Part shown: piece by piece, positions 1-64,000 of the stretch | How the letters are laid out: each line of letters starts with the position of its first letter | Numbering within the stretch: position 1 is the first letter of the stretch | Virus record (IMG/VR): IMGVR_UViG_3300035208_004396 | Direction: 5' to 3' (one strand) | From: a virus | Lineage: Duplodnaviria; Caudoviricetes | DNA: 64,000 nucleotides | Made by a program: the position numbers and the translations under genes | Notes under the pieces: generated by a model | Databases searched by the model: none | The model's input: only the letters and a program-made list of their open reading frames with translations | What the model was told of the DNA's origin: nothing

Positions 1-65
1 TAATTATTAACTCGAATATTGGTATAAAATTCTAGAAATTCTTTTATTTTACGGCATTTATCCAT
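1..65 (-). CDS. Partial hypothetical protein (MDKCRKIKEFLEFYTNIRVNN..., runs off the window)
   Basis: ATG at 65 on the minus strand preceded by a GGAG RBS; open to the window edge. Confidence 0.5.
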   Translation of the reverse strand, partial: MDKCRKIKEFLEFYTNIRVNN

Positions 66-137
66 AAAAACTCCGATTTATAATTATTTATAACTATCGA
101 GTATTAATTGGTAACTGATCATCCCATAATAATTCAC

Positions 138-512
138 TCATTTAATACATTCACATTTGTTGAGTTGCTCTTCTATTTCATTTCTATCCGACAGAGATGC
201 GGAATCGGGCAGATTATCTAAAATAATATCTTTGAAATCCTTCATTGAGCCACAATTTATACTAGATTCAGCATAGTTTGAAATTTCATCTTCGAATTCA
301 CTAAATTCCTCGGATATATTATCGAGATAGCTAGACATTTCTGCGGACTCAAAATTCTTATATAAAGTGTCTAGAATTTCAAGTACATCCTTAGATGTAT
401 ATGTTTTATCTTTATTCCGTTTGATTTCTTGTATTTCATCTGAAAGCAAACGATTAAATCCCTTGATAGCATCGTTCAAATCAGCAATATCACAATGTGA
501 ATAATAACTCAT
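138..512 (-). CDS. Hypothetical acidic protein
   Basis: 124-aa ORF co-oriented with neighbours. Confidence 0.6.
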   Translation of the reverse strand: MSYYSHCDIADLNDAIKGFNRLLSDEIQEIKRNKDKTYTSKDVLEILDTLYKNFESAEMSSYLDNISEEFSEFEDEISNYAESSINCGSMKDFKDIILDNLPDSASLSDRNEIEEQLNKCECIK

Positions 513-526
513 GTTATATCTTTTAG

Positions 527-1414
527 TTAATAGTTAATTAAAATTACTTCTCGTGTAGTCGTTCCCTTTTTGCGGGCAACTTTCGCATAATCATGTTCCA
601 GGTATATGGTCTGGAACTTTCCAGTTTCAGAAAGGAGATCCAAAAGTTTACATCTGGCAAGTCCATGCACCTGTGTTCCTGAAATCATCCATTTAGAATT
701 CTGGTTGTTCATTATGAAATTGAACAGGCGTTCATCGTCAGTAGATTTCCAGAATGCATTGTACCCGGCGGATGTGTTAGAATACGGGGGATCCGCATAA
801 AAAAACATATCCGTCCTATCCTCCATGGCGTCAGGCATGCACTTTTCAAAATCGCCTGCGGATATAGTCACATTATGTATGGTTTTAAGAAGATTTCTCC
901 ATTCAATTAACTTCTTTTCTATGGATTTGTTGTACATCCGCTTTCCACAGGTCTGATTGAATAAGCCATGCTGGTTGAATCTGAGCATATTATTTGTACA
1001 TGAAAGCATAAGACCATACAGCCTATATGCCTTTTCATTTAAAAAATCATATCGATTCCGTATATATTCTGCATGACCCGTGAAATCCGCCGTCATATAG
1101 GCATTATAGTCATCGCGAAGTCGCTGATATATAGCGTAATCAGATGATGAAAATTGTTTCAGGCAATCAATGAGATTTAGAAACTCACTATCGCTTCCGG
1201 ACATAAGAATATGCTGTATCCTCTGGATATCCCCTAGGTACTCATTAGAAATGACGTGCTTGAAGCGGGATGCAGCGTTGAAAGAAACAGTTCCTGAACC
1301 ACTGAATAAATCAATCAATGTAATTTTTTCCGTGAAGTCAGGAAACCATGAAATCAACTGCGGAAGAAGTCTGTATTTGTTTCCAGTGTAGTTAAATGGT
1401 GAATTGATAAACAT
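527..1414 (-). CDS. dam: DNA adenine methyltransferase (Dam/D12 class)
   Basis: N-terminal SPFNYTGNK, motif I DLFSGSG, NNMLRFN, motif IV DPPY, C-terminal EVILINY. Confidence 0.9.
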   Translation of the reverse strand: MFINSPFNYTGNKYRLLPQLISWFPDFTEKITLIDLFSGSGTVSFNAASRFKHVISNEYLGDIQRIQHILMSGSDSEFLNLIDCLKQFSSSDYAIYQRLRDDYNAYMTADFTGHAEYIRNRYDFLNEKAYRLYGLMLSCTNNMLRFNQHGLFNQTCGKRMYNKSIEKKLIEWRNLLKTIHNVTISAGDFEKCMPDAMEDRTDMFFYADPPYSNTSAGYNAFWKSTDDERLFNFIMNNQNSKWMISGTQVHGLARCKLLDLLSETGKFQTIYLEHDYAKVARKKGTTTREVILINY

Positions 1415-1417
1415 CTG

Positions 1418-1660
1418 CTATTTTTCCTCCCTGCCGCAGCGGAAGTCCACCGCCTGCATTATATATCCCCCATGTTTCATCATGAAATCAGAAAGTACCT
1501 CAGACAGCTCCATGGCGGTCCCCAGGTCCTTATGAAGGGAAAAGACATCAATGAGAAAATTGGCCCCTGTCCGGGAATTCCAAAGTAGGGCATCCTCTGA
1601 AAATTCATTAGATTCCAATATAGCCTTGATTTTCTGATCCTCATCATTCCTCATCATCAT
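1418..1660 (-). CDS. Hypothetical protein
   Basis: 80-aa ORF with GAGG RBS and an upstream TTGAAA..TATAAT promoter-like sequence. Confidence 0.55.
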   Translation of the reverse strand: MMMRNDEDQKIKAILESNEFSEDALLWNSRTGANFLIDVFSLHKDLGTAMELSEVLSDFMMKHGGYIMQAVDFRCGREEK

Positions 1661-1708
1661 ATGCGTACCTCAGATAGATTATAAATCATTTTCTATTTTT
1701 CAATGTTA

Positions 1709-2770
1709 TTAATTAATAACCTCATCAATATGAGGAATAACCTCTCCATGACGACTAACCTTCACCGTAGAGCCTATTTCTAAGCCTAATTCTTTAATGA
1801 TGGAAAGATTCGCAACGGATGCACGAGAAACCGTTGTTCCATTGAGTTCTACAGGCTCGATAAGGCATACAGGAGTGAGATATTTACCTGAAACAGACCA
1901 TTCTATGTCTTTTACACGAGTAATAGCAACATCGAGAGCAAACTTGATAGCACATTGTGTAGTAGGGGTCTTTCGTTTGAGATCAGTGTAATCAATTCTG
2001 TCCTGTTTTACTACTACTCCATCACAGTTATAATCGATAATTTTCAATCTTTCATTATGAATCTTGGTTCTGAACTGATCTATTTCACTTATCGTATTGG
2101 TAGTAATCCAGAAAGGAACTTCAAATCCAACTCTTTCTAGCCATTCCATCTTTTCTCGTTCGGTTTCGAAGTTATCATTCATACCAAGACGATCATAAGC
2201 AATAAAACTCATATCTTCTGAACCTTTGCAATCTTGGCGCTTAGCAAGTCCTGCAGTAGCATTTCTGGCATTTTTCATAAGTTCGGAGTATTTCTTTTTG
2301 AAAATGCTTTCTTTAAGGAGAAATTCCCCCCTTATAGATCCAGTGAAACCCGGAATTTCTAAAACCATATTATTCCAGAGTTTAGCTGAATTAGTGATAT
2401 CTTCACCTTCGAAACCATCACCCCTAGAAATAGCCCGATAGATTTCACCATTTCTATATTGAATCTCGGCAGAAGCTCCATCAATCTTAGCCGAAATGTT
2501 GTAATGACCAGATTTATTCTTAAACCAATTGGCAAATTCAGTCATATCTTTGCACTTCGCCTGTGTACCTGTGATAAGAGTATGTTTATATTTAGTTCTG
2601 CCAGTGTTATCGGCCGCGGCAAGACCATTAGCTACCAATTGATTAGTTGGATCAAGAGCTTTAAGTTCAGCTATTAGAATATCATAGTCTTGATCACTAA
2701 TAGATTCAGATCCGTTGTAATAGTTTACAGCAGCTTTTTTAATCTTAGTTTCTAATTCGGTGATATTCAT
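1709..2770 (-). CDS. ligA: NAD-dependent DNA ligase, N-terminal piece (Ia, adenylation and OB domains)
   Basis: YYNG...ISDQDYD, KIDG, SRGDG.EGEDIT, RGE, NARNATAG, DGVVVK, AIKF; ends just after RHGEVIP (motif VI); no Zn/HhH/BRCT. Confidence 0.92.
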   Translation of the reverse strand: MNITELETKIKKAAVNYYNGSESISDQDYDILIAELKALDPTNQLVANGLAAADNTGRTKYKHTLITGTQAKCKDMTEFANWFKNKSGHYNISAKIDGASAEIQYRNGEIYRAISRGDGFEGEDITNSAKLWNNMVLEIPGFTGSIRGEFLLKESIFKKKYSELMKNARNATAGLAKRQDCKGSEDMSFIAYDRLGMNDNFETEREKMEWLERVGFEVPFWITTNTISEIDQFRTKIHNERLKIIDYNCDGVVVKQDRIDYTDLKRKTPTTQCAIKFALDVAITRVKDIEWSVSGKYLTPVCLIEPVELNGTTVSRASVANLSIIKELGLEIGSTVKVSRHGEVIPHIDEVIN

Positions 2771-2788
2771 GATGGATCCTTTTTATTA

Positions 2789-2817
2789 AATATAGAAAAA
2801 CATAGTTTAAATCTCAA
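2789..2817 (-). promoter_or_regulatory. Sigma70-like promoter TTGAGA-N17-TATATT upstream of ligase N-piece
   Basis: Minus strand TTGAGATTTAAACTATGTTTTTCTATATT; same boxes and spacing as 15839-15867. Confidence 0.65.
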
Positions 2818-2862
2818 TAAAAAATATAATTTGGTTTGGATATATAAAATTAGAGGAAATTT

Positions 2863-3987
2863 ATGAAGGTTTTAAGTATTAGAGTGGCAATCAGTTCAAT
2901 TATTTTATCATTATGTATTGGTCAAGTTTATGCTTGGTCTTTGTTATCGAGTCAAGTAAATCTGTTATTAGCTCATGACATGTCGTTTGCTTTTTCATTG
3001 GCGATTCTATTTTTGGGACTTTCTGCTGCTTTTATGGGCAAATATGTAGAAAAACATCCTAAAGAAACATACATTTTGAGTTCGATATTATTCGTATTAG
3101 GTTTTATAGGTTCTGCGATAGCATTAAAATATCGAAGTGTTATGTGGTTTTATTTAACTTATGGCGTAATTTTCGGTTGTTCTTGTGGTTTAGGTTATGT
3201 TGCACCTATTAAGACGTTAATGCTCTATTTTCGCCATAATAAGGCCATTGCGAGTGCTATTGCTATATTATCATTTGGTTTAGCAAAAGCTATTTGTAGC
3301 CCAGTTTATGCCTATTTAACGAGCAATTATAAAATAGATAAAGTTTTTATAATTTTAGCCATTATTTATGGCATACCTTTATTCATAGCTGGTCTATTTT
3401 TTAAGAAATTCCCAGTTGATTTCATACCTAAAAACAGTATCAAGTTCAATATCAAATCTATCTGTAACGTAAATTATATAGCAATTTGGTTATTTTTCTT
3501 CTCTAATATTGCATTAGGTCTAGCTTTAATAAGTCAAGAAGCCCAGTTATACAAACATTTCGACCTAAGTTTATCTCTAATCACTTTATTCTGTGCTCTA
3601 TCGGCCACTTTTAATGCATTAGGTAGATTTGGTTATGCTTGGATTTCCGATCATACTAATCGGTATATGCCTTATATAATACTATTTGTTTTGTCTAGCA
3701 TAATGTGTTTTTCGGATATTAGTATTGCTAGTGTTGGTATGTTTGTTACATCTATCATGATTATAAACCTGAATTACGGTGGTGGTTTTTCGAGTTTACC
3801 AAGCCTTTTAGCCGATAAATATGGGATAAATAACACCTCGACAATTCATTCTTTGACTTTGAGTGCATGGGGCATTGCCGGTTTAGCTTCATTATATCTA
3901 AAAAGATTAGATTTAACTACATTATTAATCGTATGTGGTATAATATACTTATTCAATTTAATTTTGCTTTATTTAGCCCATAAATAG
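2863..3987 (+). CDS. MFS transporter, OFA (oxalate:formate antiporter)-like family
   Basis: Many TM helices; CIGQVYAWS, GLGYVAPIKTL, FNALGRFGYAWISD, YGGGFSSLP, HSLTLSAWG motifs. Confidence 0.85.
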   Translation: MKVLSIRVAISSIILSLCIGQVYAWSLLSSQVNLLLAHDMSFAFSLAILFLGLSAAFMGKYVEKHPKETYILSSILFVLGFIGSAIALKYRSVMWFYLTYGVIFGCSCGLGYVAPIKTLMLYFRHNKAIASAIAILSFGLAKAICSPVYAYLTSNYKIDKVFIILAIIYGIPLFIAGLFFKKFPVDFIPKNSIKFNIKSICNVNYIAIWLFFFSNIALGLALISQEAQLYKHFDLSLSLITLFCALSATFNALGRFGYAWISDHTNRYMPYIILFVLSSIMCFSDISIASVGMFVTSIMIINLNYGGGFSSLPSLLADKYGINNTSTIHSLTLSAWGIAGLASLYLKRLDLTTLLIVCGIIYLFNLILLYLAHK

Positions 3988-4050
3988 CGATATAAAAAGA
4001 TTATTTGAAAATTAAAATACACTTGATATATAATTAAAAATGAGGATTTT

Positions 4051-4434
4051 ATGGATTTTCGAACATATAGAAAAGAAAGATTAGATGAGGAAATCAAAAA
4101 TGGCGAGTATTTCCCAGACGAATTGGAACGTAGTGAGTTATTGAAAGAAACCAATTCTATGACTAGTTTAATGGGTCGTTATTTTGAAAAAGGTAAGAAT
4201 GGTAAAGCTAGTTTAGTAGGTTTTGGTACTGATATTTCTGATGGCATTAACGATTTCGTTAAAAACAAGCTAGTCAGTGATGAAGATTTCCAAAATGCTG
4301 ATATTCACGCTAAATTCAATCAAGAAGTTAGAAATAAACTAGAAGAAACTCAATTAGTTAAATTGAAAGCTGAATTTGAAAGTGTTGGTAAGATAATCGA
4401 TGGTCTATTGACTCAGTATACTTTAAGCAAATAA
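4051..4434 (+). CDS. Hypothetical protein, possible internal head protein
   Basis: 127 aa; MDFRTYRKE..LDEE N-terminus; own GATATATA motif and downstream terminator. Confidence 0.55.
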   Translation: MDFRTYRKERLDEEIKNGEYFPDELERSELLKETNSMTSLMGRYFEKGKNGKASLVGFGTDISDGINDFVKNKLVSDEDFQNADIHAKFNQEVRNKLEETQLVKLKAEFESVGKIIDGLLTQYTLSK

Positions 4435-4451
4435 GCTTACCTGTTTTTAAT

Positions 4452-4479
4452 AAAAACGAGTTAAAATGCTCGTTTTTTT
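4452..4479 (+). terminator. Rho-independent terminator
   Basis: AAAAACGAG-loop-CTCGTTTTTT hairpin plus T-run. Confidence 0.7.
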
Positions 4480-4494
4480 CATTATATATAGTAT

Positions 4495-5850
4495 ATGAGT
4501 AGTTCATTACTAACTAAACTCACCTGTGGTTATCTTTATGACCAATTAGTAGTCATACAAGCAGCAATTGATGCAGTAAAAGAATTATTATTACAATCAT
4601 TAAATGTTATAAATTCGTTACTTGATGCTGAATTAATCTTAATCCGAGATGTAATAAATGTTGCTATTGATTTAATGTTAGATATAATCAAAGCATTATA
4701 TGATATAGTTAATAATGTAATACAATCTTTACTTAAAAAGGGTACAGATTTATATAGTGGTAAAGCTTTTTGTAAAGAATTATTCAAATGTTTAGCCTTC
4801 GTAAACTCTTTATTATCCGATCAATATATTCAAAGATTGTTCAATTTGACCGGTACTAAAGATATAGAACAAGAAGTTATGAAATTAGTTAATGATTTTG
4901 CCAAATTTAAAGATGCGATTTGCGGCAATTTCAACTTTTCTATTGATTTTGGTTTGGCTTATTGCAAGAAAATGACTGTTAAATTGAAAAAAATGGTCAA
5001 TTATTTTTATGATCTAATAATGCGATATAAACTAAAAATAAGAAATCAAATTGAATCTTACATGGGAACTATCGATTTTTCTGGGATTTTGGAATTAATA
5101 GTCAAATTATCCGATCTTTCTACATGTTTATTTTCTAGTGACGATGAAAATTGTACTAGCTTACAAACTGCTACTAATTATGCAGCAATGATCAAAAACA
5201 AACTCTGTCTAACTGACACTGGTACAGGGGATTTGATGTTTTATTCTCCAAAATATAACTCAGTTATGGGTCAAGTTGAAGCAACTACTAAGAAACTAGA
5301 TCGAATGGATAAAAATCTGGATAAATTGACTGATATTTTATCAGCACCATTAAATGTAGGAGCAAGCGCCAATGCTTATTCATTAAATAGATCTATCCGT
5401 CAAATCGGAACTTTTGTTAAAAATAGGGATTATAAATCATTCAAAAAACTTGACTTGGTTAATTATTTCTCGACTAATTTGGATGATTTATGCAAATTAT
5501 ATAAAAATACTTTCGATAGTAAAGATCCAGATCCAGATATTGTTTTACGATATACTAAAACTAAAGATAATAGTATAGTTATTGAAAAAGATGGAATAAC
5601 TGTTAAAGTGCCAACTACAATAACAACAGCAGATCTGATAAGTGTAAGTTCAGATACTGATACTTCTATGATAACAAATTTAGTTATCGATCCTAATTCG
5701 AAAAAAGTATTGCAAATTGCTGAATTAGCAGCTAATTTAGCTAAATATGAATTAGGTGAAAATTCTGATAAAATGTTATATGATTATGCTCATAAAGCTT
5801 ATTCGAATATGAATGACTTAATAAGTGAAGAGGATTTGTTGAAATGTTAA
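4495..5850 (+). CDS. Hypothetical helical protein, probably structural
   Basis: 451-aa ORF overlapping the start of the gp25-like gene. Confidence 0.55.
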   Translation: MSSSLLTKLTCGYLYDQLVVIQAAIDAVKELLLQSLNVINSLLDAELILIRDVINVAIDLMLDIIKALYDIVNNVIQSLLKKGTDLYSGKAFCKELFKCLAFVNSLLSDQYIQRLFNLTGTKDIEQEVMKLVNDFAKFKDAICGNFNFSIDFGLAYCKKMTVKLKKMVNYFYDLIMRYKLKIRNQIESYMGTIDFSGILELIVKLSDLSTCLFSSDDENCTSLQTATNYAAMIKNKLCLTDTGTGDLMFYSPKYNSVMGQVEATTKKLDRMDKNLDKLTDILSAPLNVGASANAYSLNRSIRQIGTFVKNRDYKSFKKLDLVNYFSTNLDDLCKLYKNTFDSKDPDPDIVLRYTKTKDNSIVIEKDGITVKVPTTITTADLISVSSDTDTSMITNLVIDPNSKKVLQIAELAANLAKYELGENSDKMLYDYAHKAYSNMNDLISEEDLLKC

Positions 5851-6248
5851 ATGTATCTGCCAATGTTGATTTTATGAATCTTGATACCAAGATTACAAAT
5901 CCATTTTATGATTTGAATTATAATATGATGGGGAATGAACTTTATGGAGTTAATTCTATAAATCAAGCAATAGATAATCTTTTATTAACAGAACCCGGTG
6001 AAAGATTATTCAATATTTCATTTTTCAGTCCATTATTCCCTCTATTTTTCAAAAAAATGGATATTGGACGCGAAGAACTAGAAGATAAAGCTTTTACTAC
6101 TATTGAAACTTGGGTAGGAAACATAAACATAATTAGATCTCAGTCTAATATACAAACCAATCCGGGGGATCATACTCTATCATTTTCCATTCATTATATT
6201 ATGAGTACAGGAGAAACAGGTAATTATGAAAGAGTTATCAAATCTTGA
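5844..6248 (+). CDS. gp25: Baseplate wedge protein, T4 gp25-like
   Basis: SINQAIDNLLLTEPGERLFN..F signature. Confidence 0.85.
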   Translation: MLNVSANVDFMNLDTKITNPFYDLNYNMMGNELYGVNSINQAIDNLLLTEPGERLFNISFFSPLFPLFFKKMDIGREELEDKAFTTIETWVGNINIIRSQSNIQTNPGDHTLSFSIHYIMSTGETGNYERVIKS

Positions 6249-6783
6249 TCATATTCAAACCTAAATTTTTACTTAGATTAGAGATTACTGTTTCATCATT
6301 TCGATCATACTTTTCAATATAAAATACAGTTTTAATTCCAGAAGCAGCTATCAATTTCATGCAATTGATACAAGGTTCGGTCGTAATCATGATAATGCAA
6401 TCTTGCAAAGAAACATTCGAATTAGTCTTATTAAGATTCAAAATGGCATTCATTTCGGCATGAATTTCATATTTCTCTGAAAATTTATGATGCAAATCAC
6501 GTATTTTATTCACTTTAATGTTTTGAATCCCCTTAAGATTTGGTTCCCATGTAGGTTCTAGTTCGTGCAGTTTATCGAAATTTACACTATTATCATCAAA
6601 GTTGAATATAGCATTACAATTAAGCATACCCGAAATTGTGCCATTATATGACGTTATTACACATCTACCCTTTTTGTTGAATATACAACAACCCACTTTC
6701 AAACGAGCACAAGTAGAACCCTCTTTCCAAACCAATGAGGTTTTCTTAAACAATTCGATATTTTTATTTGATATTTCAAACAT
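6238..6783 (-). CDS. dCMP deaminase
   Basis: STCARLKVGC, SYNG, HAEMNA, PCINC Zn motifs. Confidence 0.92.
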   Translation of the reverse strand: MFEISNKNIELFKKTSLVWKEGSTCARLKVGCCIFNKKGRCVITSYNGTISGMLNCNAIFNFDDNSVNFDKLHELEPTWEPNLKGIQNIKVNKIRDLHHKFSEKYEIHAEMNAILNLNKTNSNVSLQDCIIMITTEPCINCMKLIAASGIKTVFYIEKYDRNDETVISNLSKNLGLNMIKI

Positions 6784-6803
6784 AATGGTTAATATATAAA
6801 ATT

Positions 6804-7346
6804 ATGACTAATATCGTAGGAGAATCAACAGTAAATAATGTAAATAATTTTACAAATAACAAATTTGATATAATTATATCAAATTTCCCAAATTTTACTG
6901 GATTAACTATCGATTTAGCTGAAGTTTATGCTAACATAAAGGAATTCATGATTCCTGAGTTATCATTACAATTATTGGAGTCTTTTTATCTTCATAACCG
7001 AAGAATAAGTCCAGGTACACAAGGTACTAGAAATTTATCCAGCATAAGCATGAAAATCATAGCTGATAGTGCTCTTAAGAACTGGTATTTGTTTTATTCT
7101 TGGATTATCAATACTAGAAATGGTATAGGTGTAGATTCTAAAAATTGTACGCATGATAATTGTATAAATCAACTAATTGTTAAATTGAAAGACAATAAGA
7201 ATGTTATTAAATCTTCTTTAACATTTCATAATGTTTTTATAACTACTATTACCGATTTATCATTAGTCTATGGAAGTGCTGAAGATTATAACTTCACAAT
7301 TACTATGGAATATGAATATTTCGATTATAAACTAGAGGAAATATGA
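6804..7346 (+). CDS. Tail tube terminator/completion protein, T4 gp3-like (gp19 fold)
   Basis: NKFDIIISNFP, IPELSL, NWYLFYSWI, FHNVFIT.ITDLSL, FTITMEY pattern. Confidence 0.65.
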   Translation: MTNIVGESTVNNVNNFTNNKFDIIISNFPNFTGLTIDLAEVYANIKEFMIPELSLQLLESFYLHNRRISPGTQGTRNLSSISMKIIADSALKNWYLFYSWIINTRNGIGVDSKNCTHDNCINQLIVKLKDNKNVIKSSLTFHNVFITTITDLSLVYGSAEDYNFTITMEYEYFDYKLEEI

Positions 7347-8935
7347 GTTTTTTGAATTTTATAAACCCAATGAGTAAATTCTTCCTTAATACAAAGGAAG
7401 ATGCTAATACCGAAAGGGAAAATGCTCTTAATCTAAACCGAGTAGGTTATAATGCTACTGATATAGCTACTTATCGAAATTCGGCTAATTCGTTGTCTTG
7501 GAATTCTATGGAGAGCAACGGTATCTTATTCGATGGACTTACTGAAAATAAGAGACAAAAGGTTATTCTTTATCGAGAAATGGCTCTATACCCATTAATA
7601 AGGAAAGCTTTAAGTACAGTAGCAGATGAAACTATTACTGAAAACACAGATGGTAATTGTGTACTATTTGGAATTAAAAAGGCTTATCAAAAAGAAATTC
7701 ATGAAAGCGAATTGAAAGAATTAAAAGAACAATTCGATTATGTAGTAAACTGTGTCATTAAACAAGAAAGACTTTGGTACTACTACTATCAATGGCTAAT
7801 TGATGGAGAACAAATATGGGAAAAAGTACCCGATAGTTCAGGTAAAAAACTAGTTGGAATAAATATTTTACCATGTTATAATACAATTCCTATTTATTAC
7901 AATGGAAAACGTATCGGCTTTATGCAAGATGCTTCTTTATTTGGAAATGGTATAGATAAAGGAGCTTCTCCAAAAACATTTAACGTGAATCAAATTGCAT
8001 ATTGTAATTATGCTTTCTGTGGGGAAGCGCCAGTAAATAACATATATGGTTATCTCGAACCAGTCATTCGTCACGTAAATCAACTTAGAGCAATAGAAGA
8101 TGCACTAACAGTTTATCGTGTAACTCGTGCTCCAGAAAAGAGAATATTCAAGATATTCGTAGGAAAAACACCTCCTGCTCAGATTCCTGCTAAAATAAAG
8201 AAATTGAAAGAAGAATATCGTAAAGAGTTGAATATAGATGCTAAAACTGGTGTAATAAACACTAATAATAGGGTTCAATCTTTTACAGAAGATTTCTACT
8301 TACCAATTTTAAGTGGCGGAGAAGGTTCTTCACTAGAATCTTTCAAAGGATCGAATGAATTTAATGGCCAAATAGAAGATCTTAAAATGTTACGTCAACA
8401 AGTAGCTGATGGATTATTACTACCAGCTGGCCGTTGGGATGATACGGGTACACCTACTACATATAGTTCTGCTCCAGAACAAAACATGACCGAGATTTCA
8501 TTCCAGAGAATGTGTCGAAGAAATGGTAAAACATTTTGTAATGATCTAATTTTGAATGTGTTTATATCTCAGTTGAAACTTCAAGGTTATAATAAAAAGT
8601 ATCTGGATCCGGCAATTTATAATATCAATTTTAATAATGCTCAAGATTTCCAGCGTATACGAGAATTATCTATAGCCGAGAAAATATCCGGCATTTTAAC
8701 TTCTTATTCGTCATTCTTACCAACATTAGGTAATTCTAAGAATGATAGTGAAGATTTGAGACCGTTATTTGCTAAATCATTCTTATTCGAAAATATATTA
8801 GGCATTAGTGCTGAAGATATGATGTTTAACGAAGCCGAGATTAAGAAAGAACAAGCTAAGTTAATTAAGTCTAATGAAGAAAAAAATACAGAAGGCGGCA
8901 AATCAGATGAAAATGATGATTCCGACGTATTCTAA
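7343..8935 (+). CDS. gp20: Portal protein, T4 gp20-like
   Basis: YREMALYP, WLIDG, NQLRAIEDAL.VYRVTRAPEKRIF, EDFYLP motifs. Confidence 0.95.
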   Translation: MSFLNFINPMSKFFLNTKEDANTERENALNLNRVGYNATDIATYRNSANSLSWNSMESNGILFDGLTENKRQKVILYREMALYPLIRKALSTVADETITENTDGNCVLFGIKKAYQKEIHESELKELKEQFDYVVNCVIKQERLWYYYYQWLIDGEQIWEKVPDSSGKKLVGINILPCYNTIPIYYNGKRIGFMQDASLFGNGIDKGASPKTFNVNQIAYCNYAFCGEAPVNNIYGYLEPVIRHVNQLRAIEDALTVYRVTRAPEKRIFKIFVGKTPPAQIPAKIKKLKEEYRKELNIDAKTGVINTNNRVQSFTEDFYLPILSGGEGSSLESFKGSNEFNGQIEDLKMLRQQVADGLLLPAGRWDDTGTPTTYSSAPEQNMTEISFQRMCRRNGKTFCNDLILNVFISQLKLQGYNKKYLDPAIYNINFNNAQDFQRIRELSIAEKISGILTSYSSFLPTLGNSKNDSEDLRPLFAKSFLFENILGISAEDMMFNEAEIKKEQAKLIKSNEEKNTEGGKSDENDDSDVF

Positions 8936-10025
8936 GTTGATAGACATTATTAAACCGTTATTAAAAGATGAAAAAATAGAATTAATATCTAGACCAATTG
9001 TGCCTATCATTTATATCGAATCTATTAATGATAGAGCTGAGTTGATTAATAAAATAAAAGAATTATTAGATAAAAATGGTGTTAAAACTAGTAGAGATAC
9101 AAATGGTTCTTATTCTAAAACTGCACAATTAGCAGTTAATGGTGTGAAACGTAATGCTTTTATGATAGTGATTAAAACACCAGCTTATTTGAATGCAAAT
9201 TATAATTCAGCAATAACAGAATTAATGCCACTTATTATACTCATATTAGATAATAAACAAAAACAAAACTTGAATGATGTAGAAACATATTCACGAGCAT
9301 ATGTTTATGCCAATAATAATAAAAAGATATTATCTAGATTATATAAAGGGAAATTAGATAAAGTATGGGCCTTTTTAGCACCAGCTAATATAACAAACGA
9401 CAAAATGGAGGAAGCTTTAGCTATAGCTAGATGTTATAAAAAGAATTTCCAATATCAAGTTGAAAATTTTAAATGGACGGGATTCTTAAATATGGGAACT
9501 AACACTTCGGGTTATCGTGATAGAACTGATGTTATTTTAGGTCCCAAATTGAGAATTTCATTAAAAAGTCATGCTGTAAGTGATGATGTGTTTTTGCATA
9601 ATACTTCATTATATCAGTTTATAAACAGATTAATACCAAATTTGACCTATTTTAACTTGAATAAGTTTCAAATTTTTGAGAAATTGATAAAGAATTTGAA
9701 TACCACACCTAAATTGATTAGAAAAGCATTACATATTATAGTAGGTAATTTCAGATCTAATGCCGAAAATGGTTATAATTATATTGTTATATCGGATAAA
9801 ACTTATGCCTATGTAGCTAAAACAGACATTATTAATGTTTGGGCTAATGCTATGAATAATCCAAAGTATATTTTCGAAAATATAAAAATCGTTAACAATT
9901 CGTTAATAATTAATACTAATAAAGAGACATTTAATATCGATTATGTATTATACGAGAATAAAAATATTATACACGCCCCTTTGAAATTCAAATTGTTACT
10001 CAAGTGTTCAAATATTTTACGATAA
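8874..10025 (+). CDS. Hypothetical protein, possible PD-(D/E)XK nuclease (true start may be near 8913)
   Basis: TE..P and RTDVIL...ISLKS resemble a D..SLK catalytic pattern. Confidence 0.45.
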   Translation: MKKKIQKAANQMKMMIPTYSKLIDIIKPLLKDEKIELISRPIVPIIYIESINDRAELINKIKELLDKNGVKTSRDTNGSYSKTAQLAVNGVKRNAFMIVIKTPAYLNANYNSAITELMPLIILILDNKQKQNLNDVETYSRAYVYANNNKKILSRLYKGKLDKVWAFLAPANITNDKMEEALAIARCYKKNFQYQVENFKWTGFLNMGTNTSGYRDRTDVILGPKLRISLKSHAVSDDVFLHNTSLYQFINRLIPNLTYFNLNKFQIFEKLIKNLNTTPKLIRKALHIIVGNFRSNAENGYNYIVISDKTYAYVAKTDIINVWANAMNNPKYIFENIKIVNNSLIINTNKETFNIDYVLYENKNIIHAPLKFKLLLKCSNILR

Positions 10026-10085
10026 CATGACACTAAATGGAAGTATTTTTATCATTCAAATATATATTTTAAAAGGGATTTAATT

Positions 10086-10679
10086 ATGATTGTATTAAAA
10101 GAATATAAAATGGCAGAATCTACACTTTCCAATGTTAAAAATTCTATTGCTAATGTTTGTTTGAATTGGTTATCTAATTCCAAAGTAGAAAAAGAAATCA
10201 AACTTAACGGTGTTGACATGGTAAAGGATATGATCAAAAATGATGTTAATGACATAATAGGTCATGGTACTAGCAAAGTTGCTGGTTTTAAGTTCATTAA
10301 TGCTCTGGCAAATGCTAAAGGCGGATATTCTTTGATGAATACACTTAAAAGCTTCATGTTAGCTGGTGATGGTATGGGATTAGGTGAAAGCTTAGATAAT
10401 GTTTCCAAAATTGTAGAATTCTTGAAAACTCAGATCTATGGCAATTATAATAAAATAGAAAATCCCGTTGTGGCTAAAAAGAATGGCAATGGTACTATCT
10501 TGATAACATTTAAATTTCCTTATAAAGCTACTAAACTCGATATTATCGATATAGAAAAAGAAATACGTGATAATTCTGAAATGATAGGCCACTATCTAGA
10601 AGTAGCTGATTTTGATATCAATTCTACTATTACAGATGAAAACACAGTAGAAGTACTAATAACTCCTAGTGATCTATAA
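10086..10679 (+). CDS. Hypothetical protein, possible internal head protein
   Basis: 197 aa; LKE/AES/LGES motifs; own AATATATA motif and terminator. Confidence 0.5.
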   Translation: MIVLKEYKMAESTLSNVKNSIANVCLNWLSNSKVEKEIKLNGVDMVKDMIKNDVNDIIGHGTSKVAGFKFINALANAKGGYSLMNTLKSFMLAGDGMGLGESLDNVSKIVEFLKTQIYGNYNKIENPVVAKKNGNGTILITFKFPYKATKLDIIDIEKEIRDNSEMIGHYLEVADFDINSTITDENTVEVLITPSDL

Positions 10680-10684
10680 TCATA

Positions 10685-10711
10685 AAAAGAGCTCTAACAG
10701 AGCTCTTTTTT
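10685..10711. terminator. Bidirectional Rho-independent terminator
   Basis: AAAAAGAGCTCT-AAC-AGAGCTCTTTTT between convergent genes. Confidence 0.75.
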
Positions 10712-10774
10712 ATTATATTAGATATACCAATATTGAAGAAATATACGATAACTTTAATATTTTACAGATTATTT

Positions 10775-10937
10775 TCATTTAGATTCATATATGGCATTTT
10801 CAATAATGCTAATCAAATTCAATTTTGAAGATTTGTCAATATTGCCTTCTAGATCAACAAAACCACCAAGATCTAGTAGAATTCTGTCGGCAATATAATC
10901 TATAATCAACTAGGCAAAGTTTTATTTTCTTAGTCAT
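10775..10937 (-). pseudogene. Frameshifted paralogue of the small ~57-aa family
   Basis: Removing one T near 10904 gives MTKKIKLCLVDIDYIADRILLDLGGFVDLEGNIDKSSKLNLISIIENAIYESK, which aligns with 11335-11508. Confidence 0.6.
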
Positions 10938-11109
10938 ATTGTGACCTATCCGAATTAATATCATCAATTATATTATCTATGGTATTTCTTAGACCAGTAT
11001 TTTCCCAAGCATCCAAGTTACCATATCTATCCATGAAATCACCGAGATCTTCGATAATTCTATCTACTAAATAATCTTTTTCATCAGAAGTAAGTTCTAT
11101 TTTCGACAT
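10930..11109 (-). CDS. Small acidic protein (59 aa), paralogue family member
   Basis: MSKIELTSDEKDYLVDRIIEDLGDFMDRYGNLD...; GAGG RBS; not in ORF track. Confidence 0.7.
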   Translation of the reverse strand: MSKIELTSDEKDYLVDRIIEDLGDFMDRYGNLDAWENTGLRNTIDNIIDDINSDRSQYD

Positions 11110-11139
11110 AATTAAACCTCATTTATATTTATAACCAAT

Positions 11140-11331
11140 TTAATAATTTTTAATTGATTTAAGCAATTCGTGATAATGATCTGTTATATTCAGTAATGTT
11201 GTGTATGATCCGGCGAGTTTACCACTATTATAAGGTTTAGATTCATCATCATTATTCATCTTATTAGTGATATCTGTCAAATAATCATCCAGCATAACAC
11301 CGAAGTTATTAAGTTTTTCTTGAATAGTCAT
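11140..11331 (-). CDS. Hypothetical protein
   Basis: 63-aa ORF in a run of small minus-strand genes. Confidence 0.55.
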   Translation of the reverse strand: MTIQEKLNNFGVMLDDYLTDITNKMNNDDESKPYNSGKLAGSYTTLLNITDHYHELLKSIKNY

Positions 11332-11334
11332 ATG

Positions 11335-11508
11335 TTAAGTCCTATCTTGATTTAGATCATCAATTGCATTTTCAATAATGCCCATCAAACCAGGTTTAGA
11401 ATATTCATCAGTATTGCCATCTCGATCTACAAAATCCCCCAACTCTTCGAGAATTCTGTTAGAAATGTAAGCCATATCAGCTTGGCAAAGTTCTATTTTA
11501 TTAGTCAT
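11335..11508 (-). CDS. Small acidic protein (57 aa), paralogue family member
   Basis: MTNKIELCQADMAYISNRILEELGDFVDRDGNTDEYSKPGLMGIIENAIDDLNQDRT; AGG RBS. Confidence 0.7.
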   Translation of the reverse strand: MTNKIELCQADMAYISNRILEELGDFVDRDGNTDEYSKPGLMGIIENAIDDLNQDRT

Positions 11509-11608
11509 ATGTTAACCTATTTTTTATTAATATACGAATATATTATAAGTTTCGTAATATTTTTCTATAAAAAGGTGTAAACTTTTAGTTAATGCCGGAT
11601 AATTGTTT

Positions 11609-11926
11609 TTATTCAGTAGTATATACACCTTTAAGTACAATTTTATCATTATAAAATACATCTAACTCATTAGAATAATAGCCATTTTGTTCGGAATAAC
11701 ATGGAACAAAGATCATGAAATTACCAAAACCAAAACGAAAACCATAATTGTCGCACATCTCGAAATTCAAAGACTCTGGAAAATCAATATCTTTAATTTC
11801 ATCCGAAATCTGATTAAAATCGGCATAATTATAGACCATATTTACTTGGTCATTATCATCACTAGCGGAAATTATGTAACCGTTATCAAATTCGAGGTAG
11901 TTATCATCTATCTTCTTAACATGCAT
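11609..11926 (-). CDS. Hypothetical phage protein
   Basis: 105 aa; YADF, GFRFG, FVPCYSEQNGYYS look like conserved motifs; GAGG RBS. Confidence 0.65.
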   Translation of the reverse strand: MHVKKIDDNYLEFDNGYIISASDDNDQVNMVYNYADFNQISDEIKDIDFPESLNFEMCDNYGFRFGFGNFMIFVPCYSEQNGYYSNELDVFYNDKIVLKGVYTTE

Positions 11927-11942
11927 AAGTTAACCTCTATAT

Positions 11943-12233
11943 TTAGTCTTCCATATCAGTGGGTTCATTTTTTACTCCAAGATCAGAAATAACACACCAA
12001 GAAAATATAGATACCGGATATTTTTCTCCTGTATCAAGGCAAAGATGAAGTCGTACCATATAATCATAATCATTGGCTTCTTCATAGATAAACACAGTTT
12101 TATCACCGAAATCTATACTATAATCATAGTTTTGTTCATTCAAAATTTCGTAGTAATTGTGATTGTAACAAGAAATATCTTTTCGGTATTTCAGTTTTAG
12201 ATTCACATCTTTAGTAAATTGAAGATTGGCCAT
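11943..12233 (-). CDS. Hypothetical protein
   Basis: 96-aa ORF with AGG RBS. Confidence 0.55.
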   Translation of the reverse strand: MANLQFTKDVNLKLKYRKDISCYNHNYYEILNEQNYDYSIDFGDKTVFIYEEANDYDYMVRLHLCLDTGEKYPVSIFSWCVISDLGVKNEPTDMED

Positions 12234-12319
12234 GATTAACCTATTAGTTTATCCTAAATATAAGAAATTTAGCAAACCGCAACGTATTGTTTAATCTGTA
12301 TTGTAGTTCATAAGATTGT

Positions 12320-12523
12320 CTATTGTGCTTCACCTTGTCTGTATAACTTGTCAAGAAGTTCATTGACAGGGCCCGTCAATTCTTCATCGATGAACTCTGC
12401 ACCGCATTTCGTACAACGGAAGACCGGCATTTCTTTGATTTCAAGAGTTTTGCCTTTATATTCATAGGTATCTTTTACCAAGACTCTCTTTACTTCCGCA
12501 TTGCAAATTGCACACTTTTTCAT
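12320..12523 (-). CDS. YgiT/MqsA-type zinc-finger protein
   Basis: MKKCAIC...YEYKG.TLEIKEMP..RCTKCGAEF; likely start at 12523 rather than 12604. Confidence 0.8.
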   Translation of the reverse strand: MKKCAICNAEVKRVLVKDTYEYKGKTLEIKEMPVFRCTKCGAEFIDEELTGPVNELLDKLYRQGEAQ

Positions 12524-12569
12524 AATGATTCTGACTTTTGCTATTGTTCTTTGAATGAAATGATGTCGG

Positions 12570-12833
12570 TTACTTAATGATATCCTTCCAATTTTCAACT
12601 TCAATTAAAGTTTTACCATCTGCTGGGCTTAACCACATAGATCCATTTCGAATACTAATTGGGCCAATAGGTAAATCTGAATTACCTGTTTTAAGATTAC
12701 TCCTAGTAATTCGCCTGATAGTTCTATTATATTTACGTTTCCAGTTCTTCATAGTCCCAGATTTAACCGAACAACACCACCTAACTATCAAATTAGACGA
12801 GCGCTTCAAATATTTTCGATATGAATGGGACAT
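12570..12833 (-). CDS. Small basic phage protein (MSxSYRK type)
   Basis: 87 aa, K/R-rich, WKRKYNR.IRR and DGK motifs; AGGTAG RBS. Confidence 0.65.
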   Translation of the reverse strand: MSHSYRKYLKRSSNLIVRWCCSVKSGTMKNWKRKYNRTIRRITRSNLKTGNSDLPIGPISIRNGSMWLSPADGKTLIEVENWKDIIK

Positions 12834-12931
12834 ATTAGTAAACTACCTATTAGTTAAAGACCAATGAAATTTCTCTCGTCAATACCGTTAAAATAGTAAA
12901 ATATACACAATTACTCAACTAAAATTAGAAT

Positions 12932-13717
12932 TTATCCGATATAAAATTCACAGAACGTACTCTCTTGATCGATTCGTTCTACTGCTGCATCATAACGTTC
13001 CTTAAATGAACTATACATAGAATCAGCATTCAAAGTTCCACCACCAGTCAAACTAATGTTGTACTTACGAAGAGCATTTGACCATATCATTCCGCATTTC
13101 GTGATGACCATTTCCCTGAATAATGGATCATTGAAGATTTTAGTAGTTTTTTGTTTTTTGAAAACTCTCATAAGGCCAGTTACAGGAGCAGTTGGTGTAG
13201 GATAAATTACTAATTCTTTTTCAAGTTTGTTGTATTTTACACGATACGATTCACCGAATGTAAGGTTTAGTTCTTTAAGCCATATCAAGCTAGAATTCCA
13301 GTTCCCAAGTATATCGCCATAACCAGCTCTTGTTCCCCAGCAAGTTCCTGAATAAGTGTAAGTATTAGCAACATTTCCCAATGCAAGTGAATTAGAAACG
13401 AAAAGATCATTTAAGTTACCAAGCATACCGCCAAGTTCGAAATCAACTATAGATTCTAGATCATCGCAGATTTTATAATGAGTCATACCAGGAACTAATT
13501 GGAAAGCCATATAATCATCTATAGAGCCTATATCGAGATAGTATTTTTGAACCCATCTGACACAATCCAATATGACAGCATTCATTTGATCTTCTGATAA
13601 TTCTATACAGATCACCGGACTGCCTAAATTGAGTAAAATCCAGTACCTCATTTCAGCCATGCTTGATATATCACCAGCATTTATCAGAGGATCTTTATTT
13701 TTACAATAATCGCTCAT
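12932..13717 (-). CDS. gp13: Neck protein, T4 gp13-like
   Basis: WILLNLGSPVICIELSEDQ, W..ALRKY...LTGG.TLNA, C-terminal FYIG. Confidence 0.9.
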   Translation of the reverse strand: MSDYCKNKDPLINAGDISSMAEMRYWILLNLGSPVICIELSEDQMNAVILDCVRWVQKYYLDIGSIDDYMAFQLVPGMTHYKICDDLESIVDFELGGMLGNLNDLFVSNSLALGNVANTYTYSGTCWGTRAGYGDILGNWNSSLIWLKELNLTFGESYRVKYNKLEKELVIYPTPTAPVTGLMRVFKKQKTTKIFNDPLFREMVITKCGMIWSNALRKYNISLTGGGTLNADSMYSSFKERYDAAVERIDQESTFCEFYIG

Positions 13718-13768
13718 ATTTGTATATATTATAACTCTGATATATAGTTTTATATAGGGTTTATAAAT

Positions 13769-14371
13769 ATGGCCGAAACTAATAATTTAAATCTGTTTAC
13801 ATCTAATCTGGTGAATTTGCCAGATCCTGTTAAAGCACATGAATTCCAATGTATTTTTGAAACTACAACAGATAGTCCATTGTATAAATTGTTCGGTAAT
13901 AGTGACGATTTAACTATTAGAGCTAGAAAAGTTTCAGTACCACAGAAAGATTTCGGCGAACTATCAACTGAATATCTCGGAATGAAGAGAGTTTTTCCAG
14001 GAAAAGCTGTTGTAAATGGTACAACAGGTATTACTTTCGATGAATTTCAAGACTTATTCATTACAAAAACTATGCATTTATGGCAATCTTATATATTCAA
14101 CAATGGTATTTATAAGGATATTGGGATTAATAATGCTAACATAGGAGCTGCTTCGAGCAACTATTTAAGAGATTATTCATGTACACTTAAAATATACATG
14201 TATGATTCAGCTCTTTCAAAATTGTTACCATATTATTACTTACTTACCGAAGTTTATCCTAAAACAGATGCTGGTTTCGAATTAAACTATGAAACAGATG
14301 GTAAAATTCAAAAAGAAATCACATTTAACTATAATAACTTTGAAGTAGTAGATTCAACAACGATTTCATAA
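13769..14371 (+). CDS. gp19: Tail tube protein, T4 gp19-like
   Basis: RARKVSVP, YLG..R.FPG, ITFDE, VYP...FELNYE, ITFNY; upstream TATAAATA; terminator downstream. Confidence 0.85.
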   Translation: MAETNNLNLFTSNLVNLPDPVKAHEFQCIFETTTDSPLYKLFGNSDDLTIRARKVSVPQKDFGELSTEYLGMKRVFPGKAVVNGTTGITFDEFQDLFITKTMHLWQSYIFNNGIYKDIGINNANIGAASSNYLRDYSCTLKIYMYDSALSKLLPYYYLLTEVYPKTDAGFELNYETDGKIQKEITFNYNNFEVVDSTTIS

Positions 14372-14399
14372 AAAATGGCTCCTAAAAGGAGCCTTTTTT
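14372..14399. terminator. Bidirectional Rho-independent terminator
   Basis: GGCTCCT-AAA-AGGAGCC flanked by A and T runs. Confidence 0.75.
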
Positions 14400-14962
14400 C
14401 ACATAATGAAATCTTCCATTGGCCAATCTTTCTTTTTACACTTGCAATTATATTCAGAGTTAGAACTTTTCTTACCATCGGGACAGATAGTTTTCCGATA
14501 AAAATGGAATTCGTTTGGATTTACTTCATAAGTTTTACACAATTTGTTTTGTTCATAAAACTTCATAACTTGATGATCAGTCTTGACATTATATGTCCAA
14601 ACTACCTTATAAGATTGATCGGGAAAATAATAAACTATTACATTTTTCTTATTATAATAACTAACACGCCAATAATCGGTATAGTCAAAAGATACACTAT
14701 CTTTTACTTCAACTCCTTGTTCAATAAAATCATAATATTCTTCTTTATTATCTTTATAATATAATACACCATCATAAAATTCATCATTTTTGGTATAATA
14801 TCTGCGAATTTGATCCTCTTCACCGGGATTAGTAGTCTTTATATAGAAATTAGTATCTGTCCAATTACTATCGGGGTATTCGAACAATACGTGATCTACT
14901 ACTTTAGAGGAGAACATACTTGCATTAGCAATACAAGCAAAGAAAAGAAGAATTTTAATCAT
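14399..14962 (-). CDS. Hypothetical exported protein
   Basis: N-terminal signal peptide-like MIKILLFFACIANA; Tyr-rich. Confidence 0.55.
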   Translation of the reverse strand: MIKILLFFACIANASMFSSKVVDHVLFEYPDSNWTDTNFYIKTTNPGEEDQIRRYYTKNDEFYDGVLYYKDNKEEYYDFIEQGVEVKDSVSFDYTDYWRVSYYNKKNVIVYYFPDQSYKVVWTYNVKTDHQVMKFYEQNKLCKTYEVNPNEFHFYRKTICPDGKKSSNSEYNCKCKKKDWPMEDFIM

Positions 14963-14965
14963 TTT

Positions 14966-15817
14966 TTATCCTTTGAAATTAATGAATTCATTCGAAGTCA
15001 TAATCTTGATACCGAGCTTTTCAGCCTTAACATTCTTACTAGAACCAGAATCAGTATCATCGGTAACTAAGTAAGAAAGTCCTTTTTTAACAGAACTAAT
15101 AATTCCACCATTGTCTGTTACCATTTTTTCAAGTTCCGATCTGGGTTTGCAAGCTTTACCTGTGAAACAGAACGAATAACCATCTAGAAAACCAGATTTA
15201 TTTTTCGGAATTTCAAACTTAAAATAATAAAAACATCTACTCATATCATCTATTTTGTCATAGATCTCTTTATAAAGATCCATTTTCACAGAATCAGATT
15301 TAATCGTGGGAATATCCATTTTAATGAAATCTTCTGGCTTAATACGACGAAATACTGTGAGATTATAGATTGGATGAATATAAAAATCTTTAAAAATAGG
15401 CGTATTTTCTAGATATTTTAACTTTTTCTCACCAAAACCATCTAGATCGAAAAGACTTAGAAAAAGTCCCAATGTGATTGGTGTTTCTAACTTTTTATGA
15501 AGATTCTCATATATTTTATTACCATTTATGCCATTAGCAACAGAATAGAAATACTTTTTGTCAGCAATCAATATATCAGCAATTGTAAAGCTATGTTTAG
15601 TTAAATTATTGCATATTGATTCACCTGCTCCATCAATTTTTAGCAATTCGAAGAAATTACGGAATTTATGAGATATTTTAGCAGGACAATCTGGATTAAT
15701 GCAAATAATAGTTCCATTATCCTGAATTTTGAGTTCTTTACCACAAACTGGACAATTTTCCGGGATATTTAGAATGTGATTTTTCAAATAGTCCGAAAAA
15801 ATTGAATTATCTATCAT
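14966..15817 (-). CDS. ligA: NAD-dependent DNA ligase, C-terminal piece (Zn finger, HhH, BRCT)
   Basis: CPVCG...CINPDC Zn finger, IDGAG and LDGFG HhH motifs, BRCT FCFTG...GG..SSVKK..YLV..GSSK..KAEKLG. Confidence 0.9.
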   Translation of the reverse strand: MIDNSIFSDYLKNHILNIPENCPVCGKELKIQDNGTIICINPDCPAKISHKFRNFFELLKIDGAGESICNNLTKHSFTIADILIADKKYFYSVANGINGNKIYENLHKKLETPITLGLFLSLFDLDGFGEKKLKYLENTPIFKDFYIHPIYNLTVFRRIKPEDFIKMDIPTIKSDSVKMDLYKEIYDKIDDMSRCFYYFKFEIPKNKSGFLDGYSFCFTGKACKPRSELEKMVTDNGGIISSVKKGLSYLVTDDTDSGSSKNVKAEKLGIKIMTSNEFINFKG

Positions 15818-15838
15818 ATAGTTCCTTTATTATTTCAA

Positions 15839-15867
15839 AATATAGGAAAACTAATTGTTAATCTCAA
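15839..15867 (-). promoter_or_regulatory. Sigma70-like promoter TTGAGA-N17-TATATT upstream of ligase C-piece
   Basis: Minus strand TTGAGATTAACAATTAGTTTTCCTATATT. Confidence 0.65.
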
Positions 15868-15875
15868 TACAAAAA

Positions 15876-16697
15876 TCAAGAAATATCTAACATTCCGCCA
15901 CTGGGACTAAATGTAAATTCACAAAGATAGGGTTTATCTATAAAAAAGTAGTCCATTCTTACAAAATCAAATACTTTTCCATAAGAATCTGAAGTTTTTC
16001 TTATTTCGGAAAGTGATTTTAGCATCATAGAATTTAGATCATCTATAATTGGTTCACCACCTATAATATGTTTACTCTTTTTGCCATTTTCATCTACACA
16101 GGCTAAAATAGATACTATAGATTTGTTTATTTTCCGAGATATTTCGATAACTTCTAATTTACCATTAAGATAATATAATTGCCAATCTAGAGGTTTATCT
16201 ATTAACAAGGGTTGAATTAGTACACCAGGTTTTATAGTTTCATATTGTTGTTCATAAACTGGAGAAATATAAGCATAATTTAGATTTAACCAATTATCAA
16301 TTTTGTTTTTCACAAATGTCGGATCATAGTCATTAGTTATTATGATATTCCAACCTGAACCATGATTACATTTAACTATCAAAGGTTTAGTTAAATCGGC
16401 TAATATTTCTACATCAAACGACTTAGTATATTTGGAATATAGCTTGGGTATTAAAATACTGTTTGGTACACGAGAATAAACACCTATTTTATCTGCAAAT
16501 TCGGATTTAATCGGATCTGGATTATCAAACATATCTTTTAAGATATAATCTCTTAAATTTTCAGGTTTTTCAATATTTACTGAATAAGGCAAATGTTTCA
16601 GAGATAATGTTTTTCTATCATTGCTGAAACGCATAGAGTTATATGAACTCTGATGTAAACCTTTAAGCCATTCAGTTTTATATTCTTCTTCAGTCAT
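15876..16697 (-). CDS. TupA-like ATP-grasp protein
   Basis: ADK..V, VKCNHGSGWNII, E.QY..IKP, FDFVRMD, EFTFSP.GG. Confidence 0.85.
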   Translation of the reverse strand: MTEEEYKTEWLKGLHQSSYNSMRFSNDRKTLSLKHLPYSVNIEKPENLRDYILKDMFDNPDPIKSEFADKIGVYSRVPNSILIPKLYSKYTKSFDVEILADLTKPLIVKCNHGSGWNIIITNDYDPTFVKNKIDNWLNLNYAYISPVYEQQYETIKPGVLIQPLLIDKPLDWQLYYLNGKLEVIEISRKINKSIVSILACVDENGKKSKHIIGGEPIIDDLNSMMLKSLSEIRKTSDSYGKVFDFVRMDYFFIDKPYLCEFTFSPSGGMLDIS

Positions 16698-17379
16698 GGA
16701 ATTTAGTATACTTCGTTATAGGCCAAAAATCGATCTTTTCAGACCATTTTTTAACCAAGTAATCACGTTCACTTAAATAATTATACATATTTTCACTTTC
16801 TTCTCTTCGACCAAGAACAGTAGAAATATCTATAATATCCAGATCGTAATGTTTAGATAACAATTGTAAACACATATCAGTTTCAGCAAAATGATAATCA
16901 TTCAAATTATCATCGAATATCAGATTTTCTATTGCTTTTCGATTAAAAAATAGACAATTTCCAGCTAGTGTAGCCATTTTAGAATGATCTCCAGCCCAAT
17001 ATAATAATCTACCAATTCGATCAGATTTAACTTCACCTTTGTCATCTAATTCGAGTTGTTTAGTTTGGCCCGCTCCAAATAGCTCTATACCAGTAATAAA
17101 TTCTCCATTTTGAGCTAAAATACTATTACCTATGATACCAGCACAACCTAAATTAGAATGACGCTTCAGCTTAAACTCGATAACATCTTCACTAGTTTCA
17201 ATCTTGATATTATCATGTTTCAAACAAAACCAATCAGATTTAACCAAAGATAAAGCATAATTATATTTTTTGGCTATATTCAAACTAATTTGTTTCTTAC
17301 CAAAAACTAACGAATCTGTTAAATATATACCATTTTCACGATTAGCTGGCAAATCGTGACACAAGATAAAAGTTTGCAT
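16690..17379 (-). CDS. Glycosyltransferase family 2-like protein (divergent)
   Basis: IAKKYN.A, KHDN, GCAGIIG, FDD...YHF.ETDMCL, KKW pattern. Confidence 0.7.
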   Translation of the reverse strand: MQTFILCHDLPANRENGIYLTDSLVFGKKQISLNIAKKYNYALSLVKSDWFCLKHDNIKIETSEDVIEFKLKRHSNLGCAGIIGNSILAQNGEFITGIELFGAGQTKQLELDDKGEVKSDRIGRLLYWAGDHSKMATLAGNCLFFNRKAIENLIFDDNLNDYHFAETDMCLQLLSKHYDLDIIDISTVLGRREESENMYNYLSERDYLVKKWSEKIDFWPITKYTKFHD

Positions 17380-17398
17380 AATACAAATATAAGATAAT

Positions 17399-18349
17399 CT
17401 AGTGAGTCATTTTCGATATGAATTGGTCTTGTGTAAGTATTCTATCACAAGAAACTTCTAAATCTAATGTTGTATAACTCGAATAATATTGATCTACTAT
17501 TTTAAACTCTTCGTTACTATGTTGAATCTTCCATTTCTTAATTACAACTACGAAAGGTAATTTGAATACCCCCATCATGATATACATGTACCATAAATAA
17601 GAACCGGCAAATGATTTATCGAAATTGTTTTGTGCTACTCTTTCATTATCATTGCCACCTAATGTCCCCGTATCTTTAACTGTTTCGTTATATAATGTCT
17701 TTCCTGATGCAGCTAAAGAATCAAAAAATCCGCCCTTGTTATCTTTGAACGTTTTCATAGTATTAAATAAGACATGAGATATATCTATTACGCTCTTATT
17801 CATACTTTCCACTTTAGATCCAAGATCTCTCCCGATACTATATTCAGAACCATGTGTCAATCCGCCATAATTAGCTAAAACTTTTTGTAAATCATAACCC
17901 GAACTGAAATAATCTAGTGAACCAGCACGACCTACTATTTTTCCATTGGTGTTCATTTTATTGGGTATAACCAAGTTCAAACTGAAATTTAGATGATTAT
18001 TACCATTATATACGCTTCCCGTTGCACTATCTAGTTTATATTTGGGTTCTGGCAATGAACCAGTACCAAATTGTACGGATTGTACCATATCACTATTCAT
18101 AAGACTATCTAGTTTCGAAATGATGAAATTTACTATCAGATTTTCATTTTTAGCATCTTCCCAGTTAGCACTATCTGAAACAGCTGGTAGTTTAGTTAAA
18201 ATACCATTTACAGTTACAACACCATTAGTCAATATTATATAATTGTTACCAAAAATCTGCAACATACTTCGGTTAAAAGTATAAACCGACATATTGTTTT
18301 GATTACTTAATTTTTTAATTTCATCAGCAGTAAGTTGCATCTTATTCAT
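17399..18349 (-). CDS. Hypothetical protein, probably baseplate/tail
   Basis: 316-aa ORF with GATATATA motif at its 5' end; weak resemblance to baseplate-tube initiator proteins. Confidence 0.45.
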   Translation of the reverse strand: MNKMQLTADEIKKLSNQNNMSVYTFNRSMLQIFGNNYIILTNGVVTVNGILTKLPAVSDSANWEDAKNENLIVNFIISKLDSLMNSDMVQSVQFGTGSLPEPKYKLDSATGSVYNGNNHLNFSLNLVIPNKMNTNGKIVGRAGSLDYFSSGYDLQKVLANYGGLTHGSEYSIGRDLGSKVESMNKSVIDISHVLFNTMKTFKDNKGGFFDSLAASGKTLYNETVKDTGTLGGNDNERVAQNNFDKSFAGSYLWYMYIMMGVFKLPFVVVIKKWKIQHSNEEFKIVDQYYSSYTTLDLEVSCDRILTQDQFISKMTH

Positions 18350-19117
18350 ATATATCTTAGAATGAATTACGAAATATATGATATAAATGACACTTCTTTA
18401 TTAGTTGGAAAGACTGATTTGTCTCAGATCGTAACAAAAATTGAATACCAAAAAGGTTTCTTTTTATGTAATCATAATGAATTATACACTAATATTTCTA
18501 ACATTGCACGAGCTAATAGCGAAGAATTCATTAAAAATGGTGAAACTCTATTCAATATGATCACCAGACATGATGAATTAGATACGGTAATATTAGCAGA
18601 AGGTGAAGATTCTAATCTAGATTCATATTTTCAAAGAGTGAATCGCGATGAAGTAATGAAATTCGATAGTTATTCGTCATATTTAAGAGAAGAAATTTAT
18701 CAAATTAAGATTAAATTATGGACTGAAGTGTTATATTCTTCATTCAACTTGAATAACTGGTACCGAACATATAACATGACTATGCCTGAATATAATATCG
18801 ATCAATTTTTAGATAACATAGTGAAAACTAAAGATTTCGCATCATATTTAGATACACTAGATGAAAACATTTTGGATTTATATGGCTCTAAAATGAGAGA
18901 ATTAAGCAAAATTCTTATCAACAAATACAGATCTGAGATTATCGAACATTATAATAACATAGTATTATCTAATGAAAAAATTATATTAGTTAATCCGATT
19001 ATTTTAGACATCTATATGAGTTATTCTTATGTTCGCGAATTCAACAAAACATTTCCGAATATAAACGTAAAAGGCATAGCTAAGAAAAGCTTAAGCTTAT
19101 TAGGTATATCTCTATGA
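18335..19117 (+). CDS. Hypothetical protein (start probably ATG at 18362)
   Basis: Long ORF coupled by an ATGA overlap to the gp14-like gene. Confidence 0.6.
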   Translation: MHLIHIYLRMNYEIYDINDTSLLVGKTDLSQIVTKIEYQKGFFLCNHNELYTNISNIARANSEEFIKNGETLFNMITRHDELDTVILAEGEDSNLDSYFQRVNRDEVMKFDSYSSYLREEIYQIKIKLWTEVLYSSFNLNNWYRTYNMTMPEYNIDQFLDNIVKTKDFASYLDTLDENILDLYGSKMRELSKILINKYRSEIIEHYNNIVLSNEKIILVNPIILDIYMSYSYVREFNKTFPNINVKGIAKKSLSLLGISL

Positions 19118-19887
19118 GTTTTCAAGATGAATATAATCGATTATTCATCAATGGTTGCAAAGTATCCGGCAAAGACTGGACTAAATCGAGATATTTCGAC
19201 CCTATTAATCCATGTTATAGCGGTGAAGCAGCTTTAGTTTCATCTTTGACAAGTGAAGCTTATTCTAATTTCGGATTAAAAGTAGATTATTACATTAAAA
19301 AAATATCTACTAAACGAGATAAATTATTAGGCGAAGATCCATTAGAATCTATTGTTAGACGATTCAAATTAGATATGTGGACTGAAAATGTTCCTTCACT
19401 TCAGAAATCCTATCAATTACAAGGCATGCTATATGAGGAATATATACATATCTATTGTACAATAACTCATTTTCACGAAGCAAGCCAATATAACGAAAAT
19501 AGAACTAAAATACTATTTCCAGAATATACTCCTAAAATAGGTGATTTAATTCAATTTACTTATAATGAAATCTATTATGAAGTTATAAATGTGAAAGATT
19601 ATGGTCAAAATTCAACATTTTTAGCTGTACCAATAACTTATGAATTCATATTGAGACAATGGAAAAATGATCATTCTGATGTCGAAGATCAAAACTTACC
19701 TATCTCAGATGTAACTAACTTAGGTAAAATATTCAACTTGGATCAAGAAAAAGTGAATCCCGATGGTGATATTTTGAATGCTAACCAAACTGTAACTGAT
19801 AAAGATCAAACTGGGGATAATCATCCCGAGTTAGTAATCGAAAAAGAAAATCACGTCAATACACCAGATAACATGTTAGATTTTTGA
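19114..19887 (+). CDS. gp14: Neck/head completion protein, T4 gp14-like
   Basis: SEA...FG..V.Y, D.LLGED, PKIGDLI, YEV..V motifs. Confidence 0.85.
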   Translation: MSFQDEYNRLFINGCKVSGKDWTKSRYFDPINPCYSGEAALVSSLTSEAYSNFGLKVDYYIKKISTKRDKLLGEDPLESIVRRFKLDMWTENVPSLQKSYQLQGMLYEEYIHIYCTITHFHEASQYNENRTKILFPEYTPKIGDLIQFTYNEIYYEVINVKDYGQNSTFLAVPITYEFILRQWKNDHSDVEDQNLPISDVTNLGKIFNLDQEKVNPDGDILNANQTVTDKDQTGDNHPELVIEKENHVNTPDNMLDF

Positions 19888-20579
19888 TTTATTATAGTAC
19901 GAACTAAATTCGAATAATAATCAAAAGTCTTGTAAGTATTATAATTTGCTGGCTTTATAATGCTCAACTGTGTAGGTTTAATATTAGTTTTATAAAATCT
20001 ACAAGATTTAAGTACACCAGTGATGAACATAATGAAAGCATAAAAGAAGTCATCTTCATTCAAATCTATAATTTCATCGGTCAACCATGATACAATTCTA
20101 GTATCGAATAGATTAGGTGTATACATAGAACATCTACCCATTGGAACCGGAACATTAAAGAAATTTGCTAAATTTGCCGTAGTAACATACGAATTTGGTC
20201 CACTTACACTCTTCAAATCTACCATTCCCCTTAACAAACCAGGTTCATATAAACAATCATCATCAATCGTCATTATCATAGTATCGGGTTTATCTTTATA
20301 ACGCATCAACGTAGGGATCAATTTCTTATACGTCTTAATGTCATGATCTACCCAACAAATCTCAACATTTTCATGATGTTCGATATATTCTATTAACTTT
20401 TCAGGAAGATTGACTACCATTTCTGGAAATTGTGATTTAGCTAAATTCAAAATCAACTTATCCGGAGTCAAGATTTTATCAGAAATAATACTATCTATTG
20501 TTGGTGTAATATCCAGCTCGATTCTTTCTGGAATGGATGTCATAGTAACTATAATTTCAGATCTATCTACCATAATCAA
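19851..20579 (-). CDS. Glycosyltransferase (GT-A fold)
   Basis: IVTMTSIPERI, PDKLILNL, YKKLIP, TIDDDCLY (DxD), EDD motif. Confidence 0.8.
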   Translation of the reverse strand: MIMVDRSEIIVTMTSIPERIELDITPTIDSIISDKILTPDKLILNLAKSQFPEMVVNLPEKLIEYIEHHENVEICWVDHDIKTYKKLIPTLMRYKDKPDTMIMTIDDDCLYEPGLLRGMVDLKSVSGPNSYVTTANLANFFNVPVPMGRCSMYTPNLFDTRIVSWLTDEIIDLNEDDFFYAFIMFITGVLKSCRFYKTNIKPTQLSIIKPANYNTYKTFDYYSNLVRTIINQKSNMLSGVLT

Positions 20580-20674
20580 AATATACTTTAATTTATCGAA
20601 TTAATGTTCTGACACATCTATATTTAAGAATAGTATTTCAATTCTACATATCTACCTCATCATTATAAGTATCT

Positions 20675-20842
20675 AAGAATAGACAAACCTTTTCTATCTT
20701 AGTACCCCCCTCCTATAGGTTTTATACTATATAAAAAAGATTCCACCTCTCCCTACCCAACTATAATGTATCTATCAAGAAATATGTGGACTTTTTCCGA
20801 TGTAAAAATCACTTGGTTTCTTACTTAGAGTAAGGACGGATC
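20675..20842 (+). repeat. 168-bp non-coding dispersed repeat, copy 1
   Basis: Matches 52163-52330 except 3 substitutions and 2 single-base homopolymer indels. Confidence 0.95.
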
Positions 20843-21075
20843 ACTTCTGTAGCTTTTGTAAACATATTTTTACATATTTGTAATTAAAATATAATGATAT
20901 ATGTTATTTGGTTTTTTCGATAGGGTAGTATAATTTTTATGAATATATGAGTTTATCTCGTATACCAGTTTAATTTGAGTTTAACGCCTGTTTTAGACCG
21001 TTATATTATATTTACGATATAGTTTTATAGGTGTATTATAAAAACGTATTAAAAGTGCCTTAAAATGCAAAATAA

Positions 21076-22491
21076 ATGTTGATAAATAGAATGATGGCAA
21101 CTAAGATCAACATTCCGGAAGGTTTCGAATTAAAATCGGAAGATTTGTATAAGCAATATTCGGAATTTTATAAATCTAAACCTTTCATGAATTGGCGTTA
21201 TAGTGTAAAATTCATGAATAAACAAGGTGTTGAATTATGTAATGGCATGTTAACTTATCTAGTTAAAAACATAACGATGCCAGTTACAACATTAAATAAA
21301 GTTACGACCAATTATAAAACTTATGATTATAATGAAGTTTTCATTTCACCCGGATCGAGAAGATTAACATTCGGATTATATGAAAATGAAAATCTAGATG
21401 TGTTAAATTTCATAAAATACTGTATGTTCGGAGAAAATCGAGATAATTATTCATTTTATGACGATTTTATGCCCCCAGAGATCTATATCCGGATTGAAAT
21501 AGAAGATATATGGGAAGATAGAACAGATGCTGATCTAAGAATGGACGATCTGTTAAACCCTAATTATTGTACTCCTTATACTCAACCCGTTAAGAATGTT
21601 ATTGATGTAATAAACAAGTATAATGAAGTTAAACCAGAAAAATTAATCGAAAACTATGTTAATGTTAACAATGGCAACGAAACTAAACTTAAATTCAACA
21701 AAGTTTTGAATTATACCTGCACTTATTGTGATTTCAGTAAAGATAAGTTATCTACTGATAGTGCTATGGTAGATGGTTATTCTTTGACTTTTGTGATAAG
21801 GTCTGAGACAATAGGTTTTGATATAGGCAAAGCTGGTGAAGGAGGATTACTCGATAAAGATATCAATTTGGAAGCCAGAATATCTAAAAAGAAGATGAGC
21901 CTTGCTGGTGGTGTAGATGTAAACAACATTAAACATAAAGGCTTCGGTAGTATGAGTGGGGATTTAAATGGTAGTTATGAAACAATTGCGAGTGGTTATG
22001 AATCTTGGCTAAACGGAACCGGACGAGAAAGAAATCTCGAAAGTGCTCATGCTTATCTTTTAGCTACCGGTTATATAACTAAAGCTTATGATGACAGTGC
22101 TAATGGATTATGTGCTAGAGGTGTAAGTGTCATGACGAATTTAGCTTCAAATAATAAGAGTTATGTTAATATAGGTGCTAATAATGGTAAAGGTGAAGCT
22201 TCATTATTAGCCGAATCGAATGAATTTAGTCAAAAGTATACCCCAAAGACAGTTACGGATTCAGAATATCGAAATATGGTCGCCAATGGTGAGATTAAAG
22301 CTGGTACAGTAGTATCTTTATCATATTCTAATAAGAGTGGAGATAAATGGGTAAAATCTTCAAATGGTCACACTTTTGTATGGATTGACAGCAATCATAC
22401 AGCATCGGATTACGAGCAAAAATCAACTTATGGTTTGAGTTTAACTAATAAGAAGATCGATAAGATAGTTTTAGCAATTCCTACGACTTAG
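21076..22491 (+). CDS. Tail-tube-fold (gp54/gp19-like) protein fused to a C-terminal CHAP-like Cys-His hydrolase
   Basis: N-term RYSVKF...VKNITMP...LTFGLYE; C-term GLCARGVS ... GHTFVW ... SDYEQ. Confidence 0.55.
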   Translation: MLINRMMATKINIPEGFELKSEDLYKQYSEFYKSKPFMNWRYSVKFMNKQGVELCNGMLTYLVKNITMPVTTLNKVTTNYKTYDYNEVFISPGSRRLTFGLYENENLDVLNFIKYCMFGENRDNYSFYDDFMPPEIYIRIEIEDIWEDRTDADLRMDDLLNPNYCTPYTQPVKNVIDVINKYNEVKPEKLIENYVNVNNGNETKLKFNKVLNYTCTYCDFSKDKLSTDSAMVDGYSLTFVIRSETIGFDIGKAGEGGLLDKDINLEARISKKKMSLAGGVDVNNIKHKGFGSMSGDLNGSYETIASGYESWLNGTGRERNLESAHAYLLATGYITKAYDDSANGLCARGVSVMTNLASNNKSYVNIGANNGKGEASLLAESNEFSQKYTPKTVTDSEYRNMVANGEIKAGTVVSLSYSNKSGDKWVKSSNGHTFVWIDSNHTASDYEQKSTYGLSLTNKKIDKIVLAIPTT

Positions 22492-22990
22492 TTTGATCCA
22501 TTATGAATTTTGGTAACTCGTAAGTTTTCTTAGTTAAACCAGCATCTGTTAAATGTTGAATCAAATCTTCTCGGTTCATGACATAAGTGTTATTTTGGAT
22601 ATTCTGTGCATTTTGAACTGAACTTTTCTTTTTATTTACTATATCATCTTTTATTTGATAATCTGTTAACATTTTGTTAAGAGACAATAATTCTTGAATA
22701 TTTGATGTTATAGCATTGCTTATTTGGGTGAAACTCATGAATGTTCCCGGCGGAGCACCTATTTTGCATTGCATTGCAACATTTTCAAGCACATTTCTAT
22801 TTAGATCTATTAAGTTTACTAATTGTTCGCGTATATATTCTTTATCTTGTATATCATATTTTTGAGTTTTGAACTCGGTTATTTTATTTTTAGTTTCTTT
22901 TATTTTAATCGCTGCTTCTTCGAACACTTCTTTTTCTTCTGTATGTTCAGGAAGTTCGGATAAATTGAATTCATCATCTAATTTTGACAT
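22481..22990 (-). CDS. gp16: Terminase small subunit, T4 gp16-like
   Basis: D.EYIRE.L..LI....VLE.V, P..F...Q, L..L.K, NNTYV...DL pattern. Confidence 0.75.
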   Translation of the reverse strand: MSKLDDEFNLSELPEHTEEKEVFEEAAIKIKETKNKITEFKTQKYDIQDKEYIREQLVNLIDLNRNVLENVAMQCKIGAPPGTFMSFTQISNAITSNIQELLSLNKMLTDYQIKDDIVNKKKSSVQNAQNIQNNTYVMNREDLIQHLTDAGLTKKTYELPKFIMDQTKS

Positions 22991-23637
22991 ATAAACTCTT
23001 TATACGTTGTATTTATAAGATTATTATTTAATCTAGATCGTTTAATTAAATAAATATCCCCTTCATCATAATCGTTAGAATCAAATAAATCGAAAACTAA
23101 TAATGGGTAAACATCAATTATATTTTCAAATGCTTTAGCTTGATCTTTTACTGTAAAATCGTGTAAGTCATTAAAAATCAATAACTTACGTTGTTTTATA
23201 CCACTCATTTTAATTTGATATATTTGATCATTCGAATAGTTTTTAGGGACAATAGCAATTAATGGTGAACATGAATTTTTGATAATGTCTATGTCATCTA
23301 TTTTAGATTGGTCTAACTCTTTCATTATTTTATAAATAGGATTCAACTGATCTTCGAAAAGCATTCCTAGATATACTGAATCTAACTTATTTCTTTTGAA
23401 TATAGCAGTTTGTGGCATACCAATATGACCAGTAAGTTCATAAATAGCATCTTTTTCTTTTTGCAAGATACATTCTACGAAATATAAGGAATTAGTTTCA
23501 ATATCGGCGATTTCTTTCTTATAATCCTCACAGATTTGACAAACATCGTTTACGAATATAAACACACCATGTTTTATCTCCATATTATAAAAGGCATCAA
23601 AATTCAATTGATGTTTAACTAAGATTTCTTTTCTCAT
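22978..23637 (-). CDS. Thioredoxin-like protein
   Basis: FIF...CQIC CxxC and cis-Pro-like GMPQT. Confidence 0.55.
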   Translation of the reverse strand: MRKEILVKHQLNFDAFYNMEIKHGVFIFVNDVCQICEDYKKEIADIETNSLYFVECILQKEKDAIYELTGHIGMPQTAIFKRNKLDSVYLGMLFEDQLNPIYKIMKELDQSKIDDIDIIKNSCSPLIAIVPKNYSNDQIYQIKMSGIKQRKLLIFNDLHDFTVKDQAKAFENIIDVYPLLVFDLFDSNDYDEGDIYLIKRSRLNNNLINTTYKEFICQN

Positions 23638-23679
23638 AATACTCCGAAGTTATCGAATATATATGAATAAGAGGATATT

Positions 23680-25872
23680 ATGATTGTAAAAGACGGGAAA
23701 ATTATAGCTATCGGTAGAATAAATCATGATGAAAGTCTTGTTGGTGATGGTGTTAGCTCCGATTTGGGAATATCTGAATCATATAAAAATGTTTTTTCGT
23801 CCTATTTGAATCACAGTGCTACTTGGGATAACAAAATTGATAGTTCTTTTCTTTTAGATTACTCGGCTTTTGTAAATTATTCTAATTTAATGGATCAAAA
23901 CTTATCTAGCAATATCGATAATATCGCAAGCTATATCGATAATAACTCTGCAATCTGGACTAAAGATACTACTTACAATGGTAGTGAATATATCAATGTT
24001 GATAGTGCTATAAGTTTAATAAAAATACCCGAGGAAATAGCCACTATTTCTGGTATTCAAACTAATCTTTCTCTTAATTTAACTGAATTATCTGGTTATA
24101 CTTATCAAAATATAAATGCTTTATCGAGTGATATTTATCAACTTTCATCAGATATAATATCATTGAGCGGTGAATTAAACACAGTATCTGGAAAAATACC
24201 AGAATTATCTAGCAATATAACAAACATATCATCGAAACTAAATGAATTTTCTGCTGATGTTAGTGAAAACTTAAATACTATCTATGGAAATATTGATGAT
24301 CTATCTAGTCATGTTTCAGAAAATTCGGTAAACATAGATAAAATTTCTGGCGAAATTGATACTATTCATGGCAATATAGAATATTTATCTTATGATGTTA
24401 GTAATTTATCAAGTGAATTAATTAATAAACAAGATATAATTTCCGGTGGACAATATATCAATGTTGATAAAAACATAGTTTCTTATACTGGTCCTATTTA
24501 TAATAATGCTTTCTATAGCGGAACAGATCTTTTAGGTTATTTAGTCAATAAAGGTGTAAATGGCCAGATTTTAAGCATGTCAGGTGATAATTTCGAATGG
24601 ACTGAACAATCGAAAATAGCTGATGTTGAAATATATGGTTATGATGGCATTAATGTAAATTCTAGTTATAGTGGAAATACCTTGATTTTCGATATATCGG
24701 GTAGTACTAATCCAGAACATGTCGGATTTATCGAACTTAACACTAATTTAAGTGCAATATCAGCGAATCAAGATATTTTGGATAATATATCAGTAATAGA
24801 TAATTATCTTTATACTGTTTCGGACAATAAAATAGTAATACCTAGTGGTACTTCTCAAATATGTGTTAATGTCAATGCTAAATTTACTCCTACCGCACAT
24901 AATACATCTACATTATATGAATTCGGGATAGATTTGCTAAATAGTCAAGCTGAAGTTTTATCTAATCAGTCTAAATTTGCTTTAACAAGTGGTTCAGATG
25001 TCTTATCTTATTCAAAATTAGTGAAATTAGACAGTTCTATAGAAAATTCTATCTATTTTAAGTTTGACGGTGATAGTAATCAGTTCGAATTGAATTCATG
25101 TCTCATCGATGTTTATGAGAATAAAACTGGTTCTAGTGAAGGTACTTCTGATACTTACGAAGTTAAAGTATCAAGTTCGGGTACAGCAGGATATTTGAAA
25201 GATAAAATGAATACTATTGCCCCGATACAAAACAGAATTGAAAATGACAAATATGTAATATATCAAGATCCGATTGGGGCTTCACCACTTTCTCGTATTT
25301 CTACTCCGGAGAGTGATAATGTTAGAGAGGTATTGAATGTTGTTACTAATGGTATAATAAAAGGCGAGAAAATTGCTATACAATTGCATGCATTCACGGT
25401 AGGAAACTATTTTGTACCAGAAAATACTGATATTTGGACTTATATTAATACTAATATACAGGGTATTAGTGAAGAAACTGTACATTTCGTGGGCATATAT
25501 GAGTTAGATGAAGAAAATCAGACATTTCATCTTGTAGCAATGAGTGTTAATGGAGCAAGTCACGATAATAGTGTAATAGGTTTAGCTAGTTTAGATACGG
25601 GATATGTAGATACAACTTATAATACGATTAAACCGAGTAAAATATATTATGCTTTTCATGCTTGTGATCAAACCGCATTAACTATAGCAGGTAATACTTC
25701 ATCTACTTATAATTTAGTAAATCCTTATATGTCATTAATAATTTACAACATATCTAATGCTTTAACAATATCCGATTTTGTTGCTAATTTAGCTACTATT
25801 AATATCTCAACTACAACTCTTTCTCATCAAGAAAGTACGGGAAAGAGATATCTGAGTTTACAACATATATAA
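23680..25872 (+). CDS. Tail fibre-like structural protein
   Basis: 730 aa, Ser/Asn/Ile-rich; SLVGDG; coiled-coil LSS/ISG repeats; KQD..ISGG..I.V; GQIL motif. Confidence 0.65.
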   Translation: MIVKDGKIIAIGRINHDESLVGDGVSSDLGISESYKNVFSSYLNHSATWDNKIDSSFLLDYSAFVNYSNLMDQNLSSNIDNIASYIDNNSAIWTKDTTYNGSEYINVDSAISLIKIPEEIATISGIQTNLSLNLTELSGYTYQNINALSSDIYQLSSDIISLSGELNTVSGKIPELSSNITNISSKLNEFSADVSENLNTIYGNIDDLSSHVSENSVNIDKISGEIDTIHGNIEYLSYDVSNLSSELINKQDIISGGQYINVDKNIVSYTGPIYNNAFYSGTDLLGYLVNKGVNGQILSMSGDNFEWTEQSKIADVEIYGYDGINVNSSYSGNTLIFDISGSTNPEHVGFIELNTNLSAISANQDILDNISVIDNYLYTVSDNKIVIPSGTSQICVNVNAKFTPTAHNTSTLYEFGIDLLNSQAEVLSNQSKFALTSGSDVLSYSKLVKLDSSIENSIYFKFDGDSNQFELNSCLIDVYENKTGSSEGTSDTYEVKVSSSGTAGYLKDKMNTIAPIQNRIENDKYVIYQDPIGASPLSRISTPESDNVREVLNVVTNGIIKGEKIAIQLHAFTVGNYFVPENTDIWTYINTNIQGISEETVHFVGIYELDEENQTFHLVAMSVNGASHDNSVIGLASLDTGYVDTTYNTIKPSKIYYAFHACDQTALTIAGNTSSTYNLVNPYMSLIIYNISNALTISDFVANLATINISTTTLSHQESTGKRYLSLQHI

Positions 25873-25876
25873 GTAT

Positions 25877-26191
25877 ATGGAATTTAACAATAGAAATACG
25901 GTTTTTAATAATCCCAGTTCATATTCGAATGAAGTTTACACAATTGCATGTAATTATTCTGGCCGTGATTATAATAGGCAGCTCGGTAAGCTAATTATAG
26001 ATGAGTTATTAGACAAAATGAGTTCGACCGATGCAACAGAATTCATATCTTATGCTAATGTATTAGTATTCATAACGAACGGCATGTTTTATTCAAGTGC
26101 AAAATACTTAGACAATATAACAGTTAGCTCAAGTTTGCAAACTACTTTGACTTGGTTAAAAACTACATTAACTAATTCTGATTCGATATAG
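25877..26191 (+). CDS. Hypothetical protein, possible fibre chaperone
   Basis: 104 aa immediately downstream of the fibre gene. Confidence 0.45.
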   Translation: MEFNNRNTVFNNPSSYSNEVYTIACNYSGRDYNRQLGKLIIDELLDKMSSTDATEFISYANVLVFITNGMFYSSAKYLDNITVSSSLQTTLTWLKTTLTNSDSI

Positions 26192-27893
26192 TAGAAAATC
26201 CACTATTTTTCTCTATTTTCAAAATGGATTTGAATGTTTCGTTATGCGTGTCTAATCTATGAGAAATCAGATAACAAGATTGATTTTTTATCATAATTAA
26301 AGAGTTTAAAGACTTTAATAATGCATCTATACCTTCATTATCTATACCGCTATCGAATAATTCATCGATGAATAAGATATTGGTATTCCAATTTGCTAAA
26401 TCTCCACTTAAATTCAAGAAAGCTAATAATATACCCATATCGATTCTCGTTCTTTCTCCACCACTGAACTGATTATATTCGATATTTTCACCACGTAACC
26501 CAGTAATAACATAATCCAAATTAGAATCGAATTTAACTTGTACCTTGACTGATAAATTATGTAAATTTTTATTTACAATATTATTGAAAACATTTATTAA
26601 TTTTCCAAACAAGAAATGACGTATTCCATCTTCACTTGTGATACGAAAAACATTATCTATTATTACACATTCTTTATTTTTATCGGTTATTTCTTTTTTG
26701 AAAGAAACTATATCAGTATTTAATTTCGATTTAATAGAATTTTCTTTTTCAAGAAGTTCGGATAGATCTATTTCAGATTTTGTTTTTCTTAGTTTCTCTA
26801 TTTTAGATAAATTATCCGATATTTTAGCTTCACCTATTGTAATAATATTATTACAATCGGAAATTATCTTCTCATTTTTAACATTATTTTCTTCGATTTT
26901 ATTCAAATCACGTAAACTCGACTGATCTTCATTCAATAATTTAAGTAAACTATCTCGTTCTTCTATTTTACTATCTTTATCTTGAATATGTTTATCATCT
27001 GTTAATATATTACCGCATACTGGACAAGAACCTTTATCTAATACAGACAAATAGATATCTATTTTTGAAATAGACACTGTTAAATTATTAATTTCATTTT
27101 GTAACGTATCTTTTTTAGATCTAACATCTATAATGTTAGAAGTTGCAATTTTAGATTTTTCACGAAATTCACTTAATATCTTGGTATTTTTCTCATTTTT
27201 TTCTATTAAATCACCAATTTCTTTATCTCGTAGAGATTCTGCTTTATTTTGATTAGTTAAAATAGTCTGGTTTATATTAGCTATACTAGTATTAGTTAAA
27301 TTTAACTGATTTTCGGCATTTTCCAGATCTTTCATAACAAGTGTAAGATTTTGTTTAGCAATGATGTTTTCTCCCTTTATAGCTTTTTCAATTTTTCTCA
27401 AAATTGCTAAATTGAATAGATTTTCTACTAGTTTATTACGATCGGTATTGGATAAACTTAAAAATGGTTGATTATATGTAGTAGCTACGGCTACAATATT
27501 CTTAAACAAGAAAGAATCTATACCTATTATTTGATCTAGATCGGTTTGAATCAACTTTTTAGTAGATGTCAATGCAACTTCTACACCATTTTTTTTATAA
27601 CTCAATAGATCAGGTTTTTGTCCGCGTATAATTTCATAATGGTCATCACCTTTTTTGAAAAACACTCTACAAACCATATTTTTCTTATTTAATGAATTAA
27701 CTAAACTAGCCAATTTAATATTTCGGTAAGGTTTTCCATATAATGCAAAGAACAAAGCATCTAAAATAGAAGATTTACCCGAACCATTTTTAGCAAAAAT
27801 GATATTTATTCCTGGTTTAAAATCTATTTCAGTTTCATTATTACCATAAGACAATATATTACGAAAGATCAATTTTTCAAATTCAATGTACAT
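26172..27893 (-). CDS. gp46: SbcC/Rad50-like recombination endonuclease subunit, T4 gp46-like
   Basis: FRNILSYGN, NGSGKS Walker A, CPVCG hook, FSGGE signature, LFIDE, ISH. Confidence 0.93.
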   Translation of the reverse strand: MYIEFEKLIFRNILSYGNNETEIDFKPGINIIFAKNGSGKSSILDALFFALYGKPYRNIKLASLVNSLNKKNMVCRVFFKKGDDHYEIIRGQKPDLLSYKKNGVEVALTSTKKLIQTDLDQIIGIDSFLFKNIVAVATTYNQPFLSLSNTDRNKLVENLFNLAILRKIEKAIKGENIIAKQNLTLVMKDLENAENQLNLTNTSIANINQTILTNQNKAESLRDKEIGDLIEKNEKNTKILSEFREKSKIATSNIIDVRSKKDTLQNEINNLTVSISKIDIYLSVLDKGSCPVCGNILTDDKHIQDKDSKIEERDSLLKLLNEDQSSLRDLNKIEENNVKNEKIISDCNNIITIGEAKISDNLSKIEKLRKTKSEIDLSELLEKENSIKSKLNTDIVSFKKEITDKNKECVIIDNVFRITSEDGIRHFLFGKLINVFNNIVNKNLHNLSVKVQVKFDSNLDYVITGLRGENIEYNQFSGGERTRIDMGILLAFLNLSGDLANWNTNILFIDELFDSGIDNEGIDALLKSLNSLIMIKNQSCYLISHRLDTHNETFKSILKIEKNSGFSTISNQN

Positions 27894-28359
27894 AACTATT
27901 ACCTGGTGTTGCTACAATTTCGATAATCAATCTCGTAGTTTCATCCAGATCATATTCCGGCAATTTATTATGCATTAAATACTCGGTTAAAACTACTGTT
28001 TTTTTCAAGAAAACCGCTAAATTTACCTTTTGTGCTTTATTAAGATCTTCGTATAAATCCACTTCATTGCACATATTAGGTATATTCATAATGGGCAATT
28101 TAATTAAAATAGAATCTTTTTTTAACAATTTCCTAGTCTCTTTACTTACACAAGAACGATCTATTTCTGGCATATATCCAGATTGATCTAGAATAAAAAT
28201 AGAAGCTGGAATATCATTAGTAGGATATCCAAAAAAGAGATTATTTTCCAATAATCCCCAATGATAATTTTCGTAATCTTTAACCAAATATTCTATCATA
28301 ACTCTCATACTAATCGAATATGTAATATGTTCATCATTCTCAACATTTTCAGTTTTCAT
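27883..28359 (-). CDS. Hypothetical protein
   Basis: 158-aa ORF overlapping the gp46 start. Confidence 0.55.
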   Translation of the reverse strand: MKTENVENDEHITYSISMRVMIEYLVKDYENYHWGLLENNLFFGYPTNDIPASIFILDQSGYMPEIDRSCVSKETRKLLKKDSILIKLPIMNIPNMCNEVDLYEDLNKAQKVNLAVFLKKTVVLTEYLMHNKLPEYDLDETTRLIIEIVATPGNSYVH

Positions 28360-28408
28360 ATAATTAAATATATTAAAATTCGGGGATAATTTTCGTTATA
28401 TATACAAT

Positions 28409-28792
28409 ATGCAATCATTTATAGCGTACTTGAAAGAACAATTGTTAAATGAACAACCTCATGTCGAATTGATACCCAGTGAGGACCAATATTGGGATTT
28501 TTGTGCTGAAGAATCATTTTCGCCAAAAGATATGGCCAATGGAGGATGGCTTAAGCAATTATATAACATTTATCACGATAATGTGGTAATATCTTTAAAT
28601 AAAGACAAAAACAAACCAACTGTGTTGAAATTGGATCCTAATGAAATCGATGAAATAACAGATCAACTAAAAAATGATGTTTTCTTCATAAATAGAGTAA
28701 AAGCAGATTTTGCTAAGACTAATGATAAATTTCGAGAAAAATTGATCGAAGTTCTGCCTTACAAACTCTATATAAAAATAGGTAAAGCATAA
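28409..28792 (+). CDS. Hypothetical protein, possible internal head protein
   Basis: MQSFIAYLKEQLLNE N-terminus resembles those of T4-like packaged proteins. Confidence 0.55.
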   Translation: MQSFIAYLKEQLLNEQPHVELIPSEDQYWDFCAEESFSPKDMANGGWLKQLYNIYHDNVVISLNKDKNKPTVLKLDPNEIDEITDQLKNDVFFINRVKADFAKTNDKFREKLIEVLPYKLYIKIGKA

Positions 28793-30918
28793 TGAATAAT
28801 AAGACTATTTTATTGAGAAAAGGACTCGAATCTCTAGTAAAACAGAGTAATGGCATAAAATGGGAAATTGATGGTTATGCTTATTATTGTGGCAATATAC
28901 CAGATATTACAGATGAAAGTGCTTTAGAAACACTTAAAAATTATAAACTTTCTGATTTCGAAGACAACGGCACATTAATTTTATCTGATATTACTTATAC
29001 AAAAGGGGCTAGAAATTCATTACGCTTTGTAAACTCAAAAGATTATAATTCTGCACTTCTAGATATAACAAATCACCTATTCAGGGGTAATTATCTCCCA
29101 GCTTCTAATAATGCTACTTCTGATACTGTAATGGGGACATATTCAGTATCTTTTGATGCTTCAGCATTTACATTAACTAAAATGGCTGGTGCCACTATTT
29201 CTAGTCCGGCATATCTCGATGCTCTTATCATATTTGGCCAATCTTTTTATCAAGTTTATCCCGATGAACGTAAAATTTGGACAAGTGAAGGTTTAGTACC
29301 TCTGGCAATAGTAGTTTTTACTGGAAATGATACTGATACCAAGCCATTTATAATTAATGATCAATCTAAATACTTGAATCTTCAGATTAATGTGCTTTTA
29401 GGTGTAAATGGCATAGATGATACTAGTAATGTATCATGGAATGTTGGAACTGATGACGTTTTAGGCTCTATGCAAGTTGTAAATGATGCTATTGGCACAT
29501 CTGCTAGAGTATTATTAACTAGTGATGATGATATTGCAATAAGTGCTAATAATTATAAACTATATCCAAATTTACTTAAAAATGGAGTAATATCGACAAC
29601 TAAACGTTTGTTCATGAGCTATGATTTCTCGAAAAACTATTCAAATGACTTCGGATCTCCTGCTCGTTTGAACATAATGAAAACTAAATCAGATGGATAT
29701 AGAAGCCCACAGTTAATGTTATCTGAAGCTACAGTAGGTGAAAATTATACTACTTGGGATGGTGCTATGCAACACTATCACACTTTTGCTAGTGGCGGCA
29801 TGTACTGGTTAGATAGTTGTGGTCCTAGTAAAATGGGTACTAGTTTGATGTCCGATCAATCTACGGCATATAATGGTGCAATAGTAATCGGAGGAAATAC
29901 TCAATGGGTTTATGGTAATCGAATTGCTATAGGTGGATCTGATAATCAACTCGGCGTAAATTATTCTGATGAAGCCGGGGTTTTGATCAACACTACTGCT
30001 TGCGAAATTGGTCGTGGTGGGGGCACTATATTTGGATCTTATGAATCTGTAATTCAATGTAATGAAGATCTTGTTACTAGAAGTGGTGGCAATTATCAAG
30101 GTACATCTATCTTACTTGGGGGTGAAAGGAATATTATTAACAGCTATGATAAAGTGGCTAGTGAATTCATAATCGGTGGAGCAGATAATATTCTATATAG
30201 TACAGAAAGTTGTGGTTTATTAGCTTGTAATCAAAATAATAACTCTTATTCATATAATACAATCGGTTTAGGTGCTAAAGAATGTATATCTTGGAATAAT
30301 AGACAAGTTACTTTCGGTGGCTTGCAGAATGAAATATGGAATAGCTACAGAAGCAATATCATAGGTCAATTGAATTACACTATTAAAGGAATAAATTCGG
30401 AATTTTTAGGTTATCATAATTATTCGGAACATGTAGTTGATTCATATATCGGCGGATCATATAATAAATCATTTGACACATTTAACTCGGTTCAAGTAGG
30501 TCATGGTTGTACAATAAAGGGCAGAAATAGTTCTATAAGTATAGGCAATGGAATAGATATACGTGATGGTGATAACCCAGTAGTAATATTCGGACAATAT
30601 CCATCGAGGATAACTGGTGATGATGTATCTTTTGTAATTGGAAAGGGTGAAAGCGATAATAATAGATTAGATTTGTTAAATTTAACTACTAGTGGGCAAT
30701 TAAAAATTCAAAAAGACAATAATTCTTGGTATCAATTAACACCTAATGGTTTATCTTTCACTAATACTCATACTAGTGAAAACCAAATAGTTGTTGATAC
30801 AATGCTTTTATCTACTAATGGTAGTATAATATATACGACATTTAATAAAACAACTTCTGAAATGATACGGAAATATTCTGTCACTATAGATCAAATCCTA
30901 CAAGCTATATCTATCTGA
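28792..30918 (+). CDS. Tail fibre/adhesin-like protein with Gly-rich beta-roll repeats
   Basis: 708 aa; repeated IGG..N units, IGNG, VIFGQY, FVIGKG...NR.D (YadA-head-like). Confidence 0.65.
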   Translation: MNNKTILLRKGLESLVKQSNGIKWEIDGYAYYCGNIPDITDESALETLKNYKLSDFEDNGTLILSDITYTKGARNSLRFVNSKDYNSALLDITNHLFRGNYLPASNNATSDTVMGTYSVSFDASAFTLTKMAGATISSPAYLDALIIFGQSFYQVYPDERKIWTSEGLVPLAIVVFTGNDTDTKPFIINDQSKYLNLQINVLLGVNGIDDTSNVSWNVGTDDVLGSMQVVNDAIGTSARVLLTSDDDIAISANNYKLYPNLLKNGVISTTKRLFMSYDFSKNYSNDFGSPARLNIMKTKSDGYRSPQLMLSEATVGENYTTWDGAMQHYHTFASGGMYWLDSCGPSKMGTSLMSDQSTAYNGAIVIGGNTQWVYGNRIAIGGSDNQLGVNYSDEAGVLINTTACEIGRGGGTIFGSYESVIQCNEDLVTRSGGNYQGTSILLGGERNIINSYDKVASEFIIGGADNILYSTESCGLLACNQNNNSYSYNTIGLGAKECISWNNRQVTFGGLQNEIWNSYRSNIIGQLNYTIKGINSEFLGYHNYSEHVVDSYIGGSYNKSFDTFNSVQVGHGCTIKGRNSSISIGNGIDIRDGDNPVVIFGQYPSRITGDDVSFVIGKGESDNNRLDLLNLTTSGQLKIQKDNNSWYQLTPNGLSFTNTHTSENQIVVDTMLLSTNGSIIYTTFNKTTSEMIRKYSVTIDQILQAISI

Positions 30919-30967
30919 AAAATTGCTGATATATAATGTATATTTTTAAAAATTTAGGAGTTAAGAT

Positions 30968-31198
30968 ATGATTGATTATAATAGTAATAATACAAGTAGC
31001 ACTGATAGCACTACCTATATTTTTAATGCAGTTCGGGCTTTGAAAAGTGCCATTTATGAACGTATCGAAGAAGTTAAGAAATTCGAACCACCTAAAGATG
31101 GTACAGCTACTAAGAAGGAAGAAGAAGCATATAAAAAGGGCTATCTTGAAGCATTAACTGATATTACAAAGATAATGCACGAACAGAATCTTCTTTAA
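30968..31198 (+). CDS. Hypothetical protein
   Basis: 76 aa; AGGAG RBS; terminator follows. Confidence 0.6.
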   Translation: MIDYNSNNTSSTDSTTYIFNAVRALKSAIYERIEEVKKFEPPKDGTATKKEEEAYKKGYLEALTDITKIMHEQNLL

Positions 31199-31203
31199 CA
31201 ATT

Positions 31204-31229
31204 AAATCCCGATTAAATCGGGATTTTTT
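31204..31229 (+). terminator. Rho-independent terminator
   Basis: AAATCCCGAT-TAA-ATCGGGATTT plus T-run. Confidence 0.75.
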
Positions 31230-31242
31230 AATAAATATAAAC

Positions 31243-31617
31243 ATGATATTTGGTGATTTAATAAAATTAGCTGAAGCTAAATTAGAAAAAGATAATAATG
31301 TTATTGACTCTAGAGGGGTTGAATTAGTCGATTTTGTAAATAAAACCGAACAAGGAAAATGGTATAAATTCGTAAAGGATGATGTTTATTTAGTTTATAA
31401 CAAACATTATCTCAATATGACTAAGTTACATAACGAAATTATAACAGTTTATAGTCTTAAAGGCTATATAGGTTTAGGTATGTCGAAATTGAGTATAGAA
31501 CAATTATTACGTTATTCTGGAGTGAGATTGCTCATAAAACCATTTTTTCTCGATATAAATCAGAATATAGACCCCAATGTTGTAGCTAATATGTTATTAA
31601 GAAAAGAATATATATGA
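31243..31617 (+). CDS. Hypothetical protein
   Basis: 124-aa ORF. Confidence 0.55.
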   Translation: MIFGDLIKLAEAKLEKDNNVIDSRGVELVDFVNKTEQGKWYKFVKDDVYLVYNKHYLNMTKLHNEIITVYSLKGYIGLGMSKLSIEQLLRYSGVRLLIKPFFLDINQNIDPNVVANMLLRKEYI

Positions 31618-31643
31618 AAATTGCCAGTCTAGATTTATCTATT
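31588..31643 (+). repeat. 56-bp direct repeat duplicating the RuvC start region (copy 1; copy 2 at 31964-32019)
   Basis: AATATGTTATTAAGAAAAGAATATATATGAAAATTGCCAGTCTAGATTTATCTATT vs AATATGTTATTAAGGAAAGACTATATATGAAAATCGCCGGTCTAGATTTATCTATT (4 mismatches). Confidence 0.85.
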
Positions 31644-31665
31644 TTAACTAAAATAAGGAAATAAT

Positions 31666-31812
31666 ATGATCAAACGAGAACCGATAGAATATGATGAAAA
31701 TGGAAACATCATTTATCATAAGTGGAAAGACGGATTAGATGAGTGGTATGATTCTACGGGACATCTTATACATTCTAGAAATAAGGATGGCTATGATATA
31801 TGGTATAAGTAG
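31666..31812 (+). CDS. Small YD-repeat-like protein (48 aa)
   Basis: MIKREPIEYDENGNIIYHKWKDGLDEWYDSTGHLIHSRNKDGYDIWYK; AAGGA RBS; not in ORF track. Confidence 0.6.
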   Translation: MIKREPIEYDENGNIIYHKWKDGLDEWYDSTGHLIHSRNKDGYDIWYK

Positions 31813-31953
31813 ATGAAAACTAGTCTGATCTTTCCATTAATATTGATAATAATAGACCTATTAGCTGGTATAGTTTATGGTTTAGATGGAAATGTCAGAA
31901 AATGTATCTACTGGATAACCGCTGCTATTCTATCTATAACTGTAACTTTTTAA
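31813..31953 (+). CDS. Small two-TM membrane protein (46 aa)
   Basis: MKTSLIFPLILIIIDLLAGIVYGLDGNVRKCIYWITAAILSITVTF. Confidence 0.65.
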   Translation: MKTSLIFPLILIIIDLLAGIVYGLDGNVRKCIYWITAAILSITVTF

Positions 31954-31989
31954 TAATATTACGAATATGTTATTAAGGAAAGACTATAT

Positions 31990-32652
31990 ATGAAAATCGC
32001 CGGTCTAGATTTATCTATTACTAGTAGTGGTGTATCCATTTTAACTATTTCAGATCACTTCGATGTTACAAATGTAGAAGCTTTTGGTTTCACAGAACAT
32101 CGTAAATATTCAACTAATCATATAATTTTCTATAAAAATGACGATTTCCGTGATCATTATGACAAGTTTTTCTTCATGTTCAAATACATTTTAGACTGGG
32201 TAAAAGATTGCGATTATGTAGCCGTAGAAGATTATGCTATGGGTTCAACTGGCGCTACTGGTATGATATTCGATTTAGGTGAATTTGAAGGTTTCATCAG
32301 ATTAAGTTTATTCGAACAACGAAAAAAGCTAAGATTTTATGCTATAAATTCGATCAAAAAATTCTGGACTGGCTATGGTTTATCTGATAAAATTTCAATG
32401 TATAATGCATTTATAAATTTTAATGGTATAAAACCTGACATTTCGCAATTTAAACCAGTAACTAATGGTCATGGTTCGAAAACAATATCCGATATAGTAG
32501 ATAGTTTTGCTATAGTAATGATGCTTTTAACCGAACTACAATACCGAGCTAAGATTAAAACTATTACTAGTGATGTCGATAAAGCTATTTTCTTGGGTTC
32601 TAAGAAAAATACGGGAATTTTAGCTCACGATTTTATCGAAAAGCTTGAATGA
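31990..32652 (+). CDS. RuvC-like Holliday junction resolvase
   Basis: AGLDLSITSSG, VAVEDYA, DLGE, IKKFWTG.G.SDK, DIVDS. Confidence 0.85.
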   Translation: MKIAGLDLSITSSGVSILTISDHFDVTNVEAFGFTEHRKYSTNHIIFYKNDDFRDHYDKFFFMFKYILDWVKDCDYVAVEDYAMGSTGATGMIFDLGEFEGFIRLSLFEQRKKLRFYAINSIKKFWTGYGLSDKISMYNAFINFNGIKPDISQFKPVTNGHGSKTISDIVDSFAIVMMLLTELQYRAKIKTITSDVDKAIFLGSKKNTGILAHDFIEKLE

Positions 32653-32782
32653 TTTTCTTATATTTAAAGTATGCCTAATAAAGAAAACAAAAATCAAAGA
32701 AAACTGAGAATATATCTAACAAACAACTCTAGTTTGTTAAAGACTAGAGTCATTAAATCTAAAAAATTATATTCTCGGAAAA

Positions 32783-33211
32783 TTAAATACCGGTAGAACC
32801 AAAACCGGATCGATTTTTCTCATTGGATAAAGAATCTTCTATAAAATCTATATTTTCTTGTTTTTTATATAATCTGAACTGACAAATACGTGTATTTTTA
32901 GGTATAAATACAGTTCGTGTAGCTAATGCTGGAAAACGCCATAGATCATCGGGTCCACAATATGAATTGTCTATAATACCAACACCATTAGTTTGTATTA
33001 TTCCATAATTAGAAAAAGTAGAACTTCTAGGAACTATATGAGCTTCATAACCTTCCGGCAATTTCATAGCTACACCCAAATTTATCAACTTGAAATCATT
33101 TTTCAAGAGATTTACATCGGAATAAGTGTATAAATCATACCAATCCGATTTATTTCCTTCTACTTTAACTATCTTGGTAGCATTTTCGAGATATTTTATT
33201 TTGATATTCAT
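32783..33211 (-). CDS. dut: dUTPase (trimeric)
   Basis: WYDL, PRSST, GIIDNSYCG, RICQF, RSGFGSTG. Confidence 0.95.
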   Translation of the reverse strand: MNIKIKYLENATKIVKVEGNKSDWYDLYTYSDVNLLKNDFKLINLGVAMKLPEGYEAHIVPRSSTFSNYGIIQTNGVGIIDNSYCGPDDLWRFPALATRTVFIPKNTRICQFRLYKKQENIDFIEDSLSNEKNRSGFGSTGI

Positions 33212-34050
33212 TTTAACTCCGTATTGTCAAATTCTATTGATTTTGTTAAGTCGGGTATTTCTGATAAAATGTTAGTTAAACCCGCAGCCATTAAATATGA
33301 CATAATGTTAGTTTTTTCATGTTTATAAGAGTTATAGGCATTAATTATTTCATCTTCTATTTCTTTAGGTATAGCATCGAAACTAATCAGTTTATAATTA
33401 AGATCGAATCTTTCAGTAAGACCTTCTTTTTTAAGCCAAGCATTCAGATCAGCATGTTCTACTATAGCATTTGCTGTCTTTAAACCTATTTTCGGTCGTA
33501 CATTCGGGATATTGTCGCTTTTATCCCCTTTCAATACTTTAGCCAGAAGAAAATTAGTTGAATTTGTAACTTCTATAAAAGAATTCGTACGGGGATTGAA
33601 TTGTTTATAACCAGGATATTTATACAACTGATAAAAATCAGTGTCTGTACTTATAACAGTTACATTGCCTTTAATATGTTTGACTAAAACTCCAATGACA
33701 TCATCGGCTTCTGCACCGGTAACTTCTATGAATTTAGCTTTATACATGATTTTTTTGAGATTCTTTACTAAATCATCTAACATTTTATAATAATCTTTGA
33801 AATCTATGCCGGATTTATCTCTTTTATTGGCTCTGTCAGCTTTATAACCGTCAAAGATCTTCTTACGCCAATTATCACCACCTTCTAATGCAAAAATAGT
33901 TCGACCTTCGAATTTTTTAATAAATCTAGTGAATGTATTAACCAATTTATATTTGAACAAAGCATAATCATCATCTTTAAGTTCTAAAGTTGGAATAGAA
34001 TACAAAATCTGAGAAGCTATATTAGAAAAATCTACGATTAAATAATCCAT
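33208..34050 (-). CDS. rnh: 5'-3' exonuclease / T4 RNase H-like
   Basis: LIVDFSN, WRK...YKADR, EADDVIG, STDTDFYQL, GDKSDNIP, IGLKTA. Confidence 0.92.
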   Translation of the reverse strand: MDYLIVDFSNIASQILYSIPTLELKDDDYALFKYKLVNTFTRFIKKFEGRTIFALEGGDNWRKKIFDGYKADRANKRDKSGIDFKDYYKMLDDLVKNLKKIMYKAKFIEVTGAEADDVIGVLVKHIKGNVTVISTDTDFYQLYKYPGYKQFNPRTNSFIEVTNSTNFLLAKVLKGDKSDNIPNVRPKIGLKTANAIVEHADLNAWLKKEGLTERFDLNYKLISFDAIPKEIEDEIINAYNSYKHEKTNIMSYLMAAGLTNILSEIPDLTKSIEFDNTELK

Positions 34051-34109
34051 AATCGAAATATAAGTTATTCAAGAAAAAACATATTCGTGAAAAATATATA
34101 TTATCAAAT

Positions 34110-34595
34110 ATGATTAATTTAGCTGGTTTTATTCAAGAAAGTATAGTCGATGGTCCTGGTATGCGTTCAACTATTTTCGTTCAAGGTTGTAAAAGACACT
34201 GCCCGGGTTGTCAAAATCCTAAAACTTGGTCGTTCGAAACTAAAGAATTAGTGAAAACAGACGATCTTTATTCACGTATAATTAAGGATAGCATTATTAC
34301 AGGTGTAACACTAAGTGGAGGTGAACCTTTCGAACAATCCGAAGAATTGTTGGATCTAGTTAAAAAACTAAGCCCCAAATATAATATCATGATCTATTCG
34401 GGTTATACTTATGAAGAACTTATTCGTGATCCTATTAAATCTGAATTATTATTCGAAACCGATTTTCTTGTCGACGGGGCATTTATCGAAGAGTTAAAAG
34501 ATTTAAGTTTACGTTTCAGAGGTAGTTCGAATCAGCGAATTATCGATGTAAAGAAATCTATAGTAGAAAATGAAATCATTTTAGCAAATATATAG
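34110..34595 (+). CDS. nrdG: Anaerobic RNR activase (radical SAM)
   Basis: SIVDGPG, QGC..HC.GC.N, GVTLSGGEP, LVDG.F, FRGSSNQR. Confidence 0.95.
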   Translation: MINLAGFIQESIVDGPGMRSTIFVQGCKRHCPGCQNPKTWSFETKELVKTDDLYSRIIKDSIITGVTLSGGEPFEQSEELLDLVKKLSPKYNIMIYSGYTYEELIRDPIKSELLFETDFLVDGAFIEELKDLSLRFRGSSNQRIIDVKKSIVENEIILANI

Positions 34596-34599
34596 TTAT

Positions 34600-35253
34600 A
34601 TGAATGATACTGTATTTTTCAAAAATAAAGAATTAGTATCTATGTTTTTTGGTAATAAAAAGGTCAATCAAATCTTTTTTGGGACAAAAATGGTTTGGTC
34701 TGACGAAGGTACAAGCCTAGAACCTACATTGTTAGACCGAGATATATGGGCTAGAGAGTTTTCCACTGAAACTCAAACTAATAGTAGATGCACGGGATTC
34801 ATTTTTTATACACCTACAGTTACTCATTCGTGGTCAGGTATTCAGGGTAAAAGTATAATAGCTAACTTATACAATCCAATCTGTGGAATTGCCGAACTAT
34901 CAGATAATATGGATGGTACATATTTGATGACTAAATGGCTTTATGTAGATAATTCTCAAAATTCTGTTAATGATACCGGTGAAATTATAGATGGTAATGA
35001 GATATATTATATGAAAAACACATATAACAGTTCAAAATTAATAAATTCTTGGGATGGTAACTTTACCGTTGGTAAACTATATGCCATAACAATAGTCGAA
35101 AGATATGTACCTTACAGTGTAGTAACAGGTGATAAAACTACATTAGTAAGTGCAACATCTAAAGGCTTTGAAGACTGGGAAATTGGCGATAATCAATGGC
35201 TTATTAACTTGAGAGTGAGTTCTCATAAAATATATGGTGAAATTTTAGTATGA
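34600..35253 (+). CDS. Hypothetical structural (fibre-associated) protein
   Basis: N-terminal FFG.K.V..IFFG...VW motif of the kind seen in tail-associated proteins. Confidence 0.5.
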   Translation: MNDTVFFKNKELVSMFFGNKKVNQIFFGTKMVWSDEGTSLEPTLLDRDIWAREFSTETQTNSRCTGFIFYTPTVTHSWSGIQGKSIIANLYNPICGIAELSDNMDGTYLMTKWLYVDNSQNSVNDTGEIIDGNEIYYMKNTYNSSKLINSWDGNFTVGKLYAITIVERYVPYSVVTGDKTTLVSATSKGFEDWEIGDNQWLINLRVSSHKIYGEILV

Positions 35254-35313
35254 TTTATTCTTTTAATGCAACAACATTGGTAGATTTTACAGTTTCGATT
35301 AAGTCAGTTAATT

Positions 35314-35685
35314 ATGATCTATTTTGCTGCAAATAATATAATATCGGATACTTTTTATTCTAAATCCTGTATTATAGGTGAAACTAATAATCTTATAAGA
35401 CGACAAACTGAATACTCCTACAAAGGTATATCTGTTCAAACGGGCACTATTTCGAATTATATGAACGAAAAAGGACTAGCTTTTCCTTTTGTAACTTATT
35501 TCAACTCCGATTTGCACGATAGAGATATTCATTTATTAATGCTAGAAAAACCATTTCGTGATATAGTATATAAACTACCTTATTCGGCATTAAATACTAA
35601 AGAAGCTTTCGCATTTTATAGCGAAAGCTTGGATATTAAGTACAATATCTTAAGATTAAAAGATCTTATTCTAGCCAGTTTTTAG
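35314..35685 (+). CDS. Hypothetical protein, weak GIY-YIG/T5orf172-like
   Basis: MIY...IIGETNNL.RR..EY. Confidence 0.35.
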   Translation: MIYFAANNIISDTFYSKSCIIGETNNLIRRQTEYSYKGISVQTGTISNYMNEKGLAFPFVTYFNSDLHDRDIHLLMLEKPFRDIVYKLPYSALNTKEAFAFYSESLDIKYNILRLKDLILASF

Positions 35686-36436
35686 CCGATTTAGGTCTAG
35701 ATATAGTCTTTATGAATTCGATGAAGGCATCTTTTATTTTCTTAGAACCTCCATTATCCAAAGTAGTTTTGAATACTTTAGCAGCATCGTCTACTACTTT
35801 TATTGTAGCTTTATCTAAAGTCAAATCTGGTAATTCATTACCCTTTACTACATCAGATTTAGGTTCTTTCTTCTCGACATATAATCCCGTTTTCTCATTC
35901 AATACCCATTTATAACATTCATTAACAGCATCTACATAAGCATCTTGACATGAAGGTTGTAACACAACATCAATGGTTATCAATTTGAAATTTTCAGTAA
36001 CATAGTTATCAGCATCCAAATCCCCGACACCACGACTAGATACACCTAATCTGACATCATCGCGCATCAAACTAGAAACTATTATGCCATTAGGAGTATG
36101 TAATACTTTGGCTTTTCCTATAGCAAAATTACCATCCATTTGAAGTTCTTCTATTAAAATCGCAGAACTCTTAGGATCAATAGCAGATGAATCGGGATGA
36201 TCTAATTCACCTAAACTTTCGTGATTTTTAATTAAAGATTGGAAAGAATTACATTCGCGTTCGATTATCTTATGTTTGTATATACGACCATTTCGATTTC
36301 TTTTTTCTGCCCCCATAAATGGCCCTTTAAGATACATATTAGTATTATCTTTACTATCACTAATGTATTTCAAATTCTCGGCTATTTCACGGTCATAAGC
36401 CTCATTAAACAATCTTAACATATATTTTCCTCTCAA
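35666..36436 (-). CDS. gp21: Prohead core protease, T4 gp21-like
   Basis: GPFM.AE..NRNGRIY, LGELDHP, TPNG, LGVSSRG.G, DVV..PS. Confidence 0.95.
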   Translation of the reverse strand: MRGKYMLRLFNEAYDREIAENLKYISDSKDNTNMYLKGPFMGAEKRNRNGRIYKHKIIERECNSFQSLIKNHESLGELDHPDSSAIDPKSSAILIEELQMDGNFAIGKAKVLHTPNGIIVSSLMRDDVRLGVSSRGVGDLDADNYVTENFKLITIDVVLQPSCQDAYVDAVNECYKWVLNEKTGLYVEKKEPKSDVVKGNELPDLTLDKATIKVVDDAAKVFKTTLDNGGSKKIKDAFIEFIKTISRPKSAKNWLE

Positions 36437-36585
36437 TTATATATATTTGAATGTACCAAAGCTGTAACCTTAGTGATCGAATTGTACTAAAATATAATCG
36501 AGTTGAATTTAAAATAGATGTTGTTTATTTACACAAAAACTGCCGTTTAAGACAATTTTTATCAATAGGGTATAAACATATAGGT

Positions 36586-37779
36586 TTATCTGAAATCGAC
36601 TATATTTACACGTTTATTGCTTAAATTTAGCTCATTATTAAGATACTTAGAGATTTGTTTTATGAAGTATTCTACTGTATTAACAGGGACATTTCTACCG
36701 ATGAACCTACAAGATTCACGATATTCCACATTGGGTACTGGGAAATCCTCGGGCATACCAAATAATCTCAAACCATCACGTCTGGATATTTGTCTATGTC
36801 TTATTATATTTACATCACGATAAAATGTCTTGAATAAAATAGCCCCGATGTAATCTACGGGGATATGTATATCGTCCATTTCAAACCAACCTCGTTTAAC
36901 CTTGATTCGTTCGGTGATTTTATCTATCTTTTTAAATTCTTTATCGTTTTTAGCTATACTTTTAAGCAGAGTGCAATCTTCCAAATCGAAAGTTCTAGCA
37001 AAACGACGTTTTTTCAATAAATCACACAATATATCGAAATAATCAGAACCATATTTAGCTTTAGCAAATCTGACATATAATTTGTCAGTGAAAGATTTTT
37101 GCAATTGATCTTCGTTTTCTTCTGGCGGATATTTAGCTAAAAAATCCTTTAACAATACTCTTTTTTCGTGAAAATTCTCAAAAATAGGACAATTAGACTT
37201 AACGAAAATAACCATTGTCCTTGGTCGTTTATGAGGCAAACCATAATTTCTAGTATCAACTTTAATATAACTGACCGAATAACCTTCGATATTTGCTATA
37301 TTATTAATCTTAACTCTTAAATCTTCACCTATTTCTTCAGAAAGACCAATTCCATTTTCATACATGAATACTTTTGGTTTCAAAGATAAAGCAAACTGTA
37401 CACATAATAATTGATAATCGTTAAGATGACAATCCGATGATGCTCTATTTTCTCCCTTAAAACCTTGATTCATCATAGATAAACCAGAACATTTCGGACA
37501 TGATACGATTAAATCTAAATTGGAAATATCTAGTTTATTAAAATCAGATTTAGTATTTTCATCTATAAATGGCCAAAACTCAGACTTTTTATCTAAATCC
37601 GGGTCGCTTAAAGATAAATATGGTCCAGAATAACCATGTTTAACTGCATAATTGTGATATAAATCACATACTTTTTTCAATTTTTGAAATGCTAAAATCG
37701 CAATAGGTTTAGATTTAGTTACATTCTCAACACCTAAAGCAATACCACCCAAATTAGGTTGAATTACAATATACTTCAT
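36586..37779 (-). CDS. DNA cytosine-C5 methyltransferase (divergent)
   Basis: QPNLGG (motif I variant), PKCSGLS (motif IV), YENG (VI), GLPHKRPRT (VIII), RLFGMPEDF, IGRNVPV. Confidence 0.8.
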   Translation of the reverse strand: MKYIVIQPNLGGIALGVENVTKSKPIAILAFQKLKKVCDLYHNYAVKHGYSGPYLSLSDPDLDKKSEFWPFIDENTKSDFNKLDISNLDLIVSCPKCSGLSMMNQGFKGENRASSDCHLNDYQLLCVQFALSLKPKVFMYENGIGLSEEIGEDLRVKINNIANIEGYSVSYIKVDTRNYGLPHKRPRTMVIFVKSNCPIFENFHEKRVLLKDFLAKYPPEENEDQLQKSFTDKLYVRFAKAKYGSDYFDILCDLLKKRRFARTFDLEDCTLLKSIAKNDKEFKKIDKITERIKVKRGWFEMDDIHIPVDYIGAILFKTFYRDVNIIRHRQISRRDGLRLFGMPEDFPVPNVEYRESCRFIGRNVPVNTVEYFIKQISKYLNNELNLSNKRVNIVDFR

Positions 37780-37831
37780 ATAATTAAAATATATAAAAAA
37801 AGACCCATATTAAATAGGTCTTTTTTATTCA

Positions 37832-38119
37832 TTAAAACTTAACTTTTGTATGTTCCATTAGCCAATCGATAATATCATCTACTTTAGCTTCAGCATCGAA
37901 ATATTCAAGATACCTATCTGACATAGCAATAACGACCTTTATAACTGGTTCATGATCCATAGTCATCAATGACATAGAAAAGTGAGTTTTACCACGTTCA
38001 ACCCAAATTGTAATAGGTCCTTCATCGATAGTAGAAATATTGAAACCTTGTGCCTTATATACATTAGTAATATAATCCATAGTTTGTATAAGTTTTCTAG
38101 CCAAAATAAAATTATCCAT
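37832..38119 (-). CDS. Hypothetical protein
   Basis: 95 aa; AGGAG RBS. Confidence 0.6.
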   Translation of the reverse strand: MDNFILARKLIQTMDYITNVYKAQGFNISTIDEGPITIWVERGKTHFSMSLMTMDHEPVIKVVIAMSDRYLEYFDAEAKVDDIIDWLMEHTKVKF

Positions 38120-38135
38120 ATTTTCTCCTTATAAT

Positions 38136-38684
38136 TTATTTATCAATAACTTCAATAGAAGTAATGTTATCGATGTTTATGTTCATTACCTTTAGTACAG
38201 TATCATCAATTGTCTTTAACTTAGGCTTCAGGAAATTCTTATACTTAGGATCATGGATATTAATTTTATTCTTATCATGATAGTATTCAACGATATTGTC
38301 ATGTGAAGTAGAATATACACGGAGATATAATTTTCCAGAATTAGCATTCTTCAAGATAATTCCTTCGTATCCAGGAACCCATTCTCCTATCTTATTATGA
38401 CCAACCTGGATAAGGTCAACAGGTTTTTTCATCTTTTCAGCAATAAGATCAGGATAATGATAATCTGTACCAGCAAAACTAAAAATAGTAGAATACTTCT
38501 TAATATCTTCGGTTAGGAATCGAAATTTTGAACTGAAAGTGTTCAATCCCCGTCCTTTATTAAAAGGAGAATCGTATCTTGCAGTCTTGATAATGATGTT
38601 ATGTTTGCCAGTGAGCATTTTCTTTATTTCTGATAATGTGATATTCATATTATCAAATATAAAAAATAACATAGCAAATCGCAA
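38136..38684 (-). CDS. Hypothetical protein (start probably ATG at 38648)
   Basis: The annotated 5' end overlaps a TTGCGA-N17-TATATT promoter-like sequence. Confidence 0.55.
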   Translation of the reverse strand: MRFAMLFFIFDNMNITLSEIKKMLTGKHNIIIKTARYDSPFNKGRGLNTFSSKFRFLTEDIKKYSTIFSFAGTDYHYPDLIAEKMKKPVDLIQVGHNKIGEWVPGYEGIILKNANSGKLYLRVYSTSHDNIVEYYHDKNKINIHDPKYKNFLKPKLKTIDDTVLKVMNINIDNITSIEVIDK

Positions 38685-38881
38685 TAATATTACGCTTTCT
38701 TTTTAGCCCAATTTGCAAATGTTTTTATGCAACCAGCAGTATTTAATGTGGAAATATCATTTTCACAAAATTTACTAGCCGGGCAAAATACACATGACAG
38801 AGGTCTATTTTTGAATACCTCTATTGCATGATCAGTATTTTCATTCAGAGTTGATAACTTTAGCAAATCTATCCTAATTCG

Positions 38882-39193
38882 TCACATCTTATCATCTTCT
38901 AAATTTCCAGGAATTTCGGCACAATACTGCCAAAAATCATTAGTAGTAATAATTGGATATGGTCTATTAATAAAAACTCCTAGTACATCATCCATAATAA
39001 CCCTATTTTTATCGCACCAAACCAACATTTTCTTAGGTTTTTCAAAAATAACAGATTTTTTGAAGATAATTTGCTTAACATTATCTAGCCTTTTGCCATT
39101 TTCTAATAATACAACACTAACCTGTTTTTCGATGGGTTTTTCATTTTCATTTTCCCACAGCATTTTCCAAATAAGTCTTTTTGTGTTTTTCAT
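38882..39193 (-). CDS. Hypothetical protein
   Basis: 103 aa; PKKMLVW.D and W.YCAEI motifs. Confidence 0.6.
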   Translation of the reverse strand: MKNTKRLIWKMLWENENEKPIEKQVSVVLLENGKRLDNVKQIIFKKSVIFEKPKKMLVWCDKNRVIMDDVLGVFINRPYPIITTNDFWQYCAEIPGNLEDDKM

Positions 39194-39362
39194 TTTAAAT
39201 TTCCTTTATGATTCAGCAACACATTTAGATTCTACAAAATTGATAAATTCTTGTACACTTTCGGCAAACTCATATATGTTTATATCGTTTGTTTCTACTG
39301 CAAGACTCATCTTATACTCTAGCTTATTTTTAGCTCTTTCGAATTCTTTCTTATCGATCATT

Positions 39363-39821
39363 TTACACTCCCATTTCAGCAAAAGCTGTACTATAACTAT
39401 TAAATAACCATTTCTCTATCTCAAAAATCGGTTTATATTCAAAACTAGATACTTCGGGCAACATTTTACCATTTTTATCAGGGAAAAAGCTATTACATTT
39501 ATAAGATTTAATATCTGGCATATCTTCAGGTAATAGTTTAATCATGAACAGGATAAGATCTTTATCCTTTCTATATTTCATCGGTTCATCAGAGAACGGA
39601 TACGCGGCTTCTTTATACTTATCAAAAGAATATCCTGTTTCTTCTCGAGCCTCTCTAAATGCACAAGTAAGATAATCTTCACCAATTTCAACATTACCTT
39701 TAGGTAAATCGTAATTGTTTTCTGATTTTTCTCGTCCAGTAGGCAGTTCGGCTAAAAACCGTACACCATCTGTTATTAAAAGTCCAGCAGATATCATATT
39801 AACCCTCAAATAAGATTTCAT
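39363..39821 (-). CDS. NUDIX hydrolase
   Basis: LPKG.VE.GE....CA.REAREETG Nudix box. Confidence 0.9.
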   Translation of the reverse strand: MKSYLRVNMISAGLLITDGVRFLAELPTGREKSENNYDLPKGNVEIGEDYLTCAFREAREETGYSFDKYKEAAYPFSDEPMKYRKDKDLILFMIKLLPEDMPDIKSYKCNSFFPDKNGKMLPEVSSFEYKPIFEIEKWLFNSYSTAFAEMGV

Positions 39822-40083
39822 TTCCTTTCCAGATGAATTCGGGACAATAATCTTTAATTCTATGTGACCCTTTGTAACGCATCATGGGTACATCTAGATA
39901 TTTACATACTTTTTCAAAACTTACCGAAAAAACTTTAATCTCATTAGTTCCACCAGGATATTCGGAGTCACTCCAAAGAAACCGGCCAATAGATGTTTCT
40001 ATGTAGAACGTATGTCCAAAATCCCAGTAAAACTCACCGATTAGATTTCCAAGTTCTTCACGTCTTAATTCAGTAATATTCAT
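39799..40083 (-). CDS. Hypothetical protein
   Basis: 94-aa ORF. Confidence 0.55.
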   Translation of the reverse strand: MNITELRREELGNLIGEFYWDFGHTFYIETSIGRFLWSDSEYPGGTNEIKVFSVSFEKVCKYLDVPMMRYKGSHRIKDYCPEFIWKGNEILFEG

Positions 40084-40125
40084 ATTAGTCTCATTGTTAT
40101 TAAAAAATTACCAAAAGAAATAAAA

Positions 40126-40299
40126 TTATTTTACCGCGATGCACTTGAATACGAATTCTTCATTATTGTGATACATAGATTCAACTTCCTTGCTATAGGC
40201 AATGCAAGTTTTTTGACTAGAAAATCCCTGCACCACAGTAAGTGTCGGCGAAGCGGAGCATGCCCCAAGGCAATTTAGAATAATGAATAATGACCACAT
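40126..40299 (-). CDS. Small exported protein (57 aa)
   Basis: MWSLFIILNCLGACSASPTL...FSSQKTCIA...C; AAGGA RBS; not in ORF track. Confidence 0.5.
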   Translation of the reverse strand: MWSLFIILNCLGACSASPTLTVVQGFSSQKTCIAYSKEVESMYHNNEEFVFKCIAVK

Positions 40300-40306
40300 A
40301 AATTCC

Positions 40307-40519
40307 TTATTTTTTGATGAATGTAAAATGATTTTTTATCATATATTCGGATGCCTCTTTATATGTAACATCGCAATAGTTTACATCAGCATGACTAAGA
40401 CATGCTTCATATTTTGTAACATCCGGCTGCATACTACTTACATCTATCCTCATACCAATAAGTATTCCTAGTGCTACTAACATTGTTCCTATAACTAAAG
40501 CCCAACCTACATTGTCCAT
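40307..40519 (-). CDS. Small membrane-anchored protein
   Basis: N-terminal TM helix; AGGAG RBS. Confidence 0.6.
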   Translation of the reverse strand: MDNVGWALVIGTMLVALGILIGMRIDVSSMQPDVTKYEACLSHADVNYCDVTYKEASEYMIKNHFTFIKK

Positions 40520-40541
40520 AAAATCTCCTATCTGATTGATA

Positions 40542-40934
40542 TTAGTTAGTTTTCGTATTGGTATTATTTTTTAGATTAACTTCAATAGCATCAAGCAAAT
40601 CATCAACCCGTTTAGGAATATTGGTATTTTTTTCAATTTGTTCGGCTAAATTTGCTCCAGCTGCAACATAAACTGTATCTTTAGTTGGAGTTACTATAGC
40701 AATAATGCTTAGGAACATTAGAATAACAATGCTCAGAATGATACGTCTCTTACTTCTATGAATAATCTCATCTTTTTCATTTTGAATGCAGCATTCCTCA
40801 TAAATGAGGTATGTAAATACACCATATACTACTAGAGCTAGGATTCCTAAGGTTAATACTGCAGCTAGGAAGGTCGAGATACCATTTACAATATCTCCAA
40901 ACCACATCATTTTAACGATTGCTGAATAATTCAT
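40542..40934 (-). CDS. Two-TM membrane protein
   Basis: Two hydrophobic segments followed by PTKDT; AAGGAG RBS. Confidence 0.65.
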   Translation of the reverse strand: MNYSAIVKMMWFGDIVNGISTFLAAVLTLGILALVVYGVFTYLIYEECCIQNEKDEIIHRSKRRIILSIVILMFLSIIAIVTPTKDTVYVAAGANLAEQIEKNTNIPKRVDDLLDAIEVNLKNNTNTKTN

Positions 40935-40975
40935 GTTATATCTCCTTTTTAATAATGCATAAAATATACATCATT

Positions 40976-42955
40976 TTAAATATATTCGAAACTATTCTTT
41001 TTACATAATTGAACACCTATCTTTTTACAAAACAGATTACATTTTACCGATTTATTAGTTTTTTCTGGTCCTATTATAATATAATTCGGAGCTTTTATGT
41101 GTTCTTTTATCAAATAAATCCATTTTTCGAAGCTTATATCGCTCATTTCATCTGGTGTTCCAGACCAATGTTCATAATTCTTACCAAAAGGTGGACAAAC
41201 TATAACAGTTTTATCTGTTTCTACTATTTGAGCTAAAACATCTCTTTTAACCCAATGATAATAATCACAAAAATTCTGATTTATATCATAAGCTTCTATT
41301 TTGCCTGTGCTATCTAAACCATGATCCTGAAACCATTGTCTTACACCATCTATTATACCACCGAATCCTGCCATAGGACAATATGCACCATTCGATATAT
41401 CAATCTGCGATTGATATATCATTTTCAAAAGATCATTCTTTCTCAATGCTGTAACCTTAGGTGCTATCTTAGCTATTGTGAATCGATCGAGAATCAAACT
41501 CAGATCATCTGATAATATACCTTTGATATATCGTATACAAAAATTTGGATATTTTCCTGTTTCTAATGCTGAATCTAACATCTTAACCATGTTTTTAACG
41601 GCTTTTAATAGACATTTAGGATCTTTCCAAGCCTCTAATGGTGATTTATATCCGTTTACAAAACAAAACCATATAGGGTGTTCTTTCGGCCATTTAGCAG
41701 TACCAGGAAAAGGAGATTCGATACATTTCTGGACTAAATTATCAATATCTAAATCTCGATCATATAAATAATTGATCATATTTAATGGGTTTTTCCCGTT
41801 AATTATATCTACCTTATTTTCGACCATACATTGATATTTCGCCGAATCGATGGTGTTTTCTTTCTGCATCAAACCTAAAAGATAATCGTTTTTAAGGTCT
41901 ATTATCCTTGAACCTATCTTAAAATCGGGAAAATAATAATGGGTTTCTCCTTCGAATACATAAGGAAACTTAATCTTAGGATGATATTCGAAGTCAATAT
42001 CCATATATTTTAGCAAATTATAGAACTTAACCTCATAATTAGAATCAAATGTTATCCCATCATACTTAATCTTGTGCCACTTTGCTGTGTTAAACTCAAC
42101 TGTCTGTGAATATGATCTAACACCATATCTTTGGAGATTAGTTTCCTGCATTTTCTTAACATTGTGATAATAACGATCACCATATCTTTTTTTGCAAGTA
42201 TCATAACACTTTTCTCTAATTTCCGGTGATGACCAATCGTGTTTGTAACCAAACTTATTCAAATTAGTGGCTTCAATCCTAGATTTTATCTCTTTTCGTC
42301 GCTCAGGACTAATAGATTTCAAAGATTTAGACACCTTTTCTCTATTTTCTGGATCATTCATACTATTATTATCTGAATGTAACTTACTCAAACATTCTTC
42401 TGACCCACAAGTATCTAAAAACTTAAAATGAATAAATTTCCGTTTCTTTCCACAATACGGACATGCATGATCCGAACTATCTACATATCGTTCATAATAA
42501 TCTACAATACTAAGATCTTTATGCTCTTTCTTAATATGCTGTGAAAGCTTATTCTGACTCCTATATCCTAAACCACAAATCTCGCAATGAAACTTCTTCT
42601 CCCTTTCGGCTAAAGATAAAGCTTCAGAATACTTCTCTAAACTACCATACTTTCGAATATGACGTCTATTTATTGCTTCAATTGAAGTTCTACTTGCTCC
42701 ATATTTGGACAACATGGTCTCTCTCTGCTGCTTCCGGACACATACATCTCCACCACATGTACTTAAATATCCACCATGCTCAAACCTACAAGCTTTTCCA
42801 CAATACTTACATACATGTTTGACACCGGGCTCAATATACTGATCATAATAACTCTTGTAATCCACATGATGTGTACGCTGGACATGATTAACTAATCCAC
42901 CTAACTTACTATACTCTTGTCCACAAATCTCACATCTCATATTATCAATATACAA
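40976..42955 (-). CDS. Zinc-finger homing-endonuclease-like protein (PD-(D/E)XK) fused to a C-terminal DNA methyltransferase-like domain
   Basis: Two C2H2 fingers plus CxxC knuckles, T.L.KYG repeats, FDSNYE...YFPDF..IIDLK nuclease; C-term YCPMAGFGG, AYDIN, CPPF; likely start MRCEIC at 42940. Confidence 0.75.
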   Translation of the reverse strand: MYIDNMRCEICGQEYSKLGGLVNHVQRTHHVDYKSYYDQYIEPGVKHVCKYCGKACRFEHGGYLSTCGGDVCVRKQQRETMLSKYGASRTSIEAINRRHIRKYGSLEKYSEALSLAEREKKFHCEICGLGYRSQNKLSQHIKKEHKDLSIVDYYERYVDSSDHACPYCGKKRKFIHFKFLDTCGSEECLSKLHSDNNSMNDPENREKVSKSLKSISPERRKEIKSRIEATNLNKFGYKHDWSSPEIREKCYDTCKKRYGDRYYHNVKKMQETNLQRYGVRSYSQTVEFNTAKWHKIKYDGITFDSNYEVKFYNLLKYMDIDFEYHPKIKFPYVFEGETHYYFPDFKIGSRIIDLKNDYLLGLMQKENTIDSAKYQCMVENKVDIINGKNPLNMINYLYDRDLDIDNLVQKCIESPFPGTAKWPKEHPIWFCFVNGYKSPLEAWKDPKCLLKAVKNMVKMLDSALETGKYPNFCIRYIKGILSDDLSLILDRFTIAKIAPKVTALRKNDLLKMIYQSQIDISNGAYCPMAGFGGIIDGVRQWFQDHGLDSTGKIEAYDINQNFCDYYHWVKRDVLAQIVETDKTVIVCPPFGKNYEHWSGTPDEMSDISFEKWIYLIKEHIKAPNYIIIGPEKTNKSVKCNLFCKKIGVQLCKKNSFEYI

Positions 42956-42989
42956 AAATTCCTGTGTTTATGACACAGGAATTTCAAGA

Positions 42990-44438
42990 TTAAATGTTCA
43001 CTCTATTCTTTAGCTCAGCTAACTTACCGTCATTCCAAGATTTCGTAATGGACTTTCTAGGCGAGCCACTTAAATATCCTGTTATTCTTCGAACTCGGAT
43101 AAAATCATCCTCTAATTCCGATCCACACTTTGGACACTTCTTATCTATTACTCCGTGAAACATACAAGTTGTACCATCTTCTAACTTATTTATGCATGTA
43201 TCACTATCCATGGTACATGTAAAGTATCCCAAGTTAGCCTCGTACATAGCATCAATAACAGATTTTACAGCTTCTAGATTTTTAGAAAGATCTCCGTCTA
43301 GTTTGTAATAGAATATATGCCCAGCATTAGTTATAGCATGAAATGGTGCTTCCCAATCTAGTTTATTAGGTAGAGTAGTTTTCAAGTCGAATGGTAGCAT
43401 GTGGCTGTTTGTGTAATAGCCTTTGCCAAATAGTTGGAAGAGATCCAATTTTGCCAGTTTTTTGTTATTTTGGAATAGATTTTTGTCTATATTTGCGAAT
43501 CTTCCAGCAGTAGCTTCAGCAGGAGTGGCGAAACAGCTCCAGTTCAAATGAGTTTCTTTTTGACAATTTTTAGTAAAATCGAAGATGTGTTGGATTATTT
43601 TGAATCCTAGATCTTTGATTTCTTTGTCTTTTCCCCAAGTTTTGCCCGTTAAGGCTAAGATAGTTTCATATAGTCCGACATATCCTATGCTCAAAGTAGA
43701 TTGTTTTAGAACTTCGCCTATTTTATCAGTTATGTTATGAACTTTATCATCACTTGTGAGGTATAAACCTTGTTGCATAGTGAATGGATAAGATTCATAA
43801 GTTTTGTTTGAGATTAAGTTGAAACGATCTAATAATGATTGTTTTACATCTAATAAGATTTCATCTAGTTTATCAAAGAAGAGTTTAATTCGTTTATCTT
43901 GATCATCTTCGTCTAGATAAGATTCTATTGCCATTCTTGGTAAATTGATGGTATGGAAAGCGAAATTACCACGAGCTGTAGTTTGTTCTGTGCCATTGAT
44001 ATTACCGATTACTCGTGTCCTGCAATTTCCCGAATTAAAACCAGACAATTCAAATCTACCCGATTCAGTTTCAACATCATAAGAATCTGCCACACTATTT
44101 ATGTATCTTACCGAAATAACTTTAACTCTAGTATCGAGATAACGAATTGTATCACCAATTCTTATATCTTTAACATATGTACGTCCACGTTCAAGATATA
44201 GCGGATGATCATCGGTTAATCTTAGAATAATGCGATTTGAAAATTCAACTTCTGTCCAATTATTAACCATAGTATTTTTAATCAATTTTTTGCATTTAAC
44301 AAAATCTTGTAATTCATTATCAAAAACTTCAACATTATATTGTGCCAAATCTATGTATTCTGAAACTTCAGAATATCGATTAATCTTGTATTTTTTGCTG
44401 AATTCATCCCACATGTCTTTAAATTTAATTTTTATCAT
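42990..44438 (-). CDS. nrdD: Anaerobic (class III) RNR C-terminal piece carrying an N-terminal IntC
   Basis: After 138 intein residues: CRTRV, RGNFAFHTINLPR, LSIGYVG, ATPAE, YYTNSH, CPKCG, RRITGYL glycyl-radical motif. Confidence 0.93.
   Translation of the reverse strand: MIKIKFKDMWDEFSKKYKINRYSEVSEYIDLAQYNVEVFDNELQDFVKCKKLIKNTMVNNWTEVEFSNRIILRLTDDHPLYLERGRTYVKDIRIGDTIRYLDTRVKVISVRYINSVADSYDVETESGRFELSGFNSGNCRTRVIGNINGTEQTTARGNFAFHTINLPRMAIESYLDEDDQDKRIKLFFDKLDEILLDVKQSLLDRFNLISNKTYESYPFTMQQGLYLTSDDKVHNITDKIGEVLKQSTLSIGYVGLYETILALTGKTWGKDKEIKDLGFKIIQHIFDFTKNCQKETHLNWSCFATPAEATAGRFANIDKNLFQNNKKLAKLDLFQLFGKGYYTNSHMLPFDLKTTLPNKLDWEAPFHAITNAGHIFYYKLDGDLSKNLEAVKSVIDAMYEANLGYFTCTMDSDTCINKLEDGTTCMFHGVIDKKCPKCGSELEDDFIRVRRITGYLSGSPRKSITKSWNDGKLAELKNRVNI
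44025..44438 (-). other. Split intein C-fragment (IntC, 138 aa) of NrdD
   Basis: Block B LTDDH, block F YDVET, terminal SGN followed by Cys+1. Confidence 0.88.
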
Positions 44439-45091
44439 CTAAGCATTCCTTTTTTGAAATTTTCTGGTATTTCATTATCGGTTTTAAACATCTTATTTTT
44501 AATACCATCATTATACCAATAATACCCTTTGGTTGACATCCTTTTATCTTTTTGTACTACATCTGTACGTCCACGTACAAAGCCTTCTGGTATTTCATCA
44601 GTTTCTTTAAGTGTGATGTTAATAACAGTATTTGTATACCATTTCCTTCCATACATAGCATTTCCTTTACCAAACCTTTGCCCAGTTCTTCTCATAGTTT
44701 CATTCGATTTAGCTGCAATCAATCTAGAATTATTAGCATTTATAATTCGTAATTCTTCAAATTCCTTTGGTGTAATTCTAATTTTATAACCACTTTTTGG
44801 AGAATGTGCTTGATAATGCCAGGCTTGAGCATGTTGCCTAGTTGGAATTGCTTTGTATAACAAATGATGAGCAATAATATGTTCTTTTGCAGTAAAAAAT
44901 ACTAAATTTTCTATACAATTAGAACCTCCATCACACACTGGTATAATATGATGTAATTCTAGATATTTAAAATTGGTCTCATTATAAATGATACCTTTCA
45001 AATTTCTCAAACTTCTGGTACGTGAATAAAAATAATTAAAACGTATCTGTGATTTTTGGCATAAAGCATCATAAATATGTTTATAATTCAT
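44435..45091 (-). CDS. HNH homing endonuclease (T4 Mob-like) inserted within nrdD
   Basis: ELHHIIP..DGG.N..ENLV..TAKEH..AH; GNAMYG and WY.DG/N repeats; ATGA overlap with IntC. Confidence 0.88.
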   Translation of the reverse strand: MNYKHIYDALCQKSQIRFNYFYSRTRSLRNLKGIIYNETNFKYLELHHIIPVCDGGSNCIENLVFFTAKEHIIAHHLLYKAIPTRQHAQAWHYQAHSPKSGYKIRITPKEFEELRIINANNSRLIAAKSNETMRRTGQRFGKGNAMYGRKWYTNTVINITLKETDEIPEGFVRGRTDVVQKDKRMSTKGYYWYNDGIKNKMFKTDNEIPENFKKGMLR

Positions 45092-45213
45092 ATAGTTTTA
45101 CTTTATAAAAAGAGTATTCCGGGTTCTCAATTTTATTTATAAAATATAGGTCTGATCCAGGAAAAATTGCCAGACTTACAGAAAGTGAATAGTATGTACC
45201 TATATTCATTGAA

Positions 45214-46710
45214 TTATTTTCCGTTTACACGAATTTTTAAAGTTTCTTCTCCGTCCGCGCACCCCATAGTAGCAATAGTAGTGCCTGGAATCAGTTTTTT
45301 GATGTGAATTTCACCATTATCAAAAGAATCCAATTGATATAATATAGATCCATCTAAATAATAAGCATTTTCGAACTTTTTAGGTTTTTTCAAGTGTTCT
45401 ATGGTATAATCTAGATCCCCGAACTTAAAGTATCTTACTTCATAATTATCATCTTTTTTATTAACTTTAATGATTTTTTCATCATATTTTATGTAAGGTT
45501 TATTAAATGTAGAATCGCAGTTAACAAAATTCGGATAAAATCTACGAGCTAAACACTTAATAGCATCTAGATAAATATCATAATTTGGATCGATTTCGTC
45601 TTTATTTACACCACGCATCAATTTGAAGATCAAAATAGGGAATATAGCAGTTAAGCCGTCTCCTAGTCCTTCGTATTGTGATTTAATCAAGTTTATAGAA
45701 ACCATACGACCACAATTCGAAGTGTCGAGTCCGAAGTTCAAACTAGAAAAAGGAACCTGATTGCCCGAACGTGATTGTAATGAGTTCAAGTTACCTATAA
45801 GAGCTTCCATAGCTTGATGAGTGTCTAGGTTAGTCTGCTTAATAGCATTATTAACGATTTTCACATTGAATTTGCGATATAAACTGCCAATAGGTTCGTT
45901 AAGTGAATAATCATTAGTATAATCTTGGTAAACACCAGTATATTCGACATAAGAATCAAATTCTTTTTTCAAATTGTGATGAAATGACTTATCTACGAAT
46001 GGAGCTAAATCGAAATCTAAATTGTCATCAGCAATTCCTCCGAACTGTTGATTAGATTGTAATTGTAAAATTACAGCTGTAAGTGCACTGGCAGTTTGTA
46101 TTGAACTAGGAGATCTAAGAAATCCAGTCCCTGTGTCGAAACCATGTTCTAGTAGTTTACCTACTGGAGCGAACAGACAATTGAATGAAAGATTATAAAA
46201 ATTCAGATCGTGAATATGGATTCTTCCCTCTTTATGTTCAGTAGCATATTTACGATCTATATCATTCAATAGATTATACATTTTGTTAGTTTCACTAGCG
46301 ATTTTACCATAAGTACCGGCTGGAGTTGCTCCGGCTTCGTTAGCATTATCTCTTAAAATGTTAGAACTTTTCAAATCGGATTCGGTAATTTCTTTAATTG
46401 TCTTAACAATTTCGGATTTAGTAGTTCTGACTCGATTACGTTCTTCTCGATATAAAATGAATGATTTTGCTGCTTCTTGATGTTTAGCCATCAAAACATT
46501 TTCTACAATATCCTGAATTTCTTCAACTTTTAATGTGTTTTTAGATGAAAGTTCTGCTTTTTCAATAACATCATCTGTAAGTTCATCTAACTCATTTTCA
46601 GTAAATTTAGTATTAGTCTCAACCAAAGAATTCTTTATAGCAGTTACAATTTTAGTCGGATTAAATTTTCTACGTCTACCATCTCTTTTAATTACTGTTT
46701 TTATTGTCAT
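45214..46710 (-). CDS. nrdD: Anaerobic (class III) RNR N-terminal piece ending in IntN
   Basis: ATP cone VIKRDG, NANE, IHIHDL, FNC, QFGG, NSLQSRSGNQVPFSS, IFPILIF, YPNF, ATMG then CADG... Confidence 0.93.
   Translation of the reverse strand: MTIKTVIKRDGRRRKFNPTKIVTAIKNSLVETNTKFTENELDELTDDVIEKAELSSKNTLKVEEIQDIVENVLMAKHQEAAKSFILYREERNRVRTTKSEIVKTIKEITESDLKSSNILRDNANEAGATPAGTYGKIASETNKMYNLLNDIDRKYATEHKEGRIHIHDLNFYNLSFNCLFAPVGKLLEHGFDTGTGFLRSPSSIQTASALTAVILQLQSNQQFGGIADDNLDFDLAPFVDKSFHHNLKKEFDSYVEYTGVYQDYTNDYSLNEPIGSLYRKFNVKIVNNAIKQTNLDTHQAMEALIGNLNSLQSRSGNQVPFSSLNFGLDTSNCGRMVSINLIKSQYEGLGDGLTAIFPILIFKLMRGVNKDEIDPNYDIYLDAIKCLARRFYPNFVNCDSTFNKPYIKYDEKIIKVNKKDDNYEVRYFKFGDLDYTIEHLKKPKKFENAYYLDGSILYQLDSFDNGEIHIKKLIPGTTIATMGCADGEETLKIRVNGK
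45217..45261 (-). other. Split intein N-fragment (IntN, 15 aa: CADGEETLKIRVNGK) of NrdD
   Basis: Intein block A-like C1.DG.T immediately after MG, then stop. Confidence 0.85.
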
Positions 46711-46841
46711 AAACCTCTTTTCTCTTTCCTTATTATTTTAGAATTAAATATATTTATTATTACTTCTATCAAAATGTTGATTTTCTCTACACAAAAAAGA
46801 CCAATGTTTAACATTGGTCTAGAATATGTTTTTTGATCTTT

Positions 46842-47684
46842 TTAATTGAACATATCCTGAATATCGGCTTCTGTAGCAACTGTACCCTTAGTATCAGCAC
46901 TATCAATATTTTCAGGTGTATCCTTTTCTTCTATGTGTCCAATAGGAAGATGAATACGAGCAGTATAACCCTTACAAAGTGATTCATAAGTGTCATGATT
47001 TTCGGTGAGATTAGCCAATGGTTTAATCTGTTTAGCAATAACTGTTAGTTGTTCATCAGTCAAAACTACACCATTCTTATCTGAAATAGGACCAGTCTTT
47101 CTCTTGAACTTATTAGGGATTATTCCACCTTTATGACTCTTGTCGTATTTGTAGATGAAATCGGCACCATTAGTCGGGCTGAAAACATCGATTCCCTCTA
47201 CCAATTCATCAGTTTCATCATCATCATGAGGCTTGGCAATTTCTTTTATAACATTCATCGTGGCTTCAGTAAATTTATAACGGAAAACCTTACCTTCGGT
47301 AGTAGGAGCAGTAGGATTCTCAACTATATAAACATTAGCAATATATTCATTCTTAGCCGGGCCAATTACAGTACGTTGCTTGGACATATCTTCGCCCTTT
47401 TTCTTGAGTTCGAAATACTTTTCACAAAGTGGACATTTGCCCTTATCTTGAATACAATTTCCAACGAAAAATGGTGCTCCTTTAATTCCGCTGCCTACAT
47501 AATGTTTACGAAGCTTAACAAACGGAAAATCTTCTCCCTCTGGGGGCGGCAAGAAACGAAGAACAACTTTCGTTTTACCTTCAGCATTATATGTGTATTT
47601 GAATAAATCTGATAAAGAACTATGACTTGGTTCTTCAATCTTATCTAAAACTTTTTTTGCATCATAACTCGAAAAAATAGGCAT
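46842..47684 (-). CDS. gp32: Single-stranded DNA-binding protein, T4 gp32-like
   Basis: VLRFLP, PFV...H, C.....CPLCE, YIANVYIVENP..P..EGKVF.Y.F, GADF. Confidence 0.9.
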   Translation of the reverse strand: MPIFSSYDAKKVLDKIEEPSHSSLSDLFKYTYNAEGKTKVVLRFLPPPEGEDFPFVKLRKHYVGSGIKGAPFFVGNCIQDKGKCPLCEKYFELKKKGEDMSKQRTVIGPAKNEYIANVYIVENPTAPTTEGKVFRYKFTEATMNVIKEIAKPHDDDETDELVEGIDVFSPTNGADFIYKYDKSHKGGIIPNKFKRKTGPISDKNGVVLTDEQLTVIAKQIKPLANLTENHDTYESLCKGYTARIHLPIGHIEEKDTPENIDSADTKGTVATEADIQDMFN

Positions 47685-47725
47685 AATGTGTTACTCCTTG
47701 TAAATAAATCGCCTTATAACAAAAT

Positions 47726-48277
47726 TTAGAATAAAAATTTATCCGATTCATCTAGAATGATGTGTTTCGTTATGAAATATTCAGAAAAATTCAAATACTT
47801 CCTCATTTTGTTAGTTTTATATATTTCCGGTACATTGACATTTTTTAGCACTTTCAAAAAAAACAAAGGACTTAGTTTTTCACGTATGGTTTGTAAATAT
47901 AAATCTGTTTTTAATGGATTTTTATCCTGTTCTTCAAACATACCAGCCTTGTTCGATTTAATCTTCGAGAAATCTGATTTTATACTCGAAAAATGTAAAT
48001 ATGATATATTTAACAGTTTATTATAAGTATTATAATCCCCAATTTTCATTTTAATTTTGTGAAAATAGTTATATACGATCAAATAATCTAGAATACGGGA
48101 ATCAAATCTAGCCGAATTTATCTCAGAACAAAGATAACTATATTTAGACCAATCTTTTGGATGACTCAATGTTCTAGGTGTTAAACGACATTCTGGTATA
48201 GAAAAACAATCTGGTTTTTTACACAGATTATTTTCTACCCATTTAAGATGTCTTCCTAAATCAGCGCTTTCCAGCAT
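47726..48277 (-). CDS. Hypothetical protein (position of T4 gp59 helicase loader)
   Basis: Basic 183-aa ORF directly upstream of gp32; function positional only. Confidence 0.4.
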   Translation of the reverse strand: MLESADLGRHLKWVENNLCKKPDCFSIPECRLTPRTLSHPKDWSKYSYLCSEINSARFDSRILDYLIVYNYFHKIKMKIGDYNTYNKLLNISYLHFSSIKSDFSKIKSNKAGMFEEQDKNPLKTDLYLQTIREKLSPLFFLKVLKNVNVPEIYKTNKMRKYLNFSEYFITKHIILDESDKFLF

Positions 48278-48656
48278 TTTCGCTCTTAATTTTGAATGAA
48301 TTATACTTCTGTAAGATATTTTTCATTAAAAAATCTGCCGAAACGAAATCTTCAACTAAATATGAGCAAATAGTGGTCATTTTTATATCCTGTTCTACTG
48401 ATATCTTAGATAAAACGAAATTGAATTTGTCAATCTCATCGAAATTTTTCAATTTCAGTTTCGCCATAAATTTAGGCAATCTTGCTAAACCACTATCAGG
48501 ATCCTCTACATTAATAGGACTAGAATAATCGACATCGTTTACATCATAACCATATAGTTTTAGTAATTTATAAAAATGAGCTTTGTCTTGTTCATGTTCG
48601 AACTGAGCATTTTCATCAGTTAATACATCATCGTCAATAAATAGATCATTCATCAA
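48261..48656 (-). CDS. Hypothetical protein (position of T4 gp33)
   Basis: 131-aa ORF upstream of the gp59 position; function positional only. Confidence 0.35.
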   Translation of the reverse strand: MMNDLFIDDDVLTDENAQFEHEQDKAHFYKLLKLYGYDVNDVDYSSPINVEDPDSGLARLPKFMAKLKLKNFDEIDKFNFVLSKISVEQDIKMTTICSYLVEDFVSADFLMKNILQKYNSFKIKSENAGKR

Positions 48657-49264
48657 TAATTGCTCCGTTGTCTGAATTTATTAACATAATTCTTTCTAGA
48701 ATAAAAGTCGAACAACTCAATCTCATCTTTGAAGATCAATAAACCGAAATTGAGCAAATGTTCATAAAATTTTACAATTCTCGAATTGAAAGTGGGGATA
48801 TCAGTTAAAACTCGTTCGGATTTCCAATCTTTACACTTTAAGCAATTACAACCAGAACAAAGATAATAAATGTTTTCCATTACATTTTCACCATTAAATT
48901 CTCGATAATATGAATTTTCGAATACTTTATCATCGAATTTATCTTGAAAACCTAAGGAAATTATCAATTCACTAGCAAATGCTAAAGCATCAGAATATTC
49001 TTCTTTTCTATGCAATTCATTAGATTTAGCCATCATCATTTCTACTAATTCTTCAATAATACAATAAGCATACCATTTAATAATGACTTGATCTTCAGGT
49101 TTATTCAAATCTAAATTACGATGTAAATGCATAGAAGTCGTAGTATTATTATTTTGAATTGCAATGAAATTGTCCAATAATGCGTCTTGGGCATTAATAA
49201 TTCCCTGAACTACACCTTTACTAATATCCATCTTATTTTTAGTTTCTTCACTTGTAACGTTCAT
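48653..49264 (-). CDS. All-alpha NTP pyrophosphatase, dimeric dUTPase/dCTPase (T4 gp56-like)
   Basis: EELVE, EEYSDAL.F, K.WK, Y.RKN.VN.FRQ.SNY. Confidence 0.8.
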   Translation of the reverse strand: MNVTSEETKNKMDISKGVVQGIINAQDALLDNFIAIQNNNTTTSMHLHRNLDLNKPEDQVIIKWYAYCIIEELVEMMMAKSNELHRKEEYSDALAFASELIISLGFQDKFDDKVFENSYYREFNGENVMENIYYLCSGCNCLKCKDWKSERVLTDIPTFNSRIVKFYEHLLNFGLLIFKDEIELFDFYSRKNYVNKFRQRSNY

Positions 49265-49788
49265 TAAAGCACCCCATATCTTTTAAGTAAATCTATTGCT
49301 TTTATAATACCAAAAACTTCTTCTTGTTTATCACATGTCCAATCATAATGAATAATATTCATCTTTTTTTCATATAATTTATGACTATAATCAAGATATT
49401 TATCGATCAATTTGTCAATATTTTCTTTAATTCCTGCCATTTGTTCTCGATCACCCCAATTAGTAATAACCGATTTCGGTGGCATACAAAAGATAAATAA
49501 GTCTATTCTAGACAAAAATCTATTTACATCGATAAAATTAGTGTCCATTAAATCTACATTTCTTAATATCGGCCCATTTACAGACTCTTCTATTACCGAA
49601 AAACGATCGAAAATGAGATTAGACTTGGTTTTTTTAGCATTATTCAATGTAATATCTAGATAATCGAGATACTCTTGTGAAGTTTTACCTGCTCCTAAAG
49701 ATCTAACATATTGAAAACCCAAATCTTTAATTTGATTAGCTAAAGTCGTTTTACCTGAATTATCGGGTCCAAAAATAACAATATTCAT
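49264..49788 (-). CDS. dNMP/thymidylate kinase-like P-loop kinase
   Basis: GPDNSGKTT, IFDR, E.V.G..LR. Confidence 0.85.
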   Translation of the reverse strand: MNIVIFGPDNSGKTTLANQIKDLGFQYVRSLGAGKTSQEYLDYLDITLNNAKKTKSNLIFDRFSVIEESVNGPILRNVDLMDTNFIDVNRFLSRIDLFIFCMPPKSVITNWGDREQMAGIKENIDKLIDKYLDYSHKLYEKKMNIIHYDWTCDKQEEVFGIIKAIDLLKRYGVL

Positions 49789-49803
49789 ATTTGATTTACC
49801 CTA

Positions 49804-50493
49804 TTAAAAGATATTTTCATCGAAATTCTTACGATAAGTATGCAATGAGAAAATGGTCTGTTGATAACTACCAACTTCGAAACCAAGTTCAGCAGCAACA
49901 AACTCCAATAATTTAATGCCCAGATAAACATCATTACAAAAATGAGTATATAAATCACAGCTTCGCATCACATTATGCATGTTCAATTTATCATTTCGAT
50001 ACTGGAAATGATAACCTAATGTACAGGGTACTCGACCAACACCACCCAACTTATTAGGGTCTTCATTCGGATCCCATACAGATAACCAACCTTGTCGCGT
50101 ATTAGGATCATTTTCGAATGCTTTAATCAATTTATCTATTTGATTATTACGATTATATCTACCGTTATATGTATAACTCATCTTGCCATTTACTAAGAAT
50201 TCCTCCCAAACATCATTTCTTAATTTATATGCTTCCCCTGGATTAAGATCTTTTTTACTGATTCTTTCTTCAAATTCGGCATCTGCCCAAGGTTGAGAAA
50301 CATTAGTAATCTCATTAGATTTGGCATTTAGCAATACATAGGAGTAATTCTGGATTTCCTTAGTAATAAACATCGGATTACCATCGATTATCTTATTTTG
50401 CATCGATTTAGTCTTAATAGTTATACCATTTTCGGAAAGATCTCGCTTAATTTCATCATAAGCTTCGGACCAATTTGAATAAAATCTGGCCAT
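49804..50493 (-). CDS. Thymidylate-synthase-family enzyme with dCMP-type specificity residue (dCMP hydroxymethylase/methylase-like)
   Basis: TRQ, VPCTL, MRSCDLYTHFCND, SLHTY; Asp at the position of T4 gp42 D179 / E. coli ThyA N177. Confidence 0.75.
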   Translation of the reverse strand: MARFYSNWSEAYDEIKRDLSENGITIKTKSMQNKIIDGNPMFITKEIQNYSYVLLNAKSNEITNVSQPWADAEFEERISKKDLNPGEAYKLRNDVWEEFLVNGKMSYTYNGRYNRNNQIDKLIKAFENDPNTRQGWLSVWDPNEDPNKLGGVGRVPCTLGYHFQYRNDKLNMHNVMRSCDLYTHFCNDVYLGIKLLEFVAAELGFEVGSYQQTIFSLHTYRKNFDENIF

Positions 50494-50576
50494 ATTTTAA
50501 CCTCAATTTAAAAATAAATATAGTGAAATAATTCATATTTAAAACGATGAATAGGCATTCTTGATGTCCATTAAAA

Positions 50577-52112
50577 TCAGTATAAACAAGATAATGAACG
50601 AATTAACGAAGATCTTTTGACTTTTAGTTTTTTGATTAAAAATTGTTGTTTCAGCTTTGACATATTAGAAAATACATCAAGATTTATGTTATGAGATAAA
50701 AGATAATCTGAAAGATTTGACCGGTGATGTTTATGTTTCGATATTAAATTGTATTCTTTTTTGAAATAATAATACTGTCTTTTAATCGTGTTATCTCGCC
50801 AAATAGTATATTTTTTAGCTAAACTGATGAATTTTTCTCGAGTAAAATCCGAATTTAGCATATTTAACTGCATTCTAAGATTCTTTTTGGAAAATCTCGG
50901 TCTATATTCAGTTAAAACAGAATAATCTTCTATATTATCTAATTCGGTTTGAAGTTTTTTAACCCTAGCAAGTTTTTCATAACATAGTCTGAACAGCGAA
51001 TCATCTGAATGGTCTTTTTTGAATGAAATTGGATCATTTACTCGATAAGTCGCATAGTATTTTGCTGCTTTATAAAGATGAGCTACAGTATATTCGAATG
51101 GTATGTTTTCTTGTTTCAATAGATTGTTGTAACCTATTATGTTGATAGCTAACCTATCTACGAAACCACATAGATAATTGTGTCTATGACCACTCATTAT
51201 GCTTTTAGTAGCTAAAACACGTGTATGTGGTACATTTTTATAACATTTAGCTGGTAAATTGAATTGTTTTAAGACACGATTGATTGAAAAAGGAAGATTT
51301 TCATTACAATTATAAGCTTTAGATCTATCATCGAAATATGTGCTCCAATCAATTTCATCATGAGTTATTATTTTATGATTGTCCCAGTTCAAATTATGTT
51401 TGAGATATACAGTTTTCCTTACATATTTAGATAAAACATAATCTAAACCCATTCGAGATAAAACATCACCAATATTAGCATAAATACCGATGTTATCATC
51501 ATAAATCGAAGATTCTTCTGGTTTTACTGGTTTCCCATAAGTGAGTTGAAATAGATTCGAAATATATGACGTATCGAAATCTATATGACTATGAACTTCA
51601 TATAGATCACCATTTTTAACATTTTCTGAATTTTCTTCGAAATTACTGATTTTACCAACTAAATATCTTATTCTGCCTTGTTTACTAACAACTCTTCTAT
51701 ATGTAACATTTTTATAAGGATAATCACTAATGATCAATTTATGAGATTCGACATAATGATGCCAGAACTCTTCTCGTTCACATTTAATTTCAAAAGGCAA
51801 CGGATAAAATAACTTGCATTTATATCGACCACTACCAAAACTAGGGGATCTTACTACTTTTTTACCATATTTTGAAACTAAGTAATCATAAAATGATTTA
51901 TCTGCCCAGTCAAAATCATAAACTAAATACTTGGTTTTATAATTATAATCCGGAAATTGTCTGAGAAATGGCAATCCTGCATTATAAATCTTTACTAAAT
52001 CATCTACACTACTTAAACTAACTAGATAAGTATCACTAGAGATCCAAATCTTAGAATTTATCTTACTAAGCTTCTTATCTGAAAATACGTTAAATATATT
52101 TACGAATTCCAC
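50577..52112 (-). CDS. Putative AEP primase-polymerase/Rep-like protein with PriCT-like region
   Basis: LVYDFD (motif I), RSPS...K..LFY (motif II-like), IDFD (motif III), GHRHNYL (PriCT-like), basic C-terminus; GTG start. Confidence 0.5.
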   Translation of the reverse strand: MEFVNIFNVFSDKKLSKINSKIWISSDTYLVSLSSVDDLVKIYNAGLPFLRQFPDYNYKTKYLVYDFDWADKSFYDYLVSKYGKKVVRSPSFGSGRYKCKLFYPLPFEIKCEREEFWHHYVESHKLIISDYPYKNVTYRRVVSKQGRIRYLVGKISNFEENSENVKNGDLYEVHSHIDFDTSYISNLFQLTYGKPVKPEESSIYDDNIGIYANIGDVLSRMGLDYVLSKYVRKTVYLKHNLNWDNHKIITHDEIDWSTYFDDRSKAYNCNENLPFSINRVLKQFNLPAKCYKNVPHTRVLATKSIMSGHRHNYLCGFVDRLAINIIGYNNLLKQENIPFEYTVAHLYKAAKYYATYRVNDPISFKKDHSDDSLFRLCYEKLARVKKLQTELDNIEDYSVLTEYRPRFSKKNLRMQLNMLNSDFTREKFISLAKKYTIWRDNTIKRQYYYFKKEYNLISKHKHHRSNLSDYLLSHNINLDVFSNMSKLKQQFLIKKLKVKRSSLIRSLSCLY

Positions 52113-52162
52113 ATATCAAATCTAATCAATATTAGAATTCATTTTCGTACACATTAAGATTG

Positions 52163-52330
52163 AAGAATAGACAAACCTTTTCTATCTTAGTACCCCCTCC
52201 TATAGGTTTTATACTATATAAAAAAAGATCCCCCCTCTCCCTACCCAACTATAATGTATCTATCGAGAAATATGTGGACTTTTTCCGATGTAAAAATCAC
52301 TTGGTTTCTTACTTAGAGTAAGGACGGATC
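52163..52330 (+). repeat. 168-bp non-coding dispersed repeat, copy 2
   Basis: Near-identical to 20675-20842, same orientation. Confidence 0.95.
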
Positions 52331-52537
52331 TGTTTTTAATGAAATGTTAAAATAAGTTTACAATTAAAATGTTGAGATTTATGTGAAATTGATCACTTGT
52401 GTTAGAAATAAAACCAGTTATCCGGATTTATATAATGGGGCTTATCTTTATATTGGTTTAATTGAAGTTTGATGCCACTTTTAGCTTGTTTTTTAATAAT
52501 ACCAAAATAACTATAGGTTTATTTAAAATACTGTCTA

Positions 52538-52698
52538 AAACAGGTGTTAAAATGAAAAATAAAGCTATCCTTTTAATTTAACATAAACATATGTATAATG
52601 ACGTATTTATAATGACGTATTTATAATTAATTAGTAACTATATCGTAAAAAATATGAAAAGAGCTTAAACAGGCGTTAAAATGAAAAATAAAGCTATC
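52538..52698 (+). repeat. 32-bp direct repeat (52538-52569, 52667-52698) plus tandem TATAATGACGTATT x2 (52594-52621)
   Basis: AAACAGG(T/C)GTTAAAATGAAAAATAAAGCTATC, 1 mismatch. Confidence 0.8.
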
Positions 52699-52735
52699 TA
52701 GATAAAAAAGCCCGATTGTTTATATCGGGTTAGGG

Positions 52736-53224
52736 TTATATTCTTTTTAATTCCAGTATATCGTGATGTATTTGATGAATGTAAGAATTACCACCTAATT
52801 TTATATATACATCATAAAGGTCAAGGAAGTTTTGTAATTGGAATTCTGAAATATTTCCTCTGTCTCTAGATTTCTCCCATATTCTGGTTAAAGCATCTCT
52901 AGTATTGCATAATGCTTGTTCTTTCAATATAAAGATGTCAGTATTATTATGATTTTGTTTATTTTCTAATTCAGTTAATGCCAATTTCATGTCTTTTAAC
53001 AAAACATCGTGTTCTTTAGACATAGCTGTGTTCGATTTCAATGTAGAGATAACCTCATTTACATCAGAATATAGTTTCTTTTTATTCTCCATGTCGGTGA
53101 ATAAGCCAATTAATGCTTTTCGAAACGGTTTAATTATTAAAGCTAACATCCCTACAAAGGTAGTAACAGAACCAGCTATAATACCTATATAGCCACATAC
53201 ATTCGCTATAAAACTTAAAGCCAT
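52736..53224 (-). CDS. Membrane-anchored coiled-coil protein, holin-like
   Basis: N-terminal TM, coiled coil, C-terminal Y..Y..LGGN. Confidence 0.6.
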   Translation of the reverse strand: MALSFIANVCGYIGIIAGSVTTFVGMLALIIKPFRKALIGLFTDMENKKKLYSDVNEVISTLKSNTAMSKEHDVLLKDMKLALTELENKQNHNNTDIFILKEQALCNTRDALTRIWEKSRDRGNISEFQLQNFLDLYDVYIKLGGNSYIHQIHHDILELKRI

Positions 53225-53301
53225 GTTATATATATCTAACTTTATCAGAGACTGATATTTTCCAACTTTGATTATATTTGAAGTAAAATTGGAGTATTTT
53301 T

Positions 53302-53862
53302 ATGAATTTAGAAGATTTTATTAAATTATTGCCATTCAATTTGACTGAATCTGAGAGTAAATACCTATTATGTTCTGATATGATCTCTAAAACAATATCC
53401 ATAGATAAAAGACAATCTGGTCTAAGTACAATAATGCAGATTTTAATCATGTTTAATATGTTGAAAGGGGGTAATAGTGTATTATTTGTGAATGATTTTA
53501 AGAACGGGGAGTATTTTATAAATCAACTTATGAAATTATACTATTCTATGAAACCTTTTGCCAATTTCAAGTTTCAGAAATATAGTGTGATAGGTTATAA
53601 TTCTAGATTAGATTTATGTTTGATTAAGAATAACGATCAACTTAGAGGTAAAACTTTTTCTTTTGCTTATATAGATGATGCTGATTTAGGGAAGTATAAT
53701 GATATAATGGATATTTATTTTGCGTTGAGAACTTGTCCGATTAAGATCAATGTTAATATCGATCAACCCCATTCTAGTTTTATAAAAAATTATATTAAAG
53801 ATAATATGTTTAGTTTGACTGATATGAATTTGAATATTTTACGGGAAATAAATAGAGTATGA
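53302..53862 (+). CDS. Degenerate terminase-ATPase-like protein
   Basis: KRQSGLST (Walker A, K>L) and LRGKTFSFAYIDDA (Walker B, E>D) parallel to GRQTGKTT / IRGKSVSYMLVDEF of the TerL here. Confidence 0.6.
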   Translation: MNLEDFIKLLPFNLTESESKYLLCSDMISKTISIDKRQSGLSTIMQILIMFNMLKGGNSVLFVNDFKNGEYFINQLMKLYYSMKPFANFKFQKYSVIGYNSRLDLCLIKNNDQLRGKTFSFAYIDDADLGKYNDIMDIYFALRTCPIKINVNIDQPHSSFIKNYIKDNMFSLTDMNLNILREINRV

Positions 53863-55715
53863 AAAAATATGATGAAAATGCAATTAAAGTATTAGTGGGT
53901 CTAGATGCAGTCAGAAAACGTTCCGATATGTATCTTGGCAGTACTACAGGGAAGCAATCTACAGCTTTATATAGAATGTTTCGTGAAATTTTGGACAATT
54001 CGCTAGATGAATACTTAATTAAATCAAATTATAATATCGATATATTTTACGATAAAAACACTAATTATGTAACAATTATCGACAATGGTCGTGGTGTTCC
54101 AACTGGTAAAAATAAAGAATCAGGGAAGAGCACAATGGAGATTGTATTTGGTGAATTACATAGTTCGGGTAAGTTCGATCATGAATCATATTCTATGAGT
54201 TCTGGTAAGAATGGTGTAGGTAGTTCATGCACTAATGCTCTTTCAGATCATTTTTATGCTTATAGTAATAATAATTCGGAACATAAATGGTATAGTGTAG
54301 AATTTAGTAAAGGGAAACTAGTTTCTAGCCAATTTTCAGATCCTGATAAGAATCTGATTAAATATGTTAAAAACACAGGTACGATAGTAAAATATATTCC
54401 TGATACTACTATATTCTTAGATGGTATAAATCTAGATTTACATAGGGTAAAAAGAGAATTAACCGATCTTAAATATCTATGTCCAAAACTTCATTTGACT
54501 TTGCATGAAAATGAAGATGTTACTGATTATTATTCCGAATCTGGTCTAGCTGCACTAGTTGGCCCAGGTGATGTTTTTACATTTACTAATGATGATATGG
54601 AAGTCGCACTCAATTTCACTAAAAATGAAGGTTCAGATTTCAAATCATACGTAAACTTATGTAATACTGATATGGGAGGAACTCATTTATTAGGTTTGAA
54701 AACTGTCATTTGTGAGGTTTTGAAGACTTATTCAGAATTAAAATTGGCTAATCTCGATCTATTAGAAGGTATAATTGGTGCTATACACTATAAAATGGCA
54801 GAACCACAGTATCAATCACAGACTAAAAATGAATTATGTTCTAGCATAGCTAAAACTAATGTTATTGATACTTTAACTAAACCATTGACTAAATTTTTCG
54901 AAAAAAATGAAAGTTTGAGAAAAAGAATCATCGTTTATGCCGAAAAGATGTTCGCAGAACGAGAAAAGATGAAAGCTAATAAAGATCTGCTTAAAAATCT
55001 AAAAGATCTGAATAATTCATTATATCATATATCGGATAAATTTCTAGATGCCGATCGTAGAAAATATAATACCGAAGATCTAGAAATGTTCATTGTAGAA
55101 GGCGATAGTGCCGGCGGTCACTTCAAACAAGCTCGTTCAGCAAATCAAGCCGAGTTGAAAATAAGAGGAAAGATCATTAACTCAGAACGAGCTACTTATG
55201 AAAACTTATTTGGTAATTCGAAAGATAAAGATTCCGGAAATAAAGAGATAAAAGACTTAATAACAGCTCTTGGTTGTGGCATACTAGACCAATATGACGA
55301 AACTAAATTAAGATTCAAAAAAGTAATCATCCTATCCGATGCCGATGTAGATGGTGAACATATCGCATTGCTATTAATATCGTTTTTCGTAAATTATGTA
55401 CCAGATTTGATTAAAAATGGTCATTTATATCTTATTAAAGCTCCTCTATTCATCGGAAATGCTGCAAATTATAAGAATAAAGGCATGACGAGAAAAGAAA
55501 TCGATAATGATATGAAGAATCATAATATCAAAAATTATACGGTTTCTAGACTTAAAGGCTGGGGAGAAACTTCACCTACTCAATTACACGAATTATGCTT
55601 AAATCCTGATACCAGAATATTAGTTAATGTAAAATGGAACGACGATTGTAAAGAAGTTTTACATAATACAATGGGAAGTGATAGTGCTTATAGAAAAGGA
55701 CTATTAAATATCTGA
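53859..55715 (+). CDS. Type IIA topoisomerase subunit B (GyrB/ParE-like)
   Basis: GLDAVRKR..MY.G, EILDNS.DE, DNGRG.P, LHSSGKF, GKNGVG, VEGDSAGG, RGKIIN, DADVDG.HI, KGWGE. Confidence 0.93.
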   Translation: MKKYDENAIKVLVGLDAVRKRSDMYLGSTTGKQSTALYRMFREILDNSLDEYLIKSNYNIDIFYDKNTNYVTIIDNGRGVPTGKNKESGKSTMEIVFGELHSSGKFDHESYSMSSGKNGVGSSCTNALSDHFYAYSNNNSEHKWYSVEFSKGKLVSSQFSDPDKNLIKYVKNTGTIVKYIPDTTIFLDGINLDLHRVKRELTDLKYLCPKLHLTLHENEDVTDYYSESGLAALVGPGDVFTFTNDDMEVALNFTKNEGSDFKSYVNLCNTDMGGTHLLGLKTVICEVLKTYSELKLANLDLLEGIIGAIHYKMAEPQYQSQTKNELCSSIAKTNVIDTLTKPLTKFFEKNESLRKRIIVYAEKMFAEREKMKANKDLLKNLKDLNNSLYHISDKFLDADRRKYNTEDLEMFIVEGDSAGGHFKQARSANQAELKIRGKIINSERATYENLFGNSKDKDSGNKEIKDLITALGCGILDQYDETKLRFKKVIILSDADVDGEHIALLLISFFVNYVPDLIKNGHLYLIKAPLFIGNAANYKNKGMTRKEIDNDMKNHNIKNYTVSRLKGWGETSPTQLHELCLNPDTRILVNVKWNDDCKEVLHNTMGSDSAYRKGLLNI

Positions 55716-55745
55716 AAAAACCGAGCTTTTAAGCTCGGTATTTTT
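55716..55745. terminator. Bidirectional Rho-independent terminator
   Basis: ACCGAGCTT-TT-AAGCTCGGT between convergent genes. Confidence 0.75.
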
Positions 55746-56427
55746 ATTTTTTCTTAAATATTTCGTGAATTGGATTACCAAATATTCTTTTGGCTTCGGT
55801 TTGTGTGATAACCGGCATTCTTCCTCTCGGATCCCCATTAGTATCATCCCCACTAATTTTTGGTACTCCAATCTTATGAGAATGATCCGAATCTTCTAAT
55901 ATTTCACCTATTTTTTGATTTATTATCTGATGTTTGTGTGAATGACCACAGTTAGGTGCACCAGACCAACCATTTCCATTAGAATCCAGATAATAATAAT
56001 GATAATGCGGCATAACATTAGGGGCATTATCTATGCTGGTTTCCAAAACACCATACATCATAGTTTCTTCTGAAATTTCATTCATGATAGGTTTAATATA
56101 GATAGTACAATCTCCATCGGGAATATCATCGGTTTGAAGATTCATAGCAAATTCTTTCTCACTATCGAAATTAAGTTGATCTATAAAAGATTCCCAATCT
56201 CTAGAACAATCCTTTACTAGAGCTTCGTATTCGGAAGAACTATATGATTCACTATCGGGTAAAAACGAACCGCTTACTTCAAAATGAACATAACTAGTAC
56301 CATTTTTAACTCCAGTCTCGAATTTTGTTATATCACAACCATTACTTGTTAAATAACTTGCTATACTTCTTTTAAGAAAAGCTATATAATTCGGAGAGAA
56401 ATCCGAAATTTCAGATAATACAATCAT
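55744..56427 (-). CDS. Hypothetical acidic protein with HxH metal-binding repeats
   Basis: HYHY, GHSHKH, DHSH; GAGG RBS. Confidence 0.6.
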   Translation of the reverse strand: MIVLSEISDFSPNYIAFLKRSIASYLTSNGCDITKFETGVKNGTSYVHFEVSGSFLPDSESYSSSEYEALVKDCSRDWESFIDQLNFDSEKEFAMNLQTDDIPDGDCTIYIKPIMNEISEETMMYGVLETSIDNAPNVMPHYHYYYLDSNGNGWSGAPNCGHSHKHQIINQKIGEILEDSDHSHKIGVPKISGDDTNGDPRGRMPVITQTEAKRIFGNPIHEIFKKK

Positions 56428-56456
56428 AATTAAACCTCGTTTTTACTTTAATATAT

Positions 56457-57356
56457 ATGAATGTGTTCATGAAGAATGAAAATCTCCGAGGTATACATGA
56501 CAATATAGAAATGTCAAGTGAAGATAATTTGAATTTTGCTAAATGTATGAGCGATATTTTTGAATTTTCTAGATATTTCTACATCATCATGGCCGGCATA
56601 GGTTTTGCCCCTATAAAACTCAGAGAATATCAAACCAGAGTGATAAAAGCTCTAGTTACTAAAGTCGAAGGCAAAAACAATAGAATCATAATGCAAGGTA
56701 GACAAACTGGAAAAACTACCATAGCATCATTATATCTACTCTGGTTATTCCTTTTTGAAAAAGACAAAACGTTCGCCATATTAGCAAACAAAGAAGATCA
56801 AGCTCTTGAAATCATGAATAGAATTCAAAATGCTTATCTGAAATTACCACTATGGTTACAATGCCCAGTATTAAACTGGACTCAATCAAAAATCGTATTG
56901 TCTAACGGGAACACAATGTTCACTGCTGCTTCTAGCAGTGATTCTATCCGCGGTAAATCGGTATCATATATGCTAGTTGACGAATTTGCTCACCTAGATG
57001 GTTCTGTAGCTAAAAAGTTCATGGATTCGGTATTCCCTACTCAAGCAGCTGATCCGGATGCTAAACTCATATTGATCTCAACACCTAATGGAACTAATCA
57101 GTTCTATGATACATGGCAAAAAGCTAGAGCTGGCATCAACTCGTTCATTCCGATCATGGTCCAATGGTATGAAGTTCCTGGCAGAGATGAAAAATTCAAA
57201 GAACGTATAATCAAAGACAACGGAATAAGACACTTTATGCAAGAATATGCTTGCGTAGATGGTGATTCTGTCGTAAAAGTTAGAAATAAGGAAAATAATG
57301 CTGTTTTTGAGATAAAAACGAGAGATTTATATCATGAATTATCATTAGTGGATTAA
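56457..57356 (+). CDS. gp17: Terminase large subunit (T4 gp17-like), N-terminal ATPase piece ending in IntN
   Basis: LREYQ, GRQTGKTT, ILANK, LPLWLQ, IRG.S, VDEFAH, ISTPNG.N.FY, WYEVPGRDE, F.QEY then intein. Confidence 0.92.
   Translation: MNVFMKNENLRGIHDNIEMSSEDNLNFAKCMSDIFEFSRYFYIIMAGIGFAPIKLREYQTRVIKALVTKVEGKNNRIIMQGRQTGKTTIASLYLLWLFLFEKDKTFAILANKEDQALEIMNRIQNAYLKLPLWLQCPVLNWTQSKIVLSNGNTMFTAASSSDSIRGKSVSYMLVDEFAHLDGSVAKKFMDSVFPTQAADPDAKLILISTPNGTNQFYDTWQKARAGINSFIPIMVQWYEVPGRDEKFKERIIKDNGIRHFMQEYACVDGDSVVKVRNKENNAVFEIKTRDLYHELSLVD
57252..57353 (+). other. Split intein N-fragment (IntN, 34 aa: CVDGDSVVKVRNKENNAVFEIKTRDLYHELSLVD)
   Basis: Block A CVDGDS, I.T.DLY..L, then stop; QEYA|C junction resembles that of known TerL split inteins. 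Confidence 0.85.
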
Positions 57357-57397
57357 GTCATCCAGAATAAGAGTACAAACTTTCATATATTTACAAT

Positions 57398-58756
57398 ATG
57401 AGATGTGAGATATGTTTAAGAGAATTCAGTCCTAATGGTTTAGCTGCCCATATAGAGAACAGTCATAAAGAAATAAATGTTAAAGATTATTATGACAAAT
57501 ATCTTCGAAAAGAAAACGAAGGTAAATGTAAGATATGTGGAAAACCAACTAGATTCAAGGGTTTTAGAGGGTATTCTAAATATTGTTCGATGAAATGTGT
57601 TTGGCATGATAAAGATATAGTAAAGAAGAGAAATTCACATACAGATTTTGACAAAGCATCTAAAAAAGCAAGTTTTGTAAAGTTTGCAAAATATGGGAGT
57701 GGTATTAGCGAGTCTGAGAGATATCGTAGAATTGAAAGATCTAAAGCTAATTTGTCCCGTATTTTGAGTGAAAATCATTGTGAATTGATAGATATAGTTC
57801 TGAAAAATGGTAAGATTTATTCAGTTAAGTATCGTTGTTCTATATGTAATTCCGAGTATACAAGGGTAAGAAGTGGAATTGACCGAAATTATCGAGATGG
57901 AAAGGGCGGATTTTGTCCTAATTGTTCACCTAAGTATAGTAATCCAGAAGGAGAGATTTACAATTATATCAAATCTATCTATTCCGGTTCGATCATTATG
58001 CATGACCGGAAGTGTTTAGCTGGACATGAATTAGATATCTTCATACCCGATGTTAATATCGCAATAGAATATGACAGTTTTCATTTTCACGATGAAAATC
58101 ATGTAACTAAGTTTTATCATATAGAAAAAACAGAAGCTTGTTTAGCTAAAAATATCAAGTTGATCCATATATTCGAAGATGAGTGGCGAGATCGAAAAGA
58201 TATCGTTAAGTCTAGACTTTCTGGATTTTTTCACAAAAACAAGGTAATCTATGCAAGGAAAACTGAGTTTAGAGTTGTTTCTCATCAAAATGCTAAAGAA
58301 TTTCTAATAGAGAATCACATACAAGGATATTGTATTTCTAAAATAAGATATGGTTTATATCTAAAAGATGAATTAGTTGCCTTGATGACTTTTGGTAAGT
58401 CTAGATTTTCCGATGAATTCGAGATGTTACGTTTCTGTAATAAGAAATATACTAATGTGGTAGGTGGAGCTAGTAAATTGATTAAACATGCCGGATTATC
58501 TTTCGTAACTTATGCTGATAGAAGATGGTCTAATGGTGATTTATATCGTAAATTGGGAATGAAGTTTCTAGGAAAAACAGAGCCGAATTATCATTATATT
58601 GTTAAACACAGATTAGAAAGTAGGTTCAAATATCAAAAACACAAGCTTATTTTAGCCGGATTCGATCCAAATCTTTCCGAACATGATATTATGAAAAAAC
58701 TAGAAATTTTCAGGATATATGACTCTGGTATGTTGAAATTTTCATATAATAGCTAA
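57398..58756 (+). CDS. Zinc-finger Hef-like homing endonuclease (PD-(D/E)XK/Vsr-like)
   Basis: MRCEIC C2H2, CKICG, S.PE.EI, ELDIFIP...AIEYD...H, LIHIFEDEW, ARKTE, GGASKL, YADRRWS.G, IYDSG. Confidence 0.85.
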   Translation: MRCEICLREFSPNGLAAHIENSHKEINVKDYYDKYLRKENEGKCKICGKPTRFKGFRGYSKYCSMKCVWHDKDIVKKRNSHTDFDKASKKASFVKFAKYGSGISESERYRRIERSKANLSRILSENHCELIDIVLKNGKIYSVKYRCSICNSEYTRVRSGIDRNYRDGKGGFCPNCSPKYSNPEGEIYNYIKSIYSGSIIMHDRKCLAGHELDIFIPDVNIAIEYDSFHFHDENHVTKFYHIEKTEACLAKNIKLIHIFEDEWRDRKDIVKSRLSGFFHKNKVIYARKTEFRVVSHQNAKEFLIENHIQGYCISKIRYGLYLKDELVALMTFGKSRFSDEFEMLRFCNKKYTNVVGGASKLIKHAGLSFVTYADRRWSNGDLYRKLGMKFLGKTEPNYHYIVKHRLESRFKYQKHKLILAGFDPNLSEHDIMKKLEIFRIYDSGMLKFSYNS

Positions 58757-58854
58757 AAAATAAAAAATACTTTGGAAATTTAGTAGAATAATGTTATAAT
58801 AATATGTATATTTCGTCTGGCATTAAGCCAATAAATCTATAAGGAGAGTATTAT

Positions 58855-59277
58855 ATGAAAAAACTATTAATCGCATTATCCCTGCTTGCATGCGTATGCA
58901 TGGCGGAACAATTCACGCGGACATACAAGACCGCTGTCGTATGCGGCACACACGAAGACACAACGTGCCAAATTAAAGGTACTGACATACCGGTTATCTT
59001 TAATTATGGAGGAAACGCCGGTGTAATTTTGTTCCCCCAATCTACTGGTTCTGTAAAACTGACGCCTTATGGTAACAAGGATACTAGTACCAATGACAAT
59101 GGTGTCGACTTACAGGAATACTCCTTCGTTGATAATGACGGTGACCTAGGATCCTATACGTTCTGGGATGGCGGGCTGATTATCCAGTATAATGTAGGAG
59201 TTCAAATAATCATGATGGTATGCCCATCTACTAACATGTGTCCTTGTTATTCATTCGCTAATTCATGGTGCCATTGA
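58855..59277 (+). CDS. Exported hypothetical protein
   Basis: Signal peptide MKKLLIALSLLACVCMA; AAGGAG RBS; visibly GC-richer. Confidence 0.65.
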   Translation: MKKLLIALSLLACVCMAEQFTRTYKTAVVCGTHEDTTCQIKGTDIPVIFNYGGNAGVILFPQSTGSVKLTPYGNKDTSTNDNGVDLQEYSFVDNDGDLGSYTFWDGGLIIQYNVGVQIIMMVCPSTNMCPCYSFANSWCH

Positions 59278-59498
59278 TTATATTCTTTATTTGAGAAATC
59301 GATAATGAATAATATCTCATATTACTAGTTCTAGAATGAGTTTATAAATGCATTACGCATAATGTAACGCATTTGGCTTTATATATTAAATGTAACTTAT
59401 TATTTACATATTTTTAATCATTATTTATTTAGAAAACATGAATATATTATTATATTTTCACTGTTAAATCTATTTAAACTTCTACTAAGGACCTAAAT

Positions 59499-59816
59499 AT
59501 GACAAAGACTGGAATCAAAAAAGACTATTATTCATCAGGCGAACTGATGAAAGAGACTCCATTTGTAAATGGAATGATGAATGGTGTTCAGAAATGCTAT
59601 TTCACATCCGGCAATCTGATGTATGAGATTCCTTATGTAGATGGAAAAGAAAACGGTATTAAGACCGAATATTATTCATCTGGTGAAATTATGTATGAGA
59701 CTCCTTATGTAGATGGAAAACCGACTGGAATTCGTAAGGACTATGATGAATCTGGTAATCTGGTACGTAAGACTAAAGTGAGTGAGTTAATTAAAAAAAA
59801 CGTAATTAGGAAATAA
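59499..59816 (+). CDS. MORN-variant repeat protein (YwqK antitoxin-like)
   Basis: Repeats of G..K.YY.SG.L..E.PYV.G, 24-aa period. Confidence 0.8.
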   Translation: MTKTGIKKDYYSSGELMKETPFVNGMMNGVQKCYFTSGNLMYEIPYVDGKENGIKTEYYSSGEIMYETPYVDGKPTGIRKDYDESGNLVRKTKVSELIKKNVIRK

Positions 59817-59820
59817 TACT

Positions 59821-60105
59821 ATGAATCTTACTATTGAAGAATTCATCTCTATTGCCGGCTGCTATGGAGATATACATAAAGAAGATGATGGTTATTCTTG
59901 TTATGTTCCAGTGTGTAAGACATTTGGGTGGAAACTTAATTATTATAACTTATCTAATAGACTAAGCATATCAGCTGTAGTTAACGATGGATCTAAAGCG
60001 GAATCAGAATCTATATTTACAGATTTCGGCACCAACAAAGAAAGATTGCTAAAGTCTCTATCAGTATTGAACGGAATTCATCACGATTTAGCTGTTATAT
60101 TTTAA
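59821..60105 (+). CDS. Hypothetical protein
   Basis: 94-aa ORF. Confidence 0.55.
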   Translation: MNLTIEEFISIAGCYGDIHKEDDGYSCYVPVCKTFGWKLNYYNLSNRLSISAVVNDGSKAESESIFTDFGTNKERLLKSLSVLNGIHHDLAVIF

Positions 60106-60160
60106 AATGCTTATTGGTATTTAACAAAAATTAAAGCCATAACATAAAAGGATTCTCTTT

Positions 60161-60490
60161 ATGATTAATACTTTATTAAAAGAGATAGAAAATTTTATAA
60201 AATCCCGAATAATAAATACAGAATTTACAGTTATTAAGTTAAAGAATTCTATTATAATTGAATCGAATAAAGCAGAATCTAGCTTAAAGATTTCATTTTG
60301 TAAAGAAACTGTAAACATCAGAGTTTATGGTAAATGTAAAAAATTTCTGCTCGAATCAAACAGTGGATGGAGTATCACATATAAAAGCATAGAAGAAAAT
60401 AGAAATTTCTTTGAGCAATTATTATTTTACTCGAATATTAGTATATCTTCATTCTTATATTCGTGTGAAGAAGTATGTGGCAATAAGTAA
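60161..60490 (+). CDS. Hypothetical protein
   Basis: 109-aa ORF with AAGGA RBS. Confidence 0.5.
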   Translation: MINTLLKEIENFIKSRIINTEFTVIKLKNSIIIESNKAESSLKISFCKETVNIRVYGKCKKFLLESNSGWSITYKSIEENRNFFEQLLFYSNISISSFLYSCEEVCGNK

Positions 60491-60529
60491 AGAAAAAACT
60501 ATATTGTATAAGTATTAAAGGAGATTAAT

Positions 60530-60943
60530 ATGGCAGAACTAACACTTGAAGAAGCTAGAAAGATCTATTCCGAATCGGATTCATTGAAAGATTTAATGCT
60601 TACTAAGTTTACCAAGGCCGAACTGGAAAAGCACGAAGTTACTCAAGCTGAATTCGATAAAAAATTCATCGAACTACTCGGTCAATGTACAAAAACAGTA
60701 TTTCTTAATGCTAATGGATTAATAAGCGACCTTCCTACTAACCGGATAGAACTAAGAAATAAAGATAATGAATGGCTGTTCGATATCTGTTTCACTGGAA
60801 ATGAAAAGCATTTCTGGGTAAATTCATATAGAGTATGGAACATTTTAGCCAATGAGTTTCATCTACAAGATGATGATATTCAGCTACTTACGAAAAACCA
60901 GATGAAAAAACTGTTCGGATTAGATGAGAAGATTATAACTTGA
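60530..60943 (+). CDS. Hypothetical protein
   Basis: 137 aa; AAGGAG RBS. Confidence 0.65.
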   Translation: MAELTLEEARKIYSESDSLKDLMLTKFTKAELEKHEVTQAEFDKKFIELLGQCTKTVFLNANGLISDLPTNRIELRNKDNEWLFDICFTGNEKHFWVNSYRVWNILANEFHLQDDDIQLLTKNQMKKLFGLDEKIIT

Positions 60944-61195
60944 AAATAAATGGGGTCTATTTATAGAGAAGTGCCAAGAAAAATCCCATGATTTAGCATG
61001 GTGATATGAATTGGTACTAAAATTTCATAAAAAGCAAAAATTGAAGAATAAAAATTATAAATATAATATAGATATGGTTTACAAAGTGACGATTGTTTAC
61101 TATATTTAAGATAAATTTAACATTATTGGGCTTGTTACCATTTCGCTCGTCACTTTAGATTTGGTAACTCGCCTTTTCTATATGGAGTGACGACC

Positions 61196-61603
61196 ATGAA
61201 CATAGAATATCATTCAAAAGCACATAGCAAATTTTTACTCATATTTCACTTAATTTTAGTATGCAAATATAGAAAGAAACTTCTTTCAGATTCAAATATA
61301 TCAAGAAAAATTAAAGAACTAAGTGAAGAAATATGTAATAGACATAATACTAACATATTAAAAATGGAAACTGGCAAAGACCATATACACTATATGTTAG
61401 AAATAATACCAAATACGAATTTAGCAGATTTAGTTAAAACTATTAAATCTTATACTACTTTTCATATATGGTCATGTTTTCAAAATAAGCTTTCAAAAGA
61501 ATTTTGGAAAGAACATACATTTTGGACAGATGGATATTTCTTAACATCTATTGGTAATGTATCACAAAAAGTTCTTGAATCATATATAGAAAATCAGGGA
61601 TAA
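61196..61603 (+). CDS. tnpA: IS200-type Y1 HUH transposase
   Basis: HLILVCKYRK, DHIH (HUH), FWTDGYF, YIENQG; GGAG RBS favours ATG 61196. Confidence 0.93.
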   Translation: MNIEYHSKAHSKFLLIFHLILVCKYRKKLLSDSNISRKIKELSEEICNRHNTNILKMETGKDHIHYMLEIIPNTNLADLVKTIKSYTTFHIWSCFQNKLSKEFWKEHTFWTDGYFLTSIGNVSQKVLESYIENQG

Positions 61604-61604
61604 T

Positions 61605-62852
61605 ATGAAGAAAGGTCTAAACATAAGATTATATCCAAATATAGTTCAGCAAAAGTTGGCAGAAAAGACTTTTGGTGCTACTCGCTTTGTATATAATCAC
61701 GTTTTAGGCTTAAAGAAAGAATTATGGGAAGAATATAGATTATCATTTACACCAAATTTAAAGTCCTTTAAAGAAGAATGGAATTTTCTGACTAAAGTTC
61801 CAAGTCAAGCACTAGCAAATTCTTATATGGATTGTCTAAATTCTTTTAAGAATTTCTTTAATGGGAAAAGGGGTAAAACTAATAATAAACAAAAATATCC
61901 AAAATTCCATAAGAAAGGAAAATCTAAAGATAGTTTTAGGATTGCTTGCACTTATAACAAGAAAAGTATTGGTGATATACGAATTTTAGACAAAAATCAT
62001 ATTCAAATACCTAAGTTTGGAAAAATGAAATTTGCTGGATATGATAGTTTAGATTGGTCTAAAATCCACATCTATAACGTGACTATTTCTAAATCACATT
62101 GTGGTAATTACTATGCTTCTATCTGTGCAGAATTAGATGAACCAGAGTATATTGAACCAAAATTTAAAGAAACTGCATTTGATTTAGGTTTGAAAGATTT
62201 TGCTATTTTTGATGATGGAACTGTAGAAAACAATCCAAGGTATTTTAGAAAATCACAAAAACAATTAGCAAAAGCACAACGAAAACTAAGTCATTGTGTT
62301 AAAGGTTCAAATGGATATAAGAAACAAAAAATAAAAGTAGCAAAGATACATGAAAAAGTAAGAAATCAAAGAAAAGATTTTCAACATAAAGTTAGTTCAA
62401 GAATAATTATTGAAAACCAAAATATCTATTCTGAAAATCTAAAGCCTTCTAATATGTTGAAAAATCATAAACTAGCTAAATCTATTCAAGATGCAGCATT
62501 TGGTAGTTTCTGTAATATGGTTAGTTACAAATCACTAATATATCATAGAAATTACATTAAAATCGGTACATTCTTTCCATCATCTAAACTATGCCATTGC
62601 TGTGGTTTTAAGTACAATGGATTAAGTTTAGACGAAAGATTCTGGAAATGTCCAGATTGTGGAGAACTACTAGATAGAGATGAAAATGCGGCTTTGAATA
62701 TACTAAAAGAAGGTCAAAGAATTTTTAATAGTACGGTAGGAAATACCGAATCTCTAGGTCAATATCCTAGTAAGCCGATTGCTACTGGTTTGAATACAAA
62801 CCTTGAGTCGGAACTGTTGTCAAATCCTTCAATAGAAGGTCCTCTGCTTTAG
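61605..62852 (+). CDS. tnpB: TnpB RNA-guided nuclease
   Basis: RLYP..FG.RFVYN HTH, FDLGLK (RuvC-I), SENL (RuvC-II), CHCCG/CPDCG, DRDENAALNI (RuvC-III). Confidence 0.95.
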   Translation: MKKGLNIRLYPNIVQQKLAEKTFGATRFVYNHVLGLKKELWEEYRLSFTPNLKSFKEEWNFLTKVPSQALANSYMDCLNSFKNFFNGKRGKTNNKQKYPKFHKKGKSKDSFRIACTYNKKSIGDIRILDKNHIQIPKFGKMKFAGYDSLDWSKIHIYNVTISKSHCGNYYASICAELDEPEYIEPKFKETAFDLGLKDFAIFDDGTVENNPRYFRKSQKQLAKAQRKLSHCVKGSNGYKKQKIKVAKIHEKVRNQRKDFQHKVSSRIIIENQNIYSENLKPSNMLKNHKLAKSIQDAAFGSFCNMVSYKSLIYHRNYIKIGTFFPSSKLCHCCGFKYNGLSLDERFWKCPDCGELLDRDENAALNILKEGQRIFNSTVGNTESLGQYPSKPIATGLNTNLESELLSNPSIEGPLL

Positions 62853-62890
62853 CAGAGCGACAGGTTTCACAATTACTCAAATACTGATTC
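62700..62890 (+). ncRNA. Predicted omega/reRNA (tnpB 3' end + right end + flanking guide)
   Basis: Inferred from IS605 biology; guide would begin at 62871 (AATTACTCAAATACTGATTC); 5' boundary not determined. Confidence 0.45.
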
Positions 62891-63013
62891 TACTATTACA
62901 GTATTGGCACTTCGGAGACCCTCTAGAATTCATTTTAACCCTGATTTAAGAGCTTATATCTTAATAACTAGATAGATCTAGGTAGAACTGTAGCTTAAAC
63001 AGGATCTAAATAT

Positions 63014-63086
63014 GAGGACAAAACACCGATTTCATCCTCGAATAGATGATAATAAGAGGACAAAACCCCGATTTCATACTCGAATA
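63014..63086 (+). repeat. Two 31-bp direct repeats with an 11-bp spacer
   Basis: GAGGACAAAACACCGATTTCATCCTCGAATA / GAGGACAAAACCCCGATTTCATACTCGAATA. Confidence 0.85.
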
Positions 63087-63165
63087 TCGAAACTTTCTAA
63101 AAATATTATAGCAGATTCCACTTCGATTATCTTATGTTGAATCAGAACACTTTAGTTTTATTGAG

Positions 63166-63483
63166 TTAAATTAGTTCATTAATAAAGCCGAACATATATT
63201 TCTCATAGATTTCATTTTCTAAAACTCGTTCGATATCCGAATTAATTTCTTTTACTGGTCTATTAGTATCTAAATTCACGTTATTTGGTAAAATTTCTAC
63301 ATTATTTGATGTTTTTGAAACTATAATGCTTTTATTTAGATCACCTATTCTAAAATTCATAATATAATTATCATCGGTTTCCACATTATTTATGTCATAA
63401 TCAATTTTGAAATAATTGAAAATAGCATTAGCTAAAGCCAAATTATTTTTTCTTATATCTAGTTCATCCGATAATGATTGCAT
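63166..63483 (-). CDS. Hypothetical protein
   Basis: 105-aa ORF. Confidence 0.55.
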   Translation of the reverse strand: MQSLSDELDIRKNNLALANAIFNYFKIDYDINNVETDDNYIMNFRIGDLNKSIIVSKTSNNVEILPNNVNLDTNRPVKEINSDIERVLENEIYEKYMFGFINELI

Positions 63484-63503
63484 ATTTTTATATATTATTT
63501 GAT

Positions 63504-63713
63504 ATGAATCTAGTAGATGTGAAACAATATATTAACGATTGTAAAAAATCTGGTGAATTAATCAAACTGAATGAGTTATCACATTATCTTGATAATATAA
63601 TTGAAACTATGGGTTGTATTAAATATCCAATGTGTCCATATCATGAAAAATGCAGAAAATTACAGTATTGTGGTAAGGATTCTTGGGAAAAAGGAAATAA
63701 ACATGGAAACTGA
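63504..63713 (+). CDS. Small Cys-rich hypothetical protein
   Basis: ATG at 63504; C..PMCPY...C...YC; overlaps the clamp loader start. Confidence 0.5.
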   Translation: MNLVDVKQYINDCKKSGELIKLNELSHYLDNIIETMGCIKYPMCPYHEKCRKLQYCGKDSWEKGNKHGN

Positions 63714-64000
63714 TATCTGGGTAGAAAAATATAGGCCAAAGATATTAAAAGCAGTAATTTTGCCTGAAAAATTGACTACATATTTCGAAAACATGATTAA
63801 AAGTGGAGAATCTCGAAATTTATTGCTATATAGTCAAAAAAGTGGAACTGGCAAGACTACTATGGCTAAGGTTTTAGCTTATGAACTTGGAGCTGAACCC
63901 TTTTATGTAAATGCCTCGAATACAAACATTGAAACATTAAAGACAGATATTTCTAATTATGCTAGATATAAATCTTTAGATAACAAACCCAAGATCGTTA
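63703..64000 (+). CDS. gp44: Clamp loader AAA+ subunit, T4 gp44-like (partial, runs off the window)
   Basis: METDIWVEKYRPK...VILP...NLLLYS..SGTGKTT.AK...YVNAS; not in ORF track. Confidence 0.92.
   Translation, partial: METDIWVEKYRPKILKAVILPEKLTTYFENMIKSGESRNLLLYSQKSGTGKTTMAKVLAYELGAEPFYVNASNTNIETLKTDISNYARYKSLDNKPKIV

Follow-up and report, generated by a model that had tools for sequence, protein, structure and literature searches.

The RNA II primer of plasmid ColE1 is a promoter-driven, folded RNA whose structure, together with G/C-rich template contacts, decides whether a persistent priming hybrid is formed. The homologous regions (hrs) of baculoviruses are dispersed, homologous non-coding repeats that have been proposed as origins and enhancers and that recombine with one another. 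To our knowledge, replication origins of T4-like phages have been mapped experimentally only in T4 itself. At least five origins fire in T4, several of the active ones at points of transcriptional divergence, and the origin promoters combine a sigma-70-type -10 element with an activator box at -30, but no sequence motif is common to the origins (PMC3016281). A second kind of non-coding unit in T4-type phages is the PeSL (promoter-early stem-loop) cassette, in which a stem-loop and a near-consensus -35/N17/-10 promoter lead on to a Shine-Dalgarno sequence and the start codon; such cassettes occur in dozens of copies in hyperplastic regions (PMC2839356, PMC4122927).

The window, the whole 64-kb stretch of DNA analysed here, comes from an uncultured T4-like phage of a deep-branching lineage, probably very large. 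It contains a 168-bp core sequence twice (Table 1). As reported in the first-pass annotation, the copies differ by only three substitutions and two single-base homopolymer indels (C6/C5 and A6/A7), leaving 164 identical positions in the pairwise alignment, and each lies in a long gene-free gap (20580-21075, 496 bp, for copy 1; 52113-52735, 623 bp, for copy 2) upstream of a minus-strand ORF that starts 96 nt (copy 1) or 51 nt (copy 2) away. Three motifs named in that annotation were also confirmed: the palindrome CCTATAGG is found in both copies and nowhere else in the window, the CTTACT-TAG-AGTAAG hairpin is present in each, and four of the 11 sites of ATCACTT in the window are located within or shortly after the two copies, all on the plus strand. 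A profile of six family members, searched against the 64-kb window, recovers the two cores with E values of 7e-81 and 5e-68 and has no other match at E <= 1; the chance expectation for a 19-mer out of the core is 0.00 occurrences. Because copy 2 recurs in four other metagenome or IMG/VR contigs and copy 1 has flanks and variants of its own, the duplication is not an assembly artefact, an explanation that the annotation had kept in view.

Table 1. Positions of the cores, their parts and the adjoining features in the window
Feature	Position	Strand	Remarks
242-aa ORF, start facing copy 1	19851..20579	-	no function assigned
Core copy 1	20675..20842	+ (C-rich strand on +)	gene-conversion tract, 98% identical to copy 2
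hp1, inverted repeat AAGAATAGA ... TCTATCTT, left edge	20675..20700 (copy 2: 52163-52188)		helix 1: 10 pairs, 8 invariant
C-tract 1, then palindrome CCTATAGG	20705..20719 (copy 2: 52193-52206)	+	invariant in 6/6 members bar homopolymer length
C-rich box GATTCCACCTCTCCCTACCCAAC, then invariant TATAAT (20762-20767)	20739..20767	+	copy 1; without -35 hexamer
hp2, stem GTGGACTTTTT / AAAAATCAC	20786..20812 (copy 2: 52274-52300)	+	encloses 8-nt patch differing between copies
hp3, CTTACT-TAG-AGTAAG	20820..20834 (copy 2: 52308-52322)	+	helix 6
Right-hand part of cassette 1	20843..21075	+	diverged; homologous to 52331-52562; includes meltable 50-mer 20859-20908
S unit of cassette 1, TTAACGCC ... TATAGT	20981..21023	+	promoter-like conserved block; points away from core, towards 21076-22491 gene
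511-aa orphan protein, start facing copy 2	50577..52112	-	first gene of minus-strand run
Core copy 2	52163..52330	+ (orientation as copy 1)	orthologous copies in L001, L002, L003, L013
C-rich box, then TATAAT (52250-52255)	52225..52255	+	copy 2 counterpart
ext, A+T-rich	52331..52370	+	88-95% kept in copy 2, L010, L011, L014; diverged in copy 1
S unit a of cassette 2, TAGACA-N16-TATAGT	52510..52550	-	10/12 matches; towards core
S unit b of cassette 2	52637..52679	-	towards core
Intrinsic terminator ending 162-aa gene (52736-53224)	52711..52729	-	just upstream of S unit b

The homology between the two regions continues rightward for about 235 bp at much lower identity, an extension that had been missed earlier. 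The 168 bp are a recent gene-conversion tract; the intergenic cassette that contains them, about 0.4-0.6 kb long, was duplicated earlier. Further copies, 90-95% identical, occur in related metagenome contigs, one each in L010, L011 and L014, so that the suggested search for more copies was productive among relatives but gave no third copy in the window. The L010 copy is located upstream of a baseplate-hub gene and the L011 and L014 copies upstream of a tail-tube gene, and in three of the four locus types the setting is a divergent intergenic region. Judged across these loci, the family unit is an apparently autonomous non-coding module of about 215 bp, devoid of coding potential; the 168-bp repeat is its best-preserved portion. 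At L011 and L014 the module, made up of core and ext, occupies nearly the entire gap between two divergent genes, both of which have their own TATA-type late motif beside the start codon; the module is therefore not needed as their promoter. The late messages of the phage have a TATATA promoter within a few bases of the start codon and frequently lack a Shine-Dalgarno sequence altogether.

Copies 1 and 2 have sharp edges and far more diverged flanks. The L011 core is closer to its paralogue in L010 (94.6%) than to its orthologue in L014 (90.4%), whereas the flanks of L011 and L014 are 95.8% identical. These patterns clearly show exchange of sequence between copies by gene conversion, and the near-identity of the window copies reflects a recent conversion of 168 bp and not a stronger selective constraint on this stretch. 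In comparisons of orthologous loci the core is less conserved than the flanks (90-92% versus 95.8% identity), and its sequence is therefore not constrained to an unusual degree. Of the recombination hotspot suggested in the annotation, gene conversion among the copies is upheld, but the element as a driver of gene-order scrambling is not supported, since the orthologous loci of other contigs remain collinear through the element.

Read along its C-rich strand, the module starts with hp1 and a C-tract that carries CCTATAGG; an A-run then leads to a second C-rich box and TATAAT, after which come about 85 nt predicted to fold into two hairpins and, finally, a very A+T-rich tail. TATAAT and the 13 bases preceding it are invariant in all six sequences, with the exception of one A/C position, and the conserved C-rich box spans -14 to -33. 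Variation is concentrated at the would-be -35 hexamer and around the expected start site, the variable positions near the promoter-like sequence being -32, -29 and -27. The single large indel in the family, 33 bp in L011 or approximately three helical turns, lies just upstream of the A-run. Neither a -35 hexamer nor an extended -10 element nor a known activator was found at the core; a sigma-70 scan did not flag its TATAAT site, and there is no -35/-10 pair of 9/12 or better inside it. TATA-rich hexamers are frequent in this DNA of 30% G+C (75 matches in the window at 10/12 or better). The second most meltable 50-mer of the window starts 17 nt past core copy 1, ext is 87% A+T, and the best 100- and 200-bp windows of both cassettes exceed the 99.8th percentile for melting, although most intergenic regions of the window are about equally meltable. 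The C-rich strand also carries an invariant CCUCCU and a GAU..CACCUC-like tract that resemble the 3' tail of 16S rRNA.

A promoter-like core beside easily melted DNA is the architecture of the T4 R-loop origins, and this makes an origin a fair leading candidate. Our preferred reading, which we put forward tentatively, is that the module is an autonomous, promoter-driven, transcription-primed origin of the ori(uvsY)/ori(34) type. Transcription would begin within a few bases downstream of TATAAT, RNA polymerase probably being assisted by a phage factor that recognizes the C-rich box standing in place of the -35 hexamer. It would then run through the hairpins into the easily melted DNA, where the RNA would remain annealed and serve as primer for the leading strand, in the manner of T4 ori(uvsY) and ori(34). 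The pairing on the C-rich strand described below also favours this reading. Several points count against it: the scan result at TATAAT, the frequency of TATA-rich hexamers and of meltable intergenic DNA, the unexceptional stability of single-sequence folds and the divergence of the core between orthologous loci. In addition, the putative promoter of copy 2 would oppose the surrounding leftward transcription, and, because T4 origins have no common motif, a family of homologous origins would be a departure from T4. The replication origin proposed in the annotation is thus retained in kind, as a conserved multi-copy non-coding module with a promoter-like core, meltable DNA and a location at divergence points, but not with the initiator that was assigned to it.

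That initiator was the 511-aa protein encoded next to copy 2, which had been described as prim-pol/Rep-like. The position directly downstream of copy 2 is correct; the label is not supported, because searches of the protein against Pfam, PHROG and PDB sequences gave no match and its AlphaFold model, which is poor (pLDDT 46), had no fold match to a primase or Rep protein. The sole hint of a primase is the naming of its language-model neighbours in the ESM Atlas. The gene heads a minus-strand run that reaches to about 35.7 kb and includes nucleotide-metabolism genes, whereas the other copies adjoin the baseplate-hub gene, the tail-tube gene or the 242-aa ORF. There is no iteron array in the core, and TTAACRCCTGTTTWAG sites lie outside it, one to three per cassette. 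An iteron origin with an adjacent Rep or primase-polymerase initiator is therefore not supported, the other copies being unlinked to the 511-aa gene.

A somewhat unlikely alternative is that each copy of the module is a gene for a small non-coding RNA, about 110-170 nt long, transcribed from the C-rich strand and acting in trans or, at copy 2 and L010, as antisense to a leftward leader. If transcription started at TATAAT, the short 5' end of such an RNA would be single-stranded and would lead into two hairpins, with ext contributing to a closing helix; a start further upstream would place the CCUCC-containing C-tracts inside the RNA. The same fold is predicted in four locus types, with a 9-bp helix (UGUGGACUU/AAGUUUACA) closing hp2 and hp3, and 95% of cells are paired in the C-rich-strand fold of the six sequences, which are closely related. 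Among these six close relatives, four pairs are changed on both sides as compared with 1.4 expected from shuffles, 4 of 500 shuffles reaching four. Two of these double-sided changes are in helix 6, in which one further pair is broken in two sequences, and the loop-closing pair of hp2 varies among copies (CG, AU, UA). Only on the C-rich strand can G-U pairs lengthen hp3 to a stem of 11 pairs; hp3 has three such pairs and the closing helix two that are specific to this strand, as compared with one such pair on the opposite strand. The 8-nt variable patch falls in a loop region, and the closing helix, through predicted pairing of ext AAGTTTACA with core TGTGGACTT (helix 3), would account for ext, which is otherwise conserved for no obvious reason. 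However, ext and the closing helix are lost in copy 1, shuffled sequences fold as stably as the single sequences do (z of -0.2 to -1.3), and there is no intrinsic terminator at either end. Rfam 15 gave no match at the gathering score in the whole window, and 52100-52740 had only chance-level matches (E of 0.8 or more). An RNA gene would also leave unexplained why the 100 bp upstream are conserved like the putatively transcribed part, and a phage would bear a cost in carrying a single small RNA in several dispersed copies. The structured RNA suggested earlier is thus reduced to a weak signal of structure on the C-rich strand only. The possible G-quadruplex on the other strand is discarded as a conserved feature: the G-run GGGTAGGGAGAGGGGGG is present in copy 2 but not in copy 1, the long run is confined to copy 2 and its orthologues, and the sequence varies precisely at the third and fourth G-runs (GGTGG in copy 1, GAGG in L010, GGAGG in L011 and L014).

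It is unlikely that the module is instead a DNA-level control site or an untranslated leader for the adjoining genes. As a control site it would be a cluster of binding sites for phage proteins (the three inverted repeats and CCTATAGG) that switches or insulates adjacent late genes; as a leader, at copy 2 and L010, the G-rich strand would form a long 5' leader transcribed from S-unit promoters, and its Shine-Dalgarno-like purine tracts would hold ribosomes or make the mRNA more stable. The distance from the hp1 edge of the core to the start of a gene pointing away is always 32-96 nt, but in divergent regions there would be a gene pointing away in either orientation. Copy 2 and L010 each have two conserved, promoter-like S units (TAGACA-N16-TATAGT, preceded by a T-rich block) that aim through the core into the gene, with a terminator just upstream of them in copy 2, and the entire 0.6-kb cassette is common to these two loci, up to the start codon, before unrelated genes. 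Core and S units have no fixed orientation relative to each other, however: those of copy 2 and L010 point at the core, that of copy 1 points away, and those of L011 and L014 are directed at the other strand of the core. The G-rich strand contains AGGAGG, and position 52238 is the strongest predicted complement of the 16S rRNA tail in the window (-16.6 kcal/mol), but the remaining Shine-Dalgarno-like sites score no better than many coding sites. The adjoining genes moreover carry promoter motifs of their own close to the start, and they are of different classes (tail tube, hub and nucleotide metabolism).

We regard as quite improbable a repeat without function of its own, either left over from the duplication of regulatory cassettes or maintained as a selfish or mobile, PeSL-like element that persists by recombination, and that matters mainly as a substrate for homologous exchange. 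The concerted evolution described above is consistent with such a repeat, as are the presence of one cassette before different genes and the small hairpins near both edges, which resemble those of hairpin-ended miniature elements. Against it, every block of the 168 bp is intact, at 90% or more, in all five, with variation confined to small patches; neither the window nor the loci yielded a truncated or decayed copy in the search with the family profile; the neighbouring genes scanned included no evident transposase or homing endonuclease; and the collinearity of orthologous loci leaves no visible breakpoint. Since lethal deletions can arise between direct repeats 31.5 kb apart, their retention suggests a benefit. 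Least probable is that RNA from the module imitates one Shine-Dalgarno partner and shifts translation from Shine-Dalgarno-dependent host and early messages to late ones. Within that reading, AGGAGG and AGAGGGGGGAUC on the G-rich strand would be very strong putative ribosome-binding decoys.

If the module is an origin, a homologous family would make the number, spacing and evolution of T4-like origins readable from sequence, and the 215-bp unit would be a defined test piece for assays. In either case, the active gene conversion among dispersed non-coding copies in a phage genome is a warning against taking the near-identity of repeats as a sign of strong selection.

Among the known systems, PeSLs resemble the module in being repeated non-coding T4-type cassettes that precede unrelated genes and serve as substrates for homologous exchange (PMC2839356, PMC4122927), and the adjoining S units, with a terminator followed by a -35/-10 promoter, look PeSL-like. 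The core itself is not a PeSL cassette: it lacks a -35/-10 pair, ends 32-96 nt before the start codons, has C-tracts and three inverted repeats, and is present only twice in the 64-kb window and once at each related locus. Baculovirus hrs are likewise homologous non-coding repeats dispersed in a large viral genome, but they are tandem imperfect palindromes of a eukaryotic virus, unrelated in sequence and architecture. ColE1 RNA II shares with the proposed transcript a promoter-driven, folded RNA that would prime via a persistent hybrid; it is a single-copy plasmid system without sequence similarity, and the G-rich strand of the module is not the inferred transcript. The T4 R-loop origins differ in sharing no sequence, whereas the module copies are 90-98% identical and exchange sequence. 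They also use a MotA box, whereas the box of the module is C-rich and has no known activator, and the module has about 85 nt of conserved hairpin-forming sequence between putative promoter and meltable DNA and is conserved over a further 100 bp or so upstream. With ori(uvsY)/oriF and ori(34)/oriG the module nevertheless has in common a T4-like host phage, several units per genome and a location at divergence points (PMC3016281), as well as a unit of roughly 100-200 bp in which a putative promoter, with a sigma-70-type -10 element and a special box in place of the -35 hexamer, would be followed by a candidate A+T-rich unwinding element.

The 168-bp element at 20675-20842 (copy 1) and 52163-52330 (copy 2) aligns with 164 identical positions, three substitutions and two one-base homopolymer indels, as the first-pass annotation had described, and a family profile search of the 64-kb window returned these two copies only; a 19-mer of the element is expected to occur zero times by chance. 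The copies lie in stretches devoid of genes, 496 and 623 bp long, and the minus-strand ORF downstream of each starts 96 nt (copy 1) or 51 nt (copy 2) away. The palindrome, the small hairpin and the recurrences of ATCACTT were all located where they had been reported. To the right of the 168-bp repeat the two gaps stay homologous for about 235 bp further, at much lower identity. An assembly artefact is unlikely because copy 2 recurs in four further assemblies (contigs L001, L002, L003 and L013) and copy 1 is distinguished by flanks and variants of its own. The window is phage DNA with a G+C content of about 30%, and its recognisable genes encode a head-closure protein, a thymidylate-synthase-like enzyme, a thymidylate kinase and a topoisomerase II large subunit. 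No close cultured relative was found among GenBank phages by DNA or protein comparison. CheckV completeness of the related 25.0-kb and 33.4-kb fragments (the L001 and L002 IMG/VR contigs) is 8% and 9%, suggesting a far larger genome in this lineage, with an expected size of roughly 300 kb at least. The cumulative GC skew, proposed as a check on origin function, has a minimum at about 52 kb that coincides with copy 2 but simply tracks a switch in gene orientation.

Further members were sought by scanning IMG/VR and JGI metagenomes for sequence patterns, and the search of relatives recovered them at three related loci. The L010 copy is upstream of a baseplate-hub gene, and those of L011 and L014, which are orthologous loci, are upstream of a tail-tube gene; the genes beside these copies have no homologue in the window, and the tail-tube protein falls into only 3 clusters among 5.8 billion proteins. 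There are thus at least four copies per genome, and pairwise identity in the core is 90-98% among family members. In copy 2, L010, L011 and L014 conservation reaches about 20 nt beyond the left edge of the core and about 45 nt beyond its right edge, the right extension being an A+T-rich tail (ext, 87% A+T); copy 1 has diverged in both extensions. At L011 and L014 the core and ext nearly fill the space separating two divergent genes that both carry a start-proximal TATA motif of their own, an arrangement that defines a minimal unit of about 215 bp, independent of its neighbours. Searches for distant copies gave nothing new in GenBank phages (DNA and protein) or in IMG/VR (a protein search and four DNA patterns). 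The IMG/VR pattern matches L021 and L022, five of the eight metagenome pattern matches and the single GTDB match, in a metagenome-assembled genome of 60% G+C, were chance matches.

Features of the element and of the neighbouring S units. Features of the core and ext are listed in their order on the C-rich (+) strand.
Feature	Position	Strand	Placement or orientation
hp1, inverted repeat			left edge of core, first in order
C-tract 1 with CCTATAGG			after hp1
TATACTATAT, then A-run			after C-tract 1
C-rich box			after A-run, before TATAAT
TATAAT	20762-20767 (copy 1); 52250-52255 (copy 2)	+	
hp2 with variable loop			after TATAAT
hp3, then ext			after hp2, right end of unit
S unit, cassette 1 (n = 1)	20981-21023	+	points away from core, towards 21076 gene
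S units, cassette 2 (n = 2)	52510-52550; 52637-52679	-	point through core into leftward gene
S units, L010 (n = 2)			point through core into leftward gene
S units, L011 and L014 (n = 2)			beyond tail-tube gene, pointing at core's other strand

Variation in the core is restricted to small patches, namely the homopolymer lengths, the hp2 loop, the outer part of hp3, three positions at the would-be -35 hexamer and three around the expected start site. The sole large indel, of 33 bp or about three helical turns, is in L011 immediately upstream of the A-run. No further C-rich box occurs in the window beyond the two copies. The G-quadruplex suggested for the minus strand is not a conserved feature, since its third and fourth G-runs are variable positions. 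Because the layout of the element matches that of the T4 origins oriF and oriG, a transcription-primed origin is tentatively ranked first among the readings of the element; the functional steps of every reading are inferred from sequence.

A structured RNA was also raised in the first-pass annotation as an alternative. Rfam contains no match to the element, and single-sequence folds are no better than those of shuffled sequence on either strand. On the C-rich strand, the right half gives the same fold in four locus types, with a predicted 9-bp helix between TGTGGACTT and AAGTTTACA (in ext) that closes hp2 and hp3. Across six sequences 95% of cells pair on this strand, several G-U pairs are specific to it, and four pairs are changed on both sides as compared with 1.4 in shuffles, a count reached by 4 of 500 shuffles; on the opposite strand there is a single such pair. 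Given how few and how closely related the sequences are, these changes hint only weakly at a transcript from the C-rich strand. A multi-copy non-coding RNA made from the same putative promoter is graded as possible, if rather doubtful. Three other identities were rejected: (i) coding sequence, the frames differing between copies through single-base homopolymer indels and the 53-aa ORF of copy 2 not being conserved; (ii) the template or variable repeat of a diversity-generating retroelement, the differences not being adenine-specific and neither copy lying inside a gene; and (iii) a tRNA or tmRNA, of which a search found none.

The S unit is a 65-nt conserved block consisting of TTAAC.CC, 27-29 nt and TATAGT; it contains TAGACA-N16-TATAGT and a T-rich upstream part, and is confined to these cassettes and to L010, L011 and L014, occurring nowhere else in the window. 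S units look like strong early promoters. Those of cassette 2 are preceded by a terminator, and this terminator-then-promoter layout is like that of the PeSL of T4-type phages (PMC2839356, PMC4122927). The position of the S unit relative to the core is not fixed, which indicates that the core is a separate module. The S unit lies partly within a large imperfect palindrome, and cassette 2 also has a 35-nt direct repeat (52535-52569 and 52664-52698) and a 14-bp tandem duplication at about 52600-52627. Membership of a general class of promoters was rejected, since neither the C-rich box nor the TTAAC.CC...TATAGT unit recurs elsewhere in the window. A sigma-70 scan is uninformative in this DNA, with 75 matches at 10/12 or better in the window, and the late-type motif [AT]TATATAG inside the core is not diagnostic, since 10 of its 17 occurrences in the window fall within coding sequence. 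In the 25 nt preceding start codons (e.g. 4495, 6804, 12932-13717, 28409, 34600 and 52736-53224), TATATA shows a 12-fold enrichment and sits either 10-16 nt before an ATG without a Shine-Dalgarno sequence or 22-25 nt before an ATG with one. This start-proximal TATATA looks like a T4-style late promoter, and its closeness to start codons would imply very short or absent leaders.

That the element serves the neighbouring genes as a DNA control site or leader is judged unlikely. The first-pass annotation had linked copy 2 to the adjacent 511-aa protein (50577-52112, minus strand) as a primase-polymerase or Rep-like protein; searches of Pfam, PHROGs and PDB sequences, an AlphaFold model and two fold searches revealed no primase or Rep domain, and a dedicated link is unsupported because the other copies adjoin unrelated genes. 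The protein is an orphan, with only 3 clusters (100%, 87% and 48% identity) among 5.8 billion proteins and a single representative among 1.8 billion. Its AlphaFold model is poor (pLDDT 46), and two fold searches gave generic helical matches only. It contains a YDFDW motif, and clusters named as primases are among its language-model neighbours, a hint of primase that is a lead only. The 229-aa protein at 49804-50493 (minus strand) has a weak, partial thymidylate synthase match (Pfam 1.6e-14, PHROG 1e-30) and may be a deoxynucleotide hydroxymethylase, in which case modified DNA would be expected.

Other repeats and rearrangements are present. A 56-nt direct repeat, 93% identical (31588-31643 and 31964-32019), takes in the opening codons (MKI/A..LDLSI) and the sequence just before them in two adjacent plus-strand ORFs, probably small paralogous genes sharing a start region. 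A 120-nt direct repeat (73%; 10785-10904 and 11357-11476) lies amid a run of short minus-strand ORFs, within a 2.25-kb stretch (10680-12931) that has no ORF of at least 120 aa; small paralogous genes appear to be clustered here. Window 61021-62870 was compared with L011 12703-14128 (contig Ga0172378_10000524). The contig shares the 415-aa gene (61605-62852) at 99% identity, lacks about 410 bp (window 61130-61540) and has unrelated sequence past the point that corresponds to 62870; in it the 415-aa gene is followed by 11.6 kb of other genes and then the tail-tube copy of the element. The difference may reflect either strain mosaicism or rearrangement.

Copies 1 and 2 are 98% identical with sharp edges, their flanks are only distantly alike, and they have derived states in common relative to the other copies. 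Overall identity between the orthologous loci L011 and L014 is 95.8%, falling to 90-92% in the core. The L011 core resembles its paralogue L010 (94.6%) more closely than its orthologue, and its 8-nt variable patch is of the L010 type; family copies therefore exchange sequence patchwise. The 168-bp identity is a recent gene-conversion tract and not evidence of extreme constraint. That the element is nothing but a functionless recombining repeat is judged improbable.

The transcription-primed origin is the preferred, if tentative, reading. In T4, the minimal origins oriF and oriG comprise a middle-mode promoter and a downstream unwinding element (PMC3016281). The element is like them in having (i) a putative -10 element without a -35, (ii) a conserved box in the would-be -30 region, (iii) a presumed transcribed stretch that runs into DNA ranking among the most easily melted in the window, and (iv) several copies scattered over the genome where transcription diverges.

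Follow-up and report, generated by a model that had tools for sequence, protein, structure and literature searches.

Homing endonucleases are thought to spare the genome that carries them because insertion, or a change of sequence, destroys the target, and presence/absence polymorphism is the hallmark of active homing. In T4-like phages, free-standing nucleases settle next to the genes that they cleave, and the nrdG/nrdD region is a known homing slot (PMC2988022).

Three further kinds of protein bear comparison with the locus described here. Type IIG/IIL enzymes (MmeI, BpuSI) combine on one chain an N-terminal PD-(D/E)XK nuclease, a helical region and an amino-methyltransferase fold in which motif I precedes motif IV (NPPY or NPPF), and they have a C-terminal recognition domain and a place in cellular defence loci. 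DNA amino-methyltransferases of the PF01555 type (8s9n, M.MboIIA) carry motif IV before motif I, and small RNA and protein amino-methyltransferases have a compact Rossmann core, an (N/D/S)PP(F/Y/W)-type loop and no large recognition domain. The window, by which we mean the whole 64,000-nucleotide stretch of DNA from an uncultured T4-like phage (Caudoviricetes) that was analysed (IMG/VR record IMGVR_UViG_3300035208_004396), encodes a homing-endonuclease-type protein which, unlike any described homing endonuclease, bears a 269-aa domain with a methyltransferase fold. In the literature we found nothing on fusions of homing endonucleases with methyltransferases, nor on the DUF7487 family matched by the nuclease half.

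A fusion gene in the nrdD-nrdG slot

The open reading frame at 40976-42955(-) is a real gene, as seen from the list of open reading frames and its translation, and every feature that an earlier sequence-only reading had described in it is present (Table 1). The extent given by that reading holds for the open reading frame, with the start corrected to ATG 42940, the likely start, at which gene callers on identical contigs begin the gene; an identical 654-aa product is called on four or more independent contigs. The alternative start TTG 42955, which would give 659 aa, falls within the T-run of the terminator-like hairpin and is less likely. Residue numbers below follow the 659-aa reading from TTG 42955 unless ATG numbering is stated.

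Table 1. Features of the fusion gene and its upstream neighbour, with positions in the window
Feature	Position	Strand	Remarks
nrdD C-terminal piece	42990..44438	-	Pfam NRDD, E 6e-82; context gene
Terminator-like hairpin	42955..42985	-	13-bp stem, 5-nt loop, T-run; between nrdD stop (42990-42992) and gene start
Fusion-protein CDS	40976..42940	-	654 aa from ATG 42940; stop codon 40976-40978
Zn-finger module 1	42740..42934	-	C2H2-like finger, YYDxY motif, CxxCG...C..C knuckle
Zn-finger module 2	42392..42586	-	Repeat of module 1; Pfam zf-C2H2_4, E 3.6e-6
DUF7487 match (PF24308)	41855..42376	-	Spans helical (K/R)(Y/F)G repeats, runs into nuclease core
PD-(D/E)XK nuclease core	41786..42079	-	FDS..E, then PDF, DLK, AK.QC..N
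Junction hairpin, 8-bp	41782..41802	-	Exactly at nuclease/methyltransferase-like junction; in-frame ATG 41777-41779 just after
Methyltransferase-like domain	40979..41785	-	269 aa; helical N-terminal subdomain and Rossmann core
Motif X-like RFTIAKIAPKVTAL	41444-41485	-	In methyltransferase-like domain
Motif I YCPMAGFGG	41357-41383	-	aa 525-533
Motif II AYDIN	41279-41293	-	aa 555-559
Motif IV CPPF	41186-41197	-	aa 587-590

The hairpin reported in front of the gene is borne out: its stem, at 42985-42955(-), is followed by a T-run, its fold z-score is -3.75, and as good a fold was found in none of 200 shuffles. A scan for terminator-like sites, of which it called this hairpin one, gave three against 0.6 expected. 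The late-promoter-like word NATANATA-N4-ATG is absent in front of the fusion gene, and at this one spacing it occurs four times in the window against 4.5 expected, no more often than by chance.

The fusion gene starts 34 nt past the C-terminal piece of a split nrdD, a conserved gene which adjoins the element and is presumed to be its homing target region. Six relatives also have nrdD as a neighbour; the fusion immediately follows nrdD in the window and at loci L016, L018, L019, L022 and L024, and the order nrdD-fusion-nrdG is seen in L007/L019 and L024. The window gene falls within a single monophyletic clade of fusions found at the nrdD slot; the module of this clade clearly occupies the nrdD-nrdG interval, the mobC/segH slot of T4-like phages. 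As an intergenic gene after nrdD, with a terminator-like hairpin in front and with modular DNA-binding repeats attached to a small nuclease core, it resembles the T4-like free-standing homing endonucleases (mobC, segH, Hef, I-Bth0305I, I-Ssp6803I).

Within this clade the module has long been inherited together with nrdD. Identity between the window and five relatives is 55-77% for NrdD, 52-62% for the methyltransferase-like domain and 37-58% for the nuclease half, the three ranking the relatives in roughly the same order, and on these comparisons the fusion gene diverges in step with NrdD. Looking up exact copies of the 130-aa protein encoded downstream turned up no close relative without the fusion gene: the identical downstream gene was read at seven places, and the fusion was there too wherever the upstream region was covered. 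Neither presence/absence polymorphism nor an empty site at the nrdD slot was seen among near-identical relatives. The element departs from the T4-like homing endonucleases in that no such polymorphism was seen among its close relatives, and its cleavage and homing are predictions.

The endonuclease half

The zinc fingers, KYG-type repeats and PD-(D/E)XK core noted from the sequence are all present. C2H2-like fingers at aa 8-30 and 124-145 are each followed by a CxxCG...C..C knuckle (aa 49-72 and 165-188), and five (K/R)(Y/F)G repeats stand at aa 84, 102, 234, 257 and 276. The match to PF24308 scores 44.4 bits against a Pfam cut-off of 27 (E 2.4e-11); this region is helical in the AF2 model, and its repeats are presumed to bind DNA. 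The protein also matches the PHROG family phrog_3339, annotated 'homing endonuclease' (E 6e-13).

Of the nuclease motifs, PDF occupies aa 343-345 and DLK aa 353-355. By ATG numbering, S300 and K368 are invariant in the fused clade, and E303 and P338/D339 are conserved in at least 90%; in A4 the residues S300, E303, D339 and K368 are all invariant. A VIA comparison of model residues 288-385 matched TnsA (Z 7.4, rmsd 3.0, 92 aligned residues), I-Bth0305I (Z 5.4) and Vsr (Z 5.3), values which are modest for a domain of about 95 aa, and PHROG endonuclease and resolvase families match the core weakly. With the whole N-terminal model as query, Foldseek is dominated by zinc-finger arrays, and the core was recovered only by VIA. 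The fold likens the core to that of PD-(D/E)XK/Vsr-like homing enzymes, and the protein is of the free-standing homing-endonuclease type, with zinc-finger and helical-repeat modules and a PD-(D/E)XK core.

Its N-terminal finger module is common to a second gene, ORF 57398-58756 (BLASTP E 8e-11), a kinship that the sequence-only reading had recognised. That reading also placed both genes directly downstream of split-intein gene pieces, which stands for the fusion gene with respect to the split nrdD, 34 nt away; ORF 57398 adjoins an upstream N-terminal piece of TerL whose tail begins CVDGDSVV, and it is by reading alone that this tail looks intein-like. The C-terminal domain of ORF 57398-58756 was grouped with Mom/GNAT-like phage proteins by a language-model search, and the gene may be a second instance in the window of a nuclease combined with DNA marking.

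The methyltransferase-like domain

The AF2 model of the C-terminal 269 aa has a pLDDT of 85.2 and a pTM of 0.80. Class I methyltransferases make up every Foldseek match listed for it, and VIA returned 56 chains with Z of at least 8, the best 50 of which are all methyltransferases, headed by RsmD-like TTHA0928 (Z 10.1), Trm14 (9.6), TGS1 (9.5), METTL5 (9.2) and PrmC (8.8) and also including the type IIG enzymes BpuSI (Z 8.8) and MmeI (Z 8.3); the best RNA and protein amino-methyltransferase matches, Z 8.8-10.1, cover 135-147 aligned residues. On the strength of this model the domain can confidently be assigned the class I SAM-methyltransferase fold, closest to the nucleic-acid amino-methyltransferases. 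The sequence-only reading, which had named the lack of such a fold as its refutation, finds here about 270 residues predicted to fold as a Rossmann SAM methyltransferase. Its motif assignments also suit the fold, since in the model G.YCPMAGFGG follows strand 1, EAYD forms strand 2 and CPPF comes directly after strand 4, the places of motifs I, II and IV.

Forty-nine columns are invariant across 36 homologues, and PMAGFGG, EAYDIN and CPPFG are invariant in sets of 36 and of 41 homologues. The helical N-terminal subdomain of about 130 aa has invariant motifs of its own (FPGT.KWP..HPIW). The last 25 or so residues, where strands 6-7 are expected, are modelled with low confidence, and with only about 25 residues beyond strand 5 the model leaves no room for a C-terminal target-recognition domain. 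At the level of sequence, the window's domain as a single query matched nothing in Pfam, PHROG or NCBIfam, and neither the single sequence nor a 36-row profile matched any PDB sequence, in each case even at E 10.

The label 'type IIG-like' given earlier fits only loosely: it suits the order of nuclease, helical region and amino-methyltransferase fold on one chain, with motif I before motif IV. It does not extend to a C-terminal recognition domain, in place of which the N-terminal zinc fingers and repeats presumably bind DNA, nor to the setting, a phage homing slot rather than a host-defence locus; motif IV is CPPF, and there is no match at the sequence level. With the small RNA and protein amino-methyltransferases the domain shares the compact core, the motif IV-type loop and the lack of a large recognition domain, but it differs from them in its helical N-terminal subdomain and in belonging to a phage-only close family with no sequence match and an obligate association with DNA nucleases.

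Relation to DNA amino-methyltransferases was more evident among the 238 relatives found by profile search, the more distant of which carry FDPFSGFSGR and T(C/S)PP(Y/W) motifs. Pfam N6_N4_Mtase (PF01555), which the window's domain has diverged too far to match, is matched by 28 of 72 distant relatives (best E 2e-10), and their profile matches the N4-cytosine methyltransferase 8s9n (E 4e-7), Trm11, TGS1 and M.MboIIA (1g60). FDPFSGFSG aligns with DPFAGSG, and TCPPY with TSPPY; in the alignment to PF01555-type enzymes the two matched stretches come in swapped order, I then IV, and Cys replaces Ser or Asp.

This Cys opens motif IV in place of the standard (D/N/S)PP(Y/F/W), which is absent from the window's domain. 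Throughout the close family it never varies, in the wider family it predominates, and we know of no characterised amino-methyltransferase with Cys at that position. The earlier suggestion of a catalytic-position Cys is correct in this respect; its corollary of repurposed chemistry finds less favour. The Cys lies opposite the Ser of TSPPY in N4-cytosine methyltransferases and the Asp of TDPPYG, and sister groups have Ser there (TSPPW, TSTPY), for which reasons a conservative replacement of Ser by Cys in the amino-methyltransferase motif seems the better description. Were it instead a nucleophile, attacking for example C6 of a pyrimidine to modify C5, its invariance would be explained, and in C5-pyrimidine methyltransferases the loop that follows strand 4 does hold the catalytic Cys. 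That chemistry is nonetheless highly improbable: the Ser of the sister groups could not act as such a nucleophile, the Cys precedes Pro-Pro whereas that of the C5 enzymes follows Pro in a PC motif, and the structural neighbours are amino-methyltransferases.

Distribution and linkage to nucleases

The methyltransferase-like domain represents an undescribed, phage-only family with no Pfam model, comprising hundreds of clusters (about 240 representative ones) from gut, rumen and digester-type metagenomes; the samples that yielded L004 and L005, which are of digester type, contain the phage of the window. Searches of 50,697 GenBank phage records by tblastn and megablast gave no match to the domain or to the window; the close family has no cultured carrier among these records, and the wider TCPPY type occurs there only in uncultured Lak megaphages.

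At 20 of 22 distinct phage loci the domain is fused to, or lies directly downstream of, a homing-endonuclease-type gene. Fusions account for eight loci, seven to DUF7487 and one to an N-terminal region of unassigned family, so that the fusion recurs widely, as the earlier reading had proposed checking; at twelve others a separate nuclease ORF (DUF7487, NUMOD3, phrog_3339 or HNH) is directly upstream, with gaps mostly of -53 to +48 nt and two wider ones of 198 and 440 nt; L027, L030 and L035 are examples of such unfused pairs. The order never changes, the nuclease preceding the methyltransferase-like part, and in the separate-gene forms the latter can bear its own Zn-ribbon extension. Distant relatives are likewise fused, to DUF7487 (33 of 72), NUMOD3 (4), MTES_1575 (4) or a TnsA-like domain (1), and fusions to the same kinds of nuclease occur in the wider TCPPY superfamily. 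No recognised nuclease is present at the remaining two loci. Upstream of L025, L026, L028 and L031, which have no DUF7487 ORF there, tblastn detected no decayed DUF7487 remnants; L025 and L031 have an upstream 231-aa ORF with no family-model match, the C-terminus of which reads as an HNH motif (IDHIRPV ... NLRPL ... N). Neighbouring genes vary from locus to locus: nrdD, gp23, another capsid type, SSAP/DNA polymerase and RNA polymerase beta. Because they are nearly always fused or adjacent beside typical homing target genes, nuclease and methyltransferase-like domain form one mobile module.

One might suppose instead that the methyltransferase-like gene is an ordinary conserved phage gene which homing endonucleases target and settle beside, the fusion having arisen through accidental loss of a stop codon. 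Insertion of T4-like free-standing nucleases beside the genes they cut (PMC2988022) would be a precedent, and the hairpin and in-frame ATG at the domain junction fit, in that the hairpin is perhaps left over from an earlier intergenic region, or may mark an internal start. This account is very unlikely, given that the gene has no fixed address (at least five different conserved neighbours) and is almost never found without a nuclease, that fusion took place repeatedly and with differing N-terminal partners, and that both halves remain intact in the fused clade across the full range of NrdD divergence.

A second possibility is that an active methyltransferase travels as cargo, of general benefit to the phage through anti-restriction marking of its DNA or modification of RNA, tRNA or protein, while the nuclease only mobilises and retains it, the domain playing no part in immunity to that nuclease. 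The nearest structures, which include RsmD-like, Trm14, Trm11, TGS1, METTL5, KsgA and PrmC, are compatible with such a role, as are the presence of several other DNA methyltransferases in these phages and the conservation of the domain, nearly that of NrdD, while the nuclease half drifts faster. Useful cargo should, however, often outlast a decayed nuclease, which the two loci without a recognisable one scarcely bear out, and the recurrence of in-frame fusions with nuclease and DNA-binding modules argues for a DNA substrate and for the parts working together; we consider the cargo explanation unlikely.

Possible function of the pairing

The near-constant linkage to nucleases suggests that, besides cutting DNA, these elements may also mark it chemically. 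We propose that the domain is catalytically active and uses SAM to methylate an exocyclic amino group on DNA bases (N4-cytosine or N6-adenine type), with its (S/C)PP(F/Y/W) motif in the usual role. Having no recognition domain, it would be carried to DNA by the sequence-specific binding modules of the endonuclease and would methylate the element's own recognition site, so that the carrier phage would be immune to its own nuclease and an unmarked co-infecting relative would be cut and converted. A nuclease located beside its target, not inside it, could thereby aim at an invariant site. Such immunity would need a kinetic or cis bias, because a methyltransferase acting in trans would also protect the competitor's DNA. 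Taken as a whole, this explanation is the one we favour, with a confidence that stops a little short of calling it probable. The broader statement, that the cassettes are a phage-borne hybrid of homing endonuclease and restriction-modification system in which a steered methyltransferase confers epigenetic rather than sequence-based immunity, is offered more tentatively, as possible but rather doubtful.

The fold could also serve the nuclease without methylating anything, by binding SAM as a regulator or by reading the DNA; it might flip bases to read the target, for example, or gate cleavage by SAM as in some type IIG enzymes. The Cys in place of the usual Asp, Asn or Ser would suit such a role, as would the missing recognition domain, the short fold with its poorly modelled C-terminal hairpin and the constant polarity of nuclease before methyltransferase-like domain, and SAM-stimulated cleavage is documented for the type IIG enzyme Tth111II (PMC3899748). 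All SAM-pocket and motif IV positions are, on the other hand, invariant over wide divergence, beyond what binding usually needs, and many family members are separate proteins; a purely regulatory domain therefore seems improbable to us.

Conclusions

Should the domain prove inactive, or act on RNA, what is left of the finding is a new domain family that rides along with mobile nucleases. A compact methyltransferase with no recognition domain of its own, addressed by zinc-finger or NUMOD-type binders, is of possible interest for targeted DNA-methylation tools. If steered methylation of the element's own site is indeed what the domain provides, the methyltransferase partner would be a different solution to the problem of self-sparing, borrowed from the logic of restriction-modification, and the border between selfish homing elements and restriction-modification systems would be blurred. 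An element so equipped could aim at fully conserved sites next to essential genes, and could spread among unrelated phages.

Sequence and fold of the C-terminal domain

The C-terminal 269 aa of the fusion protein gave no match in any sequence library (Pfam, PHROGs, NCBIfam or PDB sequences), and the MTase-like domain has neither a Pfam model nor named homologues. In a 36-row alignment of homologues the mean column identity is 55% and 49 columns are invariant, with invariant blocks that include FPG..K/HPIW, RFT.AKI.P..TA, PM.GFG.I, E.YDIN, CPPFG and GPE. The AF2 model built from this alignment (pLDDT 85.2, pTM 0.80) consists of a helical subdomain of ~130 aa ahead of a Rossmann core, with the last 25 residues poorly modelled. 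All Foldseek matches listed are SAM methyltransferases, and local matches at probability ~1.0 include M.BseCI, Ta1320, METTL5 and type I HsdM. An independent structure scan of 48,161 chains placed nucleic-acid and protein amino-methyltransferases on top: RsmD-like TTHA0928 (Z 10.1), Trm14 (9.6), TGS1 (9.5), KsgA (9.4), METTL5 (9.2), PrmC (8.8), type IIG BpuSI (8.8) and type IIL MmeI (8.3). Because the model and both searches agree, the methyltransferase fold proposed by the sequence-only reading stands, and its three motif assignments fall at the expected positions: G.YCPMAGFGG (motif I) after strand 1, EAYD (motif II) as strand 2 and CPPF (motif IV) immediately after strand 4. As modelled, the domain has no space for a recognition domain.

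Searching 1.84 billion representatives with a profile recovered 238 relatives. The distant ones, aligned to the family model, form a much larger superfamily with GF..KIAPKVSVF, FDPFSGFSGR and mostly TCPPY after strand 4, a position held by TSPPW or TSTPY in nearer sister groups. Pfam N6_N4_Mtase is matched by 28 of 72 TCPPY-superfamily proteins, and a joint profile of the distant relatives matches solved DNA N4-cytosine methyltransferases (8s9n, E 4e-7), Trm11, TGS1 and M.MboIIA. Since TCPPYgd aligns opposite TSPPYNK, TDPPYGT and LSPPWG, the Cys of CPPF stands where motif IV of amino-methyltransferases has Ser or Asp, and it alternates with Ser in the family. To our knowledge no characterised enzyme has Cys at this position, and a nucleophilic Cys with a different chemistry is one alternative; a second is a non-catalytic module that reads SAM or DNA. 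The Cys is read here as a conservative variant and not as a sign of new chemistry. All 15 Lak megaphage (Prevotella phage) records in the phage collection, which are without annotation, also have a TCPPY-type domain (~39% identity over 228 aa, E 1e-42).

The nuclease half

Every N-terminal motif of the earlier reading was found. There are two copies of a module that combines a C2H2-like finger with YYDxY and a CxxCG...C..C knuckle, five helical repeats of the type (K/R)(Y/F)G, and both PDF and DLK; DUF7487 scores above the Pfam threshold, and the PHROGs matches are to 'homing endonuclease' families. Residues 1-385, modelled by AF2 from a 15-row alignment (pLDDT 80.7, pTM 0.35), resemble beads on a string, in which residues 288-385 form a compact alpha/beta domain. 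VIA-align matched this domain to restriction-endonuclease-like nucleases, with modest scores in a coherent list: TnsA (Z 7.4), the I-Bth0305I catalytic domain (5.4), Vsr (5.3), VRR-NUC, Bax1 and the BsaXI and BpuSI nuclease domains. The core S, E, D (of PD) and later K are invariant in fused and unfused relatives alike.

The finger module is, as had been noticed, shared with the window's second zinc-finger nuclease (E 8e-11). The C-terminal ~180 aa of the latter were grouped by language-model search (score 0.94-0.96) with phage clusters that carry Pfam Mom in 12-26% of members, or GNAT acetyltransferase, and are 42% identical (E 4e-36) to the C-terminus of a DUF7487 nuclease at another locus, L029, which has a sub-threshold Mom match (E 0.0024) and is followed directly by an MTase-like gene. 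This is a lead towards DNA-modification-type domains as a recurrent part of the homing nucleases here. This second nuclease gene follows a TerL N-terminal piece (Terminase_6N) with a putative intein-like tail from CVDGDSVV; the ORF beyond the nuclease gene resembles a secreted protein instead of the TerL C-terminal piece, whose gene must lie elsewhere.

Gene boundaries

The phage is uncultured, T4-like and AT-rich (~30% GC), and the window, part of its genome, holds near the fusion gene gp32, nrdD in two pieces separated by an HNH gene, a subunit of a type II topoisomerase and the TerL piece. Counted from a TTG, the fusion ORF has 659 open codons; because this TTG lies inside the T-run of a hairpin, the start is taken as the ATG used in identical contigs from several samples, which encode the 654-aa product P0002. 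The hairpin that the earlier reading placed ahead of the gene is real; it lies between nrdD and the fusion gene and has a perfect 13-bp stem, a 5-nt loop and a T-run, is terminator-like and is far more stable than shuffled sequences (z -3.75). A further 8-bp hairpin with an in-frame ATG lies exactly at the nuclease/MTase-like boundary, where stand-alone homologues begin, and could be a relic of an earlier intergenic region or an internal start giving free MTase-like protein. The HNH gene is optional: near-identical contigs (L005/L042, L045, L046) have two nrdD pieces (494 and 482 aa) with nothing HNH between, so the split itself persists without the nuclease.

Coordinates of features in the window and in compared phage loci
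Feature	Source	Position	Strand
Fusion ORF	window	40976-42955	-
Fusion start, ATG	window	42940	-
Boundary hairpin and ATG	window	41777-41802	-
nrdD stop, upstream neighbour	window	42990-42992	-
HNH gene	window	44435-45091	-
TerL N-terminal piece	window	56457-57356	+
Second zinc-finger nuclease	window	57398-58756	+
Secreted-protein-like ORF	window	58855-59277	+
ORF-free gap	L026	4399-4947	
ORF-free gap	L028	3906-4935	
DUF7487 nuclease	L029	3161-4957	
Methyltransferase genes	L004	14407-15600	
Methyltransferase genes	L007	673-1521, 13053-13889, 16298-17911	
Methyltransferase genes	L043	7942-9353	
TCPPY-type domain, Lak	MK250021.1	49366-50121	

Linkage to homing nucleases

In metagenome proteins the domain is either a protein of 250-350 aa or the C-terminus of proteins of 360-810 aa that have DUF7487, NUMOD3 or NinG-type Zn ribbons in their N-terminal parts. 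Among 22 distinct loci, window included, it is fused in eight: seven times to DUF7487, six of these right after nrdD (window included), and once to an unrecognised N-terminal part after gp23. Twelve have an unfused gene with a same-strand nuclease ORF directly upstream (DUF7487, NUMOD3, phrog_3339 or a 231-aa ORF with a putative HNH motif at its end), often overlapping, with spacings mostly of -53 to +48 nt and two wider (198 and 440 nt). The remaining two, L026 and L028, have no recognisable nuclease. Directly upstream of their MTase-like genes are ORF-free gaps of ~0.55 and ~1 kb respectively, in which tblastn found no DUF7487 remnants; a partner of a different type may have decayed there, or a stop codon may be recoded.

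The conserved gene beside the cassette varies (nrdD, a gp23-type capsid, a second capsid type, a single-strand-annealing protein with DNA polymerase, or RNA polymerase beta), and these are typical homing targets; some cassettes adjoin a further homing endonuclease. T4-like phages have their mobC/segH slot at the nrdG/nrdD junction (PMC2988022). Where the nuclease is separate, the MTase-like ORF can bear its own Zn-ribbon extension, and the product at locus L025 is 96% identical to a protein with a NinG-family match. In the wider superfamily, fusion partners among 72 proteins are DUF7487 (33), NUMOD3 (4), MTES_1575 (4) and TnsA-like (1).

One alternative is that the fusion is an accident, a nuclease joined to a gene that it targeted. 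Given the varied neighbours and the nuclease linkage in 20 of 22 loci, together with the recurring fusion partners and Zn-ribbon extensions, the domain is no resident gene of the phage that became a nuclease target by chance. It belongs to the mobile module and is repeatedly tethered to sequence-specific DNA binders.

The six fused forms next to nrdD group as one clade (support 98/97) in a maximum-likelihood tree of 22 domains, and the unfused nrdD-adjacent form (L011) and the gp23-adjacent forms lie outside it. Both positions, nrdD and gp23, were therefore occupied on more than one occasion, and the window's fusion arose once. Between the window and five relatives, identity is 55-77% for NrdD, 52-62% for the MTase-like domain and 37-58% for the nuclease half; the relatives rank roughly alike for all three, and divergence of the fusion tracks NrdD within the clade. 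Since these identities run parallel and the gene is kept in all near-identical contigs, the module is an old, intact resident at nrdD in this clade, its MTase-like half under stronger constraint than the nuclease half.

Proposed function

The analysis establishes the architecture, the fold, the conservation of the motifs, the linkage to homing nucleases and the absence of space for a recognition domain. One tentative explanation, which we hold at somewhat short of an even chance for the whole chain, is that the domain is an active DNA amino-methyltransferase that would be positioned by the nuclease's DNA-binding modules, mark the element's own site and so protect the carrier genome. If true, this would account for an enzyme with no recognition domain always near a nuclease, and for a nuclease type that varies while the MTase-like partner stays; it gives no account of how a co-infecting competitor avoids prior methylation. 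The rival of a rent-paying cargo enzyme would have the domain act on RNA or on DNA in general. Some carrier phages (L004, L007, L043) have many other DNA methyltransferase genes (C5 DNA_methylase, Dam-like MethyltransfD12, N6_N4_Mtase, EcoRI_methylase and Eco57I/N6_Mtase pieces), so their DNA is probably heavily methylated already.

A literature search found no paper on a homing-endonuclease/methyltransferase fusion family. This analysis adds the connection of the MTase-like family with PF01555 and the TCPPY/SPPW superfamily, the Ser/Cys reading of motif IV, and the fused nrdD clade with its single origin and divergence parallel with NrdD. The window's gene is a homing endonuclease with a modification-type partner.

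Follow-up and report, generated by a model that had tools for sequence, protein, structure and literature searches.

The class III ribonucleotide reductase (RNR) gene nrdD of an uncultured T4-like phage (IMG/VR record IMGVR_UViG_3300035208_004396) is carried in two genes, and what divides it is very probably a functional, cysteine-dependent class 1 split intein, located at the MG|C site of NrdD and broken at the S1 position by a Mob-like HNH endonuclease gene. Because the gene that breaks the intein is a free-standing HNH gene, the locus would constitute a 'fractured gene'.

The ORF listing and translation place three genes on the minus strand of the window (the whole stretch of 64,000 nt that was analysed), in the order nrdD-N, HNH, IntC+nrdD-C. 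The nrdD-N gene (45214-46710, 498 aa, ending ...ATMG-CADGEETLKIRVNGK*) begins with a 483-aa N-extein (45262..46710) that contains an ATP-cone and the first half of the NrdD barrel (Pfam: ATP-cone, 3e-20; NRDD, 6e-62, profile positions 1-250) and ends ...TTIATMG, followed by the N-terminal intein fragment, IntN (45214..45261), of just 15 codons (CADGEETLKIRVNGK) and a TAA stop. A 122-nt spacer (45092..45213) separates this stop from the start of the HNH gene (44435..45091, 218 aa), whose own stop overlaps the next start codon as ATGA. The third gene (42990..44438, 482 aa, starting MIKIKFKDMW) encodes first the 138-residue IntC (44025..44438, M1...N138), with LTDDHPL as block B (T75-x-x-H78), DSYDVETE as block F and a C-terminal SGN, and then the C-extein (42990..44024, 344 aa plus stop), the junction SGN|CRTRV falling at residues 136-142 of the gene product. 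The C-extein matches NRDD (6e-82, profile positions 260-560) and Gly_radical in Pfam, and also has a glycyl-radical motif, RVRRITGYL, and a Zn-ribbon. IntN is closed by its own stop codon, and an earlier start for IntC is impossible because an in-frame TAG immediately precedes its ATG; extein and intein fragment are thus paired in two separate ORFs, the arrangement that defines a split intein. The gene ends and motifs given in the first-pass annotation (ATMG-CADGEETLKIRVNGK*, a 138-residue IntC, TDDH, YDVET, SGN|CRTRV and ATGA) agree exactly with these ORFs and their translation.

Terminator-like hairpins on the same strand lie upstream of nrdD-N, after gene 32 (46798..46820), and just past the nrdD-C stop (42955..42985), and none was found between the three genes. 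NrdG activase is the partner required for active NrdD, and an nrdG-like gene is present on the plus strand at 34110..34595 (tblastn with the NrdG of relative L011, 38.6% identity, E 1e-24). No near-identical DNA was found in GenBank phages.

That the interrupted protein is a class III NrdD follows from a barrel that extends over both halves, a radical-initiator cysteine on the finger loop and the glycyl-radical motif. The +1 residue of the intein, C139 of the C-gene product and first residue of the C-extein, aligns to chain index 420 of PDB 8p23, the NrdD of Prevotella copri (PcNrdD); since Gly711 of that protein is at index 715, an offset of +4, index 420 is Cys416, which is named as the radical initiator (PMC11226230). 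The G of RITGY aligns in turn to Gly711, also named there. The earlier claim that MGCR at the join carries the radical cysteine is borne out by this alignment, and the enzyme's catalytic residue would thus double as the nucleophile of the intein.

The intein is not obvious from routine annotation. Pfam assigned no intein family to IntC alone at E<=10, and it was revealed only by a family profile against the PDB and by fold search. The IntC profile matched the KlbA (2.8e-7), NrdJ-1 and RadA inteins. An AF2 model of the read-through of a natural allele that lacks the HNH gene had a pLDDT of 87.3 and a pTM of 0.81, with disorder confined to the artificial linker, and among the Foldseek matches listed all were inteins or HINT-family domains (best E 3.4e-10, 5o9i), including the split inteins VidaL (6vgv, TMt 0.84) and PolB16 (8cpo, E 3.8e-8). 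AF2, Foldseek and the PDB profile therefore agree on a HINT fold for the joined fragments, the fold on which the first-pass annotation had staked its reading. The order of elements in the model is strand 11-16 (IntN 7-12), break, strand 34-38 and helix 39-49, so that the modelled break is right after beta-strand 2 and before helix alpha1, which is the S1 site as defined in PMC13014065.

We also modelled IntN and IntC as a complex of two chains. The ipSAE was 0.88 in all three runs, against 0.01 for the best of three controls; of 80 solved complexes 58 attain the mark applied, as do 2 of 110 mismatched pairs. Between runs at least 68% of contacts were shared, and the partner pLDDT was at least 55; the partner chain reached only ~56, but extein taken out of its context makes up 25 of its 40 residues. 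In the predicted contacts IntN touches residues 1-7 of IntC as well as its blocks B (72-79), F (117-122) and G (129-139). This is a prediction, and its passing ipSAE may reflect likeness to solved inteins, as structure and complex predictions in general can earn high scores by recall of inteins already solved.

Relatives of the element occur in other phages both as contiguous inteins that share the MG|C site (Eggerthella phage EL753P1, L006, L007 and P0014-P0024), some mini and some maxi with a LAGLIDADG endonuclease, and as split forms. The contiguous inteins have a homologous splicing domain with the same blocks A, B, F and G, and identity of the window intein to them is 36-46% for the mini inteins P0016, P0017, P0022 and P0024 and 40-45% for the maxi inteins P0019-P0023, in alignments that left out EL753P1, L006 and L007. 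IntN aligns without a gap to their first 15 residues, and they continue gap-free across the position of the break (CADKNEKITFIYKDT-MYDLSF in P0016, CVQGDEVVTYRVDEK-LYVESF in P0019), just as expected from the earlier proposal that IntN and IntC read as one continuous intein. They differ in being a single polypeptide, mini or with LAGLIDADG at the canonical site, and in their penultimate residue. The split form is likewise carried by diverged phages, where its proteins make up at least 10 clusters with an identical start point of IntC and IntC identities of 54-76%; the layout with HNH between the halves recurs in L014, L015 and L016. IntN itself comes in two 15-aa variants, one of them CADGEETVKIRVNKK in L016, and in forms of 59-61 aa (L009, L011 and L015) that carry an insert of ~45 aa. 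A module shared between this insert, the additional tail of the middle nrdD fragment of L016/P0007 and an insert in the window N-extein was considered and set aside as unsupported (BLASTP E 6.8-7.7).

Across these relatives the residues expected of a class 1 intein are in place, with a nucleophile at position 1, T-x-x-H in block B and a C-terminal Asn followed by Cys+1. Cys1, directly after ATMG, is the same in all relatives, T75 and H78 do not vary in the 14 sequences aligned, and C1, T75, H78, N138 and C+1 are all invariant among relatives. The exception is the penultimate residue of block G, commonly though not obligatorily His, which is Gly137 in the window and Gly in all 10 split clusters, whereas it is His in all contiguous relatives; the Gly had already been noted in the first-pass annotation and is plain in the translation. 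A penultimate Gly instead of His usually slows Asn cyclisation, and active inteins without the penultimate His have been described.

Loss of this His in every split form would fit a reading in which the NrdD halves assemble non-covalently as separate chains, with the intein remnants as inert baggage, and there is a precedent in the mobE-split NrdA of phage Aeh1, as cited in Dassa 2009 (PMC2677866). We consider this very unlikely. The Cys-radical loop is broken at its tip, where 153 extra residues are carried; the catalytic C1, T75, H78 and N138 are unchanged over the whole split clade, and the predicted fold puts the catalytic residues in an intein active site. Between the window and L014, moreover, all 9 changes in IntN are synonymous (0 nonsynonymous), so that the encoded peptide is identical.

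Still less probable is a decaying pseudogene, in which invasion by HNH killed nrdD and the pieces are now drifting, even though fragmented RNR genes whose activity is unknown have been described in several phages. The window-L014 dN/dS is 0.10 for IntC and 0.12 for the N-extein, values that are rough because dS is saturated in most comparisons, and extein values of ~0.1 are not those of a drifting gene. All six loci examined have kept the two ORFs intact, with exteins 52-99% identical to one another; nrdG is retained; and the split has outlived the endonuclease in two loci, L005 and L009, described below.

Repair at the RNA level, with the HNH ORF inside a group I intron or other self-splicing RNA and an mRNA giving a contiguous, intein-containing nrdD, has parallels in the group I introns of T4 nrdD and of related nrdD genes in jumbo phages and in a partial Intron_gpI match to a different nrdD interruption of L007, which served as our positive control, yet we give it hardly any weight, since an Rfam scan of 42500-47200 yielded no match at E<=1, the 146-nt spacer region folds no better than shuffles (z 0.22), the overlap of the HNH stop with the IntC ATG leaves no room for a 3' intron core, and the 736-nt skip also occurs in DNA sequencing, with four in-frame stops left in place. 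A group I intron was accordingly rejected, and RNA splicing, which the first-pass annotation had listed as an outcome adverse to its reading, is judged unlikely. Runs X9 and X10 are labelled RNA-Seq and are probably DNA, while the metatranscriptome X16 covers 46155-46643 only, within nrdD-N; for these reasons none of the three bears on co-transcription or on the absence of RNA splicing.

The gene between the halves resembles the Mob-like HNH endonucleases of T-even phages. Its HNH motif (ELHHIIP...N...H) is intact. T-even free-standing 'intron-like' endonucleases share 32% identity with the protein (tblastn, E 7e-11), which also matches PHROG 655, 'homing endonuclease' (6e-24). The Pfam HNH match (7e-4) scores 20.1 bits, slightly below the 21.4-bit cut-off, and a search of PDB sequences gave marginal HNH-motif matches only (E >= 0.1). 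The spacer upstream carries TATAAATA (45134-45141), an octamer that is T4-late-promoter-like and also occurs in the L014 and L015 spacers. It might drive late transcription of the HNH gene, a weak inference given that the window has no excess of this octamer (15 copies, 24 expected).

The HNH gene would also be dispensable. In natural alleles that are still split, a presence/absence polymorphism of 736 nt (44477..45212) takes out the spacer together with the bulk of the HNH gene; in one such allele, L005, both ORFs are intact and the last ~37 nt of the HNH gene remain, and the deletion joint (44476->45213) was found in the X5 (landfill DNA) and X9 (wastewater) contigs. In L009 only 64 aa of a decayed endonuclease are left, and the split persists. 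As an allele without HNH stays split and intact, HNH would not be needed for splicing. The earlier suggestion that HNH invaded an intact mini-intein fits both the contiguous mini and maxi relatives and the later HNH-deleted allele.

For a functional split intein at this locus we propose the following course of events. The three genes would be transcribed as a single unit, and NrdD-N(483)-IntN(15) and IntC(138)-NrdD-C(344) translated separately, the latter from its own Shine-Dalgarno sequence (AAGGA), which lies in the 3'-terminal part of the HNH gene. The 15-residue IntN hairpin would dock on IntC and complete the HINT horseshoe; Cys1 would undergo an N-S acyl shift, the thioester would pass to Cys+1, the future thiyl-radical Cys, and after Asn138 cyclisation an S-N shift would yield an 827-aa NrdD with ATMG-CRTRV, which NrdG could then activate. 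The split would owe both its origin and its spread to the HNH gene, acting as a selfish element. It is tempting to go further. Because Cys1 and the radical Cys+1 are the two nucleophiles of the intein, trans-splicing could conceivably be redox-gated, a disulfide or oxidised thiols blocking it in air, so that the O2-sensitive class III RNR would be assembled only under anoxic, reducing conditions; the clade-specific His-to-Gly change at the penultimate position would tune C-terminal cleavage to association of the fragments, and the two halves would amount to a natural S1 split intein of the Cys type that is fast and has a synthesisable 15-aa IntN. We regard this extended version as improbable.

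Atypical split inteins of the S1 kind and fractured genes are both already known as kinds. Natural atypical IntN fragments are 15-37 aa (PMC13014065), in line with the earlier placement of this IntN at the short extreme, where it ties PolB16; under ~25 aa the only natural ones named in the literature consulted are VidaL (16 aa) and PolB16 (15 aa, slow). VidaL and PolB16 OarG resemble the NrdD intein in an S1 split after beta-strand 2, an IntN of 15-16 aa, a long IntC and a HINT fold, and VidaL is likewise cysteine-dependent. They differ in that the host here is NrdD (PolB in PolB16), the penultimate residue is Gly and the catalytic radical Cys of the enzyme serves as +1 nucleophile; both known inteins have been biochemically characterised, whereas the NrdD intein is known from sequence and models. 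The IntC profile did not reach VidaL or PolB16 in the PDB sequence search, and for this reason an independent origin is probable.

As in the fractured genes of Dassa 2009 (PMC2677866), by whose definition this locus is one, the extein halves lie in one locus and orientation with an endonuclease gene between the split-intein halves, and the stop of the endonuclease and the start that follows overlap; their gp41-7 locus without an endonuclease recalls L005. Their endonucleases, however, are GIY-YIG or Vsr-like, their 26-27 loci include no NrdD, and fracture by HNH was only predicted, whereas here the endonuclease is HNH and the break is at S1. The split positions of its inteins are not stated in that work, and in canonically split inteins the break falls where the homing endonuclease is inserted (PMC13014065). 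In Aeh1 nrdA/mobE, as cited by Dassa 2009, a Mob-like HNH gene likewise separates the halves of a phage RNR catalytic subunit, but there is no intein and the halves act non-covalently; here intein halves flank the endonuclease.

The NrdD locus is apparently, on these sequence comparisons, a third and independent lineage of natural split inteins with a short IntN. Those short enough for peptide synthesis are few, and they are sought for protein semisynthesis and live-cell protein editing; the natural diversity on offer comprises two 15-aa IntN variants, the 59-61-aa forms and ten IntC clusters. One allele family holds the stages of 'gene-breaking', from LAGLIDADG maxi-intein through mini-intein and HNH-fractured split to endonuclease-less split, with a break that is here atypical. 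If redox gating were true, the intein would be more than a parasite. For the phage, an essential enzyme of anaerobic dNTP supply is predicted to depend on trans-splicing at its own catalytic cysteine.

Three genes make up the nrdD locus, all on the minus strand in the same orientation in the six-frame ORF list and its translations: nrdD-N (45214..46710, 498 aa), an HNH ORF (44435..45091, 218 aa) that follows after a spacer of 122 nt, and a gene for IntC and nrdD-C (42990..44438, 482 aa). The first ends ...TTIATMG-CADGEETLKIRVNGK-stop, and the third, whose ATG overlaps the HNH stop as ATGA, has the N-terminus MIKIKFKDMW, contains LTDDHPL and DSYDVETE, and passes from intein to extein at SGN/CRTRV (residues 136-142; the slash marks the junction). 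Because an in-frame TAG lies immediately 5' of this ATG, IntC is exactly 138 residues long. The ORF list and translations thus agree on every point with the layout read in the first-pass annotation (15-aa IntN, 138-residue IntC, HNH gene between), which was also right that the penultimate intein residue is Gly, not His. Pfam assigns an ATP-cone and NRDD profile positions 1-250 to nrdD-N, and NRDD positions 260-560 plus Gly_radical to the third gene. When the latter is aligned to PDB 8p23, its C139 pairs with chain index 420 of Prevotella copri NrdD and the glycine of RITGY with index 715; since that glycyl radical is numbered Gly711 (PMC11226230), the offset is +4 and C139 corresponds to Cys416, the radical initiator, which sits on the tip of the loop that passes through the barrel (PMC11226230), as had been claimed for the MGCR cysteine. 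One terminator-like hairpin precedes nrdD-N, another follows nrdD-C and none lies between the genes, consistent with a single transcription unit. An nrdG-like activase gene lies at 34110..34595. A stretch of ~75 residues before MG/C (N-extein residues ~405-478; 45262-45500, minus strand) is unmatched by the Pfam NRDD profile and varies from relative to relative; the L005/X5 allele has a 12-nt indel there.

Searched by tblastn against GenBank phages, the intein part of the query matched nrdD of Eggerthella phage EL753P1, whose 952-aa product reads ...AYMG/CADERETIIVKDG..., a LAGLIDADG domain, then ...SGINSHN/CRTRV. IMG/VR and a large protein collection yielded a second LAGLIDADG maxi-intein (L006), contiguous mini-inteins (L007, P0014-P0018, P0022 and P0024) and ten clusters of split C-halves (P0003 and P0005-P0013) whose intein parts have 54-76% identity to the window and which share a common start point and all end SGN/C. 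In a joint alignment of split and contiguous inteins the break column is gap-free, so that no residue was lost or gained at the break, and the IntC initiator Met faces M, L, I or W in the contiguous forms. Judged from these alignments, the two nrdD tails are halves of one intein, homologous to intact MG/C inteins, in keeping with the original reading of a single continuous element. A clade-specific feature stands out at the penultimate position, where every split form has Gly and every contiguous relative His. One NrdD (P0021) has two inteins, a LAGLIDADG maxi-intein at MG/C and a mini-intein at ...ATPAEGL/CLAGDT...VHN/SGRF.

For structure prediction the HNH-less allele L005 was read through its 39-nt in-frame spacer, with its four stops taken as Gly; its IntN is identical to that of the window and one IntC residue differs. 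AlphaFold2 (10 aligned sequences) gave a mean pLDDT of 87.3 and pTM of 0.81 and left only the artificial linker (residues 19-31) and the three C-terminal residues disordered. All Foldseek matches listed against the PDB were inteins or HINT-family domains (TFIIB Mvu mini-intein, 3.4e-10; RadA; PolB16 OarG; NrdJ-1; VidaL, TMt 0.84, rmsd 2.6), so the HINT fold anticipated for the joined fragments is borne out in the model. An IntC sequence profile, independent of the fold search, matches known inteins as well: KlbA (2.8e-7), NrdJ-1 and RadA. The model runs from a strand at IntN residues 7-12 through the break to an IntC strand and helix alpha1. The predicted break matches S1 ('immediately following beta2'), the split position of VidaL and PolB16 (PMC13014065), unlike S2 (after alpha1), that of AceL and GOS TerL (PMC13014065). 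In a two-chain prediction, IntC with 12 extein residues was paired with IntN preceded by the final 25 extein residues; all three runs scored 0.88 (best of three controls, 0.01). Of 80 solved complexes, 58 reach this mark, as do 2 of 110 mismatched pairs. The three runs had at least 68% of contacts in common and a partner pLDDT of at least 55. Predicted IntN contacts fall on IntC residues 1-7, block B (72-79), block F (117-122) and block G (129-139). The score supports the predicted IntN-IntC binding but may partly derive from intein structures already solved.

Other loci share this split architecture. L014 has a 15-aa IntN identical to that of the window and a 219-aa HNH gene. Their N-exteins are 64% identical, and the 15 IntN codons differ by nine synonymous and no nonsynonymous changes, a pattern whose chance, with changes random over sites, is by rough arithmetic ~(10/45)^9, or roughly 1e-6. 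Ratios of dN/dS for this pair are 0.10 for IntC, 0.12 for the N-extein and 0.17 for the HNH gene, all approximate because dS is near saturation. Residues C1, T75, H78, N138 and C+1 (the first C-extein residue) are invariant across aligned intein relatives. Locus L016 (5001-7467) has the IntN CADGEETVKIRVNKK and an HNH gene; its nrdD has a further break, following ...RFATIDKNKF, with no recognisable intein motifs. Between the two breaks lies a fragment of 388 aa (P0007) with a tail of ~50 aa that is not NrdD sequence; a decayed zinc-finger/DUF7487-like ORF comes next, and then a 155-159-aa C-terminal fragment. A long-IntN sister clade comprises L015:1519-3168 (61-aa IntN, 234-aa HNH), L011:1252-2853 (61 aa, 384-aa ORF) and L009:2180-3814 (59 aa, only a 64-aa endonuclease remnant). 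Its first ~10 IntN residues, CADGEETLK..., precede a poorly conserved ~45-aa insert and a stop, and IntC has four additional N-terminal residues.

Given this evidence, together with the nrdG-like gene and the intact nrdD ORFs of the HNH-less allele L005, the nrdD intein is very likely a functional trans-splicing intein. The invariance of the intein catalytic residues and the selection data both speak against non-covalent complementation of the nrdD halves and against pseudogenisation of nrdD. As to RNA splicing, no Rfam family, Intron_gpI included, matches at E<=1 in 42500-47200 (a comparable scan of L007:4130-4629 gave a partial, sub-threshold Intron_gpI match of 22.5 bits, E 0.0025), the spacer folds no better than shuffles, and a 3' intron core has no room because the HNH stop overlaps the IntC start. 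That L007 stretch is a ~500-nt interruption upstream of the contiguous MG/C mini-intein in a jumbo-phage nrdD.

Relative to the window, to which it is 97-99% identical elsewhere, L005 is missing 736 nt; the spacer is gone and only the final ~37 nt of the HNH gene are left, while both nrdD ORFs are intact and still split. What remains between the halves still codes for the HNH C-terminal motif, so L005 arose by deletion and does not preserve an ancestral empty site. Contigs from a run of landfill DNA and from one of wastewater have this joint too (44476->45213), which is therefore a DNA polymorphism, not RNA splicing. In the window the HNH ORF retains its HH...N...H motif, matches PHROG 655 'homing endonuclease' (6e-24) and shares 32% identity (E 7e-11) with 'intron-like' endonucleases that T-even phages encode as free-standing genes. 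The octamer TATAAATA, 43 nt 5' of the HNH ATG and also in the L014 and L015 spacers, is not enriched in the AT-rich window and so only weakly suggests a late promoter of the HNH gene. A 659-aa ORF immediately 3' of nrdD-C (40976-42955, minus strand) contains DUF7487 as well as C2H2 zinc fingers and matches PHROG families labelled 'homing endonuclease'. Since L009, L011 and L016 likewise have DUF7487 genes after nrdD-C, the nrdD locus appears to be a hot spot for endonucleases of several families.

The window (GC ~30%) also codes for gp32, a T4-type prohead protease, thymidylate synthase and TerL. Metagenomes from landfill, groundwater and wastewater contain the phage, and a contig that carries it spans at least 206 kb. 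A 299-aa TerL N-terminal fragment (56457-57356, plus strand) ends ...FMQEYA/CVDGDSVVKVRNKENNAVFEIKTRDLYHELSLVD-stop; its 34-residue tail, with a block-A-like start, looks like a second atypical split-intein N fragment of the S2, TerL-like type, and an endonuclease-like ORF (57398-58756) follows. A C-5 cytosine DNA methyltransferase gene (36586-37779, minus strand; Pfam 3e-18) and a NUDIX gene (39363-39821) lie near each other in one minus-strand block.

The nrdD case belongs to kinds already known, an S1 atypical split intein and a fractured gene. Fractured genes, in which split-intein halves flank a free-standing endonuclease gene, were defined by Dassa et al. 2009 (PMC2677866), whose endonucleases were of the GIY-YIG and Vsr-like kinds and whose cases included no NrdD, whereas the nrdD locus carries the HNH type that they explicitly predicted could fracture genes likewise; endonuclease loss was their proposed next step. 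Fragmented nrdD with endonuclease or intein-domain inserts is already on record in gut jumbo phages, without comparable analysis. Natural atypical split inteins have an IntN of 15-37 aa (PMC13014065), and those of VidaL (16 aa) and PolB16 (15 aa, termed 'record-short') are both split at S1, so the nrdD IntN ties the shortest; the nrdD intein is cysteine-dependent and sits in a new host protein. Neither VidaL nor PolB16 came up when the PDB was searched with the IntC profile, suggesting that the nrdD split intein arose independently. Its main value is that it adds a third natural lineage to the split inteins with a very short IntN and offers a near-complete natural series of evolutionary intermediates.
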